NCBI GenBank assembly: GCA_052426225.1
Contig: JBNJNM010000021.1
Location: 1,240,001-1,304,000, forward strand
Reading direction: 5' to 3'
DNA length: 64,000 bases
Origin: Zancudomyces culisetae HAW-14-8
Lineage: Eukaryota; Fungi; Kickxellomycota
In this document: positions 1 to 64,000 of the stretch, in pieces
Numbering within the stretch: position 1 is the stretch's first letter
How the letters are laid out: every line of letters begins with the position of its first letter
The notes under the pieces: generated by a model
Told to the model about the DNA's origin: nothing
What the model saw: the letters and a program-made list of their open reading frames with translations, nothing else
The model's database searches: none
Translations under genes and position numbers: made by a program

Positions 1-2941
1 TATCAAACATCCAAATATATGGCATTTCTATAAAGTTAAGGCGTACATCGGTACACTAACCAAAAAATAAACGACCTATAATCCAATCGCAGGAGTGGGA
101 TCATCAAGATGTCGTATTTATTTAGTGTTTTTCGGGTTTTCTATATATCATTAGTTTACTTACATATTCCTGGTATTCCAATATTTTTGAATAGTGAAAT
201 ATAAAGTTGTAGTATTTAATTCGGACCATTGCGCAATAATAAAAAAAAGGTACATTGATCAAAATGCCATTTCCAGCATAGACAAAAAAAAATATCTGGA
301 GATAAACTTCGGTAAGTAATTGGACGAAAATATGGTAGACTTCGATATTTTTGGACACTCCGTCTGGTGGGGAATATGCGAGGAGCACTGTGCTGAATCA
401 TATCTCAGCGATAACATGCTTTTCTATAAAAAAAAACAACAAAAAAAACGAACAAAACGCAAAAATAACTGAACACAAGTGCGGATTACCAACCCACTCA
501 GTCCCAAAAAGTATTATTTTTAATTTGGTAACCTTCCAAAGTTTCAAGCAGCTAAAAATAATCATTGAGCATGGAGAAATTATGCAATATTGTAGTGCTA
601 TTGGCCAGTGTGGCTTTCTTGAAATTGTTAATAAGTGATGTCGGCAACAGCGAATATTATTTAAATTGGGTTCTATTTTTCATTTGGGAAAAACATTGAT
701 TTTCCATTTTTCTGCATTTTCCTGCAAACTACAAATTAAAACCCGCAGCGTATCTTAAATAGTACGCCAATTAAGAGATGAAAAAAGTTTTTTGAGGATC
801 AGGTGTGGTGTGAAATGTGTTTACTATTTCAAGTCATAAACTGGTGCAAAAAAAAATTTTTTTTAAAAAGTTTCAAAGGTTTTGCACAGATTATTAAATG
901 GAAATTCCTAGAAACGTTCCAAAAGATGTGAGAGCATGAATTCCCCCAGTTTGCCGAATCTCAAGTTACCAATCCAAAACGCTTGAATAAAAAATTGGTG
1001 TCAAAATGGTTTGAGGTTGGTAGGAGCAGGTTGTTACCACTTTGATGAAACTCAATGCCGCAGGATGACTGGCCATGGTAAATCAGAACCTGTATAGTGA
1101 GAAGTTTTTGGTAGTTACAAAACGGGGCATGGTCAGGTGGAATTGAGTGAATAACATACAAGAAAAAAAATAAAAAGTACAGAAACAGTTGTTCTGCAAA
1201 TTGTATGCATGGTTTGGTTTCAAGTAATTGGTTTGGGATAGGACCTTTTCCCTTTTGTTTTTAGAAAAACCTACATTGTTAATGTATAGTATATAACACT
1301 GTTTTTCCAAATATTCTTTTATATGGAAATGATATTTTTTTATCTGGAAATGTATGTAAACGAATAGTACAAGAATAGGGAAAGTGAGGTAAATTGGATA
1401 GTTAAAAAAAAGATGTGTTTGATATCACCAATAGTTCAGAGTTGCTATTTATCAATTTATCTTGATTTCATCAGTCATTTGCAAAACAGGCCAGGTTCCA
1501 TTTTACAAGGGGGGGGGAAAGTACAAAAAGAATAAGGGGCGAGGGAGCCAAAGGGAGGAAAAGAAATGCGGGAAAATTGGTTCCAATTTGTAATAGATTT
1601 CTGTCCATAGATAATCTTTCCGAAATTGTTTTAAAAACATAATTTGATTACAAAATCTTATAGGGGGATAAGAAATCTTCGGAAAAGACGAAAAGACCGC
1701 CATTTGCTTTTTTTATTTTTATTTTTATTTTTAACGATTCAGGTCAATTTTTAAACAAAATCGACTAGATAGTTAATGTAAATGATGCCCAAAAAAAAAA
1801 GAAATGACTTGCCTGGTTTGGTAAGTAAAACATTCCCTTTAGCTTGATTCTTTTTTTTCTGAGCAGTGCCAGCACAAAAAAGAAAACTATGCAATAATCA
1901 AAAGACAGAAAGAGAAAAGAGCGTGGAAGTGGGGGGGGGTGGGAGGAATGTTGACTGTGCTTATCTGTCCAACAAGCATTCTCCAACCAAACAGGTATTA
2001 TAAGGTACCAGGTCTATTATGTATAGTGCAGCAGCGTGTATAAAGACATGTACTCTGATACTCTTACTTTTGCTCTTACTCTTATTATTATCATTGTTTT
2101 ATGGAGCTAAAAGATTATGCATGGAGTGATTTATAACATTTAAAAGCAAAATTGCGCACACACATCAAAGACAAATCAACAACTTGCACTCATGTTCGTA
2201 ATGGATACAATTTAGTTTTGTTTTGTAAAGAGAATAAAACTTTAAATGTCTGTGTGTAATGTAATTTCCGAATATCGAAAATTTACTAAACAGCGAAATA
2301 GATGGGAAAAAAAAAGATTTTCATTACACTATATTGCATTACATTGCACAGTGTATATACATATAAAAACAAAGAGAAAGAGAAAAAAAACATTAAAAAA
2401 ACCTGGAGTTGGTTTGAGTATTAAAATACTGGTAAAGAAATAATCCTGTCAACCAAAAGATAATAAAATAATTAAAACATCCAAGTATCTTTTAACTTTT
2501 TTTAATTAATATTATCCTTCTTTTGTATCAAAGAAAAGTAATAGGGGATAACATACTTGTAAATTCAAGAAAAAAGTGATACATAATAATAAAGAGTGTA
2601 TTCTAAATATCAAAGATCAAAAGCTGGATAGCATAAAGTGTTAGAGAACAAAAAGGTAATTAAAAGGAGCAAAAGATTGCTTTTGATATAGCAAAACCAA
2701 AGAAAAGAAAAATATATTGTACTTTATTTTGCTTGTTTAAAAAAGTAAAAGTATGAACTACAGGTTCAATAACGTTTAACTTTTGGGTTATAATTATTAA
2801 AAAGAAAGAGAAGAGACTGAAAAGGTACATGTAATAAACTAATATTGCATTTATAAAAATAAAAACTCGCAAATAGAAATATTAAGGACAAGAAAACAAT
2901 TAATCAGCAAATAACATTAACAAAAAAGAGAAAAGTCAAAG

Positions 2942-5900
2942 ATGGTTGCACAAACAACAGCTATGGAAGAAAATAGAGGAGAGGCCGTTACACTTAGGCC
3001 ACTTACCATCAGAATTGGACAAGTAGACGTATCAGTGATGGTGCCAATGGACAAATGGGCAGTAGCTGAGCAGCTCAGAGATTCGTTTTTGGCGTCAACC
3101 TGGTTTACTGAAGTAGGCGAGAGAGAGATTGAAGCCTTTGAGGCAATTTCTAGACTTTTGAAGTTTACTACTGAGCAAATCAATAGAAAGTCGTCGCGTG
3201 TGATGTTTAAGGATATGCTGAAAATACTATTCAAGCACGTCAAGCAAAACTACCTGAAGGACAATGATGTGCATGTAGTTACACGTGACCAGGAGGCAGA
3301 GGCCAGAAACTTGATAATCAACGCATACTACTCTGCAGCAGAGATCTTGCAAAGCGGAAGAGATTTAGATAGTATGGGAACAGCCAGCGCCTTGATTTCT
3401 GAGGCAATAGCAGGAAATGTAAAATTGCTTGGTGTGTTTGGAGGACAAGGAAACAGTGAGAATTACTTTGATGAGTTGAGGTTAGTATATCAGATTTACG
3501 AGCCGCTTATCAAGGGGTATGTTGAAAAGATGGCGCTAACAATGAAAGATTGGGCACTCAGGCCAGAGTGGAGTGCAGTGTTGACTAAAGGATTGGATGT
3601 ACTGCACTGGTTGTTGCATCCCGAATCAATTCCAGATCAGGAATACATGATAGCAGCGCCAGTCAGTATGCCAGTGATAGGATTGATTCAACTGACCAAC
3701 TTTTTGGTAATGTGTAAGGTACTGAGAAAAGAACCAGGGTGGTTGGTGCAGAGAATGAAAGGCTTTACAGGTCACAGCCAGGGATTGATAACAGCAGTTG
3801 CAGTGTCATCATCAACAACTGAAGAGACATTCTGGGAAAACTCCACAACAATGTTGGCATTGTTGTTGTCTATTGGAGCACGTGGACAGTTGGTGTTCCC
3901 ACAAACAACACTGAACCCAAAGATTTACCAAGACAGTTTGGAAAACAACGAAGGAAACCCAAGCCCAATGTTGTTGGTCTCAAACCTGAATCGTAAGGAG
4001 GTGGAGAAGCACATTAGTGCAACCAACAAGTATTTGCCAGAGGGGCAAAAAGTAAGTTTGAGTTTGATCAATGGACCACGAGCATTTGTGGTATCAGGGC
4101 CACCAAAGTCATTGTATGGAATGAACTTGATGTTGCGAAAGATCAAGGAACCAGAGGGTCTTGATCAAAATCGCATCCCATACTCACAGAGAAAGCTCAA
4201 GTTTTCAAGCAGATTTTTGCCAATCACACTGCCATTCCACAGTGATTATTTGCAAAATGTTGCAGAGCTTGTTAGAAGTGATATTGCAGAATTAGGATAC
4301 AAGTTGAGCGCAGGAGAAATGAAAACTCCAGTGTTTTCGACATTTGATGGGCAAGATTTGAGAGAAAAGGAGGACATCATCAAGGAGTTGACAGAGTTGA
4401 TTTGTTTGAAGCCAGTTGATTGGCCAGTAGCAACCAAGTGTGAGGGGATCACACATATAATAGATTATGGACCAGGAGGATTCTCAGGAGTAGGATTTAT
4501 GACACACCGCAACAAGGAAGGCACAGGGGTGAGAATTATTTTGGCAGGAGTATTGGAGGGAAGTGATATCGATGTATCATTGAAATCTGATATATTTGAT
4601 GTCAGAAGCTCAGCAGTAAGGTATGCGCAGAACTGGGCTAAGGACTTTGCACCCAAATTGGTTCGCACAGCATGCGACAATAAGATTCATATTGACACAC
4701 CAATGAGTAGACTTCTTGGAAAGCCACCAATTATGGTTCCAGGAATGACACCAACAACAGTTGGAGAAAAGTTTGTATCAGCGACAATGAATGCAGGATA
4801 TCATATTGAGTTGTCAGGAGGAGGACACTTTAATGAAAAGGTGTTGCGGGAGAAGGTGGACAAGATTATCAATCTTGTGAATCCAGGAATGGGAATTACA
4901 TTGAACATTATATTTTTGAATGTGTTCCAATGGGGATTCCAATTCCCACTGATCCAGCAGATGAGAAGAGAGGGAATTCCAATGGAAGGACTCTGTGTAG
5001 CTGCAGGAGTACCATCAATCGAGTTGGCAGATGAGATTACAGGTGCGTTGAAGGCAGCAGGATTAAAGCATGTGTCATTCAAACCAGGTTCAGCAACAGC
5101 AATTAGACAGGTGGTGAATATTGCCAAGCGATCTCCAGATATGTCGATAATTCTTCAATGGACAGGAGGAAGAGCAGGAGGACATCACAGTTTTGAAGAT
5201 GTACATCAACCAATTTTGGAGACATATGCACAGATAAGAAGCCAAAGAAACATTATACTGGTAGCAGGTAGTGGATTAGGAGGAGTAGATGATACATTGC
5301 CATACCTAACAGGAGACTGGAGTGAGTCATACAACTATCCAAAGATGCCATTTGATGGAATACTGTTGGGATCTCGAGTAATGGTGGCAAAGGAGGGACA
5401 GGCAGATGATGCAGTGAAGGCCAGAATAGTAGAGGCAACAGGAGTGGAGAACGATGACTGGGAAAAGACATACAGTGGAGTTGCAGGAGGAATTACAACA
5501 GTAATGTCAGAACTTGGCGAACCAATTCACAAGATTGCGACACGCGGAGTGATGTTGTGGAAAGAGTTTGATGAGACGATTTTCAAGATTCCACGAGAGA
5601 AGCGGGCAAACACCATTCGCGAAATGAAACCATATATCATTGAGCGGTTGAATGCTGATTATCAGAAACCATACTTTGGAAGAAAGATGGATGGAAGCAT
5701 AGCCGATTTAGAAGAGATGACATATGAAGAGGTTGCTTATCGATTGGTAGAGTTGTTGTATGTTAAGAAACAAAGCAGATGGATCGATTATACATTGCGA
5801 GATACAACAGCAGACTTTTTGCGACGAATTGAGGAGAGATTTAGTGTTAAGGATTCGGAATCATTGTTGCAATCGAATGCAGAATTGGATATTGAGCCAT

Positions 5901-8900
5901 TGAAGGTAGTTGATGCAATTTTGGAACATTATCCAGAGTCCAAGACTCAGCTTTTGACAACTCAGGATATCCAGTACTTTATTAGTTTGTGTATGATAGT
6001 TACTCGCAAACCAGTGCCATTCATTCCACTTTTGGATAAAAACTTTGATATCTGGTTCAAAAAGGATAGTTTGTGGCAGAGTGAGGATTTGGAGGCAGTG
6101 GTAGATGCTGACGTGGGAAGAGTATGTATTCTGCAGGGACCTGTAGCAGTCAAATACTCTACCAAGGCTAACGAGCCAATAGCAGATATTTTGGGAGGAA
6201 TTTACCAGGGACAAATCGATGCGTTGTTGAATAGATACTATGACGGAGATAAGGATAGAATTCCAGTGGCAGAATATTTGGGTGCACAGCCAAGACCATC
6301 GACTTTGCGTAAAGGTTCAGCTGTAGATATTCGACTGTTTGACAATTCATTGGTATATGAATTGCCAGCCAGAACCAAGGATTTGCCAGATGAGAATTCA
6401 TGGTTTGAGACATTGGCAGGAGTTAGAGCTAGTTGGTTGAGAGCATTTATCAGCTCGGATATGGTTGTTCAAGGCAAGCGGTTTTCCAACAATGTAATTA
6501 AACGAGTATTGAGACCAAGAATTGGACAGATAGTCACCATTACACAAAATGCATCCGGATTGCCATCAAGTTTGAGTGTACAGGATAAGAGCGGATATGA
6601 AGCAGTCAAAGTTAGTGTAGATAACAAGAACCGAATTACACTTGTGCTCAATTTCCCAGTACGCGACCAGGTATGCAGTCTTGAATTGTTCTTCAAGTAT
6701 GCACCCGACCAACCATACGCTCTCATTCATGAAGAAATGGAGTCCAAGAACAACAACATCAAACGATTCTACAACCAGGTGTGGTTTGGACTTGATGCTC
6801 CTGAGGATGCTTTGCATATTACTGACAAGACACACTTGTTTGAGACAAAGCCAATTGAAGTTAAGCGCAAGGACATTGTAGATTTCTGCAAGACTGTGGG
6901 TAACAACTCGGAGCGATATGTTGATAGAGGCCAGAAACATGTGTATGCACCAATAGATTTTGCCATTAAACTCGGATGGGAAGCCATTTGCCAAGCCATG
7001 TTCCCCAAATTTATTGACGGAAATCTGTTGGAATTGGTGCACTTGACCAATGGGTTTGAAATCATTGATAGTACTGAACCATTAAAGTCTGGAGACATGA
7101 TAAACTCACGAGTCAGGATTGAATCAGTGGTTAACACACCATCAGGAAAGAAGCTTTCAGTAGTTGCCAAGTTGATGAGACAAGGCAAGCGAGTTATGAA
7201 TGTTCGAACATCGTTCTTGTACAGAGGAACATTCTTGGATTTCGAAAACACCCACCAAAAGATCAGCGAGACACCAGTGGAGTTGAAGATTTCGTCAGTC
7301 AAGGACATTGCAGTGTTGCGTAGTAAGGAATGGTTTATCCAAAAGGAAAACGTCGACCATGACATTGAAGTAGGCTCAGTCTTGGTATTTAGATTGATGT
7401 CTGAGGTTGGATACCTTTCAACCAACCAATACTCTTCAGTCAAGACAACCGGAACAGTAGAGATGCAAGTATCAACCAAAGAATTTGTGGAAATTGCCAA
7501 TGTTGATTATGAAAGCGGACCATCTTATGGAAACCCAGTAATTGAATACCTTAACCGTTCAGGAAAACCCATTGAAAAAGTCGTGTACTTTGAAAATGGA
7601 GGATATTCAGTCATGCCTAGAGGTGGGTTGTTCAGTTCAACAGTCAATGCACCAAATTCCAACCGTCCATACTCTGTAATCTCTGGTGATCACAATCCGA
7701 TTCATACAAGCCCATACTTTGCAGACTATAGCGGATTGCCAGGTACTATTACTCATGGAATGTGGACATCAGCATCATCCCGCAAGTTTGTGGAAATCTT
7801 TGCAGCCGATAATCAGCCTGAACGTGTAGCAGCTTATAGTGTCCAGTTCTTGGATATGGTATTGCCAAATGACCAATTGGAAACCAAGCTTAAACATGTT
7901 GGTATGAAGGAAGGACGTAAACTGATTCGTGTGGAGACATTTAACCAAAACGGAGTCAAGGTATTGGAAGGAACAGCCGAGGTTGATCAGCCAATCACTG
8001 CCTATGCCTTTACTGGACAAGGTTCTCAAGAAATGGGAATGGGAATGGATTTGTACCAGAAATCATCAGTCGCTCGTTTGGTCTGGGATACTGCCGACAA
8101 GCACATGTTGGAACATTATGGATTTAGCATTTTGGATATTGTACGCAACAATCCAATTTCCAAAACCATTTACTTTGGAGGCTCAAAGGGCGAGCGTATC
8201 AAGCAAAACTATATGACTATGGCTTATGAAACCATTGGTGCTGATGGCCAGACTGTGTCTATTCCTTTGTTCCCTGAAATCACCACCGATTCCACTTTTT
8301 ACACTTTCCGTTCTCCAAATGGCCTGCTTTCATCTACTCAATTCACCCAGCCTTCGTTGCTATTGTTTGAGTTGGCTGCCTTTGAAGACATGAACGCCAA
8401 CAAGCTCATCCGTGGAGATGCACCATTTGCCGGTCACTCATTGGGTGAATACGGTGCTCTTAGTGCCTTTGGTCGTGTAGTAAGTGTGGAGTCTGCAGTT
8501 GAAATAGGATTCTATCGTGGAATGACTATGCAAGTCGCAGTCAAGAGAGATTCATTGGGTCGTAGCGAATATGGAATGATTGCAGTCAATCCAGCTAGAG
8601 TCGGCAAAGGATTTACAGAACGTGCTCTGAGCCATCTGGTCGATTCTATTCGAAAGACTACTGGTGGTTTGATTGAAATCGTCAATTACAATGTCGAAAA
8701 TTGGCAGTACGTGGTCGCTGGAGAACTTCGGTTGTTGGATGCTTTAGGTTTCATCACCAATTACATCCACGCGAACAAATTAGATTTGGCTTCTTTGGTC
8801 ATCAAACCTACTGCAGCTGCTCCTGGAGTCTTTGATTTCTCAAAGGTTGACGAGGTATTGTCTCGTATTATTGCTGAAGCAATTACCCAAGTAGATGCCA

Positions 8901-11900
8901 AAATCGCAGCTTCAGCAAAGAATGGCGGTGCTTTGCAATTATCACGAACCAATGCAACCATTCCACTAGCAGGAATCGATGTTCCATTCCATTCATCCTT
9001 CTTGTTGCCGGTGTTGGACCTTTCCGAAACTTTTTGTTGCGTAAGTTGAATGTTACAGATGTCGATGTTACCAGATTGAAGAACAGATACATTCCTAATG
9101 TCACAGCTGAACCATTTGATGTAACCAAATCATACTTTGAATTGGTATTTAAAGCAACCAACTCAAAACGAATTGCCGAAGCTTTGAAAAACTGGAATGA
9201 TCAAACTTGCCAATTGCCATCTGAGCAACAGAAATTGGGTTACACTTTGTTGATTGAATTGTTGTCTTATCAATTTGCCAGTGCTGTTAGATGGATTGAA
9301 ACTCAAGACTTGCTGTTTGGAAACGACAACAATGGATTCTCTATTGAACAGTTTATTGAAATTGGACCTACTCCTACTTTGGTCGGAATGGCTCAACGCA
9401 CTCTCAAGATGAAATATGAGGCTAATGACGATATCATGAACAAATCAAGATCTACAATGTGCTATACTAAGGACCAAAAGGAATTGTACTATGCTTATGA
9501 TCCCGAACCAGAGCCAGAGTCTGAGTCTGAGCCAGAACAACAACAAGCTGCAACATCAGCTCCAGTACCAGCAGCAGCAGCAGCTCCAGTAGCAGCAGCT
9601 CCAGTTCCAATAGCAGCAGCAGCAGCAGCAGCAGAGCAAGTAGTGGATGTACCAATTTCAGTATCAGAAGTTTTGGTAGCAGTAATAGCACAAAAACTCA
9701 AGAAACAAGCTAGCGAAATTCAAACATCTAAATCAATCAAGGATTTGGTAGGCGGTAAATCAACTATGCAAAACGAGATTCTTGGAGACTTGCAAAAGGA
9801 GTTTGCAAACAGTGTTCCAGAAAAGGCTGAGGAACAAGCCATTAGCGATTTGGCTCAGGCTATCAATTCAGGAGGTGTATCATTGGGTAAATTCACCAGT
9901 GCACAAATCTCCAAGATGGTAAGCAGCAAAATGCCAGGAGGTGTTTCACTATCCAAACTCAAGGCACAGATTGGATCTACTTATGGATTGGGTCCACAAC
10001 GTACTGATGGATTGTTGTTGTTAGCAATGACTATGGAACCAGAAAGTCGATTGGGTTCCGATGCCGATGTTTCTGCTTGGTTGGGTAAAGTATCAACAGT
10101 TTATGCATCACGATCTGGAATTAGTTATTCTGCAGCCTCATCCTCATCTGCATCAGGTGCTGGTGGTGCTGGCAGTGGAGGATCAGTTGTGACTATTAAT
10201 AGTAAAGAGTTTGAGTTGGAAAAAGAAAACCAACGCAAGATGATTTATGCTCATCTCAAGGTTCTGGCCAATTATTTGGGCTTGGATATGAGAAAGGGAG
10301 ATAGAGCCAACGAGGTTTCACAGAAATTGATGACAGACTTGCAAGGAAACTTGGATTTGTGGGTAGAAGAACATGGACAGGATTATGCTGATGGAATCAA
10401 GCCTCAATTTGATATTCTAAAGGCACGCAAATTCGATTCATCCTGGAACTGGGCTAAACAAGATGCTCTGATTTTGTATTATGAAATTTTGTTTGGACGT
10501 CTTAAGGAGGTGGACAGAGAAATCACATCAATGTGTATCCATTTGATGAACCGATCTACTCCTGAGCTGGTTGCGTTTATGGAACATTATATTGGTACCT
10601 TGGACGAATCGTTTGGTGATACTTACCAATTGGCCAAACGTCTAGGTGAGATGTTGATTGAAAACTGTAAGGAAGTTATGAAGGTTGATCCAGTCTATAA
10701 AGACGTTAGTTACCCAACTGGTCCTCAAACAACTATTTCAAAGGCTGGAGATATTGAATATACCGAAACTACAAGATCAAACGAACGAAAACTTCAAGAC
10801 TATGTTCGTGCAATGATTCGTGGAACTAAATCCAATTCTACCACCACTACCCAAAACAGTGGCGAGAAGAATCCAGATATGCCATACTTGTTTTTGCAAA
10901 AGCAAAATGATAGTGGTGACTGGGAATACTCACCAGAAATTACAGAAAAATACTTCAATGTAATTTCTGATGGAGCTGTCAACGGACTTTCATTCCACCA
11001 TCTCAGTGTCTTGGTAACAGGATGTGGTGAGGGATCTATTGGCGCAAGCATGGTTAAAGGACTGCTTAGTGGAGGTGCTCAAGTAGTTATTACAACTTCA
11101 CGATACAGCAAAAAAGTGATGGAATACTACCAACGAATGTACCATCGCTTTGGATCCAAGGGATCGTCGCTGATTGTTGTGCCGTTCAACCAGGGATCCT
11201 TGAGAGATGTTAAGGGGTTGGTTGATTATATCTACAACACTGATCCAAAGAATGGATTGGGAATGGATCTGGATGCCATTATTCCATTTGCAGCTATTCC
11301 TGAACAAGGTCTTGAAGTCAGCGACATTGGATCACGCTCTGAACTGGCGCACCGTATTATGTTGACCAATCTGTACCGATTGTTGGGTGAGGTAAAGAGC
11401 CAAAAACAAAAACGCGGATTCGATACCAGACCCGCACAAGTGATTTTGCCACTATCATCTAACCATGGAACATTTGGAGGCGACGGATTGTATGGAGAAA
11501 GTAAGATTGGATTGGAGACGCTGTTTAACAGATGGCATTCAGAATCGTGGGGTTCATACCTGACCATTACAGGCGCAGTGATTGGATGGACTCGCGGAAC
11601 TGGACTGATGTCGGCCAACAATATTGTCGCTGAAGGAATTGAGAAATTGGGAGTACGAACATTTTCGACAATGGAAATGTCATTTAACATTTTGGGACTG
11701 TTGCATCCTTCGATTGCCAAACTGGCACAACACTTCCCACTGTGGGCAGATTTCAACGGAGGCTTGCAGTATATCAAGAATGTGCGTGAGTTTACCAACA
11801 GTCTTCGTGAACAGCTCCGAACCAACAGCGATATCCAGAAATCAGTCGCTTACGATACATCTCTGGACCATTCGACCGTTGAGGGAACAAAGAGCGAGCT

Positions 11901-14900
11901 GCTTTACAAATCGGCCAAGGTTAAGCCGCGTGCAAACATGAAGATTAATTTCCCAAAACTGAGATCGTACAATGACTTTGAGAAACGGTTGACTTCGCTA
12001 AGAGGAATGTTGAATCTTGACCAAGTAGTTGTAATCACTGGATTTGGTGAAGTCGGACCTTGGGGAAATGCCCAGACCAGATGGGAAATGGAGTCGTATG
12101 GAGAGTTTTCGTTGGAGGGATGTATCGAGTTGGCGTGGATCATGGGCTACATTACTCATTTCGACGGCCGCCTCAAGTCCACTGGTGCGCATTATACCGG
12201 CTGGGTAGTCTCGGCAACTGGCGAGCCTATTGACGATCGCGATGTCAAGGCCCGGTTTGAAAAACAGATTCTTGAACATACTGGAATCCGCTTCATTGAG
12301 CCAGAGTTGGTTGATGGCTACGACCCCGAACGCAAATCGTTCTTGCGCGAAGTTGTCTTGGAGGCTGACCTCAAGCCATTCACTACTACTGCCGAAGAAG
12401 CCGCCCACTTCCAACTCAAGAACCCTGACCACGTCGATGTCTGGGCCAACGATGGTGATGGTGATGACGATTCCTGGTCTGTCCAGTTCCTGAAGGGCGC
12501 TACTCTTATGGTTCCAAAGGCTCTCCGCCACGAAACTCTGGTCGCTGGTCAAATCCCCACTGGCTGGAGTGCCGAACGCTACGGAATCCCCAAGGACATT
12601 ATCGACCAAGTCGATCGTGTCACTCTGTTTGTGCTTGTTGCCACGGCTGAGGCTCTGCTCCGGGCTGGTATTTCCGATCCTTATGAAATGTACAAATACG
12701 TCCACGTCTCGCAAGTCGGAAACACCACTGGTTCTGGTGTCGGTGGAATGCGCAGCAACCGCCAAATGTACAAGAACCGCTTCCTTGACCACCCCGTTCA
12801 AAAGGATGTCCTACAAGAAACCTTCATCAACACCATGTCTGCCTGGGTCAACATGTTGTTGCTGAGCAGTTCTGGTCCCATCAAGACCCCCGTAGGCGCC
12901 TGTGCCACTGCCGTTCTTTCCCTCGAAATTGCCCTCGACACTATCCAAACCGGCCGTGCCAAGATTGTCCTGGCTGGTGGCTTTGACGACTTCCAAGAAG
13001 AAAGCTTTGCTGAATTTGCCAACATGAAGGCTACCTCAAACTCCATTGACGAATTGGCTCGTGGCCGCTCTCCTGCCGAAATGTCTCGTCCTGCCACCAC
13101 TACCCGCAGTGGCTTTATGGAAGCCCACGGCTCCGGTATTGCCGTCCTCATGTCTGCCTCTACTGCTCTTGAAATGGGTGTTCCTATCTACGGAATTGTC
13201 GCCCTCACAAACACCGCCACTGACAAAGAAGGCCGTAGCGTCCCTGCTCCTGGCCAGGGTATCCTCACCACTGCCCGCGAACTTCCCTCACTTGTTAAAT
13301 CTCCTCTCTTGGATATCAACTATCGTCAACGTCAATTGGCCTTTGCTCGTCAAAACATTTCTCACTGGGTTACAACTGAACTTGACCAATTACGTTCCGA
13401 AATCAATTCCAATTCCAATTCAAACTCTGATTCTGGTTCTGATTCTGAATTTGAATTTGTTCTTCCTCCTAACCTATCAAAAGAAGACTATCTCAAAGAA
13501 CGCACCCAATACATCAACAACGAAGCCATCCGTATGGAAAGAGTCGCCCAGTCTCAATGGGGCATGGACTTCTACAAGAACGATCCTCGCATCTCTCCTC
13601 TACGTGGCGCCCTCGCCGTCTACAACCTCACCGTCGATGATATCGGTGTCGCCAGTTTCCACGGTACCAGCACCGTCGCCAACGACAAAAACGAATCCGA
13701 TGTCTTCAACCAACAGTTTGCCCATCTCGGCAGAACCCCCGGAAACGCCTGCCCTGCCATCTTCCAAAAATACCTCACTGGCCACTCAAAGGGTGCTGCT
13801 GCCGCGTGGATGCTTAACGGCGTCACCCAATCCATCCTCTCTGGTATCATTCCTGGCAACAGAAATGCCGACAATATCGATTCTGCCATGAACAAATTCG
13901 ACTACATCCTCTACCCATCTACCTCCATCCAAACCGATGGCATCAAGGCTGGTCTCCTCAAATCCTTCGGTTTCGGTCAAGTCGGCGGCGAAGTTCTCGT
14001 TGTTCATCCTGACCACCTCTTTGCCTCCCTCTCCGAATCCGCTTACTCCTCTTACTGCCAAAAAGTCGAAAAACGTAAGTTGTCCGCCTTCAGAGTCTAT
14101 CATGACTCTCTTACTGGTGTCCGCCCTTACGTTAAGGTCAAGTCCTCCGCTCCTTACTCTTCTGAAATTCAATCCTCTGTATATCTTGATCCTACCTCCC
14201 GTGCCCATTACGATCCTATCTCCCAGTCTTACTCTTTCTCCTCTCCTTCTCCTTCTCCTTCTCCTTCTCCTTCTCCTTCTCGTTCCCCTTCCAATTCCAA
14301 TTCCAATTCTAAATCTACTCCAACCCAAATGCAAATCCAAACCCAAACCCAATCTTCTACTTTTGCTTCCTCTCTTACTTCCCCTATTTCCCCTTCTGCT
14401 CCTTCTTCTTCTCCTTCTTCTTCCCCTGATGGTATCGCCGCTTTACTTCTCTCATCTCTACCAAAACACTCTACTTCTTCATCCTCTTCATCTCATACTG
14501 GTGTCGGTATGGACTTTGAACTAGTTTCCGCTCTTAACTATGATCCTTCCTCCTCTTTCATCTCAAACAACTTTACCCCCGCTGAAATTGCCTATTGCTC
14601 GTCTCACCCTGATCCCGCATCAAGCTTTACCGGTAAATGGTGCGCAAAGGAAGCTGTTTACAAAGCCATCTCCAATTTCACTTCCTCCACTTCTAATCCT
14701 AACTCTGCTAATCCTTGGTCTGGTATTACCAGAGGTCCAGCCCAACCACTCATCAACATTGAAATCTTAAATGACCAATTTGGTGCTCCTTATGTAACCT
14801 TCCATAACGAATCAAAGAACTTGCTTTCTTCTGCTGGAATCAAAAATGTTGCTGTTTCTATTAGCCACTCTGGTTCTTATGCTGGTGCCTTTGCTTTGGC

Positions 14901-14907
14901 CCAATAA
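2942..14907 (+). CDS. FAS1/FAS2: Single-chain fungal type I fatty acid synthase (AT-ER-DH-MPT-ACP-KR-KS-PPT), split into two ORFs (2942-9049, 9034-14907) by an apparent 1-nt deletion near 9008-9011
   Basis: AT motifs FGGQG and GHSQG; ER GGRAGGHHS; DH SGDHNPIH/HGMW; MPT FTGQGSQ, GHSLGEY, PFHS; ACP GGKSTMQNEILGDL; KR VTGCGEGSIG; KS PVGACATA, HGTST, GHSKGAA; PPT GVGMD...KEAVYKA...SISHS. Adding one base at CCG(G)GT restores PFHSSFLLPGVGPFRNFLLRK. The position where ascomycetes split FAS1 from FAS2 (before LLIELLSYQFAS) is continuous here. Confidence 0.95.
14239..14280 (+). repeat. (TCTCCT)n hexamer microsatellite encoding a Ser-Pro linker ahead of the FAS PPT domain
   Basis: Visible tandem TCTCCT run translating to SPSPSPSP. 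Confidence 0.85.
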
Positions 14908-15206
14908 GAAATTTTCTATTTTCTAATTTTTTCAATTTTATAATTTTACTACTTTACTTTTATTATTTAAAAATATAACGATATTAACATTTAAAAAATA
15001 AAATACATATTAAATATATTACTAGTGCTTTTTTATTTTTTATCTGTTTTGATTTTGCTTTTACTTTTGATTTTGATTTTGATTTTGATTTATTGTCCAT
15101 GTGAATTAATGATTTATTAATTATACTGTAGTTTGCAACTGAAAATACAATTTGAAATACATGAACACTTCAATATATTAAAAGATCTCTCCCGTTTGGC
15201 AAAAGA

Positions 15207-15240
15207 GTTATAGTTATAGTTATAGTTATAGTTATAGTTA
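15207..15240. repeat. (GTTATA)n microsatellite
   Basis: Five and a half perfect units. Confidence 0.9.
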
Positions 15241-17180
15241 AACTTATGTGCAATTTGGGTAGAACGGAGCGGAATCAATTCAAAGCATGACTTTTCAATT
15301 TATCCATCTATTACAATTAATTTAATGTAATATTACCTAATAGTATTACCTTTTATTTTAATAATCTAAAAATAAAATTGCTCAAATCGCCAAATCTAAT
15401 TTTTTAATTAGCCCCTCATTACTCCCAACTCCCAACTTTACCATTACTCTCTCTCTCTCTTTTTTTTTTCTTTTTCATTGTGTTTTGGAATAAATTATAT
15501 ATCATCTCAATTATTGACATTATCAGTACCTCTCAACCCTTCATTACCATTTTTACTCTTCTTTAGGAAAATAAAATAAAATTAAAAAGCAAAAACAACC
15601 CCATATTTAAAGTGTTTTCAAGGTTCATTTTGTATATCAATAATATTGAAACCGTATTACATGTTTTCTGGTAACCAAAGTTGTATTGGTGAGGGATTTA
15701 TGAATTTTTTTTTTTTCCTCAAGATTTTTTACTTGTTCTATAACCATGTACCTCACTTTAAAATAGTTTCATTTTGATTTTATTATGTAAGTAAAGAGGT
15801 GTGGATGTGGTGTGGATGTGGTGTGGTGAGAGATTTCTGGTATACTTTTTCTAACCCGAATGTTTTAATTTTATTCTTATGTTTTAGTTTTTTTTGCTAA
15901 TCATTCAAAAGCTGTTTTTCCCATCTTCCGAATTTGTAGTTTAGCAAATTATCACCAAATAATTAATTTATATTTACACTCACCCACCTCACCCGCCATA
16001 TCCTAATAATTTTATTTATTTTATTATGTATTATATCTATATACTAGATTAGGGGGTAGGGACCCGATTATTTTTTTTTTTAGAAAGGGATTTAAAATCC
16101 TGTAACCTTAGAGTTTACAGATTGGTCCTTCAAAACATTTCAGAATTATAATCGGTCTCTCTAAACTTTTATTCATTTTCTAATATTGCTAGCTTTTCAT
16201 TATTATTATTCACCATTTGGGTTTTTCTCTCCTCCTCCTCCTCCTTAATATATAATATATTCCCTTTTTTAGAAACTCAAATATACCCCAATCTCGTAAA
16301 ATCAAACTAATAATATCATCTTTTAGTCTTTTAAAATAACCTTTATTTTTCCTTTCTTCCAAGAGTATATAATCAAAGTTTGTATTACATGTTTTTAAAA
16401 AAAAACTAAAGATGCCAACCCAACCCAACCCAACCCAACCCAACCCGGGTTACTCATCTAATGAAAAGGTTAGCTATAAACAAAGCGACCCGGAAAAATC
16501 GTGGAAGGAGGAAGGAGGGAATGTGTGTTGTTTATATTGTTACATTTTACAGATGTTTATGGCGTGTACAATTCATAACAAAAGAACGGGTTGAATATTG
16601 AACCTTAGCCGTTATATCGATCAAAATTGGTTTTATTTTAGAAATTTCTATACTTGTAACTGAAAATACTACAGGAAAATTATTACCAATTAGAAAGATG
16701 CAGTGTGTAATCACTATTTTTTTTAGCATCATACTCGTATAAGTTAATACTATGTTGAAAGGTTCTAATCATCATTGTACGATTATTTTATTTTTTTTGA
16801 TAGGTGGGGGAGGGAGGGGAAGAAAAAAAGGTAGAAATACAAAGAGTTAACAAGAGAAACAGTTAGTGAGAGAGACAGAGAGAAAGGGAAAACAAGAGTG
16901 AAAAGTATCGATCTTGAATTCAATATAAATATGAATAGAAAGATGTTGGAAAAAAAAAGAAAAAAAAAAAAAGATAAATACAACTCGCATACAATTAACT
17001 ATAGCATAAAAACTCTACTTGGTCTTCTTGTTGGAATTGTCACATACAACACATTACACCTAGCATACACAATATACTACATATAGACTTGTGCACTGTT
17101 TACACACAGTGAGAAATACCCGTTTCGCCCAGAAAAGAAACAAAAAGTAAAGTAAAATAAAAAAACACAAATATCTGGAA

Positions 17181-18352
17181 ATGAACAGTATTATTTCTTC
17201 CTTTATCACTATGGGCGCATACATGGAGCGCTTTCATTTAGTCGGAAATGCGGCTGATAGGATGCCTATAGGTTATACACCAGCATGGTATGAAAAGTTC
17301 TGGTTATCCATATTCGAGGGGCGCAATGAGACCTTGATGTATGGACTGGTGATCTTTTCTTCCCATATTTCGCTTTATATTGCTAGCTATTTTTTGCAAC
17401 TAGCTATAGAACGCATTCCTTCACTGCAAAAATATAAACTACAACAGGTAAGTTTATCAGTCTTTCTTTTTTTTTCTAAACTCAATCAGATTTGTTTATA
17501 TATATATATTATGTATGATGTATATTATTTAGAAAAATAATCACAAATTAAACATTCTTGAAAACTATAATTGGGTAAAAAAATAAATGTAAAAGCGTAT
17601 ATCACTGAAAAAATAAATAGGATGTATATGTAACAAACGAAGAGTTGTGGAAGGGAGTGCGCATATTCTTGGCAAATATGTTTCTTATCCGATTTCCAAC
17701 AATTATGCTTTTTTTCCCCGCAGTGGAATCTCAGAATTTTGATCTCTCGGTTCCTTTCCCACCACTATATATCATCGCAATCCAAGTTTTTGTTTTCATG
17801 CTTTCGGATGATTTCTGGCACTATTGGTCCCACAGATTGCTTCATGTTGATTTTATGTATCGAAATGTTCACATAATTCACCACGAATACACCGCACCTT
17901 TCGGGATAATAGGGGATTATTCGCACCCAATTGAATCAATTGTCTATGCTCTTAACGCGGTCAGTGGACCAATCATGTACTCATTGGTGGCTAGTTATAC
18001 AGGTGCTTTTAAGGGTGCTCATGTAATTGCCATACTTGTGTGGATTCTAGTAAAGACATTTGAATCTATCGAGGTGCACACCGGATACGATTTTCCATGG
18101 TCACCAAACAAATGGATTCCAGTATGGACAGGTGCTGACCACCACGACTATCACCACATAGAAATTAGTAACAACTTTGCAAGTATGTTTAGACACATGG
18201 ACTATATCTTTGGGACTGATAAATTATACCGAGAACATTACAATAAGCGAAAGCAACTGGAGTTGAAAATGCATCAAAAGAATCAAAAGAATCAGAAGAA
18301 TCAGAAGAATCAAAAAATTCAAAAAGATCAAAAGGTTGAAAAAGAAGAATAA
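17181..18352 (+). CDS. ERG25: Sterol C4-methyl oxidase / fatty acid hydroxylase superfamily protein; exons 17181-17447 and 17621-18352, about 332 aa
   Basis: His boxes HRLLH, HIIHH and HHDYHH; HTGYDFPWSP motif; GTAAGT donor at 17448 and TAG acceptor at 17620 join the two ORFs in frame. Confidence 0.85.
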
Positions 18353-19628
18353 ACCTTTTAACCGTAAATTTTTCATTCTACAATCAATTGATCCAACCTC
18401 GATATTTTTATAAAACTCATCCCATTTTTATAAAGCATTTATACAATATTTCTTGTAGTTTATTCATTATTTTTTTACAATTCAGTATTAGCAAAAGTCT
18501 TTTGTTTGCAAGCTAAACTAGCTACTGCAATATAAAAATGCACTGATAATTTAAAAAATACCATATGTCTCTAAAAAAATACCAAACTTATTAAGAATGA
18601 AGAAACGATTGAGTATAGAATGTGAAATAATAAAATTTATAATCAACTATTTTGGGTTTTAGGAAGTATTTATATTCATTACACCACACATTGTAAAGTA
18701 TACTTAGTATTTAAGGTTCTATAAAACGTCATCGGATTTAGATGTGCATAAATACTCGAGTCCATCAAGAGAAACCGGATGAGCCGATCAAATCGTTAAT
18801 ATAGGATAAATTTTTTTATGTGGATAAACTAACAGTGGTAGAGAATTATGGAAACAACAATACAAGAAAACTCTGATATCAAAGGAATTGATAGCCTTTA
18901 ATAATCAAACCACTGCAAGACAAGTCAATAAAAAAGTATAAATCATGATCCCAATAATCTTAATTCAAGGGTGTATACTTTTTTCAAAAAAAAAATAAAA
19001 ACACAATCAGTCCTGCAGTCAAAGTGGTAAATACTAGATTGAATAAAAAAGATAACAGGGCTGAAAAGCTAGCAAAAAGAGTAAGCAGGTTTTAGGGGTT
19101 GCAAGGATCGTTTATCTCAAACTACAGCACTATATGCAATATTTAGAAAACGAAAACTAAAAGGGTCAAGATCTTTGGTTAAAGCCTTTCCAATTCTGGA
19201 TAATTATCTTGACTCAATTCAAATTATTGAAAATCATTTTAGCCCATTTCCGAATGATTTAAAGTTTCCGGTGGGATATTGTGAGAATGCCAAGGTACAT
19301 ATCTTTTATTTAATTATTATATTACTTTTGCAACACTAATTATATATTGAATGTTGAAACGAAAAGATAGTAAAATATATCGACACCCTCTATAACAGTC
19401 CAGAATTCCAGCATTTTCTGATAATCAAAAGTTGTCCTACACATCAAATACACATCTGGTTCATTTAATACCGCTTTTTTAAAAAGTTTCAAAGTATAGT
19501 AGCTATAATTTCTAGCATCAAGAGATTCGATTAAACTTGATTTTTCCTCGAATAGTACAAACCATGAAACTAGTTCAGATAGGTAATATACCCACTCGTC
19601 ACCCTAATTCAAGTAGTTCCGCTGATTT

Positions 19629-20632
19629 TTAATTATTTTTCTCGCTATATTCTTGTTGAATCTTGCTTTGTAGATACATGGCATCAATCTCTGAAACATT
19701 ACTCCCATATACTGTCGTTTCCACACACTTCTCAATCTCGACTTTCTGTTTTACCGTATTTAAACATTTATAAAAAGCAAACACTATTCCGATAAGTTGA
19801 GCTTCTGCATTAACGCTACTACTTGGAGTTTGTACTTTGTCTCTTACACACATTCTGTTTTTAAAGTTATAAAAGTTTATATGGCTGTATCAATTTCAGA
19901 TTTTATGCTGATATTTATATTTTGTATTTTTAGATATAGCTGCGATATTGTTAGCTTGTTGCTTTTATCAAACCCAAAAATATCCAATATGTTTTGTACA
20001 TAGCTATTGAGAGTGTGTTTGTCTCGCTCGCTGTCTCTGATACTTCTTAACACCGGTGTAATACACTTATATATGTATTTATTGCTAGCCTGATTCATTA
20101 ACTGCGTGATTCCACTTTTACTGTGTATCCTTCAGCTCAAGAGAATCATGATCGGTTTTTTTAAGCACTTTGTATTTTTGTATTGCGTTTCTATATTATC
20201 GTATTCAGTAAAAATCAAGTACTTGTGGTTGTCCTTTTTCCCCTCCTCTTTCAGTTTGGTTTCACTATTAGAACGAGTATATAATTTCTCTAATTCATCA
20301 TAGAAATGCATAAATGGTAACGACAGTATATAACTCAGGTTGTCAGTTTCCTCCTTTTCAACGATAAATTTTATAAATCTTTTCTTCGCATCCTTCAGAA
20401 ATTTGTGATCCACGCTGAACACCTCTTGGTCAGTAAAATCCGTCTTTATGTCTACTAATCTGAGTTCCTCATCTTCATATATTACCTCCTTACCCTTGAA
20501 AAATACAATATTAGATGTGAGAATATTTCTGATGAATGATGTAAACATATTGTCGTAGTTAGGACTGATTTCATTTTTCTTTATTAATTCTCTATATTGA
20601 GTGTTATATATACAAGAAAAATTCATTAACAA
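19629..20632 (-). pseudogene. Possible fragmented or degenerate coding region of unknown product
   Basis: Three consecutive minus-strand ORFs (166, 73 and 74 aa) with protein-like charged composition; no recognisable motif and no clean gene model. Confidence 0.3.
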
Positions 20633-23562
20633 ACTTTGGTGTATATTTATGATTTTCTTGGTAAACTCCTCCCGATAACGACAGGTATATTTGTTTTTGT
20701 ATTTACCAGTTGTATTAATCGGATATTTATAGTTATATATACTAAGCTTTATCTATTGAAAAAGTGCTTATGATATATATTTCACTCGATTTACTTGTTG
20801 AGTCAAAAGTAATACATGCTTTTTCAGGCAATAATTACCTTTTTTTTCTCGGATTCATCCATTTCCAAAGTATTTGATTTAAGAGCTAGTATAAACCATT
20901 TTCTTACAATATTACAATTGTGTTGGGTTTGATTTTTGTATCCATCCACTTTTGCGTTATTTTTGTCTTTTTTAACTACAATTTATCTTGTTATGTATAC
21001 TTGAATACAATAAAAAATGATTTTCTTCTAGTAACAATAATACAATTTATTCTATATTTCTTTTACTACAAACAAGTTAGTATATGCATTAAGCTTTATT
21101 CACCATAAAACCATTGTACTTGACACAATTTAGTATCTACGAGTTTTTTTTTGAAGAATATCTAGCTATTTTTCCTTTTATTCAACTCTTATCCCCAAAT
21201 AACACAATTAAGGCTACAACACTTATTGTGGTTGTTGATATTTTGTCAATATATATAATACCGCATTTATAGAAATATCGTATATGTGGTCGCTACGAAT
21301 TCTTCGCCATTTTCCTAAAACAAAATACTAAATACAAAATAACGCGTGCAAAGGTGTGTGAGATCATCATGCTTTGTGTATCTGCCTATTAACGAGCAAA
21401 GTCTTTGGCAGTATAACCATTTTCACTAGGTTGTGTTATGAATAGGTAATCAAATATGTATGTATTAACAACCTCAGCTGTAAAAGCAACATATACTATT
21501 TCCTTTTAAACCAAAAAAACGATAAACAACTGACACATATACACAAGGTCAACTCGACATAGGTTTGCGTAATTGAAGCTAGTATTAGCCTTTCCAATAA
21601 TGAGGAGGTGGCTCGGGTGTTTCCAAGCCGGGACAAAACGCTAAAATGTGATTTACAGTTGCATTCACTGATACATAAACTACAGTCAACTAAAATGCAC
21701 AAGCATCGAATGTCTGGGTTTATTCCACGAGTTTGTTTAACATTGAAATACACAAATTAAAAACGACATAACCTCAAGAACCCGCTTAATAGGCTACGAC
21801 GTCCCAATTAAATGGTCTAATGTTATTCCATATATAATTGTTTAATATTGGAATTATTGCAAACTAGAAATGTAAATATATGATTTATTAATCTCTATAT
21901 GCTACTTTTGTGTCTCAGCACCCAATAGGCTAGTGATAACTTTAATATTATAGTCCCGTATATTTAAAATAATGTAACTCACTAGTGCACTAGTATTTCT
22001 GGTTTTCCACATTCTAATATCTTTTGTTTTTTTGTCCAAGGAAAGATACACATATTGAAGGGATATTGGTAGCAAAATAGGCTATTCTACATCTGTTTAT
22101 GCCTCTAAATAGTTGCACACTAATATATATTGCAACCAATATTGACTCAAATTATTATCTCGGAAATAAAATTCTCGGTTATTTACTTCATCTCTTTTTT
22201 TCTAAACCTAAAGGTGCCACAAGTTCAATCATAAAAAACAACAGAAAGCAGTATTAATTAATTCCAATAATAAACATGTCCAGTTCCACCGAGCACAAGT
22301 TAAATAGCTATTTATTGCTAGTCTTTTTTAATAACACACAACTTATATGAAGATTTTTCAATTTCATAGGTATTAAGGTTCATTGCAGTTATTATTTATC
22401 ATGGAATTTTCAGGGGTTACAGAAAACCGAGGTAGTTAATACCCAGTTTCATCAAGCAGTTGTACTGATTTTATTTAATTGCGCTTGTATCAATTTCTGA
22501 AAGGATCCACCACAGACATAGAGAACTAATTCGTTAGATATGCGTTTTTCGAAATGTATTATATTTTTAGTTTAAGATATGTTTAGCTAATAAATTGAAA
22601 TACACTCAATTTTTGGGCAGTATGAAATGTGCTGACTCAAAAAATAATAATGGCTTAATAAACGTATCCAATTAGCACTAATTTTGAATGAATATAGCTT
22701 AGGCTATTTTCCCCATAGAATACACACTTTATTAATTAAAGCTTGTGTGCTATTTACCTGGCAAAGCCGTACAGCAATAAAAAAAGTACAAATCATCTTA
22801 CATTTGGTGTGCAAGACCGATTGATTTGATTTGATTTGATGTGATGACATTTCTTGTAAATGAAAATCATCAAATTTTCTTGCCAATTTCAGCTGTATTA
22901 TTAATTCTCGATTAATTATTAATAAGATAGTCCATAATAGTAAAGCGTATCATTAAACAAAAACAAAATTTATATATATACTACCATCAAGTGATCGTTA
23001 GTTTTCAATATTCAATGTGGCAATTATTAACGCGGTTTTGTGCTGACTTTGGTAATAGCCAGTCGGATGAAAAAAAAATAGCTTAACATTTTCAAATTAA
23101 TAACTGTGAGAGTAGGCTTACATTTTGCAGTGATTTTTGATCAGTTGTAATGAATAACTAAACTTCCTGCTTCAACTCAAAGCATTCAATAATTATGGGA
23201 GAAAAATAAAACGTTGGGAAAGTAAAAATGTTATAAAAAACTATAATTTTTAGTGGGCAATAATCAAGTTTTTTCATTTAAAACATTTCATCCCGAAAAT
23301 CGAAAATATTAATTATCCAGGATCAGGTAAAGCGATAATTTAAACATTTGCTATTTACGAATTACTGTATGATTCTTCATTCAATTAAAGTAAACGAAAG
23401 CAAGATTAATTAAGTTCAAGATAGGAGTAGTGAGAATGCATATATTCACATAAAATAGATATAAAACGGACCAAAAGGTCCAATTTGCTTCAAGAATCCG
23501 TCCTAATAGAAACGCAGCATTTCTTTCCTTTCTAACCTTCTTTAAAAAACCAATAATTTATA

Positions 23563-26500
23563 ATGAAGATAAGCACACTATACAGTGCTTTATACGCCAC
23601 AATCCTTACTTCTTCAGTGTTGGCTGGAGAGGTACAGGGAAAAAGAGCAGTTCGTAACATTGAAAAACTCCACAAGAGAGAAGCAGCCAGGCTATTGCGC
23701 AGACAAGCCGCTATCCAAACTATAACTATTCCTGGTTTTACAGCTGACGGTGTAACTGTTTCTGGCACCACAATTTCTGGTTCTACGATTCTCGGAGAGA
23801 CAATCAACCCTACCACAGTTCCTGGTATTACACGACCTGGTTCCACGATTCCCGGAGAGACGATCAACCCTACGACAGTTCCTGGCATTACACGACCTGA
23901 CTCCACATCTCTTGGGACCACGGTTGATCCTATCATAGTTCCTGGTATTACAAGACCTGAATCCACATCTCTTGGGACTACGGTTGATCCTGTCATAGTT
24001 CCTGGTATTACACGACCTGACTCCACATCCCTTGGGACCACAGTTGATCCTATCACAGTTCCTGGTATTACACGACCTGACTCCACATCTCTTGGGACCA
24101 CGGTTGATCCTGTCATAGTTCCTGGTATTACACGACCTGACTCCACATCTCTTGGGACCACAGTTGATCCTGTCATAGTTCCTGGTATTACACGACCTGA
24201 CTCCACATCTCTTGGGACCACGGTTGATCCTGTCATAGTTCCTGGTATTACACGACCTGACTCCACATCTCTTGGAACTACAATTAACGATATTATACTT
24301 CCCGGGACCACAGTAGAACAAGTTGTAGTTCCTGGAGTTACGATTGATGATATTATAATTCCTGGCTATACAATTGCTGCCTCGACACGTTTTGGAATTG
24401 CTTTTCCTCCAATCACCATTCCAGGAACAACAACACGTGGTACCACGATAAATCCTGTCACAACACCTGGAATCACAATACCAGGCTCTACAATAACTGG
24501 AACCACAGTTCCCGGAACTACAATAGCTGGAACTACAGTGGAGGAAAGTACAATAACTGGAACCACAGTGCCTGGGACTACAATAGCTGGAACCACAGTA
24601 GAGGAAAGTACAATAACTGGAACCACAGTGCCTGGGACTACAATAGCTGGAACCACAGTAGAGGAAAGTACAATAACTGGAACCACAGTGCCTGGGACTA
24701 CAGTAGCTGGAACTACAGTGGAGGAAAGTACAATAACTGGAACCACAGTGCCTGGGACTACAGTAGCTGGAACTACAGTAGAGGAAAGTACAATAACTGG
24801 AACCACAGTGCCTGGGACTACAATAGCTGGAACCACAGTAGAGGAAAGTACAATAACTGGAACCACAGTGCCTGGGACTACAATAGCTGGAACTACAGTA
24901 GAGGAAAGTACAATAACTGGAACTACAATACCCGAGAGTATAATAACTGGAACTACAGTAGAAGAACGTATAATATCTGGAACTACAATACCTGAAAGCA
25001 TAGTATCTGGAACTACAATCCCGGGTGATGTAGTACCTGGAACCACAATTGCTCCAAGTACATACACAGTGACTGGTCCAACTACGATTCCAGGATTGAC
25101 AATCCCAGGTGTCGTCACAATCAACGGTTTTACATCTACAGATTCTTCAGTACCAACCACGCCTTCAGGCTTGACTTTAGGTCAATTCTTGGCTGCATTG
25201 AATCGTCTTGGAGTACCAGGAGTACCATCTTTGGACGAACTCAGTGCTTTGCTTGGTGTTTCTCTATCAGCTGATATGTCAATTGCTGATTTCTTGGATG
25301 TACTTGCTCAATTGGGTTTGGATTTGATTCCAGCTGAAATCCTTGAATGGCTCCAAAATCCAGCAGCCCATCTACGTGAATTGATTGAATTTATCATTGA
25401 ATGGCTTAGAAGAATACGCGATCACCACAGACCAACTACAACACCTACACAAACCTCAGCCGAAACCACATCCGAAACCACATCCGAAACCACAACCGAA
25501 ACCACATCCGAAACCACATCCGAAACCACAAATGATACCACAGCCGAAACCACAACCGAAACCACAGCCGAAACCACAACCGAAACCACATCCGAAACCA
25601 CATCCGAAACCACATCCGAAACCACATCCGAAACCACATCCGAAACCACAGCTGATACCACATCCGAAACCACATCCGAAACCACAGGCTACCCAACCGT
25701 CGCTCCAACCACCGGATACCCAACTGTTGCACCAACCACAGGCTACCCAACTGTTGCACCAACCACCGGATACCCAACTGTTGCACCAACCACCGGATAC
25801 CCAACCGTCGCTCCAACCACTGGATACCCAACCGTCGCTCCAACCACTGGATACCCAACTGTTGCACCAACCACCGGATACCCAACCGTTGCACCAACTA
25901 CCAGATACCCAACCACAGGATACCCAACTGTTGCTCCGACAACAGGCTACCCAACCACGGGATACCCAACCGTTGCACCAACCACAGGCTACCCAACCGT
26001 CGCTCCAACCACTGGATACCCAACCGTCGCTCCAACCACTGGATACCCAACTGTCACTCCAACCACCGGCTACCCAACCGTCGCTCCAATATACACTAGC
26101 AACCCAATCACCACCTATATTCCATGTGTCCCAACCACTACCACCTCAACTGCATATCCAACTGCCCCAACTACCATCACCACCACTGTTACAGTTCCAG
26201 GATGTCACTACTGCACTGTTGTGACAACCATCACTGTTACTCCAAACACCACAGGAACCCCAGGTTGTGAAACTGAACCAGTAACCGTAACTGTTACTCC
26301 AAGCACTCCAGGATGTACTTACTGTACCGTTCCAAGCACCATTACCTACACACCTAGCCCAACAACTGCAACTGTGACCGTATACCCTACCGCACCAACC
26401 ACCATTACAATCACCCCAAGCACTCCAGGATGTACTTACTGCACTGTACCAACCACCATTACTTATACTCCAGTCCCAACTACAACCACCTACACTTCTG

Positions 26501-27213
26501 GCCCAACAGTAGTAACCACAACAGTATATCCTACCAGCTCAATCACAATCACTGTCTATCCACCAGCACCACCAACCGTTGCTCCAACCACTGGATATCC
26601 AACTGTTGCACCAACCACCTCAACTGGGTACGCTACCGTTACTGTAACCAACTCAACCACCAGCTACACAACTGTTGTACCAACCACCGTATACCCAACT
26701 GTTGCACCAACATCAGGATATCCAACTGTTGCGCCAACCACCTCAACTGGGTACGCTACCGTTACTGTAACCAACTCAACCACCAGCTACACAACTGTTG
26801 TACCAACCACCGTATACCCAACTGTTGTACCAACCACCGTGTACCCAACTGTTGCACCAACATCAGGATGTGTCTGCCCAGTTGCTCCTAAGCCATCAAA
26901 CTGTATTCCAGTTACTCAATACTTACCAACTGTCACCGTTACCCCAACCGTCACAGTCACAGCCAGCTGTGAGGTAGTTACATACTATCCAACCACAAGC
27001 GCTGCTCCTTCATCCACATCCACATCCACATCCACATCCACATCCACATCCACCCAAATCTCCACTGTCACCGTAACATCATCACAAACCGCCTACCCAA
27101 CCACTACAACTACAGCTACTACATCAGGTTACCCACAGCCATCCTCATCTGATAGCGAGACATGTGTCACCATCCCCGTGGTAACCACGGTTGTTGTTAC
27201 CAAGGTGTACTAA
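23563..27213 (+). CDS. Secreted Thr/Pro-rich multi-repeat protein (adhesin- or mucin-like), 1216 aa
   Basis: Signal peptide [21 protein letters not shown]; dibasic KR/RR sites; 20-aa repeats [20 protein letters not shown] and [20 protein letters not shown]; (TSET)n; (GYPTVAPTT)n; three PGCxYCTV motifs. Confidence 0.85.
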
Positions 27214-30189
27214 TTTGGAATTTTTTTCACAGTTTATCATTTTATACTTTTTTTTTTACCATTGTAATTGGTGGCTCAGTTTTCTTGATCGAATTGAGAT
27301 AAATAAACATTTTTTTTCTGGGATATGAGAGTGGAAAAATAGTTATACCAAGAAAGTATCTTTGTTTTTAGCTCTTTAGTTGGGTATATATTATACTTGA
27401 ATACGCAGTTAGATATATGTTGATTTATAAATACAGGCAAAGTCAACATTTCAACATTCACTCAAATATAAAAGACTGCTTTGCATAATTGAACAACTAT
27501 GGGGATTTGGAAATGAATGGGAATTTAGTGTAAGTAGTGTCTTTACCTAGAACACGCGCCTGGTGAATGGAATCTCTAAAAGAATGTGAAGATCGATTGG
27601 TTAACCATGTACTGTATGTAATTTTTTGAAGCGATTTTTGATATATTTAGTAATAACATTAGAGAAATGACATACAAATGGGCACCTCCTCACCAATAAC
27701 TACAAAAAGGCTTATATTGTTTGGAAAATGGGAAAAATTATTGTGTTATTGTAACATTGCTCAATGACTAAAAACAAATGTTAATTTTGTATAGAAATCT
27801 AGTCTTTTTGTATAAAAATTATCATTTCAAACATGAGTGCCTAAATTCAACATTATTATAGGATTTATCAAGTCGAAAGTTAAATTGATAATCTGAAAAA
27901 GGATAAAGCGATTGAACAAATACTAGGTTTGTTCTGTTTCTTGTATTAAAGTTGTTTAAGCAGAGATTCATAGTAACACCTATAGGCTAAATTGAACCAC
28001 AATACTTAAACAAAAGAAAAAAGATAATTAGACTTGTATTAATTATTAAATATAAGCATAAAAATAATTATAAACATGTAAATCATAATACTGAATTTAT
28101 CACTAAACAATGACCAAAGTTTAAAATTGATACTTTCAATGTGGCTAAATTAAAAAATTATAGGTGCAAATTATTAATGAGAATCATAGTTCATATAGTA
28201 TTGAATATTAAATTTAAAGACCTGTTTAATAGAAATGATTGCCTATTACAGTGATAATTTCAAATAAGCTAAAGTAAAAATACAGACTCATAAATAGTAA
28301 GTATAAATACAACGGATTGAAAGAAGTAATAGTTATAATTATAACTATATAATTAATTGAATTAATATTATTTTAAAACATTTATGCTTTCTGCAATATA
28401 ATTTAAATGAAGACATAATAGTGGTGTGGTAAAAGCAACATTTTATTTATCTTGACCAATTTTATCATATAGTTATATGATTATCTAACTAAACCTCAAA
28501 ATACTACTATAGAACTATCTAACTAACTACTAACTAACTTTCTTTTGCCTATAGTTCATCTTTTACTATATATGAAGTTAACTATGTATAGAGTATATAA
28601 TGTACCTACTTATTATCAAGTTTCGAATGTGAAGGGTTGATCACGACAATTATTTACATAAATTAATCAAGTATTAAACTATTCAACTTGATTTCATCAA
28701 ACAATTGTTGGTGATAATCAAATCTAAATATAATAACATAACTAAAAAAAGCCAAAAAATTGCTAAAAATGCAAATTTATACAGTTTTAATGAGTTTTTA
28801 TAATAGGATTATACGTATTATTTTTAGATACTGAACACGAATAGCCTAACCAAATCAATGTTGATAAATATGTACATATATTTCAATTATCTTGATATTG
28901 TGGAAATTCGATGTTTAATTAGATATCAAAATTATCAATAGTTAGAACAAGAAGGTAATACTGCGTATTAGAATTAAATTTAGAAGCCTTAAAAAACATA
29001 GATATAGTAAAATAAATGAAAATGAAATGGATCCAGCAATTCATACAGTAAGGGAAGAGAAAGTATATCAACATAAAACACTATAATTAATTTTTAAAAG
29101 AAGGAAAATAACAAATAAATGTGTAAAAACATAACCTTTTAGATAGCAAAACCGAATCAATAAGTGAAGAGGACTTCAACTGAGATTTAAATAGCGACGA
29201 GAACAATAAAAATAATATAAGGCCTAGTTAAAAATTATAGAGTAAGAAAAACTATAGAGTTTTTATTTAATGTTATTATAGATTTATATTAATACTAATT
29301 CTCCTTTATTAAGGAAGCAGTTAAACTAAAACAATATTCTGATACCAATAAGTGGAAGCTAGATAAATTAGTTAAAATGATATAATTAGTAAATTCGATA
29401 TTGAGACGATATACAAATAAATCTAAATGTAATTAAAACAATAGGTACTGCCTTCTTAACGGAAATTAAAATATAAGTATATTTAACTACTGTTGATTAT
29501 GAATAAGAAGTCGATAACACATTTAAAGAAGTGTAATTTGAACATAAGAGTCATAATCTGCTTGATAACTAATCAGTGATGTGAGATAAATACAGACGAA
29601 GAGCTATACAAGCTAATCACCATAATTTCAAAAAATATATAACATAATTAAATATCTATAATTAATCTAGTAATTTTATTTTGTTCAATAATAGAATTTG
29701 AAGTAACACTATAAAAAGAACTTTAACAACAAATAGATTAAATATATAAAATTAATAAATATAGAAAAAAGTAGATGATATTAAAGATCTCAATATTATA
29801 AGCTTAACTGATTATATGTTTGGTATAACTCTGAAAATGAAAATATACTAAAGTCGCAAATCAGAAAGCTAGTTCAGATTACCGTTAATGAACGTGTAAC
29901 TTCTATACTAATGATATAATATTAATAATGCAAAAAATAAACTAAATTAATAAACAAGTACAGATTAATTATATTTAAAAAAAACTGTATAAAAGAACAT
30001 TCTGATAATAAAGAAATGTAATTGTTTTATTAGCAACTATCGTATATTTTCTAACGATTCGGTGTTGAACTACTAATTTAATGTAAATATATTAAATCTA
30101 GATTGTCCTAATGGAGTTAAAATTTATAATTAAATAGATTAGCAAGTGAAATGATTGAAAAATTGTGTGTTAAAATGAACAAAAAAAAT

Positions 30190-30263
30190 TGATTTCTGCC
30201 GGACTCGAACCGGCGACCGTCTGTGTGTTAGACAGACGTGATAACCATCTACACCAAGAAATC
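30190..30263 (-). tRNA. tRNA-Val (AAC)
   Basis: GATTTCTTGGTGTAGATGGTTATCACGTCTGTCT-AAC-ACACAGACGGTCGCCGGTTCGAGTCCGGCAGAAATCA folds to a full cloverleaf with A and B boxes; T-run terminator downstream (A-run 30181-30188 on +). Confidence 0.97.
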
Positions 30264-30271
30264 TGATGTTG

Positions 30272-33200
30272 TGTCGGAATTTATTTTCCATTTGTCGGTC
30301 TTATCCGACTTTACTGCTTTCACTAGTATTATGTTTATTTACTACCAGTAAGCGGTAGGACCTTAGTTCTTTTGTTAATATTGTTTTATTATAATAAAGT
30401 GTATACTAAATACATATCCGAAAATAAGATGCTAAAAACATAGAAGAGAAAAAGCAGTGCTTAAATGCATTTTCCTCGTATATACTAATATATTAAAATA
30501 CTATGAATAATATAAAAACCATCCGAAATTAATTAATATTTGGGAAATGATGATTTACGCATAGTGAAAAACCTCATAGGTGAAAAGCACTAGGTAAATC
30601 ATCACATCTCACTCGCTATAACCCGAGTGAGACGCCCATCTGTCGATCTTTGATGCGACAGTTCTCCCCCCCCTTTAAGCGCGAATTGAAGGGTCGCGAA
30701 TTTGTTTGAATCTTCTAAGTCGAGTTTGCAGTCGTGGGCCTACATCTGGAATCATGTGCTCGGATTCGCGGTACAGTTTCAGGCTGTCTCCATTACACAG
30801 TTCTCTTCTTCCTGTGTTATCAGTAATTACATAAACCCCTTTGTTTAACTCCCTAGTAATTTGGTATGGTCCTTCCCATGTTTTGCCTAGCTTTAACTTA
30901 TCTCCTTCTACTAACCTAAGTACAGTATTACCAATATTAAATTTAAATATCTTTACTCTCTTATTATAGCTTTTTTCATCACGCTTTTTTGCTACTAGGT
31001 TATGCTGGTGAGCTAATTTTCTAAGTTCGGGTAATTGGTCGTTTATGGCTAAAATACGAGAATTGACTAGCTCTTCTTCGTTCTCTATCTCGCCATTATA
31101 TTTCCATGTTGTTGATAACTGTGGTTGAATTCCATATAGTAACTGTGCTGGACTATATTTAGTCGATTTGGATACCAATGTTCTTATTATCAATAATGAT
31201 TTCCAAAGAAAAAGATCCCAATTTTTCATGTCAGTCCTACATTGTTTCCGTAAAGTATTCTTAAGTGTCTGGTTTAACCTCTCTACCTGGCCGTTACTTT
31301 GCGGTCGGTAGGAGGTACTCGGAGTGTGTTCAACTCCTAACCAATTGAATACATTAGTGGTAGCCTCACTTACGAAGCCGGAGCCTCGATCGGTTATTAT
31401 CTGCTGCGGAATGCCATAATGCTGAATAATATGGTTCATGATGAAGCTGATAATTGTTTCACTGGTGATGTTAGAGACTGCTGCCGCTACAGGCCATTTT
31501 GTGCAATAATCTATTGCAGTCAAAATGTACCTATTGCCACTTTCTGTTACAGGTGAAATAGGACCCACGGCGTCTATGCCGAAAATTTCGAATGGTCTTG
31601 AGCTTATAATCGGTTCCAATTCATGTTTTCTAGATTTTCCTCCATCATAAAACTGACATGTATTACATGTTTTTACTACCTTCTCAACAACTTTGAATAA
31701 CCCTCTTCCACAGTATTTTTCGGTAACTCTTCTCAGTGTACTTCTAATGCCCTCATGACATTCGTCATGTATTTTCCTCACCTCTAACTCAACATTAACT
31801 TCATGTAATAATTCTTTGTACTGTTGTCCAACTTTCTTATAAAGCTTCCCTCCTTTGACTAAAACTTGTTTGGCTCTATTCCTTACTTTATTCCTGATTT
31901 CCGGTGTTGCATTGTGTGGATACTCTGAGGTGCTGATAAAATGTTTAATTGCTTCGTACCATGCCAAATCAATTGAATAAACTTCTAAGGGTTCCTCGTT
32001 TGCTACGGTTAAAGGATTACGTGATAAGATATCCGCTGGGTTTGTGCTACCCGCTATGTGTTCCAAGTCGTAATCATAGTTACGCAAAATCATGGCCCAC
32101 CGGGCCAGCCTACCTGTGATTTCTGCGCTGTTGAATAGTTGCATAAGTGATTTGTGATCGGTTCGTATTGTAAACCTGGTTCCCCAAATGTAGTACTTAA
32201 ATTTTGTCACAGCCCACACCACTGCAAGTCCTTCGAGGTGTGAGATGGAATAATTCTGTTCGTGAACGTTTGTGGTTCTGCTGATATATTCGATTGGTCT
32301 CTCACCAGTTGCAGTCATTTGTGATAAAATTGCGCCTATACCGTTTTTGCTTGCGTCTGTGGTTATGACAAATGGCTTTGTCCAGTCCGGATGTATTAGA
32401 ACAGGTGCTTCCATCAATGCCTGCTTCAAAATATTTAGTGACTCTTGTTTCTCATTGTCCCAACTCCATGCTGTATTTTTTCTTAATAATGTTGTAAGTG
32501 GTTTAGCGATGCTCGCAAAGTTGTTTACAAATTTACGGTAGTAACCTAATAATCCCAATACTGATTGTAATTCTTTAACATTAGTTGGTGCTATTATTTT
32601 ACTTATTGATTCAACTTTACTTTTACTGGTTGAAATTCCCTTGTCACTAATGTGGTGACCTAAATACTCGATTTCCCTTTTTCCAATATGACACTTGTCT
32701 CTATGCAGTTGGATTTTTTGCGTTTTAAATAGGTTAAATACTGTCCTAAGATCTTCTTTGTGCTGTTCTGGAGAGTCAGAAAACACAACTACATCATCTA
32801 CAAAAACTATTGCTGACTTCCACAAAACTGGGAACAGGACCTTCTCCATGGTCCTTTGAAACGTTGCCGGGCTGTTGGTTAAGCCAAACGGCATGACGTT
32901 ATAATGGAAGCTTCCGTGTCCTGGAATGGAGAACGCTGTCTTCTCTTTATCCTGTTCTCTTAATTTGATCTGCCAAAACCCACTCATGGCGTCAAGTGTG
33001 CTAAATATTCTAGCACCTGACAACGCCATGAATAGGTCTTCCACCGATGGGAGAGGGTATGCGTCTTTCTTGGTTATAGCATTAAGACGTCTGTAGTCTG
33101 TACAGATCCTCATCTTCCCGTTTTTCTTCCACACCACCACCAGTGGAGAACACCAATCCGATTGCGATGGTGATATGATTTTTTTTTCTTCCATGAGCTT

Positions 33201-35595
33201 AAGTTCCTTTTTAACTTCCTCTTGCAATGTTTTGGGTATTCTATAAGGTCGGAGCTTGATTGGATTATTATCAGTTAATGTAATTATATGTTCGGCTACT
33301 GTTGTTTGTGTTAGCTCTTGCAGATCACTTACAAAAATATCTTTATATTCTTCCAAAAGATCTGTATACATATTTTTTAAAATAATGTCTTCATCTGATT
33401 CACTTTGACATTCTTTTAATAAAAAATAGACCTCCGTTTCTTTGTGATTACTTAATTCGACTGGTATAAAAAGATTAAGCATTATGTGGATATCCGAATT
33501 TTCCAGAGGTAGTATTAACTTTGGAACTGAAAGATCAATTTTTACTTTATATTTTACGAGCCAATCGGTTCCTAAAATAAGCGCATCGTCATCACGGTTG
33601 ATAATCAGTAAGTTTATTGGAAAAGTTGTATCTGATATTTTTATAGGTACGTCATGTACAATACCCAGTACCGGATGGCGATTGCCGTCTGCTGTGATTA
33701 TAGACTGAGTACTTTTCTTGTCCGCCTCAATTCCACATTTATTTAATAATTTTAAAGTTATTATCGAGCATGCAGCTCCTGTATCGATTACGGCAGCCGC
33801 TACTACTCCAAAAATAGTTACTTTAACCTTACAGTTGGTGCTTTGCATGCTGTCAACGACTAACTCGTTAACGTCGGGCCGCCTTGCCGAAATTCCAAAC
33901 GTGTAAAACTCGTCGCACATTGCTGGAGAAATATCCAAAAGTTGAGGTAAGGATATTTTGATCTGTATTTTTTTCAACTCTTCGGCCAGTGAAAACTCGT
34001 TTTTACTAGCTGCTCTAATATTTGTGTTGTTATTAGTATCTGCAAGTAAGTTTGTTGGATCACTGGGTTCAATATTTTGCAATGAAACTTGTCCTTCTTG
34101 GTTATTATTTTTACTACGTTTTCCGCTTTCCCTCTGTGAACTTTCACTCTCTCTGCGGCGTTTCTCAAGTGCAAAAACTTCTTCATCAACGTTCCCCGCT
34201 TCTTCTACTAACTCCACTATATTCACATTTGGGTTAGTTACCTTTTGGTCCTCGCGGTTGTTTGTACCACCATTTCTTCTTCTGCACTCATATTTATTAT
34301 GCCCTCGTATTCCGCAAGATTCACACACAATCTTGTTATACTGTCCTTGTCTCCTATCACGTTCATCTCGCTCCTTGAACCTACACTCGATTAATTTATC
34401 TACGTCTGCATTAATATCTGCACGCTGTGCTGCAAATAATTTCTCCAACCTGCCTAGCAACCTGTCCTCAATCTTGCTTTCCAATTCTTCTTCTTTTATT
34501 TGCGTCTTCTCCATAACTGGCCCTACTGAAATTCCAGTATATCTTTGTGTACTGTCCTTAACGACAACTTTGTTCACTTGTTTTGTAGTTAAAAGGTTTT
34601 TAATCAGAACAAAAGCCTCTTCCCATGTTTTGGGATTGGTACTGTTTATTTGGGTTCTCAGTGATGTGTTAATTGTTCTTACAAAACAATTAAGTTTGTA
34701 GTCATCATCCTTAATTCCTGCCCTCTCAAATAACTCCTCTAACTCCCATTCAAACTCATCCATGTCCTGGTATTCGTCTAACTTCATTCCGTTGAGTTTC
34801 TCCCACACTGCATACTTGCTGTCCTCTTCTTTGAACTTGTTTGTAAACATTGTCTTAGTGGTTTCCCAGTTATTGAATTTTCCTTTGTACTTCCTAAACC
34901 AAATGGTCTCCTTGGTTCCTAAGTAAATGCGCATAAACTCCACTTTCTCTGTATCACTCCACCTGTTGTACGATGCTAATAACTCGTAGTCTTCAATCCA
35001 TTCTGTAGCATCCATCATGGATTTGGAATCAAATTTTGGTAACTGCATGATTTCTGGTCTCTTAGAATTGACAAATTCTCGTAGTGTCTTAGTATTGGTA
35101 ATACTTTCGACAACTGTGTGCTGGTTAATTAATACTTTATTATTATTTTTTGAATTTTTATTTTCTTTATTAAGATGTTTTTGGCTGTCCCCGGTCAAGC
35201 CCCCACTGTCGGAATTTATTTTCCGTTTGTCGGTCTTATCCGACTTTACTGCTTTCACTAGTATTATGTTTATTTACTACCAGTAAGCGGTAGGACCTTA
35301 GTTCTTTTGTTAATATTGTTTTATTATAATAAAGTGTATACTAAATACTAATCCGAAAATAAGATGCTAAAAACATAGAAGAGAAAAAGCAGTGCTTAAA
35401 TGCATTTTCCTCGTATATACTAATATATTAAAATACTATGAATAATATAAAAACCATCCGAAATTAATTAATATTTGGGAAATGATGATTTACGCATAGT
35501 GAAAAACCTCATAGGTGAAAAGCACTAGGTAAATCATCACATCTCACTCGCTATAACCCGAGTGAGACGCCCATCTGTCGATCTTTGATGCGACA
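30272..35595 (-). mobile_element. Full-length Ty3/Gypsy LTR retrotransposon A
   Basis: 389-bp LTRs at 30272-30660 and 35207-35595 (TG...CA, about 3 differences); PBS TGGGGGCTTGACCGGG (tRNA-Pro type) at 35205-35190; PPT 30661-30676; 4-bp TSD GTTG (30268-71 / 35596-99). Confidence 0.97.
30675..35048 (-). CDS. Gag-Pol polyprotein of element A (single ORF: CA, CCHC knuckle, PR, RT, RNase H, IN)
   Basis: CESCGIRGHNKYEC, IDTGA, FVDD, TTDAS, HHCC, IDAVGP/TDRG/GQVER, W.GPY. ATG 35048 chosen by similarity to the starts of elements B and C. Confidence 0.93.
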   Translation of the reverse strand: MQLPKFDSKSMMDATEWIEDYELLASYNRWSDTEKVEFMRIYLGTKETIWFRKYKGKFNNWETTKTMFTNKFKEEDSKYAVWEKLNGMKLDEYQDMDEFEWELEELFERAGIKDDDYKLNCFVRTINTSLRTQINSTNPKTWEEAFVLIKNLLTTKQVNKVVVKDSTQRYTGISVGPVMEKTQIKEEELESKIEDRLLGRLEKLFAAQRADINADVDKLIECRFKERDERDRRQGQYNKIVCESCGIRGHNKYECRRRNGGTNNREDQKVTNPNVNIVELVEEAGNVDEEVFALEKRRRESESSQRESGKRSKNNNQEGQVSLQNIEPSDPTNLLADTNNNTNIRAASKNEFSLAEELKKIQIKISLPQLLDISPAMCDEFYTFGISARRPDVNELVVDSMQSTNCKVKVTIFGVVAAAVIDTGAACSIITLKLLNKCGIEADKKSTQSIITADGNRHPVLGIVHDVPIKISDTTFPINLLIINRDDDALILGTDWLVKYKVKIDLSVPKLILPLENSDIHIMLNLFIPVELSNHKETEVYFLLKECQSESDEDIILKNMYTDLLEEYKDIFVSDLQELTQTTVAEHIITLTDNNPIKLRPYRIPKTLQEEVKKELKLMEEKKIISPSQSDWCSPLVVVWKKNGKMRICTDYRRLNAITKKDAYPLPSVEDLFMALSGARIFSTLDAMSGFWQIKLREQDKEKTAFSIPGHGSFHYNVMPFGLTNSPATFQRTMEKVLFPVLWKSAIVFVDDVVVFSDSPEQHKEDLRTVFNLFKTQKIQLHRDKCHIGKREIEYLGHHISDKGISTSKSKVESISKIIAPTNVKELQSVLGLLGYYRKFVNNFASIAKPLTTLLRKNTAWSWDNEKQESLNILKQALMEAPVLIHPDWTKPFVITTDASKNGIGAILSQMTATGERPIEYISRTTNVHEQNYSISHLEGLAVVWAVTKFKYYIWGTRFTIRTDHKSLMQLFNSAEITGRLARWAMILRNYDYDLEHIAGSTNPADILSRNPLTVANEEPLEVYSIDLAWYEAIKHFISTSEYPHNATPEIRNKVRNRAKQVLVKGGKLYKKVGQQYKELLHEVNVELEVRKIHDECHEGIRSTLRRVTEKYCGRGLFKVVEKVVKTCNTCQFYDGGKSRKHELEPIISSRPFEIFGIDAVGPISPVTESGNRYILTAIDYCTKWPVAAAVSNITSETIISFIMNHIIQHYGIPQQIITDRGSGFVSEATTNVFNWLGVEHTPSTSYRPQSNGQVERLNQTLKNTLRKQCRTDMKNWDLFLWKSLLIIRTLVSKSTKYSPAQLLYGIQPQLSTTWKYNGEIENEEELVNSRILAINDQLPELRKLAHQHNLVAKKRDEKSYNKRVKIFKFNIGNTVLRLVEGDKLKLGKTWEGPYQITRELNKGVYVITDNTGRRELCNGDSLKLYRESEHMIPDVGPRLQTRLRRFKQIRDPSIRA

Positions 35596-35597
35596 GT

Positions 35598-38500
35598 TGT
35601 CGTATTAGTTTTTATAGTATATGTATGGGCACTTTTTCCCACTGGGTTTTTCCCCATACATTTGTTTAATTATTAGTATTAATATCATTTAATTTTATTA
35701 ACGCATTTATATGTTTCAAAATAAATCAGTGTAATTTATCATGCGGATAAATTACACCAAACCACGTGTGTTAACACGGGGTAACGATGCTGTTTTGAGT
35801 GAACTGTTAACATGATAAGAAATGTAGGGGTAGAAAAGATAAACAACGCATCAATTAATAAAACATGTTTGAACAACAGAAGAACATGTTAGTGATTTCA
35901 AAACAATGTTGACATACAGAAAAACTATATAAACCCCAACTTTTCTTCACTTTTTGAAAGAAGCATCGAACTATTATTTAAATATCTTATTACTTTATAT
36001 ATATAATAAAACTTAATAAATAAATATTCACTAGTATACAAATAATAAAAATACTACATTTTGGTGATCCAGCCAGGACCAGGCTGACATAAAGCAGAAA
36101 ATGATTGGAAATTCTACCGCAGCAAAAAAGCTTATGGAGCCAGTACTATTCACAGGAGAAAGCAGAATTAACGTTGCCACATGGACCAGAAGATATGAAC
36201 TGTATGGAAGAAGTGAACAGTGGTCTGAAGAAGATCAAATTGACTATATGGAATTATTTTTGGATGGCAAGGCATTAAAATGGTATGAAAGGGAAAGACT
36301 TAGAGTAGGTACTTGGCCTGAGTTAAGGAATGAATTCATAAGGAAGTTTAGCAGCGTAGAATCAGACATAAGATCATGGAGAGAGCTTCAGCTATTAAGA
36401 CAGAACAGTACTGAGGAGCTAGAAGATTTCTTGTTCAAGATAGAATTACTATTTGAGAAATCAAATACAACCAACAATGAAATAAAATTCAAATGCCTGA
36501 TCAGTTCCTTAAGACCTGAATTTCAAGAAGAAATAATAAAATCAAGAGCAACTACATACAATGAAGCAGTTAGGGTCGCAACTGAAAAGGAAAACATGGA
36601 CAAACTATGCAAAATTAATATTACTAATGACAATGAAAATGAAGAAAATGGTAAAGAAATGAAGAAAATGATGAATGAAATTAAAGAAATGAAAAAGTAC
36701 ATAATGAAAACAACCAAAGAACATTTAGACCAAACGGATTCGGTGAAGAAACCGAGCAGAATGAGACTTTCGGAACAAGAAAAAGCAGAGTTACAAAGGA
36801 AAAATGCATGCTTTTTCTGTAGGGAAGAGGGTCACTACAGTTCTAAGTGCCCAAAAGGACCTTGGAACTTAAGGAATAATGACGAAAGGCAAAGTATTAA
36901 ACCACACACTTTGCAATTCATAGACAGGCAGATATCACCTTCAGCATCATCAGAGACCGGAGTTAAGATATCAGATGTTTATGTGTTGGATAAAATGTGG
37001 CAGGAATTAAACATAGTGGAAAAACGTAGATTATTAGAACAGGATCGCACCGAAAAACTAAAATCCATCAAACTGACAGATGACTTAAATGCAGAGACCA
37101 TACCTAAAAGCAGTAATGTTGACCAACCACTGACAGAAGTAGTAGATAATAAGAATATACTACCAAAAAAACAAGCACCTAAACAATCAATGATGGAAAT
37201 GAAATCCAACCAGCCAAACCAAGATTATTCTATACAAAGAGAGTTGGATAACATGAAAGCAAACATATCAGTATCACAATTGATAAAAGCTGCACCTATA
37301 GTAAGAAATGAGCTTAGCAGAATATTCAAAAATGCTGGTACAAGTAAGGATATAAGCACAGTAAAAAACAAGGAAACATCAAATTGCAAAGCAGTAGTAA
37401 CAGTAGGAACAATCAGCTGTAAAGCGGTAATTGACACTGGAGCCGCTTGCTGCGTAGTAACAAGACAAATGGCAAATAAACTTAAGTTGGAAGCGGACGT
37501 ACAAGTTAACGAGGTGATACTTACTGCAGACGGACAGCATCATCATATATCAAACATGATCGCCAATGTTCCTATTAAAATTATGGGCAAAAGGTTTAAC
37601 GGTAATCTGCTATTGATGGAGGGAAAGGATGAATCGTTAGTGCTGGGAACCGATTGGCTCAAAAAGCATGGAGCTATAATAGAAATGAATACGCTGGAGT
37701 TGTTATTACCATATAATCATGAGCAACTGGTGGTACCGTTGGAAATGCATAAAGATGCATGCAAATCTAGTAATGAAATGCTTATTGGAATTGCAAAAGA
37801 AGTATGCAGAGTGGAAAACAATAATCAAGAGGAAATTTTGGATCAGAGAATCAGAGAATTAGTATCAAAGAACAAGGACATCCTAGCAAAAGATCTGTCA
37901 GAGCTAACAAGCACTAATGTCGTAGAACACGAAATTGTAACAGATGGCAACAAACCCGTAAAGTCAAGGCCATACCGAGTTCCGCATGCAATGAAAGAAA
38001 TGGTCAGACAGGAGATCTATCGCATGAAGGAAGCTGGAATAATCGAGCCTTGTCAGTCAGACTGGTGTTCTCCAGTCGTGACTGTATGGAAAAAAAACGG
38101 TGGAATAAGAATCTGTTCAGATTACAGACGCTTAAATTCAGTTACACGCAAAGATCACTATCCCCTTCCGGTAATAGAGGATATATTTGAGGCTCTGGCA
38201 GGTGCATCAGTTTATAGCGTACTAGATGCAATGTCAGGATTCTGGCAAGTTCGAATCAGTGAGAAGGACAAGTTAAAAACAGCGTTCTCTTTTCCAGGCG
38301 AAGGTCTTTATTGCTATAACGTAATGCCGTTTGGCCTTTCTAATAGCCCCGCAACATTCCAAAGGCTAATGGAAAAAGTATTGGACTCAGTTTTATGGAA
38401 ATCTGTTGTTGTTTTTATTGACGATATAGTTGTTTTTTCAGAAAACTTAGATATACATTTAAAAGACCTCGATAATGTTTTTGAATTATTGAGAAAGGCA

Positions 38501-41050
38501 AGAATAAAGCTTAATTATGCTAAATGCGTTTTCGCCCAGAAACGCATTGAGTATTTAGGCCACATCATAAGTGGTGAAGGGATAGAAACAAATCCAAAAA
38601 AAACTGAGGCAGTAGCAAAACTCTCCTATCCTACTACAGTTAAGGAAGTACAAAGTTTTCTGGGTATGACAGGATATTACAGAAAGTTTGTCAAGAATTA
38701 TGCATCAATTACTAGACCTTTAACGCAACTATTGAGAAAAGATGTAACTTGGCATTGGAGTGAAGAATGTACACAAGCAGTAGACAAACTCAAGACACTA
38801 CTGAAAGAAGCCCCTATTCTGAGACACCCATCATGGGACAAGACCTTCACGATAACAACTGATGCCTCTGCAAATGGACTAGGCGCCATTCTTAGCCAAA
38901 CAGAAAGCGGCAAAGAGCATCCAATAGCGTACGCAAGTAGGTCACTTACTAAACCAGAAAGAAACTACTCTGCAACACATCTAGAAGGACTTGGAGTTAT
39001 CTGGGCTGTTAATCACTTCAGGAATTACGTCTGGGGAAAAAGATTTAAAATAGTCACAGATCATTCAGCCTTAATTAATTTATTTCACTCAAAGCAAGCT
39101 ACAGGGAGACTAGCTAGATGGGCTCTCATTTTGAAAGAATATGATTTTGAAATAAGTCACAGAAAGGGCACGTTAAATCCTGCTGACTATCTGTCCAGGG
39201 CAACACCTAATGATAAACAAGAATTCAAGCAGGAAGAGGTTGAAGAAGAATGCATAACATTATTCAGCATGGAAATTAACAAACATAATGCCCTAAAACA
39301 ATACTTGAATGATCGCACATATCCAAATTTAGCCGATGAAGAAGCAAAAAGAAAAATTCGTTTACACGCCACAAGGTACATTTTAAAAGACGGAGTACTA
39401 TTTGCACATAGCAAAAAGTTTGGGCTAAGAGAAGTATTATCTGAAGAAAATGCTTATCTGAAGATCAAGGATTTGCATAATCATGACCATACTGGTATCT
39501 CCAATACATGGGAGAAGGTCAAGTTAATGTTCACCGGTCCAAATACGTTTGAGATAGTAAAAAAAGTAGTTAACTTTTGCGAGGTATGCCAAAGATTTAA
39601 AGGAGGACCTAAGAGAAGAAACGAAATGGTTCCAATTACAGCCTCAGAGCCATTCGAAATTTTAGGTATAGATGCAATCGGTCCCATTTCCCCAGTTTCG
39701 AGGGATGGAAACCGTTACATCATAACAGCCATGGATTACTATACTAAATGGCCAATTTCAAAGGCAGTAGAAAATATCCAAACAGAAACAATAGTCCACT
39801 TCTTAGTCTATGATGTTATTATGAATCACGGTGTCCCTAGGAAGTTGATATCTGATAGAGGGTCCGGGTTCATAAGTGAAATTGCAGATGAGTTCTATAA
39901 GTTTGTAGGTATAGAACATCATCCTACTACGTCCTATCGCCCACAGTCCAACGGCCAAGTTGAAAGATTTAACCAAACGTTAAAAAATGTCCTATCTAAG
40001 TTGTGCTGGAAAGATAAAGAGAATTGGGACAGATATCTATGGAGAGCAATGTTGATTGCTCGCACAATGAAACACCGAATTTTAGGTGTATCCCCGTCCA
40101 AAATGCTTTACGGGAGCAATATAAGAACCCCAGTTACGTGGACTTCTGAAGTTACTAATGAAAATGAAAAAGAAGCATTTAAAAAAAGGTTTAAGTTTGT
40201 AGAAGTCAACATCCCAGTATTAAGAGATCTAGCATCACAAAAGATAATCAAAAACAAGGAATATGAAGTCCAAAGATACAATAAGAAAGTAACAGTTTTC
40301 AAGTTCAAGTTACTAGATAAAGTACTTAAGAAAGTGGAAATGCCCACTTCAAAGTTTTCAGCAATATGGGAAGGTCCATATACTATAGTTAGAGTACTAG
40401 ACAAAGGTACTTACATTATTAGAGATGAGGATAATAACCTGGATCAAGTGAATGGTGACAGACTAAAGAAATACAGAGAATCCGAAAATATGATTCCAGA
40501 TGTGGCACCAAGTACATTAAAGCCAGTATTAAGAAGATATAAAGACCATCCTTATTCGAATCGGGACGATCGAAGTTTAGGAGGGGGTCTGTCGTATTAG
40601 TTTTTATAGTATATGTATGGGCACTTTTAGCCACTGGGTTTTTCCCCATACATTTGTTTAATTATTAGTATTAATATCATTTAATTTTATTAACGCATTT
40701 ATATGTTTCAAAATAAATCAGTGTAATTTATCATGCGGATAAATTACACCAAACCACGTGTGTTAACACGGGGTAACGATGCTGTTTTGAGTGAACTGTT
40801 AACATGATAAGAAATGTAGGGGTAGAAAAGATAAACAACGCATCAATTAATAAAACATGTTTGAACAACAGAAGAACATGTTAGTGATTTCAAAACAATG
40901 TTGACATACAGAAAAACTATATAAACCCCAACTTTTCTTCACTTTTTGAAAGAAGCATCGAACTATTATTTAAATATCTTATTACTTTATATATATAATA
41001 AAACTTAATAAATAAATATTCACTAGTATACAAATAATAAAAATACTACA
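35598..41050 (+). mobile_element. Full-length Ty3/Gypsy LTR retrotransposon B
   Basis: 461-bp LTRs at 35598-36058 and 40590-41050 (2 differences seen); PBS TGGTGATCCAGCCAGGA at 36062 (probably tRNA-Arg); PPT TAGGAGGGGG before 40590; TSD ATGT at 41051-54, with the left copy displaced to 30266-69 by element A. Confidence 0.97.
36101..40600 (+). CDS. Gag-Pol polyprotein of element B (single ORF, 1499 aa)
   Basis: CFFCREEGHYSSKC, IDTGA, FIDD, TTDAS, integrase DDE core, WEGPY. Confidence 0.95.
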   Translation: MIGNSTAAKKLMEPVLFTGESRINVATWTRRYELYGRSEQWSEEDQIDYMELFLDGKALKWYERERLRVGTWPELRNEFIRKFSSVESDIRSWRELQLLRQNSTEELEDFLFKIELLFEKSNTTNNEIKFKCLISSLRPEFQEEIIKSRATTYNEAVRVATEKENMDKLCKINITNDNENEENGKEMKKMMNEIKEMKKYIMKTTKEHLDQTDSVKKPSRMRLSEQEKAELQRKNACFFCREEGHYSSKCPKGPWNLRNNDERQSIKPHTLQFIDRQISPSASSETGVKISDVYVLDKMWQELNIVEKRRLLEQDRTEKLKSIKLTDDLNAETIPKSSNVDQPLTEVVDNKNILPKKQAPKQSMMEMKSNQPNQDYSIQRELDNMKANISVSQLIKAAPIVRNELSRIFKNAGTSKDISTVKNKETSNCKAVVTVGTISCKAVIDTGAACCVVTRQMANKLKLEADVQVNEVILTADGQHHHISNMIANVPIKIMGKRFNGNLLLMEGKDESLVLGTDWLKKHGAIIEMNTLELLLPYNHEQLVVPLEMHKDACKSSNEMLIGIAKEVCRVENNNQEEILDQRIRELVSKNKDILAKDLSELTSTNVVEHEIVTDGNKPVKSRPYRVPHAMKEMVRQEIYRMKEAGIIEPCQSDWCSPVVTVWKKNGGIRICSDYRRLNSVTRKDHYPLPVIEDIFEALAGASVYSVLDAMSGFWQVRISEKDKLKTAFSFPGEGLYCYNVMPFGLSNSPATFQRLMEKVLDSVLWKSVVVFIDDIVVFSENLDIHLKDLDNVFELLRKARIKLNYAKCVFAQKRIEYLGHIISGEGIETNPKKTEAVAKLSYPTTVKEVQSFLGMTGYYRKFVKNYASITRPLTQLLRKDVTWHWSEECTQAVDKLKTLLKEAPILRHPSWDKTFTITTDASANGLGAILSQTESGKEHPIAYASRSLTKPERNYSATHLEGLGVIWAVNHFRNYVWGKRFKIVTDHSALINLFHSKQATGRLARWALILKEYDFEISHRKGTLNPADYLSRATPNDKQEFKQEEVEEECITLFSMEINKHNALKQYLNDRTYPNLADEEAKRKIRLHATRYILKDGVLFAHSKKFGLREVLSEENAYLKIKDLHNHDHTGISNTWEKVKLMFTGPNTFEIVKKVVNFCEVCQRFKGGPKRRNEMVPITASEPFEILGIDAIGPISPVSRDGNRYIITAMDYYTKWPISKAVENIQTETIVHFLVYDVIMNHGVPRKLISDRGSGFISEIADEFYKFVGIEHHPTTSYRPQSNGQVERFNQTLKNVLSKLCWKDKENWDRYLWRAMLIARTMKHRILGVSPSKMLYGSNIRTPVTWTSEVTNENEKEAFKKRFKFVEVNIPVLRDLASQKIIKNKEYEVQRYNKKVTVFKFKLLDKVLKKVEMPTSKFSAIWEGPYTIVRVLDKGTYIIRDEDNNLDQVNGDRLKKYRESENMIPDVAPSTLKPVLRRYKDHPYSNRDDRSLGGGLSY

Positions 41051-41056
41051 ATGTTG

Positions 41057-44000
41057 TGTAATATTTTATTTATTATTTAAAATATTATATACCCGTTATG
41101 GGTAATAAGTGTCTAAACACCTTGCTATTTACTTTCAAGAGAGAGTTTAAACTATCTTGTTGCGTAACTAACAATTATGGAGGCGTAGACAGTCTTATTT
41201 TTTATTATACTATTTATTTATTTCTCTTATTAAATATATAAATATATAAAAATATTAACTTCTATCTAAAAATTATCTCAATAAAAAACTGATAACAAAA
41301 GAACCTATTATCAGAGAAGTCAGATAAAACCCTCTTCGGGAGAAAAGTCCAATCTTCTCACAAGTAAATAATAACTAATAAATAATAAACGAGAAACTGG
41401 TATTACCTTTATTGTAGTCCAGGGGTAATCACGCCAATTATATATGACAGATACCCCCCTACCAGATTGGACTTATCCCTGTTAGATTTTTAAACTGTCG
41501 TAACTTAGTTTTTAATGGATTAGTTACGTCAGGGATCATATTTCGACTGTACTGGAACCGTTTTAACATGTCTCCGTGAATTAACTCTCGATTTCCCTCA
41601 TCATCAGTGATGATGTATGTACCTTTGGATAAGACATTGTCGACTGTATATGGCCCTTCCCATATTTCCTCCAGCTTGCTTTGGAATTGTTCCGTTAGTT
41701 TCAGAACCAGGTCACCTTTTTGAAATGTCATTACTTTTACGTGACGGTTATATGTGGCCTTGTCCTTCGCTTTTGCAGCAGCATTATGTACTACACTCTC
41801 ATTCCGCATTTCCGGCAATTCAGATGTTATTGCTTTTATTCTTTCCCGTATGGCTAATTCCACATTATCTGCATCAGGCGGCGGTGTCCATACGCTGGGT
41901 GTAGTAATCTGTACTCCATAGAGCAACTCTGCTGGACTGTATTTTGTAGATTTGTTCCTAAGTGTGCGTACGGCTAACAGTGATTTCCATAAGAACTTGT
42001 CCCAGTTCTTCTTGTCTTCTCGGCACTGCCTAACTAGTACATTTTTTAACGTTTGGTTTAAACGTTCCACCTGCCCATTGCTTTGTGGGCGGTATGGGGT
42101 GGTTGGTGTGTGACGAATACCTAGGTGTTTGTAAAACTGTTCGGCGATGTCGCTGACGAATCCTGCTCCTCTATCCGTAATTATTTGACTTGGAACGCCA
42201 TAGCTCTGGACTATATGTGTTAAGATAAAACTGATTATTGTCTCTGTTTTAATGTTTCTTACCGCTGCGGCCACTGGCCACTTTGTGAAATAGTCTATTC
42301 CTGTGAGAATAAACCTATTTCCAGATTCGCTGATGGGGTTTATTGGACCGACGGCATCTAACCCAAATATGCTGAATGGTTTTGGGCTATAAATAGGATT
42401 CAGCAAGCTCTTTTTGGTCCTCCCTCCTTTGTATCGTTGACAAGTAAAGCACTCATTTACTACCTTCTTGACTACATCATAGAGTCCTTCGCCCGTATAC
42501 TTTTCCTTTACTTTGATCCACGTATTTTCTATCCCCAAGTGGCTCTCTTCGTGTACCAACTTGATTGTTTCTTCAATATTTTTTTCGTGTAAAACCTCTT
42601 TGACTTGTCCTTTTATAACTCGGCATAACTTATCCCCATGTAGAGTGTATTTCTTAGCTTTATTTCGTAATTTAGTTCGAAAACTCTCGTCTGCTCCTCT
42701 AGGATATTCGTAGGTCTGTAAATAATGAGTAATAGCGGTGAAATAGAGGAAGTCTAACGTAAAGATATCGAGGGTTTCTTTCACGGGTGTAGTCGATTCG
42801 TCTGTCAGCCTTGATAGGGCGTCCGCCGGATTCCTCGTTCCCATGCAATGCTCTATTGTATAATCATAGTTTCTTAGGATCATCGCCCATCGGGCAACTC
42901 TCCCAGTAATATCCTTACCATTGAATAACTGGATCAGTGACTTATGATCAGTCCTGATCGTGAAATGTTTGCCCCACAGATATTGCCTGAGTTTCTTCAC
43001 CGACCATACAACAGCTAGCCCCTCCATGTGTGCTACGGAGTAATTCCTTTCATGAGGGTTCAGTATACGGCTTAAGTAACAAATCGGCTTCTCGCCATCC
43101 GGAAATTCCTGCGAGAGTATGGCACCAATTCCTACAATAGACGCATCGGTGGTCACAATGAATTCCCTTGACCAATCCGGGTGAGTCAAAACTGGTGCCT
43201 CGCACAACTTCCGCTTCAGCTCATCGACCGCATTTTGATGTGTGGCGCCCCATTCCCACTTGGAGCTCTTCTTAAGTAGTTTAATCAGAGGTGATACAAT
43301 CCTTGCATAGTTTTCCACAAATTTCCTGTAGTATCCAGTAAGTCCCAGAAATGATTGGACCTCCTTGACACTACTTGGTGCAGTAGCCTGTTTGATAGCT
43401 AATATCTTGTCTCCACTAGTCTCAATGCCTTTTTCTGAAATTGTATGACCTAAGTATGTCAGTCGCTTCATGCCCAGACGACATTTACCCTTATGTAGCT
43501 GTATCTGGTGACGTCTGAGAAGATCCAGTACCTGACGTACATCCTCCACGTGCTGTTCCACGGTCTTGGAATATACCACAATATCATCGATGAACACGAC
43601 TGTTGTTTTCCACAGCACAGATGCTAGTGCGTTCTCCATCATCCGCTGGAAAGAAGCTGGACTGTTGGTGAGCCCGAATGGCATCACGTTGTAACAGTAC
43701 GTGCCACTTCCAGGGATGGCAAATGCAGTTTTGTCCCGATCATCTGACGCCATGGGTATCTGCCAATACCCGCTCAGTGCGTCAAATGAACTGAACACAG
43801 TAGCGCCAGCCAGCGCCATGAAAATGTCATCAATGGTTGGAAGGGGGTACGAATCCTTCCGAGTAATCTGGTTAAGTTTGCGATAGTCGGCACAAATTCG
43901 CAGCCGACCATCCTTCTTCCACACTGCCACTACTGGGGAACACCACTCTGATACACAAGGTGATATTACCCCATTTCTCTCCATTGTTTCCAACTCAGCT

Positions 44001-46413
44001 CTTACCTTTTCATACAGATGATATGGAATTCGATACGGCCGTTGCTTGATTGGCCGATCGCAGGTAAGATCAATTCGATGGCTGGTGGCGTCCGTTTGAG
44101 TGAGTTGCTCCACCCCTTCAATGAACAAATCTTTATTTTGTTCCACTAGCTCGGTTATTTCTGGTATTTCAATATGCTCGTTATCTGATAACCTTTCATT
44201 TGCATTATCGTCTTTTCCTAAGACTAGATATACTTCTGATTCATCTACATCAACCTCTTCCGTCATTAGCCTCGTATATAATGGGGTAATCAGTATTCTC
44301 TGGCCAATAGGTAGACTCAATTGTCCTTTCTGCAAGTCGATTCTTGCTCTATGATTGCATAACCAATCGGTACCCAGGATGAGAATGTCATCGCCTCTGT
44401 TCATTATAGTGACATCCACTGCAAAGATATAGTTCCCTACTTGTATCGGCACCTCTCTCATAGTACCTAGCGGCGCATGTCTCTTTCCGTCCGCTGTTAC
44501 AATTACTTGTCCAGCTGTATGTTCTGTGCGGAGTCCCCATTCATTTACTAATTTCGGTGTAGCCACGGAACAGGCAGCTCCCGTGTCTATTATTGCCCAC
44601 ATCTTTGTTTCGAATATCTGTACCTCCACTTTACAATTCGAGGTTTTTCCTGACTTTAGCTGTATCTCATTTATTTCTGTTTTTCTGACTTTTTTGGCCA
44701 ACTGGTTTATATCAACTGAGAGTTGAGGTGCAGCTTGAATTAGTTGCGGTAGACTGATGTGCGGGTAATATGACTTTAGGTCATCGGCCAGATTGAACGG
44801 TGTAACCCCTTCTGCTATTGCTGGTACTAATTTATTCCTCCGTGTAGCCACTTTTTCACTTCCCACTACCTCCTTGTTACTACTCTTAACCTTCTGATTA
44901 AGCGACGTAGTAAGTGGTACTTCCTGCATATCAGCGTGCTCGATGAGTTGTTCCATTGGCATAGCTTTCTCTCTTGGCTTTGGCGGCAGACGTCCAGTCC
45001 TAGTGTGTTCGTACGGCTTCTGTATCCCCTTTGGTCTAATTCCCCTTTGTACCGCAAATATTTCTGCATTTTCTTCTTCTTCAGGTGCCAACTCTATGTA
45101 ATTCACACTCTTATCCTTATCTGGTTGTATGCTCTCCCCCGGTTGTACTCTGACTCTTCTTGGACAATCTGGAGCCTTGTGCCCTACTTCTGAACAATGG
45201 TAACATTGAATTGGTCGCCTAGTAAATGTCGGTTGTCTTGACCTACGATCCTCCTTGAGCCGCTTCTCTATTACCTCGTCCACTTTAGTTAGGAGGTGTA
45301 CACTCCATTCCTCCATTTTCCTTACCATCTCATTATAGCCTAATCGCTCCTCAGCCATCTCACGTATAGGCTTTCCCATGTGTGGTAGCTGTAGCTTCTT
45401 CTCAACTGTTTTTACCAAGCCTTCTTTTGCCATACTTTCGGCTGCTCCTGGTTGTATCCCCTATTGTTCTGCGTTACTAACCGTTTCCATGGTACCTTTC
45501 CAGTCACTGCATCCTGCACTCCTGACCATTGCTCTGTAGTTTCCAGCTAACGTACTTTGTAGCCAATTCAGTTTCTGCTCATCATCTGTTATTTTGGCTT
45601 TAACTAGTATGTCCTCCAGCACATACTCCATTTCTTCAATACTCTCAAAGTCTTCCTGCTTTATAGTTTTAAGCTTCTCAAAATATACTATCCCTTGATC
45701 CTTAGGTCCAAACTTCTCGATAAACTTTGTCTTGAACGCATCCCACGTGGTGAATCCACTCTTGTTCCTTTTATACCATATCAATTCCCTTTTGCCCAAA
45801 TACAATTGAACAAAGTCAACCCAATCGTCGGTATCCCACTTGTTCAACTTTGCAATAATGCGGTACCTATCTACCCATTCCTTGGGATTTGTTTGGCTGG
45901 AACTCTCAAATACCTCTGGTTTGTTCATTTTCTTGTTATACTCGTTTGACCTAATTACTTCTTATTATTCTGCTAATCTTCCACTAAGCTGGCTTTATGG
46001 CCTAGCTGGGAGCGCCAATTGTAATATTTTATTTATTATTTAAAATATTTTATACCCGTTATGGGTAATAAGTGTCTAAACACCTTGCTATTTACTTTCA
46101 AGAGAGAGTTTAAACTATCTTGTTGCGTAACTAACAATTATGGAGGCGTAGACAGTCTTATTTTTTATTATACTATTTATTTATTTCTCTTATTAAATAT
46201 ATAAATATATAAAAATATTAACTTCTATCTAAAAATTATCTCAATAAAAAACTGATAACAAAAGAACCTATTATCAGAGAAGTCAGATAAAACCCTCTTC
46301 GGGAGAAAAGTCCAATCTTCTCACAAGTAAATAATAACTAATAAATAATAAACGAGAAACTGGTATTACCTAATATTGTAGTCCAGGGGTAATCACGCCA
46401 ATTTTATATGACA
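41057..46413 (-). mobile_element. Full-length Ty3/Gypsy LTR retrotransposon C
   Basis: LTRs at 41057-41449 and 46020-46413 (few differences); PBS TGGCGCTCCCAGCTAGG at 46017-46001; PPT 41450-41462; TSD GTTG (41053-56 / 46414-17). Confidence 0.97.
41459..45928 (-). CDS. Gag-Pol of element C, interrupted by one in-frame TAG at 45463-45461
   Basis: ORFs 45928-45461 (capsid N-part) and 45433-41459 are in the same frame, 27 nt apart; CYHCSEVGHKAPDC, IDTGA, FIDD, integrase core. Confidence 0.9.
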
Positions 46414-46417
46414 GTTG

Positions 46418-46640
46418 TGTTGTATAATTACATGTTTAACGTCCTACTGAGTAATATAATTACCCAGTATTATACAGGACGGGACTTTTATTATTATATA
46501 TTAGTACTATAATTATTGTGGGAGAAAAAGACAATTTATTAATTAATTCAAAACTAGACTATTTAATGGATAAAATAATACTATTTAAATTAACCAATAA
46601 AATACAAGGAAATACAGGTATATATTTCTACTATATAACA
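46418..46640. mobile_element. Solo LTR, family D copy 1
   Basis: TGTTGTATA...TATATAACA ends; GTTG on both sides; highly similar to 47336-47555. Confidence 0.85.
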
Positions 46641-47331
46641 GTTGTATGTAATTTTAGATTGTAGAAAATTTTTCAGGAAATTTCCGCAACTAAACCTACA
46701 AAAAGTTCTGCTAATAGAGGGGGATTGTTACTGGAATAAGTTTTACTTTATTTAACCAGTCAACCCTACTTTTTTAGCTTATATTTAATTTAGTTTTATG
46801 TATTTATTACTTCAATAAATGCGATAAAACTGAGTAAAATTACGCCCAACTCCTAAAATTTGGTGTGCAAAACAATTAATTTTGGTCCAAAAATTAGACT
46901 CTGATACCTTTCTGATACCCTTTGAAAATTGTGTTACGCTTCACTACCTATGTTTTTTTTTGGTTTTAGGTAGGTTTTTGCTCAAATCATAAATTTCAAT
47001 TTTGTAGAGTAAAATAAAGTATTTTAGAGCTAATTTGTATTTTATTTAATGAATAACTTTTAAAAATAAAAAGATATAATCACCAAACTTGTGGTGGGGT
47101 TACTAGTAATATACTAGTACCTGACTAGCTATTTTTTTAGAACTTTATATAATAGAAACTTAAAATAAAACAATTAAAACTGAATATTTCTCCAACATTT
47201 GGGTAATTTATTACCCAAGAAATCCCAGATTTCTTGCTCGAACACCTGAGATAACGGTGGTTATTCGGTGTTTGAGAAGCTGTATGCTGTTCATCCAATA
47301 GTTTAGCTTGGGTAGAACTAAGCATACAACA
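46641..47331. mobile_element. Probable solo LTR E (about 690 bp)
   Basis: (T)GTTGTATG...CATACAACA inverted termini followed by GTTG; left boundary uncertain by a few bp. Confidence 0.65.
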
Positions 47332-47335
47332 GTTG

Positions 47336-47555
47336 TGTAAAATTTCATGTTTAATCTCCTACTGAGTAATATAATAACCCAGTATTATACAGGACGGGAC
47401 TTTTATTATTATTTATTAGGACTATAATTAATTAAGTAGAAAAAGACAATTTATTAATTAATTCAAAACTAGACTATTTAATGCATAAATTAATACTATA
47501 TAAATTAACCAATAAAATACAAGGAAATACAGGTATATAATTCCACTATATAACA
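47336..47555. mobile_element. Solo LTR, family D copy 2
   Basis: Direct, diverged repeat of 46418-46640 ending TATATAACA. Confidence 0.85.
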
Positions 47556-47923
47556 TGTTATTGTTAACAAATTTGTATATTTATATAAAAAATTTGTTTA
47601 TTTAATAGTTATGTTGGTTTTTAGGGATATAAGTGGCGTAGAATCTACTTGTGGCTTCGATTAATGGGCTCACTTAATCCGTTATAATGATCTTAAAAAT
47701 ATCTACTAATGGCAAATATTGCAAACTCTTAATATATGTGTTTATTTACTAAAAAGATAAGATCTAAACCAAAACTTACTATCGAAATTTCTCACTAAAA
47801 AAACCTAACAAAAATTGCCAAGAACAAAGAGTCCAATTTCTAAAATAATTTTGATTACGTATTTCCATTGAATTTTTTCAATTTCCATACACTATTTTTA
47901 TAAAGTATAAAATATTTACGACA
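47556..47923. mobile_element. Probable solo LTR H
   Basis: TGTTA...TACGACA termini; fills the gap between two identified LTRs. Confidence 0.55.
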
Positions 47924-48377
47924 TTATGTTGTAGCAAAAGCATCAACTTAAATTTACCGCTTTCATTGCAGCAAAATAGCAGAGAAATCAATTTTGAAAA
48001 AATTGTTTCCTGCGCAATTCAATTTAGAGTACAAAAATTATGACCATGTGTTATGGTTTTAAATTATATGAAACCTTTGTCTCCACAGGACAATGTTTCA
48101 TATAATTTATCAATTATAACCATAACATTTACCGACCTCCACATTATTAATTTAAATGTTTTAGTTATGTTTTAGTTATGTTTTAAATTAGTATAATTTT
48201 AAAATTATCGTCCCATCATGAAAAGTATATAAGCTATACGATTATCATGATGGAACGATAAGTTTTACAACGAGTTTAGTTTCGTTTAGTTTATTCACTT
48301 ATAGTCTAGTTTACTAATAAATATATTTTATCCAAGTCCAGACCTTGACAGTTTGTAAAACTTCTCTTCAAGATACC

Positions 48378-49178
48378 ATGTCAAGTATATTCACCGAGTC
48401 AAGCATTAAACTTCCAGACGCTCCACGTTTTAGTGGGAAACCTTCAGAATTCCAAGCCTTCATGTCAAGCATTGAGCTTTATTTTTGGGCACGTGGAGAT
48501 CTATTCAAGACTGAAAAAAACAAAATAGTATTTATTGGCGCACACTTAACAGGACCCACAGCCATATGGTTTAACTCGCTCATCGAGGAAAAATCAACAG
48601 ACCTCGCAAACTATGCTCAGTTTTTGGAATTATTTAAGAAGAATTTTTCAGACCCCAGCCAAGAAATAAGAGCTAGAGGAGAATTACGTAGATGTAAACA
48701 AGGGCCAAGAAGCGTGGCTAACTATGCTGCCGAATTCAGGACTTCAGCCAGAATCAGCGGATTTGACCAAGCTGCACTAATTGACCAGTTCTTAAGAGGA
48801 CTAAATGACAATGTCATGAACTTTCTTATGATGAATGATATGCCTATAAAACTGGAGGACACTATAGCTCTAGCTGTAAAAGTTGATAACCGCCTTTCCA
48901 ATCGACGAATGTTAAGAAGCGCTCCGGGTTATTATAATTCATCATTTCAGAGACCAACAACTAAAGCAGAACCTGTTCAAAGTACTATGCATGATGACCT
49001 TCCACCTGGTGAACCTATGGAAATAGACGCACTAGTTACCAAACAGCGACCACATCTCTCTCAAGAAGAAAAGGACAGACGCAGAGCTCTTGGGTTATGC
49101 ATGTATTGTGGAAATCAAGGACATATAGCTATTCGCTGTCCAAACAAAACTCAGTCGGGAAAAGTCCACACTCAGTAA
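48378..49178 (+). CDS. Gag of chromovirus 1
   Basis: FSGKP, QGPRSVANYAAEF, PMEID, CMYCGNQGHIAIRC. Confidence 0.92.
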   Translation: MSSIFTESSIKLPDAPRFSGKPSEFQAFMSSIELYFWARGDLFKTEKNKIVFIGAHLTGPTAIWFNSLIEEKSTDLANYAQFLELFKKNFSDPSQEIRARGELRRCKQGPRSVANYAAEFRTSARISGFDQAALIDQFLRGLNDNVMNFLMMNDMPIKLEDTIALAVKVDNRLSNRRMLRSAPGYYNSSFQRPTTKAEPVQSTMHDDLPPGEPMEIDALVTKQRPHLSQEEKDRRRALGLCMYCGNQGHIAIRCPNKTQSGKVHTQ

Positions 49179-52100
49179 TACCTGGGAAGTTATTACTGGG
49201 TTCTCGTTACCTATTTAGCGTTAATAATCTTACAGACAGTTTAAGGAAATTCACTTTTCCAATAAAGTTATCTTATAACAACATTACGGTCCCAATAATG
49301 GCACTAATTGACTCCGGTGCCACAGGAAACTTTATTCAGGAGAAGTTAGCTAAAAGATTAAACCTTCCCAGAAAACCAATATCACAACACATCGAGTTAG
49401 AAACCATCGACGGTAATAAAATAACTGGATCACCCATAACTGAAACTTGTATTGGGTTTACACTAACATTATCTAATAACCACTGTGAAGAAATATCATT
49501 ACTACCTATAAACTCAATTGATATAGCCATAGTCTTGGGATTACCTTGGTTACGTAAACATAATCCACAAATACACTGGATTAATCATTCATTATCTTTC
49601 AACTCCAATTACTGTGTACACAACTGTATTAGCAATCCAAAGAGAATAGATGCTGTATTCAGAGCCCCAATTCATGAACATTCTGATATCGAGGCAGATA
49701 GACCTAGTAGCCCAGATATTTCTTCAGATGAAGAATTCTATGATGCCCCGTCTGAGCCCATAAATAAAACCCAAACCGAAAGCAATCACCCAGTACCATT
49801 TTCCATCAATACGGATAACGTCAACACATCCAACTCCGCAGATCCTATACATATTCCACCACAATATCATGATTTACAATCGGTATTTGATCCAGTCGAA
49901 GCAGACAGATTACCACCAAACAGAAGTTATGATTGCCCAATAGAATTAACGTCAAACATATTACCGAAAATGGGACCCATATACCCATTGTCGGTTGTCG
50001 AGTCACAAGCACTGTACGATTACATCCAAGAAAATTTAAAAAAGGGTTTTATAGTTAAATCAAAGTCACAAATAGGAGCACCAATAATGTTTGTAGATAA
50101 AAAGGACGGTGGCCTACGCCCTTGTGTTGATTATCGAAAGATAAACGAAATAACAGCAAAAAATATATACCCTTTACCGAGAATAGATGAATCGTTCGAT
50201 CATCTAAGTAAGGCAAAATACTTCACCAAATTAGACTTAAGAGGAGCATATAACCTAGTACGAATCAGACCTGGTGATGAATGGAAGACTGCTTTCAGAT
50301 GCAGATACGGTTTATATGAATACAGGGTGATGCCATTCGGGCTCACTAATGCCCCAGCCACATTCCAGACGTTTATGAATGATATACTCAGAGAAGCACT
50401 GGATATATATGCTATTGCATACCTTGACGACATACTTATATTTTCATCTAGTCTAGAGGAACACTACAGCCATGTAAGAACAATACTAAAAATACTCAAG
50501 GAAAACAAACTGTATGCAAAACTAGAAAAATGTAAATTCCACCAAACATCGATCGATTTCTTAGGCCACGTAATAAGCCAAAAAGGTATAACATCTGATC
50601 CCCAAAAAGTAGCCAAGTTGATCGACTGGGAAATACCAAAAACAATTAAAGATATACAAGTATTCTTAGGTTTTGTAAACTATTACAGAAAATTTATCCC
50701 AAATATGGCAAACATCGCGTTACCCTTAACAAATTTACTAAAAAAGGATATAGCATTTAAATGGAACAACGAAGAACAGAATTCGTTTACTACACTCATT
50801 AGACATCTAGCTGGATTACCTTTACTCTCTTATCCTAACCATGACAAACAATATATCGTGGAGACTGACGCTTCGGATTACGCTATGGGAGCAATATTAT
50901 CGCAGTATGATGAAGATAATGAATTAAGACCTGTTGCATACTACTCTAGAAAGTTCACCCCAGCGGAAATCAATTACGACATCTACGATAAGGAAATGCT
51001 TGCCATTGTTACAGCAATGAAAGAATGGAGACATTACCTCGAAGGTACACAGCAAACTACAATTGTATATACGGATCACAAAAATCTAGAACACTTTAAG
51101 AATGCTCAAACCTTAAACCGACGGCACGCAAGATGGTCACTTACGCTATCACGATATAACTTCCTTATTACATACAGACCGGGAACTGAGGGTGGCAAAC
51201 CTGACGCACTGTCTAGAAGATCTGAATACCAACAAGGTCCTCCACTACCTAAAAACATCTTTCGCAATACCAACTTCCTTTACGCAATTATCCAGCCACA
51301 TAACCCTATATTATCTAAAATCCTAAACGAGTCTAAGAAAGACAAATATGCAATTAAGTTACTGAAAAAAATAAATTTACCGACCAAATCAAATAATGAT
51401 AAACAACCGATATATCGAATTGACAATGGAATAATAAAGTACAAAGAAAGAATATATTTACCAGAAAGCACTAGGCTGGATGTTATCAAGATGCACCATG
51501 ATTCAACAACTGCTGGACACTATGGAATTAAGAAAACTTTAGACCTGTTACGTCGCACATTTTGGTTCCCTGATATGAATAACTATGTAAGGAAATATAT
51601 AGAAACATGCGATATCTGTAAAAGAACAAAAATACCTCGACACAGAAAGTTTGGATTACTAACACCTTTACCAGTTCCATCAGGTCCGTGGAAATCAGTT
51701 ACAATGGATTTTATTGTAGAGTTACCACCATCCAACGGGTATACAACTATACTAGTAATGGTAGACCGGTTTACAAAGATGGCTAAATTCGTGCCTATCA
51801 AGAAACTTCCCACTGCGCAACAAACTGCTGACATCTTCCTGAAACATATTTTCTCTAACTATGGATTACCAGAAGAAATAATCACTGACCGAGGTAGCCA
51901 ATTTACTTCAAAGTTTTGGCAAAGATTACTAAAACTACTGAAAATAAAATCTAAACTCTCTTCAGCATTCCATCCAGAAACTGACGGTCAGTCAGAAAGA
52001 ACAAACCAAACTCTCGAACAATACCTTAGAGCTTTTATCTCTTATCAACAAGATAATTGGGACACGCTATTACCTATGGCAGAGTTTTCGTATAATAATT

Positions 52101-52744
52101 CTAAACACTCATCTACAAAGTCATCGCCGTTTTACAGTCTCATGGGATATCACCCGAACTTCACTACAATCAAATTATCAACTACACAAGTACCCGAAGC
52201 AGATGAACACATAAATAACTTAAGAAAAATAAATACATTATTAAAAACTAATTTATATAATTCTAACAAAAAATCTAAGTTATACGCGGATAGGAAAAGA
52301 ACAAGTGGACCTGAAATCAAGCCAAACGATCTAGTGTGGTTAAATGCAAAGAATATAAAAACTGACAGACCATCAAAGAAGTTAGACCACCAATTTCTTG
52401 GACCATTCAAAGTATTAAAAAGGATAGGAAAAGTAGCTTATAAACTAGAATTACCAGAGTCGATGAAGATTCATCCTACATTTCATATTTCGCTATTGGA
52501 ACCATACAAACCTAATGAAATTCCAGGACGAGTCAAGGAACCACCTCCAGCAATCACAGTCGAAGGACAAAATGAATACGAAGTAGCAAAAATACTCGAT
52601 TCAAGAAAACGATACAACAAAATCGAGTACTTGGTTGATTGGAAAGGACATAGCGCAGCTGAACGATCTTGGGAACCTAGTGAGAATTTAAACTGTGACC
52701 GCCTACTTAATTTATACCACAAGAATCATCCTTACAAACCATAA
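49157..52744 (+). CDS. Pol of chromovirus 1 (PR-RT-RH-IN-chromodomain), reached by -1 frameshift
   Basis: IDSGA, YLDD, ETDAS, HHCC/DDE, GPF, chromodomain YEVAKIL...YLVDWKG...SWEP; slippery G GGA AAA at 49157-49163. Confidence 0.93.
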   Translation, partial: GKSPHSVIPGKLLLGSRYLFSVNNLTDSLRKFTFPIKLSYNNITVPIMALIDSGATGNFIQEKLAKRLNLPRKPISQHIELETIDGNKITGSPITETCIGFTLTLSNNHCEEISLLPINSIDIAIVLGLPWLRKHNPQIHWINHSLSFNSNYCVHNCISNPKRIDAVFRAPIHEHSDIEADRPSSPDISSDEEFYDAPSEPINKTQTESNHPVPFSINTDNVNTSNSADPIHIPPQYHDLQSVFDPVEADRLPPNRSYDCPIELTSNILPKMGPIYPLSVVESQALYDYIQENLKKGFIVKSKSQIGAPIMFVDKKDGGLRPCVDYRKINEITAKNIYPLPRIDESFDHLSKAKYFTKLDLRGAYNLVRIRPGDEWKTAFRCRYGLYEYRVMPFGLTNAPATFQTFMNDILREALDIYAIAYLDDILIFSSSLEEHYSHVRTILKILKENKLYAKLEKCKFHQTSIDFLGHVISQKGITSDPQKVAKLIDWEIPKTIKDIQVFLGFVNYYRKFIPNMANIALPLTNLLKKDIAFKWNNEEQNSFTTLIRHLAGLPLLSYPNHDKQYIVETDASDYAMGAILSQYDEDNELRPVAYYSRKFTPAEINYDIYDKEMLAIVTAMKEWRHYLEGTQQTTIVYTDHKNLEHFKNAQTLNRRHARWSLTLSRYNFLITYRPGTEGGKPDALSRRSEYQQGPPLPKNIFRNTNFLYAIIQPHNPILSKILNESKKDKYAIKLLKKINLPTKSNNDKQPIYRIDNGIIKYKERIYLPESTRLDVIKMHHDSTTAGHYGIKKTLDLLRRTFWFPDMNNYVRKYIETCDICKRTKIPRHRKFGLLTPLPVPSGPWKSVTMDFIVELPPSNGYTTILVMVDRFTKMAKFVPIKKLPTAQQTADIFLKHIFSNYGLPEEIITDRGSQFTSKFWQRLLKLLKIKSKLSSAFHPETDGQSERTNQTLEQYLRAFISYQQDNWDTLLPMAEFSYNNSKHSSTKSSPFYSLMGYHPNFTTIKLSTTQVPEADEHINNLRKINTLLKTNLYNSNKKSKLYADRKRTSGPEIKPNDLVWLNAKNIKTDRPSKKLDHQFLGPFKVLKRIGKVAYKLELPESMKIHPTFHISLLEPYKPNEIPGRVKEPPPAITVEGQNEYEVAKILDSRKRYNKIEYLVDWKGHSAAERSWEPSENLNCDRLLNLYHKNHPYKP

Positions 52745-52772
52745 AAAAAAAAAAAAAAAAAAAAAAATAAGA

Positions 52773-52926
52773 TGGACCCCCGAGGAATCGAACCTCGGCC
52801 ATCATTATGATTGGCAAAATTGAATCAATATCCTGCATCATTACCACCTAAAGGATTCAGCAATGACTCGAACTCGCATTCACCAGACCACAATCATGAG
52901 ACATACCGACTATGCCATTGAGGCCC
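52773..52926 (-). ncRNA. tRNA-like Pol III gene inside the chromovirus 1 3' UTR
   Basis: Acceptor stem GGGCCTC/GGGGTCC-A; A box TGGCATAGTCGG; T arm CGAGG-TTCGATT-CCTCG; second B box GTTCGAGTC; 25-nt T-run downstream (52743-52767). Confidence 0.75.
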
Positions 52927-53750
52927 GAGGCCTATACAGTTATAAATACTCAAGTCTAAAGGGGGGGGTAGTGTTATGGTTTTAAATTATATGAAACCTT
53001 TGTCTCCACAGGACAATGTTTCATATAATTTATCAATTATAACCATAACATTTACCGACCTCCACATTATTAATTTAAATGTTTTAGTTATGTTTTAGTT
53101 ATGTTTTAAATTAGTATAATTTTAAAATTATCGTCCCATCATGAAAAGTATATAAGCTATACGATTATCATGATGGAACGATAAGTTTTACAACGAGTTT
53201 AGTTTCGTTTAGTTTATTCACTTATAGTCTAGTTTACTAATAAATATATTTTATCCAAGTCCAGACCTTGACACCATGTCATAAATTTTTGTCAATTTTA
53301 CAGCCAATTTAATAGTTCAAATCGATTTATTTTTTAGTCGAATCGATTTTATACTTTAATAGTGGATTTATTTTTAATCAATTTTATTAGTAAATTATTA
53401 GTATAAATTGAAAAATTTGTAAACTCGACCAAAACCACACTAAAAGTAAAAATAAACATATATAGAGAAGCGTAATACTATTTTTTTAGTGTAAGGAAAG
53501 GGCCATTTTGGCTATATTTTCCAGGTTTTGGGAGGCATACTTTAAATAAAATTATTTTTAACAAAAATTGTGGAAATTGTCCAGTTGTGTTCTTTCCGAG
53601 GGGGTTTTATAGATAGTGGTTAACTGGCTAGAAATGGTAAATCCTGTGTCAGTAATAACCACCCTTCTAGGGAACCGTGATTGATATTAGTGGAAGTTTT
53701 TTGGGAAAATCCTATTGGACTAGTACTAAAAAATGAAAACGAATTCAACA

Positions 53751-54081
53751 GTTATAGAATTTCACAATTCTATCAAACTTTAATATTCTTATTGTATTAT
53801 ATGTTTATTACTAAGTATAATATTTTTGTATTATTGTTCTTTTTAATACTATATATGTTTAACTTAATATTTTGTTAAGATGTGTTTTTTATTTATTACC
53901 AAGTGGGCGGTTGCTTTAACCTCCAGATAATAATATAATTAACGAGTAAATAAAATGGAAAAAACTAACTAAACTATTGGACAAAAACCACAGGGGGAAA
54001 AAGGTCTAATCTCAAAACTATTAACTAAAAACCTAATAAATATATAAAGCTAATTATATAAAATCTTATCTTCATACGAAA
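53751..54081. mobile_element. Degenerate solo LTR, family G copy 1
   Basis: Ends CATACGA(A)A then TTTG; shares GTGGGCG and AAAACCAC.GGGGAAAA blocks with G copy 2. Confidence 0.65.
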
Positions 54082-54632
54082 TTTGTGATTTAGAACTTAC
54101 TAGTTCTAATATTATTTCTTAATATATTTCTCTATCCGTGTAGTATAATATTATGTATTATTTTTTATATGTTTATACTATATTTAACTAATTTTAAATG
54201 TGGTTAAGTGTCAAGATCTGGAGTCAGGAGAGTTATATTTATTATTATTAAAGTTTATTGTATGAATGTATACAAGATACTAGATACTGAATCCAAGACA
54301 GGAAAATTGTACCCTTTTTATACTTTTTTCCAGCCTTGGTTTTTGAACAAAATCACTATGAAAACTGCGGAATAGCTAAAAATGCAAGTTAAAGTAAAAC
54401 GTGTTTGATTACTAATCAAATTGGATTAGTAATCAAACAAAAATCAAACTCGAATGCTAATAAAATTAAACATGTGAAAATTATTACGTAAGAAAAATTA
54501 ATAAATAATGTGAATTTTCGGTAATGTTCTAGAATGTTCCCCAACATTCTAAACATTACTGCGGAATAAAATCAAATGATTCTAGAACGTTTTCGAACAT
54601 TCTAGAATCAGTTCATGACACGACCTCCCCTC

Positions 54633-57600
54633 TTAAGGCTGAGCTCCGTGAAGCATTTGTGGTGGCTTTGGTTTTTCAGGATGGTGACGATGGAATTCAG
54701 TGACAAGATATTTTGCATTTGATAAGTCAGAATATGTTTGCCAGGTACGTTCAGTGTCTGGGTATCCTTTCCAGTGTACCAGGTATTTGACAGTTCTACC
54801 AAATATTTTACTGTCTAGGATTTTCTCAACTTCATATTCTTCTTTACCGTCAATGATCACAGGTGGAAGCGGTTTTGATGGTCTGTCTGGGATCAGATCT
54901 GGTTTACAAGGTTCAAGGAGATTGACGTGGAATACTGGGTGAATCTTCATTGTGTGTGGTAGCTGAAGTTTGTATGATCTTTGTCCAATCTTTTCCAATA
55001 CTTTGAATGGACCAAGTTTCCGATAGTCAAGCTTCTTGCTTGGTCTTTGAGTCCTGATGTTTTTAGTTGAGAGATAGACAAGATCATCAATGTTGAAGTC
55101 AGGTTGTGATGATACTTTTCGGTTGTAGTATTTCTCATGGTCTTCAAGGGCAAGGGAGATGTTAAATTTCAGTTCTTGATGGATATCAGATAGTAGTTTG
55201 GATCTATCAGAGGAAGCAGGATTTAAAACTTGAGTACGAGGGATTATGACTGAGAAGCGTCGATGGAAGCCATAGTTTGCGTAGAAAGGTGTGGTCTTAG
55301 TAGAAGCATGGGATGTGTTGTTGTAGGCGAATTCGGCAATTGGTAACCACTTTGACCAATCAGTTTGTTGGTAATCAATGTAGCACCTGAGATACTGTTC
55401 CAATACTGAGTTTACGCGTTCAGTTTGTCCATCTGTCTGAGGATGGAATGCGGTGGACATTTTCTGTTCAATATTCAGTGATTTCATTAGAGTACGCATG
55501 AATGATGAATTGAAGGTCACACCTCTATCAGATACGATGTCTTTAGGGAGCCCATGTTTGCAGAAGACATGTTGGATAAACAGATCTGCAGTACCTTCAG
55601 CATCAATTTCATTGGTTGTGGGAACAAAATGCGCCATCTTGGTAAGGCGATCCACAAATACACAGATTGCAGTAAAGTTATTGGATGGAGGTAGCTGAGT
55701 GATGAAGTCGACAGAAACAGATGACCAAGGTGAATCAGGAACGGGAAGTGGAGCGAGGTAGCCATATGGTTTATGGCGAGAGGATTTGTTGCGTTGACAG
55801 GTATCGCAACCAGAGATGTAGTCTTTGATATATTTTCTCATGGTTGGCCAGTAAAAGTTGCGAGATACAAGTTCGTACGTCTTTGCATTTCCAAAGTGGC
55901 CGGCAGCAGGGGAATCATGGCATTCAATCAGAATTGTTCTTTTGATGTTGTCGTCTGAGGGGATACAGATTAGTCCATCATAGTGCAGAAGATTGTCAAC
56001 AAGAGCGAACTTTTCATTGGAATCAGGTTTCTTGGATAAGTCAGTGTAAATGGGTCCAAAGTACGTGTCTTTGGGTTGTAGTGACTTGATGTTGTTCATG
56101 AGCGTGGATGACAAAGGTTCAACAGGTGTACTAGTCATGGACTTCAAGAAGATTTCAGGAGGCAGCAAAGTTATTTTGTTTTGGTCAGTACGGGAGTCAC
56201 CCCCCTTCCAAGGTTGGTCTTTCAGAGAAAGAGCATCGGCGGCAGTGTTCTGTTTTCCAGGGCGGTACTTGATGACAAAGTTGAAGTTACTGAGGTATTC
56301 TGACCATCTGACTTGGCGGCGACTAAGATTTCTGGTAGTTGAGAAGTATTCCAAGTTTTTATGGTCGGTAATAACAACGGTTGGGTGTACAGAAAATTCA
56401 AGGTAGTGACGCCAGTGAGCAAAAGCGTCGATAATTGCTAACAGTTCCTTATCATAGATTTGATAATTCACTTCAGCAGGCAGGAGTTTCCGGGAGTAGT
56501 ATGCAACAGGGTGGAGTTGTCCCTCGTTGTCATACTGGCTGCAAATGGCACCTAATGCAAAATCTGATGCATCGGTTTCGATGATACAAGGCTGGTCAGG
56601 ATTGTAGTGAGCTAAGACTGGGTTACTGATCATGGTTTCTTTTAGCAAGGCGAAAGCTTCTTCAGCTTTGGGTGTCCACTGGAATTGGACACCTTTTTTC
56701 AACAAGGCGGTGAGCGGCAGAGATATCTTGGAGTAGTTCAGAATAAACGGCGGTAGAAGTTTGTAAGGCCAAGGAATACCTGAACGTCACGGACACAAGT
56801 TGGTGTCTTCCATTCGGTGACGCTGGATACTTTAGATGGATCCATAGAGATTCCGTTGGGGCCAATTACAAAACCGAGGAACTGTACTGATTGTACATCA
56901 AACTCACATTTCTCTAGCTTGAGGGTGAGATTGTGTTCCTGAAGCTTCTTCAAGACAAGGCAGACGTGGTCATAGTGCTTATCGATATCATCTGAGTAGA
57001 TTAACAGATCATCGATGTACACAACAAGGAATTGATCAATGTATTCACGGAAGAGATCGTTAACAAAGGACTGGAACGTGGCTGGAGCATTCATAAGGCC
57101 AAACGGCATGACCTTATACTCGAAGTGGCCGTAGCGTGTACGAAACGCGGTCTTCCATTCTTCACCAGGCGAGATCCTGATCATGTGGTATGCGGATTTC
57201 ATATCCAGCTTGGTGAATATCTTGGCTTTGCCAAGCCGATCCAAGGTTTCAGAGATGAGTGGCAAGGCTGCACGGTTGGGGACAGTGATCTTATTCAGGG
57301 CTCTATAGTCGACGCACAACCGGAGACTACCATCTTTCTTTTTTACAAATAGGACTGGAGCCCCAGCCGGGGATTCAGAGCGTTGGATAAAACCATTGGC
57401 TAGGTTTTCCTGAATGTAGTCGTACAGGGTCTTTAGTTCCAATTGGGAGAGGTTGTACAATGGGCCATATGGTATCTTTGAGTCAGGAAGCAAAGGAATG
57501 GTATGATCATATGGACGATGTTCAGGCAGTTTGGCAGATTGGGATTCAGAGAAGACAGATTCAAACATTTTATACTTTTCAGGGATTACAGGAGTAACAG

Positions 57601-58249
57601 GGGTTTTAGGATTAGATTCAGAGACAAGACAGAGATTTTCACAAGATTCAGGAGCTACAAGGGATTCAAGATTGTTCACGGTAATTGCACCAGCATAGAC
57701 AGTGTCTGGTGCCTTCAGATGTTCTTTAAACTGGTTTGAGCCCACAAGAGATATGTCTAGGTTGACATGGTTGGGCCCACAAGAAGTCAAGGTACAAGGC
57801 AGATGGACTATGTTCTCAGTCCAGTTGATGTCAGGATTGTGTTGTTGAAGCCAGGAAAGACCAAGGATGATTGGTGAAGATCCAAGGTCTATTTGTTGCA
57901 GATAGATACTTTCGAGATGGTTATCATTGATTTTTAGGGTTACTTGGGAGGCAGAGTTGGATCTAAGCTTTGATCCGTCAGCGAGAGTGATTGTCATTTT
58001 TCTAGATATAGATGGTAGATTGTTTTTTAGAGCAAAGGTGGCGTCAATGAACGAGGACGAAGCACCAGAATCAACCATAGCGTAGGTTTTGATGTGGAGG
58101 TGCTTGAACAAGATGGTTACAGGAATGGTCAAGGTGTTTGGTTTATCAGGAGATTGGGTGTCAGAAACAGGAGTGGTTACAGTGGCGTGGGGACTGGCTA
58201 AGTTGCCCAATAGGTGTCCCTTACTGTCTACTGGGCGGTGTCGTTTTCC
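54633..58249 (-). CDS. Pol of chromovirus 2 (PR-RT-RH-IN-chromodomain); -1 frameshift entry; broken by a 1-nt deletion near 56745
   Basis: VDSGA, YIDD, ETDAS, DDE, YEVEKIL...YLVHWKGY. One missing T turns the expected YRRFILNYS into YRRLF*. Slippery G GAA AAC at 58249-58243. Confidence 0.9.
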
Positions 58250-59448
58250 TGTGTTGGTGTAATGCTGGAGATGTTGTGGCGTTTCTTTGGACAGTTGATG
58301 TTGAAATGGTCATTACCGCCACAATAGAGACAGAGGTTGTTTTCGATACGGTATGCTCTTTGAGCAGGAGTAAGTGGTGGTCTTCTAGTCGATGAAGCGG
58401 TACTGAGATCCATTGGTTGAGGTCCATCACTATTAGCTGGTGGAGTGGTAGATGGTGCAGAAACAGGTGAAGCAAACGGGTTGTAAGCAGTGGGTTTGGG
58501 TGGCATAGTTGCAGTGGGGTTAACTGGAGGTTGACGACGTTGTGGATGGCTGAAGAGGCGGTTGTCGATCTGGATGGCTGTGGAGATCAGGGTATCGATG
58601 TCTTCTATTGGTTCTCTACGGTTGAGTTCTTGGGATACGTTGTACTTGAGACCGGATAGAAACTGTGAGATCAAAGGTGGTTGGTTCCAGTCAATTAACA
58701 TCTGTAGGCGTCTAAACTCGGTGGCATATGCGGCAACGGAAGTGGTTTGGCGGAGTTGGCGGATTGCCCTATCAGCATTCTCAATAGGGTTGGGATCACC
58801 AAAGGCACGAGTGATAGTTTCTTTAAACAGATTGTAGTTGGAGAGGATGGCAGGACGATCAGACTGTGGAAGGTTTGCTTTCATGAGGTAAGGTTCCATG
58901 TAACTGAATGGTGTGCCTGAGAGGTAGGAGATGGCATACAAGACTTTACTTGAGTCTGTGTTGAATTTATCGGGTGAAGCGGCAAAGACGAGAGCAAGCT
59001 GTGAAAAGAAGTTGGAACAGGCGGAGGGTTTTCCTGAAAATGTGTCTGGGTGTCTGACTTTGATACTAGGTTCAGAAGTACTAGCAACTTTGGTGGCACG
59101 GTTTTCAGTTATATAAAGTATGACTTCGTTCCTGAGGGTACTGAGCTGGTCCTGAAGGGATTGGATTTCCAACTGATTGGCCTGTATGGCGCTTTGGGTT
59201 AGCTGGTCTGAATTCTGGATATCGGACTGGAGGTTGTTCATGGAGTCAAGAATGGTCTGGATGGACTTGGTGGTGTCTGCTTTGACCTTGTCATAAATTT
59301 TCTTGGATACTGTGGCAGGGTGTTCCTTGATGGCAGACTCGGCTTTTTCTACTCTTATTAGTAGTTGCTGGAGGGCTTCTTCAACTGCTGGCAGGGTCAC
59401 GGCGGCTTTGTTGAGGAATTCAACTTGTTCTGGGCTAAACGGTTCCAT
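58228..59448 (-). CDS. Gag of chromovirus 2 (406 aa, N-terminal coiled coil)
   Basis: PDTFSGKP, QTTSVAAYATEF, PQPMDL, CLYCGGNDHFNINC. Confidence 0.92.
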   Translation of the reverse strand: MEPFSPEQVEFLNKAAVTLPAVEEALQQLLIRVEKAESAIKEHPATVSKKIYDKVKADTTKSIQTILDSMNNLQSDIQNSDQLTQSAIQANQLEIQSLQDQLSTLRNEVILYITENRATKVASTSEPSIKVRHPDTFSGKPSACSNFFSQLALVFAASPDKFNTDSSKVLYAISYLSGTPFSYMEPYLMKANLPQSDRPAILSNYNLFKETITRAFGDPNPIENADRAIRQLRQTTSVAAYATEFRRLQMLIDWNQPPLISQFLSGLKYNVSQELNRREPIEDIDTLISTAIQIDNRLFSHPQRRQPPVNPTATMPPKPTAYNPFASPVSAPSTTPPANSDGPQPMDLSTASSTRRPPLTPAQRAYRIENNLCLYCGGNDHFNINCPKKRHNISSITPTQENDTAQ

Positions 59449-60141
59449 GGTTAAAATACTTAGGCTGGTGTCAGAAAATAATAAATATAATATTTTGATC
59501 TAGTATAGTGTCAAGATCTGGAGTCAGGAGAGTTATATTTATTATTATTAAAGTTTATTGTATGAATGTATACAAGATACTAGATACTGAATCCAAGACA
59601 GGAAAATTGTACCCTTTTTATACTTTTTTCCAGCCTTGGTTTTTGAACAAAATCACTATGAAAACTGCGGAATAGCTAAAAATGCAAGTTAAAGTAAAAC
59701 GTGTTTGATTACTAATCAAATTGGATTAGTAATCAAACAAAAATCAAACTCGAATGCTAATAAAATTAAACATGTGAAAATTATTACGTAAGAAAAATTA
59801 ATAAATAATGTGAATTTTCGGTAATGTTCTAGAATGTTCCCCAACATTCTAAACATTACTGCGGAATAAAATCAAATGATTCTAGAACGTTTTCGAACAT
59901 TCTAGAATCAGTTCATGACATTAAGATTCATTTTATTCAATTAAGTTGTGGGCGATTGAATTAACCCCCAAATATGTCCTAAATTTTGTGATAACTATAA
60001 TCTAATTTTAAACTATCCTAATTATGAATGTTGAACAAAAACCACGAGGGGAAAAAAAGTCCAATCTAAAAATACTGCTAATTATATAAAATATAAAATT
60101 GGTAGATATATCGTTCCATCGTATTTCTCATACGACATTTG

Positions 60142-61354
60142 TGTTGTCGCATTATTGACAATTTGTACAAGAGTACGCGGATGAGCCTGAAAATGGTACA
60201 CTCAGTACGAAAATGCAAATTTATTTTGTTTATTTTTATTTTTATTTTTTTAATAAATTCAAATAATTTTTGAGCTCAGTATGCAATCAATTTTTCATAC
60301 TGAGCTAGTTCAATAATGATGAATGTAAAATGTAAAATGATCCCATGCATTTTACATTTATCATTAATAACAAACAAATTAAAATAATATTATAACAATA
60401 GTCATATTTTAGTATTTAGTTTTTATGTAGTGGTTTAACATTTGAATAGTATATTTAAGGAGACATATGGATGACATGTGAAAACCTCATTTATGTCTCG
60501 ATACGGAATATTATAACAAAACAATTAAATAAAATTATATATAAAACCAAAAGATATGTTTGCAATAATGTTTTTAAACAGTTGGATTGGAACTGGGGAT
60601 GACTCCAGGAGGGAGTCATACACTTCTACCAGCATGAGCAGGGGCAGCAGCATGGATCAGGATGCAGGGGTATTAAGTCCCCGCACCCTTGGTGAGTTGA
60701 CAGAAAGTGTCCGTCAACTCCAGATCCGTAGGAGCCCGGAAGAAATGTCGGTGAGTACAATTTCACCGACACTGTACAGGGGTATTAGCTCACCCGAGCA
60801 CCCCTCGATGCACGTTGCATTACGCAATAGAAGTGCATCAACCATCAGTGATCGTACCAGAACCGGTATAACACGTGATGGTAGCGCTAATGGAAGTAGT
60901 GATACTTCACACTATGCGACAGTGTTGTATGAAACCTACAACTTAATAATTCATGCTAAATCTACACATTAATATACATTGTTTAAGAACGTTTTTTATA
61001 ATTTTGGTTGTTTATGTTACTTACATTCTTATCGTTGTTCGAGAGTCAAAACGTTTTTCCCACCGGGTTTTTTCATCGTATGACTCTACATATTTACAGT
61101 TTCTCATTTTATGTTAGTAGTATAATTTTATATGCTTATATTTATTTACCTTAACTTTATTTTCTTTTATATAGCACACTAGAGAACCTCTTGTGGAAAA
61201 ACTGGTCTGTTCTTGAAATAAAATCGCTTTATTAAAATACATATAGTATATACTAAAAAAGTAGGCGAACTGGAAATTTATATTAAAAGAATAAACGTCG
61301 ATGAAAAATCTCTTGATAAAATATTAAAAATAAAACTACAGAATTCATACGACA
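60142..61354. mobile_element. Solo LTR I, split a few bp from its end by element J
   Basis: TGTTGTATGAA...TTCATACGACA termini; TTTG on both sides (60138-41 / 61355-58). Confidence 0.7.
60145..60921. mobile_element. 777-bp element J (large solo LTR-like)
   Basis: Perfect 8-bp inverted termini TGTCGCAT/ATGCGACA; 4-bp TSD GTGT (60141-44 / 60922-25). Confidence 0.75.
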
Positions 61355-61358
61355 TTTG

Positions 61359-61744
61359 TGTATATATTATTTATTATTTAAAATATTTTAAACCCGTTAT
61401 GGATAATAAGTGTCTAAACACCTTGCTATTTACTATCAAGAGTGAGTTTAAACTATCTTGTTGCGTAACTAACAATTATAGAGGCGTAGACAGTCTTTTT
61501 TTATATTATACGATTTATTTTGTCCTCTTATAAAATATATATATTATATTAACTTATATCTAAAAATTATCTCTATAAAAAACTGATAACAAAAGGACCT
61601 ATTATCAGAGAAGTCAGATAAAACCCTCTTCAGGAGAAAAGTCCAATCTTCTCACAAGTAAATAATAACTAATAAATAATAAACGAGAAACTGGTATTAC
61701 CTAATATTGTAGTCCAGGGGTAATCACGCCAATTTTATATGACA
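61359..61744 (-). mobile_element. Diverged solo LTR of element C
   Basis: Colinear with 46020-46413, with multiple substitutions and small deletions. Confidence 0.93.
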
Positions 61745-61747
61745 GTC

Positions 61748-62809
61748 TGTTGTATTTGTTTTCATTTTTTAGTACTAGTCCAATAGGATTTTCCCAAAAA
61801 ACTTCCACTAATATCAATCACGTTTCCCTAGAAGGGTGGTTATTACTGTCACAGGATTTACCATTTCTAGCCAGTTAACCACTATCTATAATACCCCCTC
61901 GGAAAGAACACAACTGGACAATTTCCACAATTTTTGTTAAAAATAATTTTATTTAAAGTATGCCTCCCAAAACCTGGAAAATATAGCCAAAATGGCCTTT
62001 TTCTTACACTAAGAAAATAGCATTACGCCACTCTATATATGTTTATTTTTACTTTTAGTGTGGTTTTGGTCGAGTTTACAAATTTTTCAATTTATACTAA
62101 TAATTTACTACTAAAATTGATTAATAATAAATCCCTATTAAATTATGAAATCGATTCGACTAAAAAATAAATCGATTTGAACTATTAAATTCGCTGTAAA
62201 ATTGACAAAAATTTATGATATGTGTTATAGCTTGATTTATTTTATTAATAATAACTTGATTTAAGAAAAATATTAACTTTATTAAACTAAAGAGAATATT
62301 TTTCACTGACGATTTCCACAACGAAATTCGTTGGGTTTATTACTTTTTCGTCAGCGAAAATTTCATGAATTAAAACCAAGGTCGCAAGACCTTGTTTATC
62401 GAAGAAAAAATATTTTCTTACTTCGATAAACATTCAAGGAGTTTGACACTTGATTAGTTTCATGATTTTCAATGTTGGGGTTTAGTTCAACATTGTGTTG
62501 TTTTGGTTTATGTAAAATATAAACAGTTACTAAAAATCGAATTGGTAATAAATTAATTTATTGATTACCTTATCAATTTATGTAACTTTACTAAAATGGA
62601 AATTCAACTTACTAATTTAATTAAACTAAAATATAAAAAAAAGTAACTAATGCAAAATTTATAGAACTACGTTCTATTCATAACAACATGGTCATAATTT
62701 TTGTACTCTAAATTGAATTGCGCAGGGAACAATTTTTTCAAAATTGATTTCTCTGCTATTTTGCTGCAATGAAAGCGGTAAATTTAAGTTGATGCTTTTG
62801 TATACAACA
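61748..62809. mobile_element. Solo LTR, family F copy 2 (inverted relative to copy 1), split by solo LTR K
   Basis: Reverse-complement match to 53279-53750 and 47927-48048. Confidence 0.88.
62223..62685. mobile_element. Solo LTR K (5-bp TSD class)
   Basis: TGTTAT...ATAACA termini; flanks ATATG / ACATG; interrupts F copy 2 exactly. Confidence 0.8.
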
Positions 62810-62813
62810 TTGT

Positions 62814-63216
62814 TGTCGTATTAGTTTTTATAGCTATGTATGGGCACTTTTTCATACTGGGTTTTTCCCCATACATTTGTTTAATTCTTAGTATTAATAT
62901 TGTTTAATTTTATTAACGCATTTATATGTTTCAAAATAAATCAGCGTATTTTATCATGCGGATAAATTACACAAAAACCACGTGTGTTTAACACGGGGTA
63001 ACGATACTGTTTTGAGTGAACTGTTAACTTGATAAAAAATGTAGGGGTAGAAAAGATAAACAACGCATGAATAAATAAAACATGTTTGAACAACAGAAGA
63101 ATATGTTAATGATTTCAAAACAATGTTAACATACACAAATATTATAGAAACCCCAACTTTATTTTACTTATAAAGAAAGAAGTACTAACTTTAAAAAATA
63201 TCTTATTACTAATATA
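62814..63216 (+). mobile_element. Diverged solo LTR of element B, interrupted by a Tc1 element
   Basis: Colinear with 35598-36000 with many substitutions; similarity stops at TA|CAGTG. Confidence 0.9.
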
Positions 63217-64000
63217 CAGTGACTCAAAAAATTGTTCAAATGTTTTTGATGTTCATTCAAAAATTAGTATATCTCACGATTATTATATCGTATCACTATA
63301 AAAATTACAATTATTATACATTAATATACCATGTATTACCGATCAAAATTTTAGAATACTTGATCCAGCCAATCAACTGTAGTTATACTTTTTGTAATAA
63401 TATATTATTTGAACAATTATTTGGTTTTAAATTAAATTTATCAATTTTGATGATATCTTTTTTATAATGTTAGATATCATTTATTAAAATTTATATGTTA
63501 CTAGAATTAACTAACAATTATCTACACAATACATTTTATTATTAAAATATATTATTTTGATCAATTTAAATACGATGAAAAAACTAAATAATGAAAAATT
63601 TGGAGTGATATAATACTGCTGGATAATGGATACTCATATAGCAATATTGCATCTAAACTATCTATTAGTATAGGGACAGTATATAACATAAAAAATAAGT
63701 ATCGTCCATCAATAAAAAATTTATCACCTGGCAGCCCAAATAAATTGACAAAAACAAATGAGCGATTAATAATTCGGAAAATTACATCTGGACAATTTGA
63801 TACAGCGACAGACGCTACAAAATTTCTCAAGGATAATGGCATCGTAACTGTGGTTCCTCAAAATGTGCGAAATAGCTTGAATAAATATGGTTTAAGTGCA
63901 AAACCTAAGGTCAAAAAACCTATGCAAAAATTAAGCCATATTAAACAACGACTTGCATTTGCTAATAATAATCAGCATTGGACTGTAGAAGACTGGAAAC
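63217..64000 (+). mobile_element. Tc1/mariner DNA transposon, 5' part, with a frameshifted transposase start (63575 to window end)
   Basis: TA|CAGTG terminus; frame from 63595 reads GYSYSNIASKLSISIGTVYNI...GSPNKLT...VRNSLNKYGL...KKP...RLAFA...WTVEDWK, the Tc1-type paired HTH region; ATG 63575 is out of frame. Confidence 0.85.

What the first reader, a model, noticed from the sequence alone, without database searches (positions are those of the whole stretch)
30190..63216. tRNA-anchored, polarised retrotransposon stack: about 15 insertions from about 10 LTR families at one site 3-8 bp upstream of tRNA-Val
Seen: from 8 bp upstream of the tRNA 5' end, every element abuts the next with only 0-6 bp between LTR termini (ACA|GT|TGT 35595, ACA|ATGTTG|TGT 41050, ACA|GTTG|TGT 46413 and 47331, ACA|TTTG|TG 60137 and 61354, ACA|TTGT|TGT 62809). 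The proximal spacers copy the tRNA leader TGATGTTG. Intact elements with near-identical LTRs (A, B, C) are nearest the tRNA, and decayed solo LTRs of the same B and C families lie about 31-33 kb from it. Both orientations occur. Known: Ty3, S. japonicus Tj1 and Dictyostelium DGLT-A integrate just upstream of tRNA genes. Inference: a multi-family clade repeatedly integrates at a fixed distance from the tRNA and pushes older insertions outward, building a chronological archive (CRISPR-like polarity) of more than 33 kb.
Basis: partly seen in the sequence, partly recalled or inferred. Interest (0 to 1): 0.9.

Follow-up and report, generated by a model that had tools for sequence, protein, structure and literature searches.

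The report
Retrotransposon stack anchored at a tRNA gene
In the insect-gut fungus Zancudomyces culisetae, a group of related retrovirus-like elements has inserted again and again a few bases upstream of one tRNA gene, each arrival pushing the earlier ones outward into an ordered 33-kb pile; targeting of tRNA genes is a known strategy, seen here in an unreported lineage and in an unusually clean form.

Summary
The window is from Zancudomyces culisetae (Harpellales). From 8 bp upstream of tRNA-Val(AAC), whose 5' end is at 30263, 15 LTR units lie end to end with 1-8 bp spacers. The three innermost (A, B, C) are full-length. Three chromodomain-bearing elements (F, G, X) are nested inside older units with 5-bp duplications.

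Removing units from the tRNA outward restores perfect 4-bp target-site duplications for 10 of 15. These sit 3-9 bp upstream of the tRNA and are copies of its leader. A's duplication includes the first two bases of B, so A arrived after B.

A second stack, in an independent Illumina contig, has 13 units upstream of tRNA-Val(TAC). Its spacer is different and locus-specific: CGAC, whole at eight of the twelve unit-to-unit junctions. A third element ends 7 bp upstream of tRNA-Ile.

The stacking families form one 100%-supported Ty3/gypsy clade. It has no chromodomain, a conserved short integrase tail, tRNA-type primer sites and 4-bp duplications.

Best reading: the integrase is tethered to the RNA polymerase III initiation complex, as for Ty3 and Tj1, but probably evolved independently.

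Caveats: LTR divergence cannot order A-C; F and G are the youngest; the outer end at 63216 is a cut made by a Tc1-like transposon, not the end of the stack.

The parts
30190..30263 (-). tRNA-Val(AAC), the anchor of the stack. Its 5' end is at 30263. A run of eight T follows the 3' end.
   Evidence: ARAGORN; Rfam tRNA model, 62 bits; sequence
30264..30271 (.). Present 8-bp leader TGATGTTG between the tRNA and the innermost LTR. Bases -5..-8 (GTTG) are the recurrent target-site duplication.
30272..35595 (-). Element A, full-length Ty3/gypsy without a chromodomain. One 1527-aa Gag-Pol ORF. LTRs 30272-30660 and 35207-35595, 99.23% identical. Duplication GTTG, whose right-hand copy is GT plus the TG of B.
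35598..41050 (+). Element B, full-length, same clade. 1499-aa ORF. LTRs 35598-36058 and 40590-41050, 99.57% identical. Duplication ATGT at -3..-6. Oriented opposite to the tRNA.
41057..46413 (-). Element C, full-length, same clade. Gag (155 aa) and Pol (1324 aa) lie in separate ORFs. LTRs 41057-41450 and 46020-46413, 99.24% identical. Duplication GTTG.
46418..46640 (.). D1, solo LTR of family D, flanked by GTTG on both sides.
   Evidence: a D copy flanked by CGAC on both sides lies in L001
46645..47331 (.). E, a 687-bp LTR-like unit. Its 5' end is ambiguous (46641-46647). Its 3' end is CATACAACA. A 91%-identical copy lies in L010.
47336..47555 (.). D2, a second solo LTR of family D (92% identical to D1). 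Its duplication was not recovered (GTTG against TGTT).
47562..47923 (-). J1, solo LTR of the family whose full-length copy is in L002. Duplication TTAT, which uses the first T of H1.
47927..53750 (.). H1, an LTR of about 596 bp split by F. Duplication GTTA.
48049..53273 (+). F, full-length chromovirus (Tf2-type SH3 domain plus chromodomain) nested in H1. LTRs 100% identical. 5-bp duplication CCATG.
53755..54081 (.). K1, solo LTR, distantly related to K2. Its 3' terminus is decayed (CGAAA).
54086..60137 (.). K2, an LTR of about 335 bp split by G. Duplication TTTG on both sides.
54209..59920 (-). G, chromovirus nested in K2. LTRs 100% identical. 5-bp duplication TTAAG. Pol is split into two frames between RT and RNase H.
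60145..60921 (.). J3a, a 777-bp LTR-like unit with termini TGTCGCAT..ATGCGACA. Duplication GTGT. A 95%-identical copy lies in L009.
60923..61354 (.). J3b, solo LTR. Duplication TTTG on both sides.
61359..61744 (-). C-solo, an old solo LTR of family C, 94.6-95.3% identical to C's LTRs.
61748..62809 (.). H2, a second H LTR, inverted relative to H1 (about 96-97% identical) and split by X.
62223..62685 (.). X, solo LTR of a family with 5-bp duplications, nested in H2 one base away from the site where F sits in H1.
62814..63216 (+). B-solo, an old solo LTR of family B (about 92% identical). It is 3'-truncated by the Tc1-like insertion.
63217..64000 (+). Tc1/mariner-like DNA transposon. Its inverted repeat begins CAGTGACTC after a TA. 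The N-terminal part of the transposase runs off the window. This element sets the visible outer limit of the stack.

Best explanation
The region is a stack of insertions built by a diversified clade of Ty3/gypsy LTR retrotransposons of Zancudomyces culisetae. Their integrase places the cDNA at a near-fixed position just upstream of tRNA genes.

Shown:
- Each integration makes a 4-bp staggered cut within about -3 to -9 of the mature tRNA 5' end.
- The duplicated 4 bp stay next to the tRNA, so the target is regenerated.
- The next arrival lands between the tRNA and the previous element and pushes it outward by about 5.3 kb.
- The spacers between LTR termini are the successive duplications. They therefore copy the tRNA leader, and sometimes the first bases of the previous LTR.

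Inferred:
- Older layers collapse to solo LTRs by LTR-LTR recombination and then decay.
- The older layers become heterochromatin-like and are hit by unrelated chromodomain-bearing elements (F, G, X), which make 5-bp duplications.
- The positional precision comes from a tether between the intasome and the RNA polymerase III initiation machinery on the tRNA gene. TFIIIB is the most likely partner, by analogy with Ty3 and Tj1. TFIIIC is the alternative, as for DGLT-A.
- The clade lacks Ty3's vestigial chromodomain, so the contact must be made differently. The conserved tail after the SH3-like C-terminal domain, MIP(D/E)V..LKSKL.RFK, is my candidate for it.
For: Organism: the fatty acid synthase ORF is 100% identical to a Z. 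culisetae protein.

Anatomy: LTR pairs, ORFs and the domain order PR-RT-RH-IN.

Peeling: 10 of 15 units restore perfect 4-bp duplications. A, C and D1 use GTTG at -5..-8; B uses ATGT at -3..-6. A's duplication contains B's terminal TG.

Second stack: an Illumina contig has 13 units upstream of tRNA-Val(TAC). Eight of the twelve spacers between units are CGAC, and the leader is CGAC-ATA-tRNA. The four innermost units peel perfectly.

Third locus: a full-length element ends 7 bp upstream of tRNA-Ile(AAT).

Anchor: no other Pol III gene is found in the window.

Polarity: the full-length clade members are the three innermost units in the window and the second innermost in L001.

Clade: A, B, C and five elements from other contigs form a 100/100 clade apart from F and G.

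Integrase: it aligns to Ty3 integrase through the C-terminal domain and then has only about 31 residues left. The tail is conserved, and chromodomains occur only in F and G.

Nested elements: F, G and X have 5-bp duplications.

Known precedent: Tj1 integrates 5-11 bp upstream of mature tRNA 5' ends, and Ty3 is positioned by TFIIIB.
Against: - No experiment or transcription-start map links the integration site to the Pol III complex.
- LTR divergence does not rise from A to C (0.77, 0.43 and 0.76%), so chronology among them rests on duplication logic alone.
- Five of 15 units (D2, K1, C-solo, H2, B-solo) do not restore a duplication. E does so only when its 5' end is placed at 46645; a copy in L010 suggests 46647, and from there it does not.
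- The distal spacers (TTTG, GTC, TTGT) differ from the proximal GTTG. This requires either drift of the leader or a past rearrangement.
- In L003 the two flanks of the element do not match. The contig comes from short reads and the LTRs are identical.
- In Smittium culicis, one relative is separated from a tRNA cluster by an assembly gap. Two others lie in a cluster with no tRNA within the 23.5 kb fetched.
- Only three tRNA loci could be examined.
Confidence: 0.8

Rival explanations
1. The elements home to LTR termini or to the junction sequence (ACA-NNNN-TGT) of earlier copies rather than to the tRNA. Insertions can then occur at any junction of a stack, and the order is not chronological.
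For: All spacers within a stack are alike, so an insertion at an inner junction with the same 4-bp target would look the same. LTR-LTR abutments also occur in contigs with no tRNA in view (L002, L006, L009, L010). LTR divergence of A-C is not ordered.
Against: - The head of each stack is exactly 7-8 bp from a tRNA 5' end at three loci.
- Stacks extend only on the upstream side of the tRNA.
- The spacer sequence is specific to the anchoring tRNA's leader (GTTG against CGAC), not to the element.
- The intact elements are innermost (chance 1/455 in the window).
- A's duplication is set by distance from the tRNA and cuts 2 bp into B, rather than respecting the junction.
Confidence: 0.07
2. This is an ordinary transposon graveyard. 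Heterochromatin near the tRNA gene accumulates elements by random nesting and weak selection, with no site-specific targeting.
For: F, G and X are nested in the usual way inside older LTRs, and a Tc1-like transposon cuts B-solo. L001 also carries degenerate chromovirus remains beyond its stack.
Against: Fifteen units join terminus to terminus without interrupting one another. Duplications restore on peeling, against a background match rate of 0.0056. The same architecture, with a different spacer, occurs at a second tRNA.
Confidence: 0.03
3. The tandem joins are assembly artefacts created by collapsing or mis-joining repeats.
For: Repeats are hard to assemble. The short-read contigs L003 and L010 show inconsistencies: unmatched flanks, N gaps, and a full-length element lying between oppositely oriented solo LTRs. 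I could not recover the window's tRNA junction from the independent assembly.
Against: - Mis-joins arise between identical repeats. Here different families meet at exact LTR termini, with short spacers that obey duplication logic.
- LTR pairs of one element carry private differences.
- An independent Illumina contig shows the same architecture at another tRNA.
Confidence: 0.02
4. The array grew mainly by local duplication, unequal crossing-over or rearrangement of a smaller cluster (D1/D2, K1/K2, H1/H2, the two B and two C copies), not by independent integrations.
For: Several families occur twice. H1 and H2 are inverted copies that each carry an insertion at almost the same site. The distal spacers differ from the proximal ones, as a rearrangement would produce.
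Against: The paired copies are 92-97% identical, are not embedded in duplicated flanks, differ in their neighbours and orientation, and each has its own spacers. F and X are unrelated families whose insertion sites are offset by one base.
Confidence: 0.05

Closest known systems
Ty3 of Saccharomyces cerevisiae (Metaviridae)
   Same: Ty3/gypsy domain order. Integration within a few bases of the Pol III start site upstream of tRNA genes. Both orientations occur. Solo LTRs (sigma) are left next to tRNA genes. Ty3 integrase is the best solved-structure match.
   Different: - Ty3 makes 5-bp duplications; this clade makes 4-bp ones.
- Ty3 integrase has a vestigial chromodomain that contacts Brf1. Here only a tail of about 31 residues follows the C-terminal domain.
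- The window's chromovirus F scores higher against Ty3 (504 bits) than element A does (382 bits), so the clade is not a close relative of Ty3.
- One ORF in A and B, against Ty3's frameshifted Gag and Pol.
Tj1 (and Tj1-Tj10) of Schizosaccharomyces japonicus
   Same: Integration 5-11 bp upstream of mature tRNA 5' ends. Many co-resident families clustered with tRNA genes. Orientation mostly the same as the tRNA (my count: 8 same, 2 opposite).
   Different: - Tj1 belongs to the Tf1/Tf2 lineage and self-primes. A, B and C have tRNA-type primer-binding sites beginning TGG.
- Tj1 has a 5-bp duplication and a stop codon between Gag and Pol.
- All sequenced Tj1 insertions at Pol III genes had one orientation, whereas family B here is opposite.
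- The S. japonicus clusters are centromeric and hold many tRNA genes. Here a single tRNA heads an ordered pile.
DGLT-A of Dictyostelium
   Same: A Ty3/gypsy element without a chromodomain, with one ORF, found upstream of tRNA genes in either orientation. The literature notes that later insertions at the same tRNA gene displace earlier ones.
   Different: DGLT-A lies 13-33 bp upstream and is tethered through its RNase H to the TFIIIC subunit Tfc4. Here the distance is 7-8 bp and the partner is unknown.
Yarrowia Tyl3/Ylt1/Tyl6 and Candida albicans beta/Tca8
   Same: Fungal Ty3/gypsy elements found a few bp upstream of tRNA start sites or mature ends (table).
   Different: They are ascomycete yeast lineages. 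I did not compare them by sequence, and in the papers I read I found no account of long ordered multi-family stacks.
CRISPR arrays
   Same: New units are added at one end, next to a leader, so position records order of arrival.
   Different: There is no evidence of any use of the stored units, no dedicated acquisition machinery of the host, and the order is broken by nested insertions.

Membership tests
Ty3/gypsy (Metaviridae) LTR retrotransposons | LTRs with TG..CA termini flanking Gag and PR-RT-RNaseH-IN in that order | tested here: met
   Pfam on A, B, C, F and G; LTR pairs and termini
Ty3/gypsy (Metaviridae) LTR retrotransposons | Primer-binding site beside the 5' LTR and a purine-rich tract beside the 3' LTR | tested here: met
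   Primer sites beginning TGG lie 1-3 nt after the LTR in A, B, C, N, J and the L003 element. G-rich tracts lie next to the 3' LTRs.
Pol III-targeted LTR retrotransposons (functional class: Ty3, Tj1, DGLT-A) | Insertions at a narrow, fixed distance upstream of tRNA genes | tested here: met
   LTR ends lie 8, 7 and 7 bp from three tRNA 5' ends. Duplications fall at -3..-9. The sample is small (three loci).
Pol III-targeted LTR retrotransposons (functional class: Ty3, Tj1, DGLT-A) | Physical tether of an element protein to TFIIIB, TFIIIC or Pol III | not testable with these tools
   Needs binding or integration assays
Ty3 lineage in the strict sense | 5-bp target-site duplication | tested here: not met
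   4-bp duplications for A, B, C, D1, J1, H1, K2, J3a, J3b (and E if it starts at 46645), for M, N, D and W in L001, and ATTT on both sides of a Smittium culicis relative
Ty3 lineage in the strict sense | Vestigial chromodomain after the integrase C-terminal domain, contacting Brf1 | tested here: not met
   The alignment to Ty3 ends about 31 residues before A's C-terminus. There is no chromodomain hit. The short tail is conserved. This was tested by sequence only.
Chromoviruses | Chromodomain at the integrase C-terminus | tested here: not met
   A, B and C have none. F and G have a Chromo domain plus the Tf2-type SH3 domain, and they sit apart from the stacking clade in the tree.
Tj1 / Tf1-type elements | Self-priming instead of a tRNA primer; stop codon between Gag and Pol; a single orientation at tRNA genes | tested here: not met
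   tRNA-type primer sites. A and B have one continuous ORF. B and B-solo are opposite to the tRNA.
DGLT-A | Insertion 13-33 bp upstream of the mature tRNA end | tested here: not met
   7-8 bp here

The most novel reading that the evidence does not exclude
The stacking clade is an independent origin of RNA polymerase III-directed integration, arising in early-diverging fungi (Harpellales). It lies outside the chromovirus-derived lineages that gave Ty3, Tj1 and DGLT-A. It uses a new short C-terminal integrase motif, rather than a chromodomain or RNase H, to dock on the tRNA transcription complex. Because its precision is so high, every tRNA gene carries a readable, ordered record of which families were active and when.
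Probability: 0.4. Interest if true: 0.65.

Novelty: new variant of a known kind. Interest (0 to 1): 0.55.

Why it matters
Targeting of tRNA genes is the textbook example of a retrotransposon finding a safe harbour. Only a few lineages are known, and they use different tethers: TFIIIB for Ty3, TFIIIC for DGLT-A, and a Pol III subunit for Ty1 (the last from my own knowledge).

This looks like a further lineage, in a fungal phylum where I found no such report. It has at least eight co-resident families, a different duplication length and no chromodomain. That offers a fresh comparison for how integrases read the Pol III complex.

The stacks are also practically useful. The spacers give the relative order of insertions without a molecular clock. 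Family succession could be compared between tRNA loci and strains. The contrast with the nested chromoviruses shows two targeting modes side by side in one locus.

About 3 Mb of retroelements were recovered only by the long-read assembly of this species, so such stacks may account for much of its repeat fraction.

Tried and rejected
- Ordering A, B and C by LTR divergence: 3, 2 and 3 mismatches, so no resolution.
- Recovering the window's tRNA junction from the independent assembly: the 1216-aa ORF next to it is not on record, and the fatty acid synthase contig ends inside that gene.
- Metagenome scan with the clade-specific integrase tail: 86 pattern matches, none confirmed.
- Relatives in other species:
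  - P0121 comes from one sequencing run for which no DNA was available.
  - The Smittium culicis locus L007 has an N gap exactly between the 3' LTR and a Pro-Val-Glu-Met tRNA cluster.
  - S. culicis L008 has two full-length relatives and no Pol III gene in 23.5 kb.
  - Conservation of targeting outside Z. culisetae is therefore undecided.
- The L003 element next to tRNA-Ile: its left and right flanks do not match. I attribute this to short-read assembly through identical LTRs, but could not check.
- tRNA-Thr(AGT) in L001: LTR-derived sequence lies upstream, but the LTR's end could not be placed.
- Comparing family order between stacks: E, J and B keep the same order in L010 and the window, but C and J are swapped between L001 and the window. 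L010 is a gapped scaffold with an odd layout. I do not use this as evidence.
- The idea that D1-E-D2 is one small element with D LTRs: rejected, because D and E-like units occur separately elsewhere and each has its own spacers.
- The idea that X is an old F LTR: rejected, because they do not align beyond the termini.
- A phylogeny that includes Ty3 or Tj1 themselves could not be built, because no reference sequences with usable ids were returned. Only bit scores against the Ty3 structure entry were compared.


Full report
**Source and setting**

The 2035-aa ORF at 2942-9049 is a fungal fatty acid synthase beta subunit. It is 100% identical to a protein of Zancudomyces (formerly Smittium) culisetae, a Harpellales gut symbiont of mosquito and black-fly larvae. 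The left half of the window carries ordinary genes.

ARAGORN and Rfam find a single RNA polymerase III gene in the window: tRNA-Val(AAC) at 30190-30263 on the minus strand. Its upstream side therefore runs toward higher coordinates. That is where the finding lies.

This is not a human contig. The elements belong to a fungus. Broken reading frames are only described.

**Checking the observation**

Self-comparison shows five full-length LTR elements and many solo LTRs.

My final map reads outward from the tRNA 5' end at 30263, with spacers between bars:

- TGATGTTG | A 30272-35595
- GT | B 35598-41050
- ATGTTG | C 41057-46413
- GTTG | D1 46418-46640
- GTTG | E 46645-47331
- GTTG | D2 47336-47555
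- TGTTAT | J1 47562-47923
- TTA | H1 47927-53750
- GTTA | K1 53755-54081
- TTTG | K2 54086-60137
- TTTGTGT | J3a 60145-60921
- G | J3b 60923-61354
- TTTG | C-solo 61359-61744
- GTC | H2 61748-62809
- TTGT | B-solo 62814-63216

That is fifteen units, terminus to terminus, with spacers of 1-8 bp.

Three more elements are not in the series but inside units:
- F (48049-53273) in H1
- G (54209-59920) in K2
- X (62223-62685) in H2

Each has a 5-bp duplication: CCATG on both sides, TTAAG on both sides, and ATATG against ACATG.

**What the elements are**

All five full-length copies are Ty3/gypsy, with the order PR-RT-RNaseH-IN.

F and G carry the Tf2-type SH3 domain and a chromodomain. A, B and C carry neither.

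In an RT-RNaseH tree, A, B and C group with five elements from other Z. culisetae contigs and with one protein from an unidentified read set. Support is 100/100, and the members are 57-65% identical to A. F and G group with a plant chromovirus elsewhere in the tree.

Element A's integrase aligns to Ty3 integrase from the N-terminal extension through the C-terminal domain. It then has only about 31 residues left. Across the clade that tail is conserved, MIP(D/E)V..LKSKL.RFK. F and G have a chromodomain at that position.

Against the Ty3 polyprotein, A's RT-RH-IN scores 382 bits and F's scores 504 bits. A's best hits outside the species are arthropod and metagenomic elements, at up to 747 bits. 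The clade is therefore not a close relative of Ty3.

Its primer-binding sites are of the tRNA type and differ between families.

**The duplication chain**

If each element inserted between the tRNA and the previous one, then removing units from the inside outward, each with one copy of its duplication, should restore matching flanks. It does.

- A has GTTG on both sides. The right-hand copy is the GT spacer plus the first TG of B. A therefore arrived after B, and its cut was set by distance from the tRNA, not by the junction.
- B then has ATGT on both sides, at -3..-6.
- C, D1 and E have GTTG on both sides, at -5..-8.
- J1 has TTAT, using the first T of H1.
- H1 has GTTA.
- K2 and J3b have TTTG.
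- J3a has GTGT.

Ten of fifteen are perfect. Random 4-mers in this region match at a rate of 0.0056.

D2, K1 and the three outermost units do not restore. E restores only when its start is placed at 46645; a copy in L010 suggests that it begins two bases later, and with that start its flanks do not match. The leader also seems to have changed from TTTG-like to GTTG-like over the life of the stack. Off-register insertions that copy LTR-terminal bases into the leader would do this. A past rearrangement cannot be excluded.

**Independent loci**

The published Illumina assembly has related proteins on short contigs. I fetched ten loci.

Contig LSSK01001953 (L001) has tRNA-Val(TAC) at 15014, preceded by 13 LTR units from 6048 to 15006.
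- One unit is a full-length element, second from the tRNA.
- The leader is CGAC-ATA-tRNA.
- From the tRNA outward, the spacers between units are CGAC four times, then CAA, GAC, CGAC plus five bases, none, CGA, CGAC twice, and CAC.
- The four innermost units peel with perfect CGAC duplications.
- Families D, C and J of the window recur there, flanked by CGAC instead of GTTG.

The spacer thus belongs to the anchoring tRNA, as the model requires.

In L003 a full-length element ends 7 bp upstream of tRNA-Ile(AAT).

The other Z. culisetae contigs are 5-12 kb of elements only. They are uninformative about anchors, although they show more LTR-LTR abutments.

**Polarity**

The three full-length clade members are the three innermost of fifteen units. 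Under random placement this has probability 1/455 (my arithmetic).

Duplications restore perfectly for the inner units and fail for the outermost ones, in both stacks.

The distal B and C solo LTRs are 92-95% identical to the LTRs of the proximal B and C.

LTR-pair divergence cannot order A, B and C: 3, 2 and 3 mismatches.

F and G have identical LTRs. The most recent events in the locus are therefore nested chromovirus insertions in outer layers. The record is ordered for the stacking clade, not for everything in it.

**The outer end**

B-solo stops about 55 bp short of a full B LTR. It stops at a TA followed by CAGTGACTC.., the inverted repeat of a Tc1/mariner-like transposon. That transposon's transposase (HTH_Tnp_Tc3_2, E = 2e-6, below the Pfam cutoff) runs off the window. 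The same terminal repeat flanks the opposite end of a Tc1-like copy in L010.

The stack is therefore at least 33 kb and may continue beyond the window.

**Mechanism and rivals**

The position matches the Ty3 and Tj1 class. Here it is 7-8 bp from the mature 5' end, with duplications at -3..-9. Tj1 integrates 5-11 bp from the mature end. Ty3 integrates 1-4 bp from the start site and is positioned by TBP and Brf1 contacts that include a vestigial chromodomain. DGLT-A reaches a similar place through TFIIIC.

I therefore infer a tether to the Pol III initiation complex. I favour TFIIIB and point to the conserved tail as the candidate contact. None of this was tested.

The rivals are weighed in their own sections: homing to LTR junctions, a plain transposon graveyard, assembly error, and local duplication. 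Each is contradicted by at least one of three observations: the tRNA-specific spacers, the fixed 7-8 bp head position at three loci, and the innermost position of the intact copies.

**Literature**

The long-read genome paper for this species reports 3 Mb of retroelements. Its text does not contain the words LTR, tRNA or retrotransposon.

Searches combining the species or phylum with retrotransposon and tRNA terms found nothing relevant.

Displacement of earlier insertions by later ones at one tRNA gene is mentioned in passing for Dictyostelium. The principle is therefore known. The lineage, the 4-bp duplication, the missing chromodomain and the length and regularity of the stacks are what is new.

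**Verdict**

I rate it a new variant of a known kind, of moderate to good interest.

Noticed in passing
window 48044-48048 / 53274-53278 (H1) and 62218-62222 / 62686-62690 (H2): Two copies of the H LTR, about 96-97% identical and in opposite orientations, each carry an insertion with a 5-bp duplication at the centre of the same palindrome, TTATGAC-CATG-TCATAA. H1 carries full-length F; H2 carries solo LTR X, one base away. F and X do not align beyond their termini, so these look like independent hits on a hot spot. X copies in L001 sit at unrelated sites.
   Followed up: partly
window 63217-64000; L010 10316-11212: A Tc1/mariner-like DNA transposon (inverted repeat CAGTGACTC.. after a TA; transposase with ..WTVEDWK) cuts the outermost solo LTR. 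A related copy bounds the LTR cluster in L010.
   Followed up: partly
window 30678-30770 (A), and the integrase C-termini of B, C and of the L001-L004 and L006 elements: A conserved short basic tail, MIP(D/E)V..LKSKL.RFK, follows the SH3-like integrase domain in every member of the stacking clade. It sits where chromoviruses have a chromodomain.
   Followed up: partly
window 53985-54025 and 60036-60075 (K1, K2); L001 around 14455-14490 (N) and 905-940 (P): LTRs of several otherwise dissimilar families share a motif, AGATTGGACyTTTTyCCC..GTGGTTTTTGTCC, in one or the other orientation. It may be a common regulatory element.
   Followed up: no
window A, B, C, C-solo, B-solo, J1; L001 N, J', C'; the L003 element: Relative to the anchoring tRNA, eight units whose sense is known point the same way as the tRNA. 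Both copies of family B point the other way. H occurs in both orientations. Orientation may be family-specific.
   Followed up: partly
window 35189-35206 (A); L007 6383-6443: Element A's primer-binding site, TGGGGGCTTGACCGGGG, is nearly complementary to the 3' end of a tRNA-Pro(TGG)-like gene seen in Smittium culicis. B, N and J share the site TGGTGATCCAGCCAGGAC.
   Followed up: no
window 54633-59448: Chromovirus G has identical LTRs, but its Pol is split into two frames between RT and RNase H (ORFs ending at 56738 and beginning at 56705). This is either a very recent defective copy or a base-calling error.
   Followed up: no
window 2942-14907: The fatty acid synthase beta-type and alpha-type domains lie in two adjacent ORFs that overlap by 16 bp (2942-9049 and 9034-14907). 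The database protein is a 3164-aa fusion, so this is probably a single-chain fungal FAS with a frame change or a short intron.
   Followed up: no
window 23563-27213: A 1216-aa ORF consists almost entirely of tandem repeats with periods 12, 15, 27 and 60, at higher GC than its surroundings. It has no Pfam hit and no exact match on record. It is probably a repetitive secreted or wall protein.
   Followed up: no
L007 6383-6673 and 10766-11048 (Smittium culicis): A tightly packed tRNA cluster, Pro-Val-Glu-Met with 2-3 bp between genes, is present twice in inverted orientation on one contig.
   Followed up: no

Follow-up and report, generated by a model that had tools for sequence, protein, structure and literature searches.

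An intact chromovirus carries, in antisense orientation in its 3' UTR between the pol stop and the polypurine tract (PPT), a tRNA-like unit with the sequence features of a type-2 RNA polymerase III (Pol III) gene. We favour, with roughly as much confidence as doubt, the explanation that a host tRNA-derived Pol III gene was captured once, was tolerated in antisense and has since been copied as a passenger; it is predicted to be transcribable and would act as a mild head-on brake on transcription of the element. The earlier note on this DNA had placed an antisense Pol III-like gene at this site, and as a reading of the sequence this is borne out.

The host element

The right half of the window, by which we mean the whole 64-kb stretch of DNA analysed, is a cluster of five full-length Ty3/gypsy elements, of which the fourth (48049-53273, 5.2 kb) bears the unit (Table 1). 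Its protein domains follow the order protease, reverse transcriptase (RT), RNase H and integrase with a C-terminal chromodomain (Chromo, E = 1.6e-11), and it has TG...CA LTRs, a PPT and a 5-bp target-site duplication (TSD), as chromoviruses do. With LTRs that show no differences, as had been claimed for an autonomous element, and with open gag and pol, it is an intact, autonomous and recently copied chromovirus. The primer-binding site (PBS) matches 11 nt of the LTR downstream of a TATA box (34 nt after TATATA at 48226) and lacks TGG, which is the arrangement of self-priming, Tf1/sushi-type elements. The element is probably self-primed through this match and, because the arrangement is that of Tf1 and Tj1, a tRNA primer is probably not needed, in agreement with the earlier suggestion; a primer role for the unit was accordingly rejected. 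The chromodomain has His at the third cage position, as do 4 of 102 relatives, so that targeting to heterochromatin appears uncertain.

The 227 nt from the pol stop to the 3' LTR are made up of A25, 5 nt, the 154-nt unit and 45 nt including the PPT. The inserted sequence, with its A25, lies exactly at the pol stop and leaves pol and PPT undamaged. The length of this region is not in itself unusual, as the distance from the chromodomain end to the LTR varies in relatives from 33 to 720 nt, with a median of 125 (49 loci).

Table 1. Positions of the features of the element and of its tRNA-like unit in the window
Feature	Position	Strand	Description
TSD CCATG (5 bp)	48044-48048 and 53274-53278		
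5' LTR	48049..48350	+	302 bp, TG...CA, identical to 3' LTR
Self-primer segment of LTR (predicted)	48260..48270	+	11 nt, complementary to PBS
PBS	48353..48363	+	complementary to 48260-48270, without tRNA-type TGG
gag ORF	48378..49178	+	Retrotrans_gag, Ty3_capsid
pol frame	49013..52744	+	uninterrupted; protease, RT, RNase H, integrase, SH3, chromodomain
pol stop TAA	52742-52744	+	
T25 run	52743..52767	-	A25 on element sense strand, overlaps pol stop; predicted Pol III terminator
tRNA-like unit	52773..52926	-	154 nt; acceptor, D hairpin, long rod, T arm, discriminator A
3' acceptor strand with discriminator A (52773)	52773..52780	-	
T arm	52781..52797	-	perfect, 5/5 Watson-Crick pairs, P = 0.99; contains outer B box
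Outer B box	52794-52784	-	125 nt from T8 to T54
Irregular rod (predicted)	52799..52899	-	about 100 nt, replaces anticodon arm
Inner B box	52865..52875	-	45 nt from T8 to T54
A box	52917-52906	-	inside 6-bp D-like hairpin (A box and hairpin region 52900..52917)
5' acceptor strand	52920..52926	-	
PPT with 3-nt spacer	52958..52971	+	
3' LTR	52972..53273	+	302 bp, identical to 5' LTR

Organization of the tRNA-like unit

The acceptor stem, the A box with its D hairpin, and the perfect T arm followed by a discriminator A and a run of 25 T had all been described before and are all present on the minus strand. The acceptor forms 7/7 pairs (52926-52920 with 52780-52774), five of them Watson-Crick and two G-U. 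Pairs 1-5 are predicted at P = 1.0 and pair 6 at 0.86, and pair 7 reaches only 0.28 because a sixth T-arm pair competes with it. The D hairpin (52916-52900) has 6 bp at P≥0.97. The stem ends in G1-C72, G2-C71 and G3-U70 with discriminator A73, and we take G3-U70 together with A73 to be an alanine-type identity; no encoded CCA follows the discriminator. The T25 run starts 5 nt past the discriminator, at the 3' end of the unit, where the earlier note had located it in preference to an A tail. It is the longest homopolymer in the window, the next longest being 13. The unit also differs in composition from its surroundings (47% G+C, compared with 37% in pol and 26% in the LTR).

An A box, a B box at workable spacing and a T-run terminator, the elements of a type-2 Pol III gene, can all be read in the sequence. 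There are two B boxes, about 80 nt apart, both of which match the consensus GTTCRAnYC (PMC3159450). The distance from T8 to T54 is 47 nt in the window's tRNA-Val, close to the value for the inner box of the unit and far from that for the outer one. The second B box had been read as part of an alternative 3' half that could pair with the same 5' half; the box exists, but the alternative half makes only 4/7 pairs with the 5' strand, with P = 0. A TATA-like site at 52948-52940 lies only 23-31 nt above the A box, which is not the usual distance, and we do not regard it as a canonical upstream TATA.

The first 72 nt counted from 52924 fit a tRNA frame at every position, with T8, A14, GG, U33-GTG-G37, a 4-nt variable loop and G53-C61, and the inner stems of this frame are decayed. 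A U33-GTG-G37 motif with a 4-nt variable loop is as in histidine tRNAs. A composite origin from two different tRNA pieces, a His-like first part and an Ala-like 3' end, is plausible but unproven. Internal tandem duplication of one tRNA was considered and rejected, as the halves are no more alike than shuffles (945/2000).

The unit is distinguishable from chance

To describe the unit we used a descriptor, written after the feature had been seen, that combines the A box, acceptor pairing, T arm and T run. Its two matches in the window are the unit and the true tRNA-Val, which are also the two places where an A box and a B box stand at tRNA spacing. The B-box pattern alone has three sites in the 64 kb, two in the unit and one in the tRNA-Val. 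The unit is real, because the descriptor is matched in 0/100 dinucleotide-shuffled windows, in 0/5000 shuffled 3' UTRs and nowhere in the 862 kb (861,841 bases) of retroelement DNA from 168 related loci; the core of a single B box, taken alone, occurs in 85/5000 shuffled UTRs. Chance resemblance in an ordinary 3' UTR, for which one could cite the post hoc descriptor and Rfam scores that lie under every gathering threshold, is scarcely credible given these counts.

Predicted fold of the minus-strand RNA

The predicted minus-strand fold (-53.6 kcal/mol) keeps the acceptor, D hairpin and T arm and places between them the rod, which contains GTG (52891-52889), the inner B box, an inner hairpin (52867-52837) and TGC (52816-52814). 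Together with the acceptor, T arm and D hairpin, the outer pairing comprises a 16-bp pairing across the two halves, and most outer pairs are at P>0.95. The earlier note had proposed a stem ATGATTG/CAATCAT enclosing GTG and an intron-like insert of about 75 nt. The complementarity is there, but the pair probabilities are 0.0002-0.0003 and forcing the stem costs 5.1 kcal/mol (-48.5 compared with -53.6); the geometry of GTG plus insert is not supported, since the favoured fold pairs GTG within the longer rod.

The folding z-score is -1.26 with flanks (23/200 shuffles) and about -2.1 to -2.5 on the exact 154 nt (6/500 shuffles for -2.5), the ends of which were picked post hoc; for the rod arm alone, 17/500 shuffles fold equally well. 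Among 168 windows taken across the element, none has a lower raw energy than the unit, but by z-score it is not in the lowest ten, where LTR hairpins lead. Folding is more favourable for the minus strand than for the plus strand by 26.6 kcal/mol, which is equalled in 2/200 shuffles, and this strand difference exceeds what composition gives. Enrichment of G-U pairs, considered as a sign of selection, was discarded, with 95/200 shuffles having as many. Taken together, the predicted folding energy of this one sequence would amount to modest to moderate evidence for RNA structure.

Distribution of the unit

We compared the element with 168 related loci, 10 viral, 79 from metagenomes and 79 from a genome collection, whose integrases are at most 52% identical. 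The metagenome scan covered 3 of 64 parts, with the best 80 of 139 matches taken, and the genome-collection scan the best 80 of 147. Usable 3' ends, reaching at least 250 nt beyond the chromodomain, were available for 60/89 and 46/79 loci, 106 in total. The earlier note had proposed looking for the unit in related families, and the result is negative: the pattern is found in 0/168 of these best-matching loci, 106 of them with usable 3' ends, and it is absent from the neighbouring second chromovirus in the window, which has 12 nt from stop to LTR. ARAGORN calls no tRNA in any of the 168 loci (0/168), and Rfam gives none in ten of them (E≤1) or in the LTR of locus L011 (E≤10). Nothing was found in a viral scan with a single protein or in a scan for the exact T-arm/acceptor pattern. 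These comparisons, limited to distant relatives with at most 52% integrase identity, suggest that the unit is not clade-wide but lineage-restricted. The closest protein relative (P0002) is 59% identical over the last 400 aa.

Within the 64-kb window, which is rich in mobile DNA, there is no other copy of the unit. Contigs assembled from small shares of two sequencing runs did not reach the unit and have no bearing either way. One (X1) has 137 nt identical to the LTR start, and the other (X2) has 225 nt identical to RT; it also carries a 196-nt piece of LTR that departs from the LTR here at 5 positions and by 1 gap and follows a different flank that is not a PPT.

Two of the 106 loci with usable 3' ends, L011 and L123, have tRNA-like scraps in their LTRs that are unrelated to the unit. 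The L011 scrap is antisense with a decayed 3' half, and the L123 scrap is sense with a perfect T arm; at the threshold used for this search, T-arm-like chance matches in coding DNA number 5 in 70,757 bases. Because these two loci carry unrelated scraps, tRNA-like captures appear to recur in such elements.

A captured passenger as the favoured explanation

The promoter boxes, the terminator and the acceptor/T-arm pairing of the unit are intact. On the favoured explanation, TFIIIC would bind the A box together with the inner B box, whose spacing remains normal despite the rod, and the Pol III transcript would be about 170 nt long with U at its end. RNase P and RNase Z have an established specificity for tRNA-like acceptor/T stacks. 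In sense orientation the tRNA-like fold would form in genomic RNA and be cut by both enzymes, so that only the antisense orientation would be tolerated; the orientation can thus be explained without function, because a sense copy would be excised from the genomic RNA. The RNA of the unit itself, with its stack of 12 acceptor/T pairs, might be trimmed by the same two enzymes.

The capture could have occurred if the oligo(U) end of such an RNA primed at the pol stop, on an A tract or poly(A), and RT copied the primer RNA, followed by recombination onto the PPT and LTR. Such priming would account in one step for the unit's antisense orientation, for A25 at the left junction and for the missing TSD. 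Alternatively, capture could have taken place at the DNA level, with a short terminator growing later by slippage. Since the LTRs are undiverged and no insertion scar flanks the unit, it would have ridden through at least the last transposition, and the simplest view is that the last round of reverse transcription copied unit and element together. If the unit were occupied, Pol II transcribing the element would run into it head on. Interference of this kind from an antisense Pol III unit reduces the Pol II output of mouse Polr3e about 1.5-fold (PMC5358760), and it is by analogy that we propose a mild brake here.

Several observations argue for a captured passenger: the specificity of the descriptor, the intact LTRs and ORFs, the decayed inner stems, the G+C contrast, the absence from the 168 relatives, the recurring captures in L011 and L123, and the lack of any direct repeat of at least 6 nt flanking the unit, although an old TSD could have decayed. 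Other observations argue against it. Unless the capture was recent, a passenger free to drift should have lost more of the outer pairing than is seen, and the strand difference in folding is rarely reached by shuffles. Neither a host source gene nor a second copy of the unit is seen in the 64-kb window, and there is no TATA at the usual distance. Finally, a head-on Pol III unit should cost the element something, which would imply either a benefit or low occupancy.

Alternative explanations

The unit might be a selected RNA cargo. In that case a stable hairpin RNA on a tRNA scaffold would work in trans, either as a decoy for Dicer/Argonaute or by supplying small RNAs. Its acceptor, D and T arms would protect the rod, as modelled on adenovirus VA RNA and the Pol III RNAs of BLV, foamy viruses and MHV68. 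The well-defined fold with high probabilities of the outer pairs, the strand asymmetry and a rod that pairs across both halves are consistent with this, as is the precedent of retroviral Pol III RNAs (PMC4378190). The alanine-type end and the tRNA-Ala(UGC) call of a relaxed ARAGORN run also fit. However, the z-scores of just -1.3 to -2.5 are weaker than those of the LTR hairpins, G-U pairs are not enriched, the unit is absent from the 168 distant relatives, and it has no match of at least 10 nt to other parts of the element that could serve as a target. We consider an RNA cargo unlikely. The more specific proposal that the element evolved its own Pol III gene, in which an alanine-type acceptor and the D and T arms would shield a 100-nt hairpin and the spare B box would provide the spacing, with the product serving as a silencing decoy or in copy-number control as VA RNA serves adenovirus, seems to us improbable.

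Selection could instead act on the DNA: TFIIIC/TFIIIB bound to the two B boxes might form a barrier against heterochromatin, stop antisense read-in that comes from the 3' LTR, or offer tRNA-targeting elements of this genome a landing pad. The match of both boxes to the consensus agrees with this. As far as the sources report, tRNA genes in fission yeast are Pol III-dependent barriers (PMC2040200) and TRE5-A is drawn to isolated B boxes (PMC3159450). In the window, a stack of Ty3-like elements lies 8 nt upstream of the tRNA-Val. Against it, the unit is 4.4 kb away from the 5' LTR promoter that would need protection, a barrier has no need of a long paired rod, no insertion lies upstream of the unit in this copy, and the His in the chromodomain cage makes heterochromatin targeting doubtful. 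Barrier activity is moreover described as orientation-independent (PMC2040200), which would leave the orientation unexplained. A selected DNA element would, in our view, be an unlikely explanation.

The unit might also be a tRNA-derived SINE, possibly dimeric and Twin-like, that inserted into this one copy after integration of the element. The spacing of the two B boxes, a length near that of two tRNAs, the simple-repeat tail and the lack of a second carrier would fit such an origin, and flanking TSDs had been named beforehand as its sign. No direct repeat of at least 6 nt was found around the unit, the tail on the transcribed strand is T rather than A, and no other copy occurs in the 64-kb window, while the SINEBase criterion is at least 100 interspersed copies in most genomes. 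The identical LTRs leave little time for an insertion, which would also have had to land exactly at the stop codon with pol and PPT undamaged. The halves are no more alike than shuffles, although two different tRNAs remain compatible with a dimer. We regard a SINE as an improbable source.

Finally, we asked whether the element carries a real intron-containing tRNA gene, either Ala-UGC or His-GUG with an intron at 37/38. With a 90% threshold and introns allowed, ARAGORN reports tRNA-Ala(UGC) of 80 nt after removing 74 nt at a non-standard position, and the acceptor identity agrees with the Ala anticodon. Of the 14 calls that this relaxed run makes in the window, 13 are under the default threshold; at the default threshold the unit is not called. 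Rfam lists no tRNA match (RF00005) at E≤10, either on 7.5 kb or on 216 nt, with two overlapping matches from one clan dropped by the program in the latter case. Every linker is too long, position 37 is C, no 7-nt anticodon loop is exposed, whether an intron at 37/38 is assumed or not, the spliced form is predicted not to fold as a cloverleaf, and a His anticodon would conflict with the acceptor. A working tRNA gene is very improbable. The unit is not a decoding tRNA by ARAGORN or Rfam, in line with the earlier conclusion drawn from its non-canonical linkers. A known tRNA mimic was also discarded, as the best Rfam match, mascRNA, reaches 15.8 of the 42.5 bits of its gathering score and a tmRNA-like match 8.3 of 47 bits, in each case with the T arm only.

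Relation to known systems

Small non-autonomous elements are known to hold tRNA-derived Pol III sequences in their LTRs, and some retroviruses are known to have Pol III RNAs. By the published account, the Helenus/TRIMp3 elements (Kojima 2024, PMC10886601), which occur in fungi, are LTR retrotransposons with tRNA-derived sequence that keeps both boxes, A and B, and is mostly not a working tRNA, and not a few LTRs in Repbase contain tRNA-like pieces. Those elements are non-autonomous, non-coding and short (less than about 1.3 kb), with the tRNA part in both LTRs, where it is thought to be their own promoter. The element studied here is 5.2 kb long with open gag and pol, and its unit is single, internal to the element, outside the LTRs and antisense with its own terminator, so that it cannot drive the element; it resembles the Helenus promoters only in origin.

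The nearest published case in a coding gypsy element, as far as the source describes it, is cqgypsy_1 of Culex (PMC3286476), which has a tRNA dimer-like insert. There, two well-folded, CCA-ended tRNAs sit at the PBS and are flanked by a 26-nt duplication, whereas our unit is in the 3' UTR, has no CCA and no duplication, and forms one composite fold with a T-run terminator. Twin and other dimeric tRNA SINEs (PMC3286476, PMC3531059) share two tRNA-related regions, two B boxes and the Pol III type; in these sources Twin is present in many dispersed copies and shows TSDs and a poly(A) tail, and nothing of this kind was found for the unit in the 64-kb window.

BLV and foamy-virus pre-miRNAs, the tRNA-miRNA chimeras of MHV68 and adenovirus VA RNA are similar in that a Pol III unit in the genome of an element or virus gives a structured RNA of about 160 nt (PMC4378190). 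In those systems expression is demonstrated, and in MHV68 the hairpins come after the tRNA; in our unit, known from sequence, the rod takes the place of the anticodon arm. The MIR in intron 1 of Polr3e (PMC5358760) is likewise derived from a tRNA and forms a Pol III unit lying antisense within a Pol II unit, but, as that source reports, it lies in a host gene, is conserved across mammals and has had its interference measured. Self-priming chromoviruses of the Tf1/sushi type (Tj1, PMC4600332; Tcn1 clade, PMC2864245) share gag, pol with a chromodomain, a PBS complementary to the own LTR, a PPT and a 5-bp TSD; the passages covered mention no tRNA-like cargo, and on these features the element would be placed among them. 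In the open-access literature covered, we found no report of a fungal LTR element that is autonomous and holds an intact Pol III unit in antisense within its 3' UTR.

The unit is thus an unusually well preserved candidate, likely a captured host gene rather than a working part of the element. If it is a passenger, it shows what captures look like before they decay and why they survive backwards only. If it proved to be expressed and conserved, it could represent a transposon-encoded regulatory RNA or a portable TFIIIC site, and such a site would carry both the Pol III machinery and targets for tRNA-seeking elements to other places in the genome.

In addition to the mobile elements and the tRNA-Val, the window encodes a fused-type fatty acid synthase. 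It points to an early-diverging fungus, tentatively of the Zoopagomycota, being 65-66% identical over the part searched to proteins of Dimargaris, Coemansia and Kickxella and having no closer match.

Insertion sites within the window

Three full Ty3-like elements and one more LTR pair lie in succession, beginning 8 nt upstream of the tRNA-Val(AAC) gene, with GTTG or ATGTTG between successive members. Judged from this arrangement, the stack is the product of repeated insertion at one Pol III start site.

The studied chromovirus is itself contained in one arm of an inverted repeat of ~600 bp, the arms of which are 96% alike. The other arm carries a solo-LTR-like piece of ~463 bp, unrelated to the chromovirus. 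Because these unrelated insertions occupy an equivalent spot in both arms, within a few bases, the sequence suggests a common insertion hot spot. The window also holds a second chromovirus, with LTRs about 98% alike and its pol broken into two frames.

Positions of the features discussed (window coordinates unless a locus is named)
Feature	Position	Strand
Ty3-like stack upstream of tRNA-Val(AAC)	30190-47560	
Inverted-repeat arm with studied chromovirus	47935-53751	
Other inverted-repeat arm	61747-62820	
Solo-LTR-like piece	62223-62685	
Chromodomain of studied chromovirus	52570-52660	
Second chromovirus	54193-59792	minus
Break in its pol	near 56740-56790	
1218-aa ORF	23557-27213	
Decayed tRNA 3' half	L011:4200-4300	antisense
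T arm with B box	L123:3960-4010	sense

Comparison with related chromoviruses

Pieces resembling tRNA were found in the LTRs of two relatives. L011, a 50%-identical chromovirus, has in the U3 of its LTR the 3' half of a tRNA, decayed and antisense, which includes a T arm and matched nothing in Rfam, and L123, 38% identical, has a perfect T arm with a B box, Helenus-like in its position within the LTR.

Self-priming seems to be common to the studied chromovirus and related elements of its group, since in both L011 and a further relative, L013, the PBS following the LTR end is complementary to 11–12 nt of the element's own LTR, as judged by eye. At the third aromatic-cage position, the chromodomain of the studied element has His; Tyr, Trp or Phe occupies this position in 98 of 102 relatives.

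The 79 genome-collection relatives (L090-L168), drawn from the best 80 of 147 matches, are contigs with eukaryote-type retrotransposons filed under genomes of bacteria and archaea; contamination is the likeliest reason for their presence there.

Elsewhere in the window, an ORF of 1218 aa, made up of several tandem repeat arrays (60, 15, 12 and 27 nt), had no Pfam match and looks like a Thr/Pro-rich surface protein.
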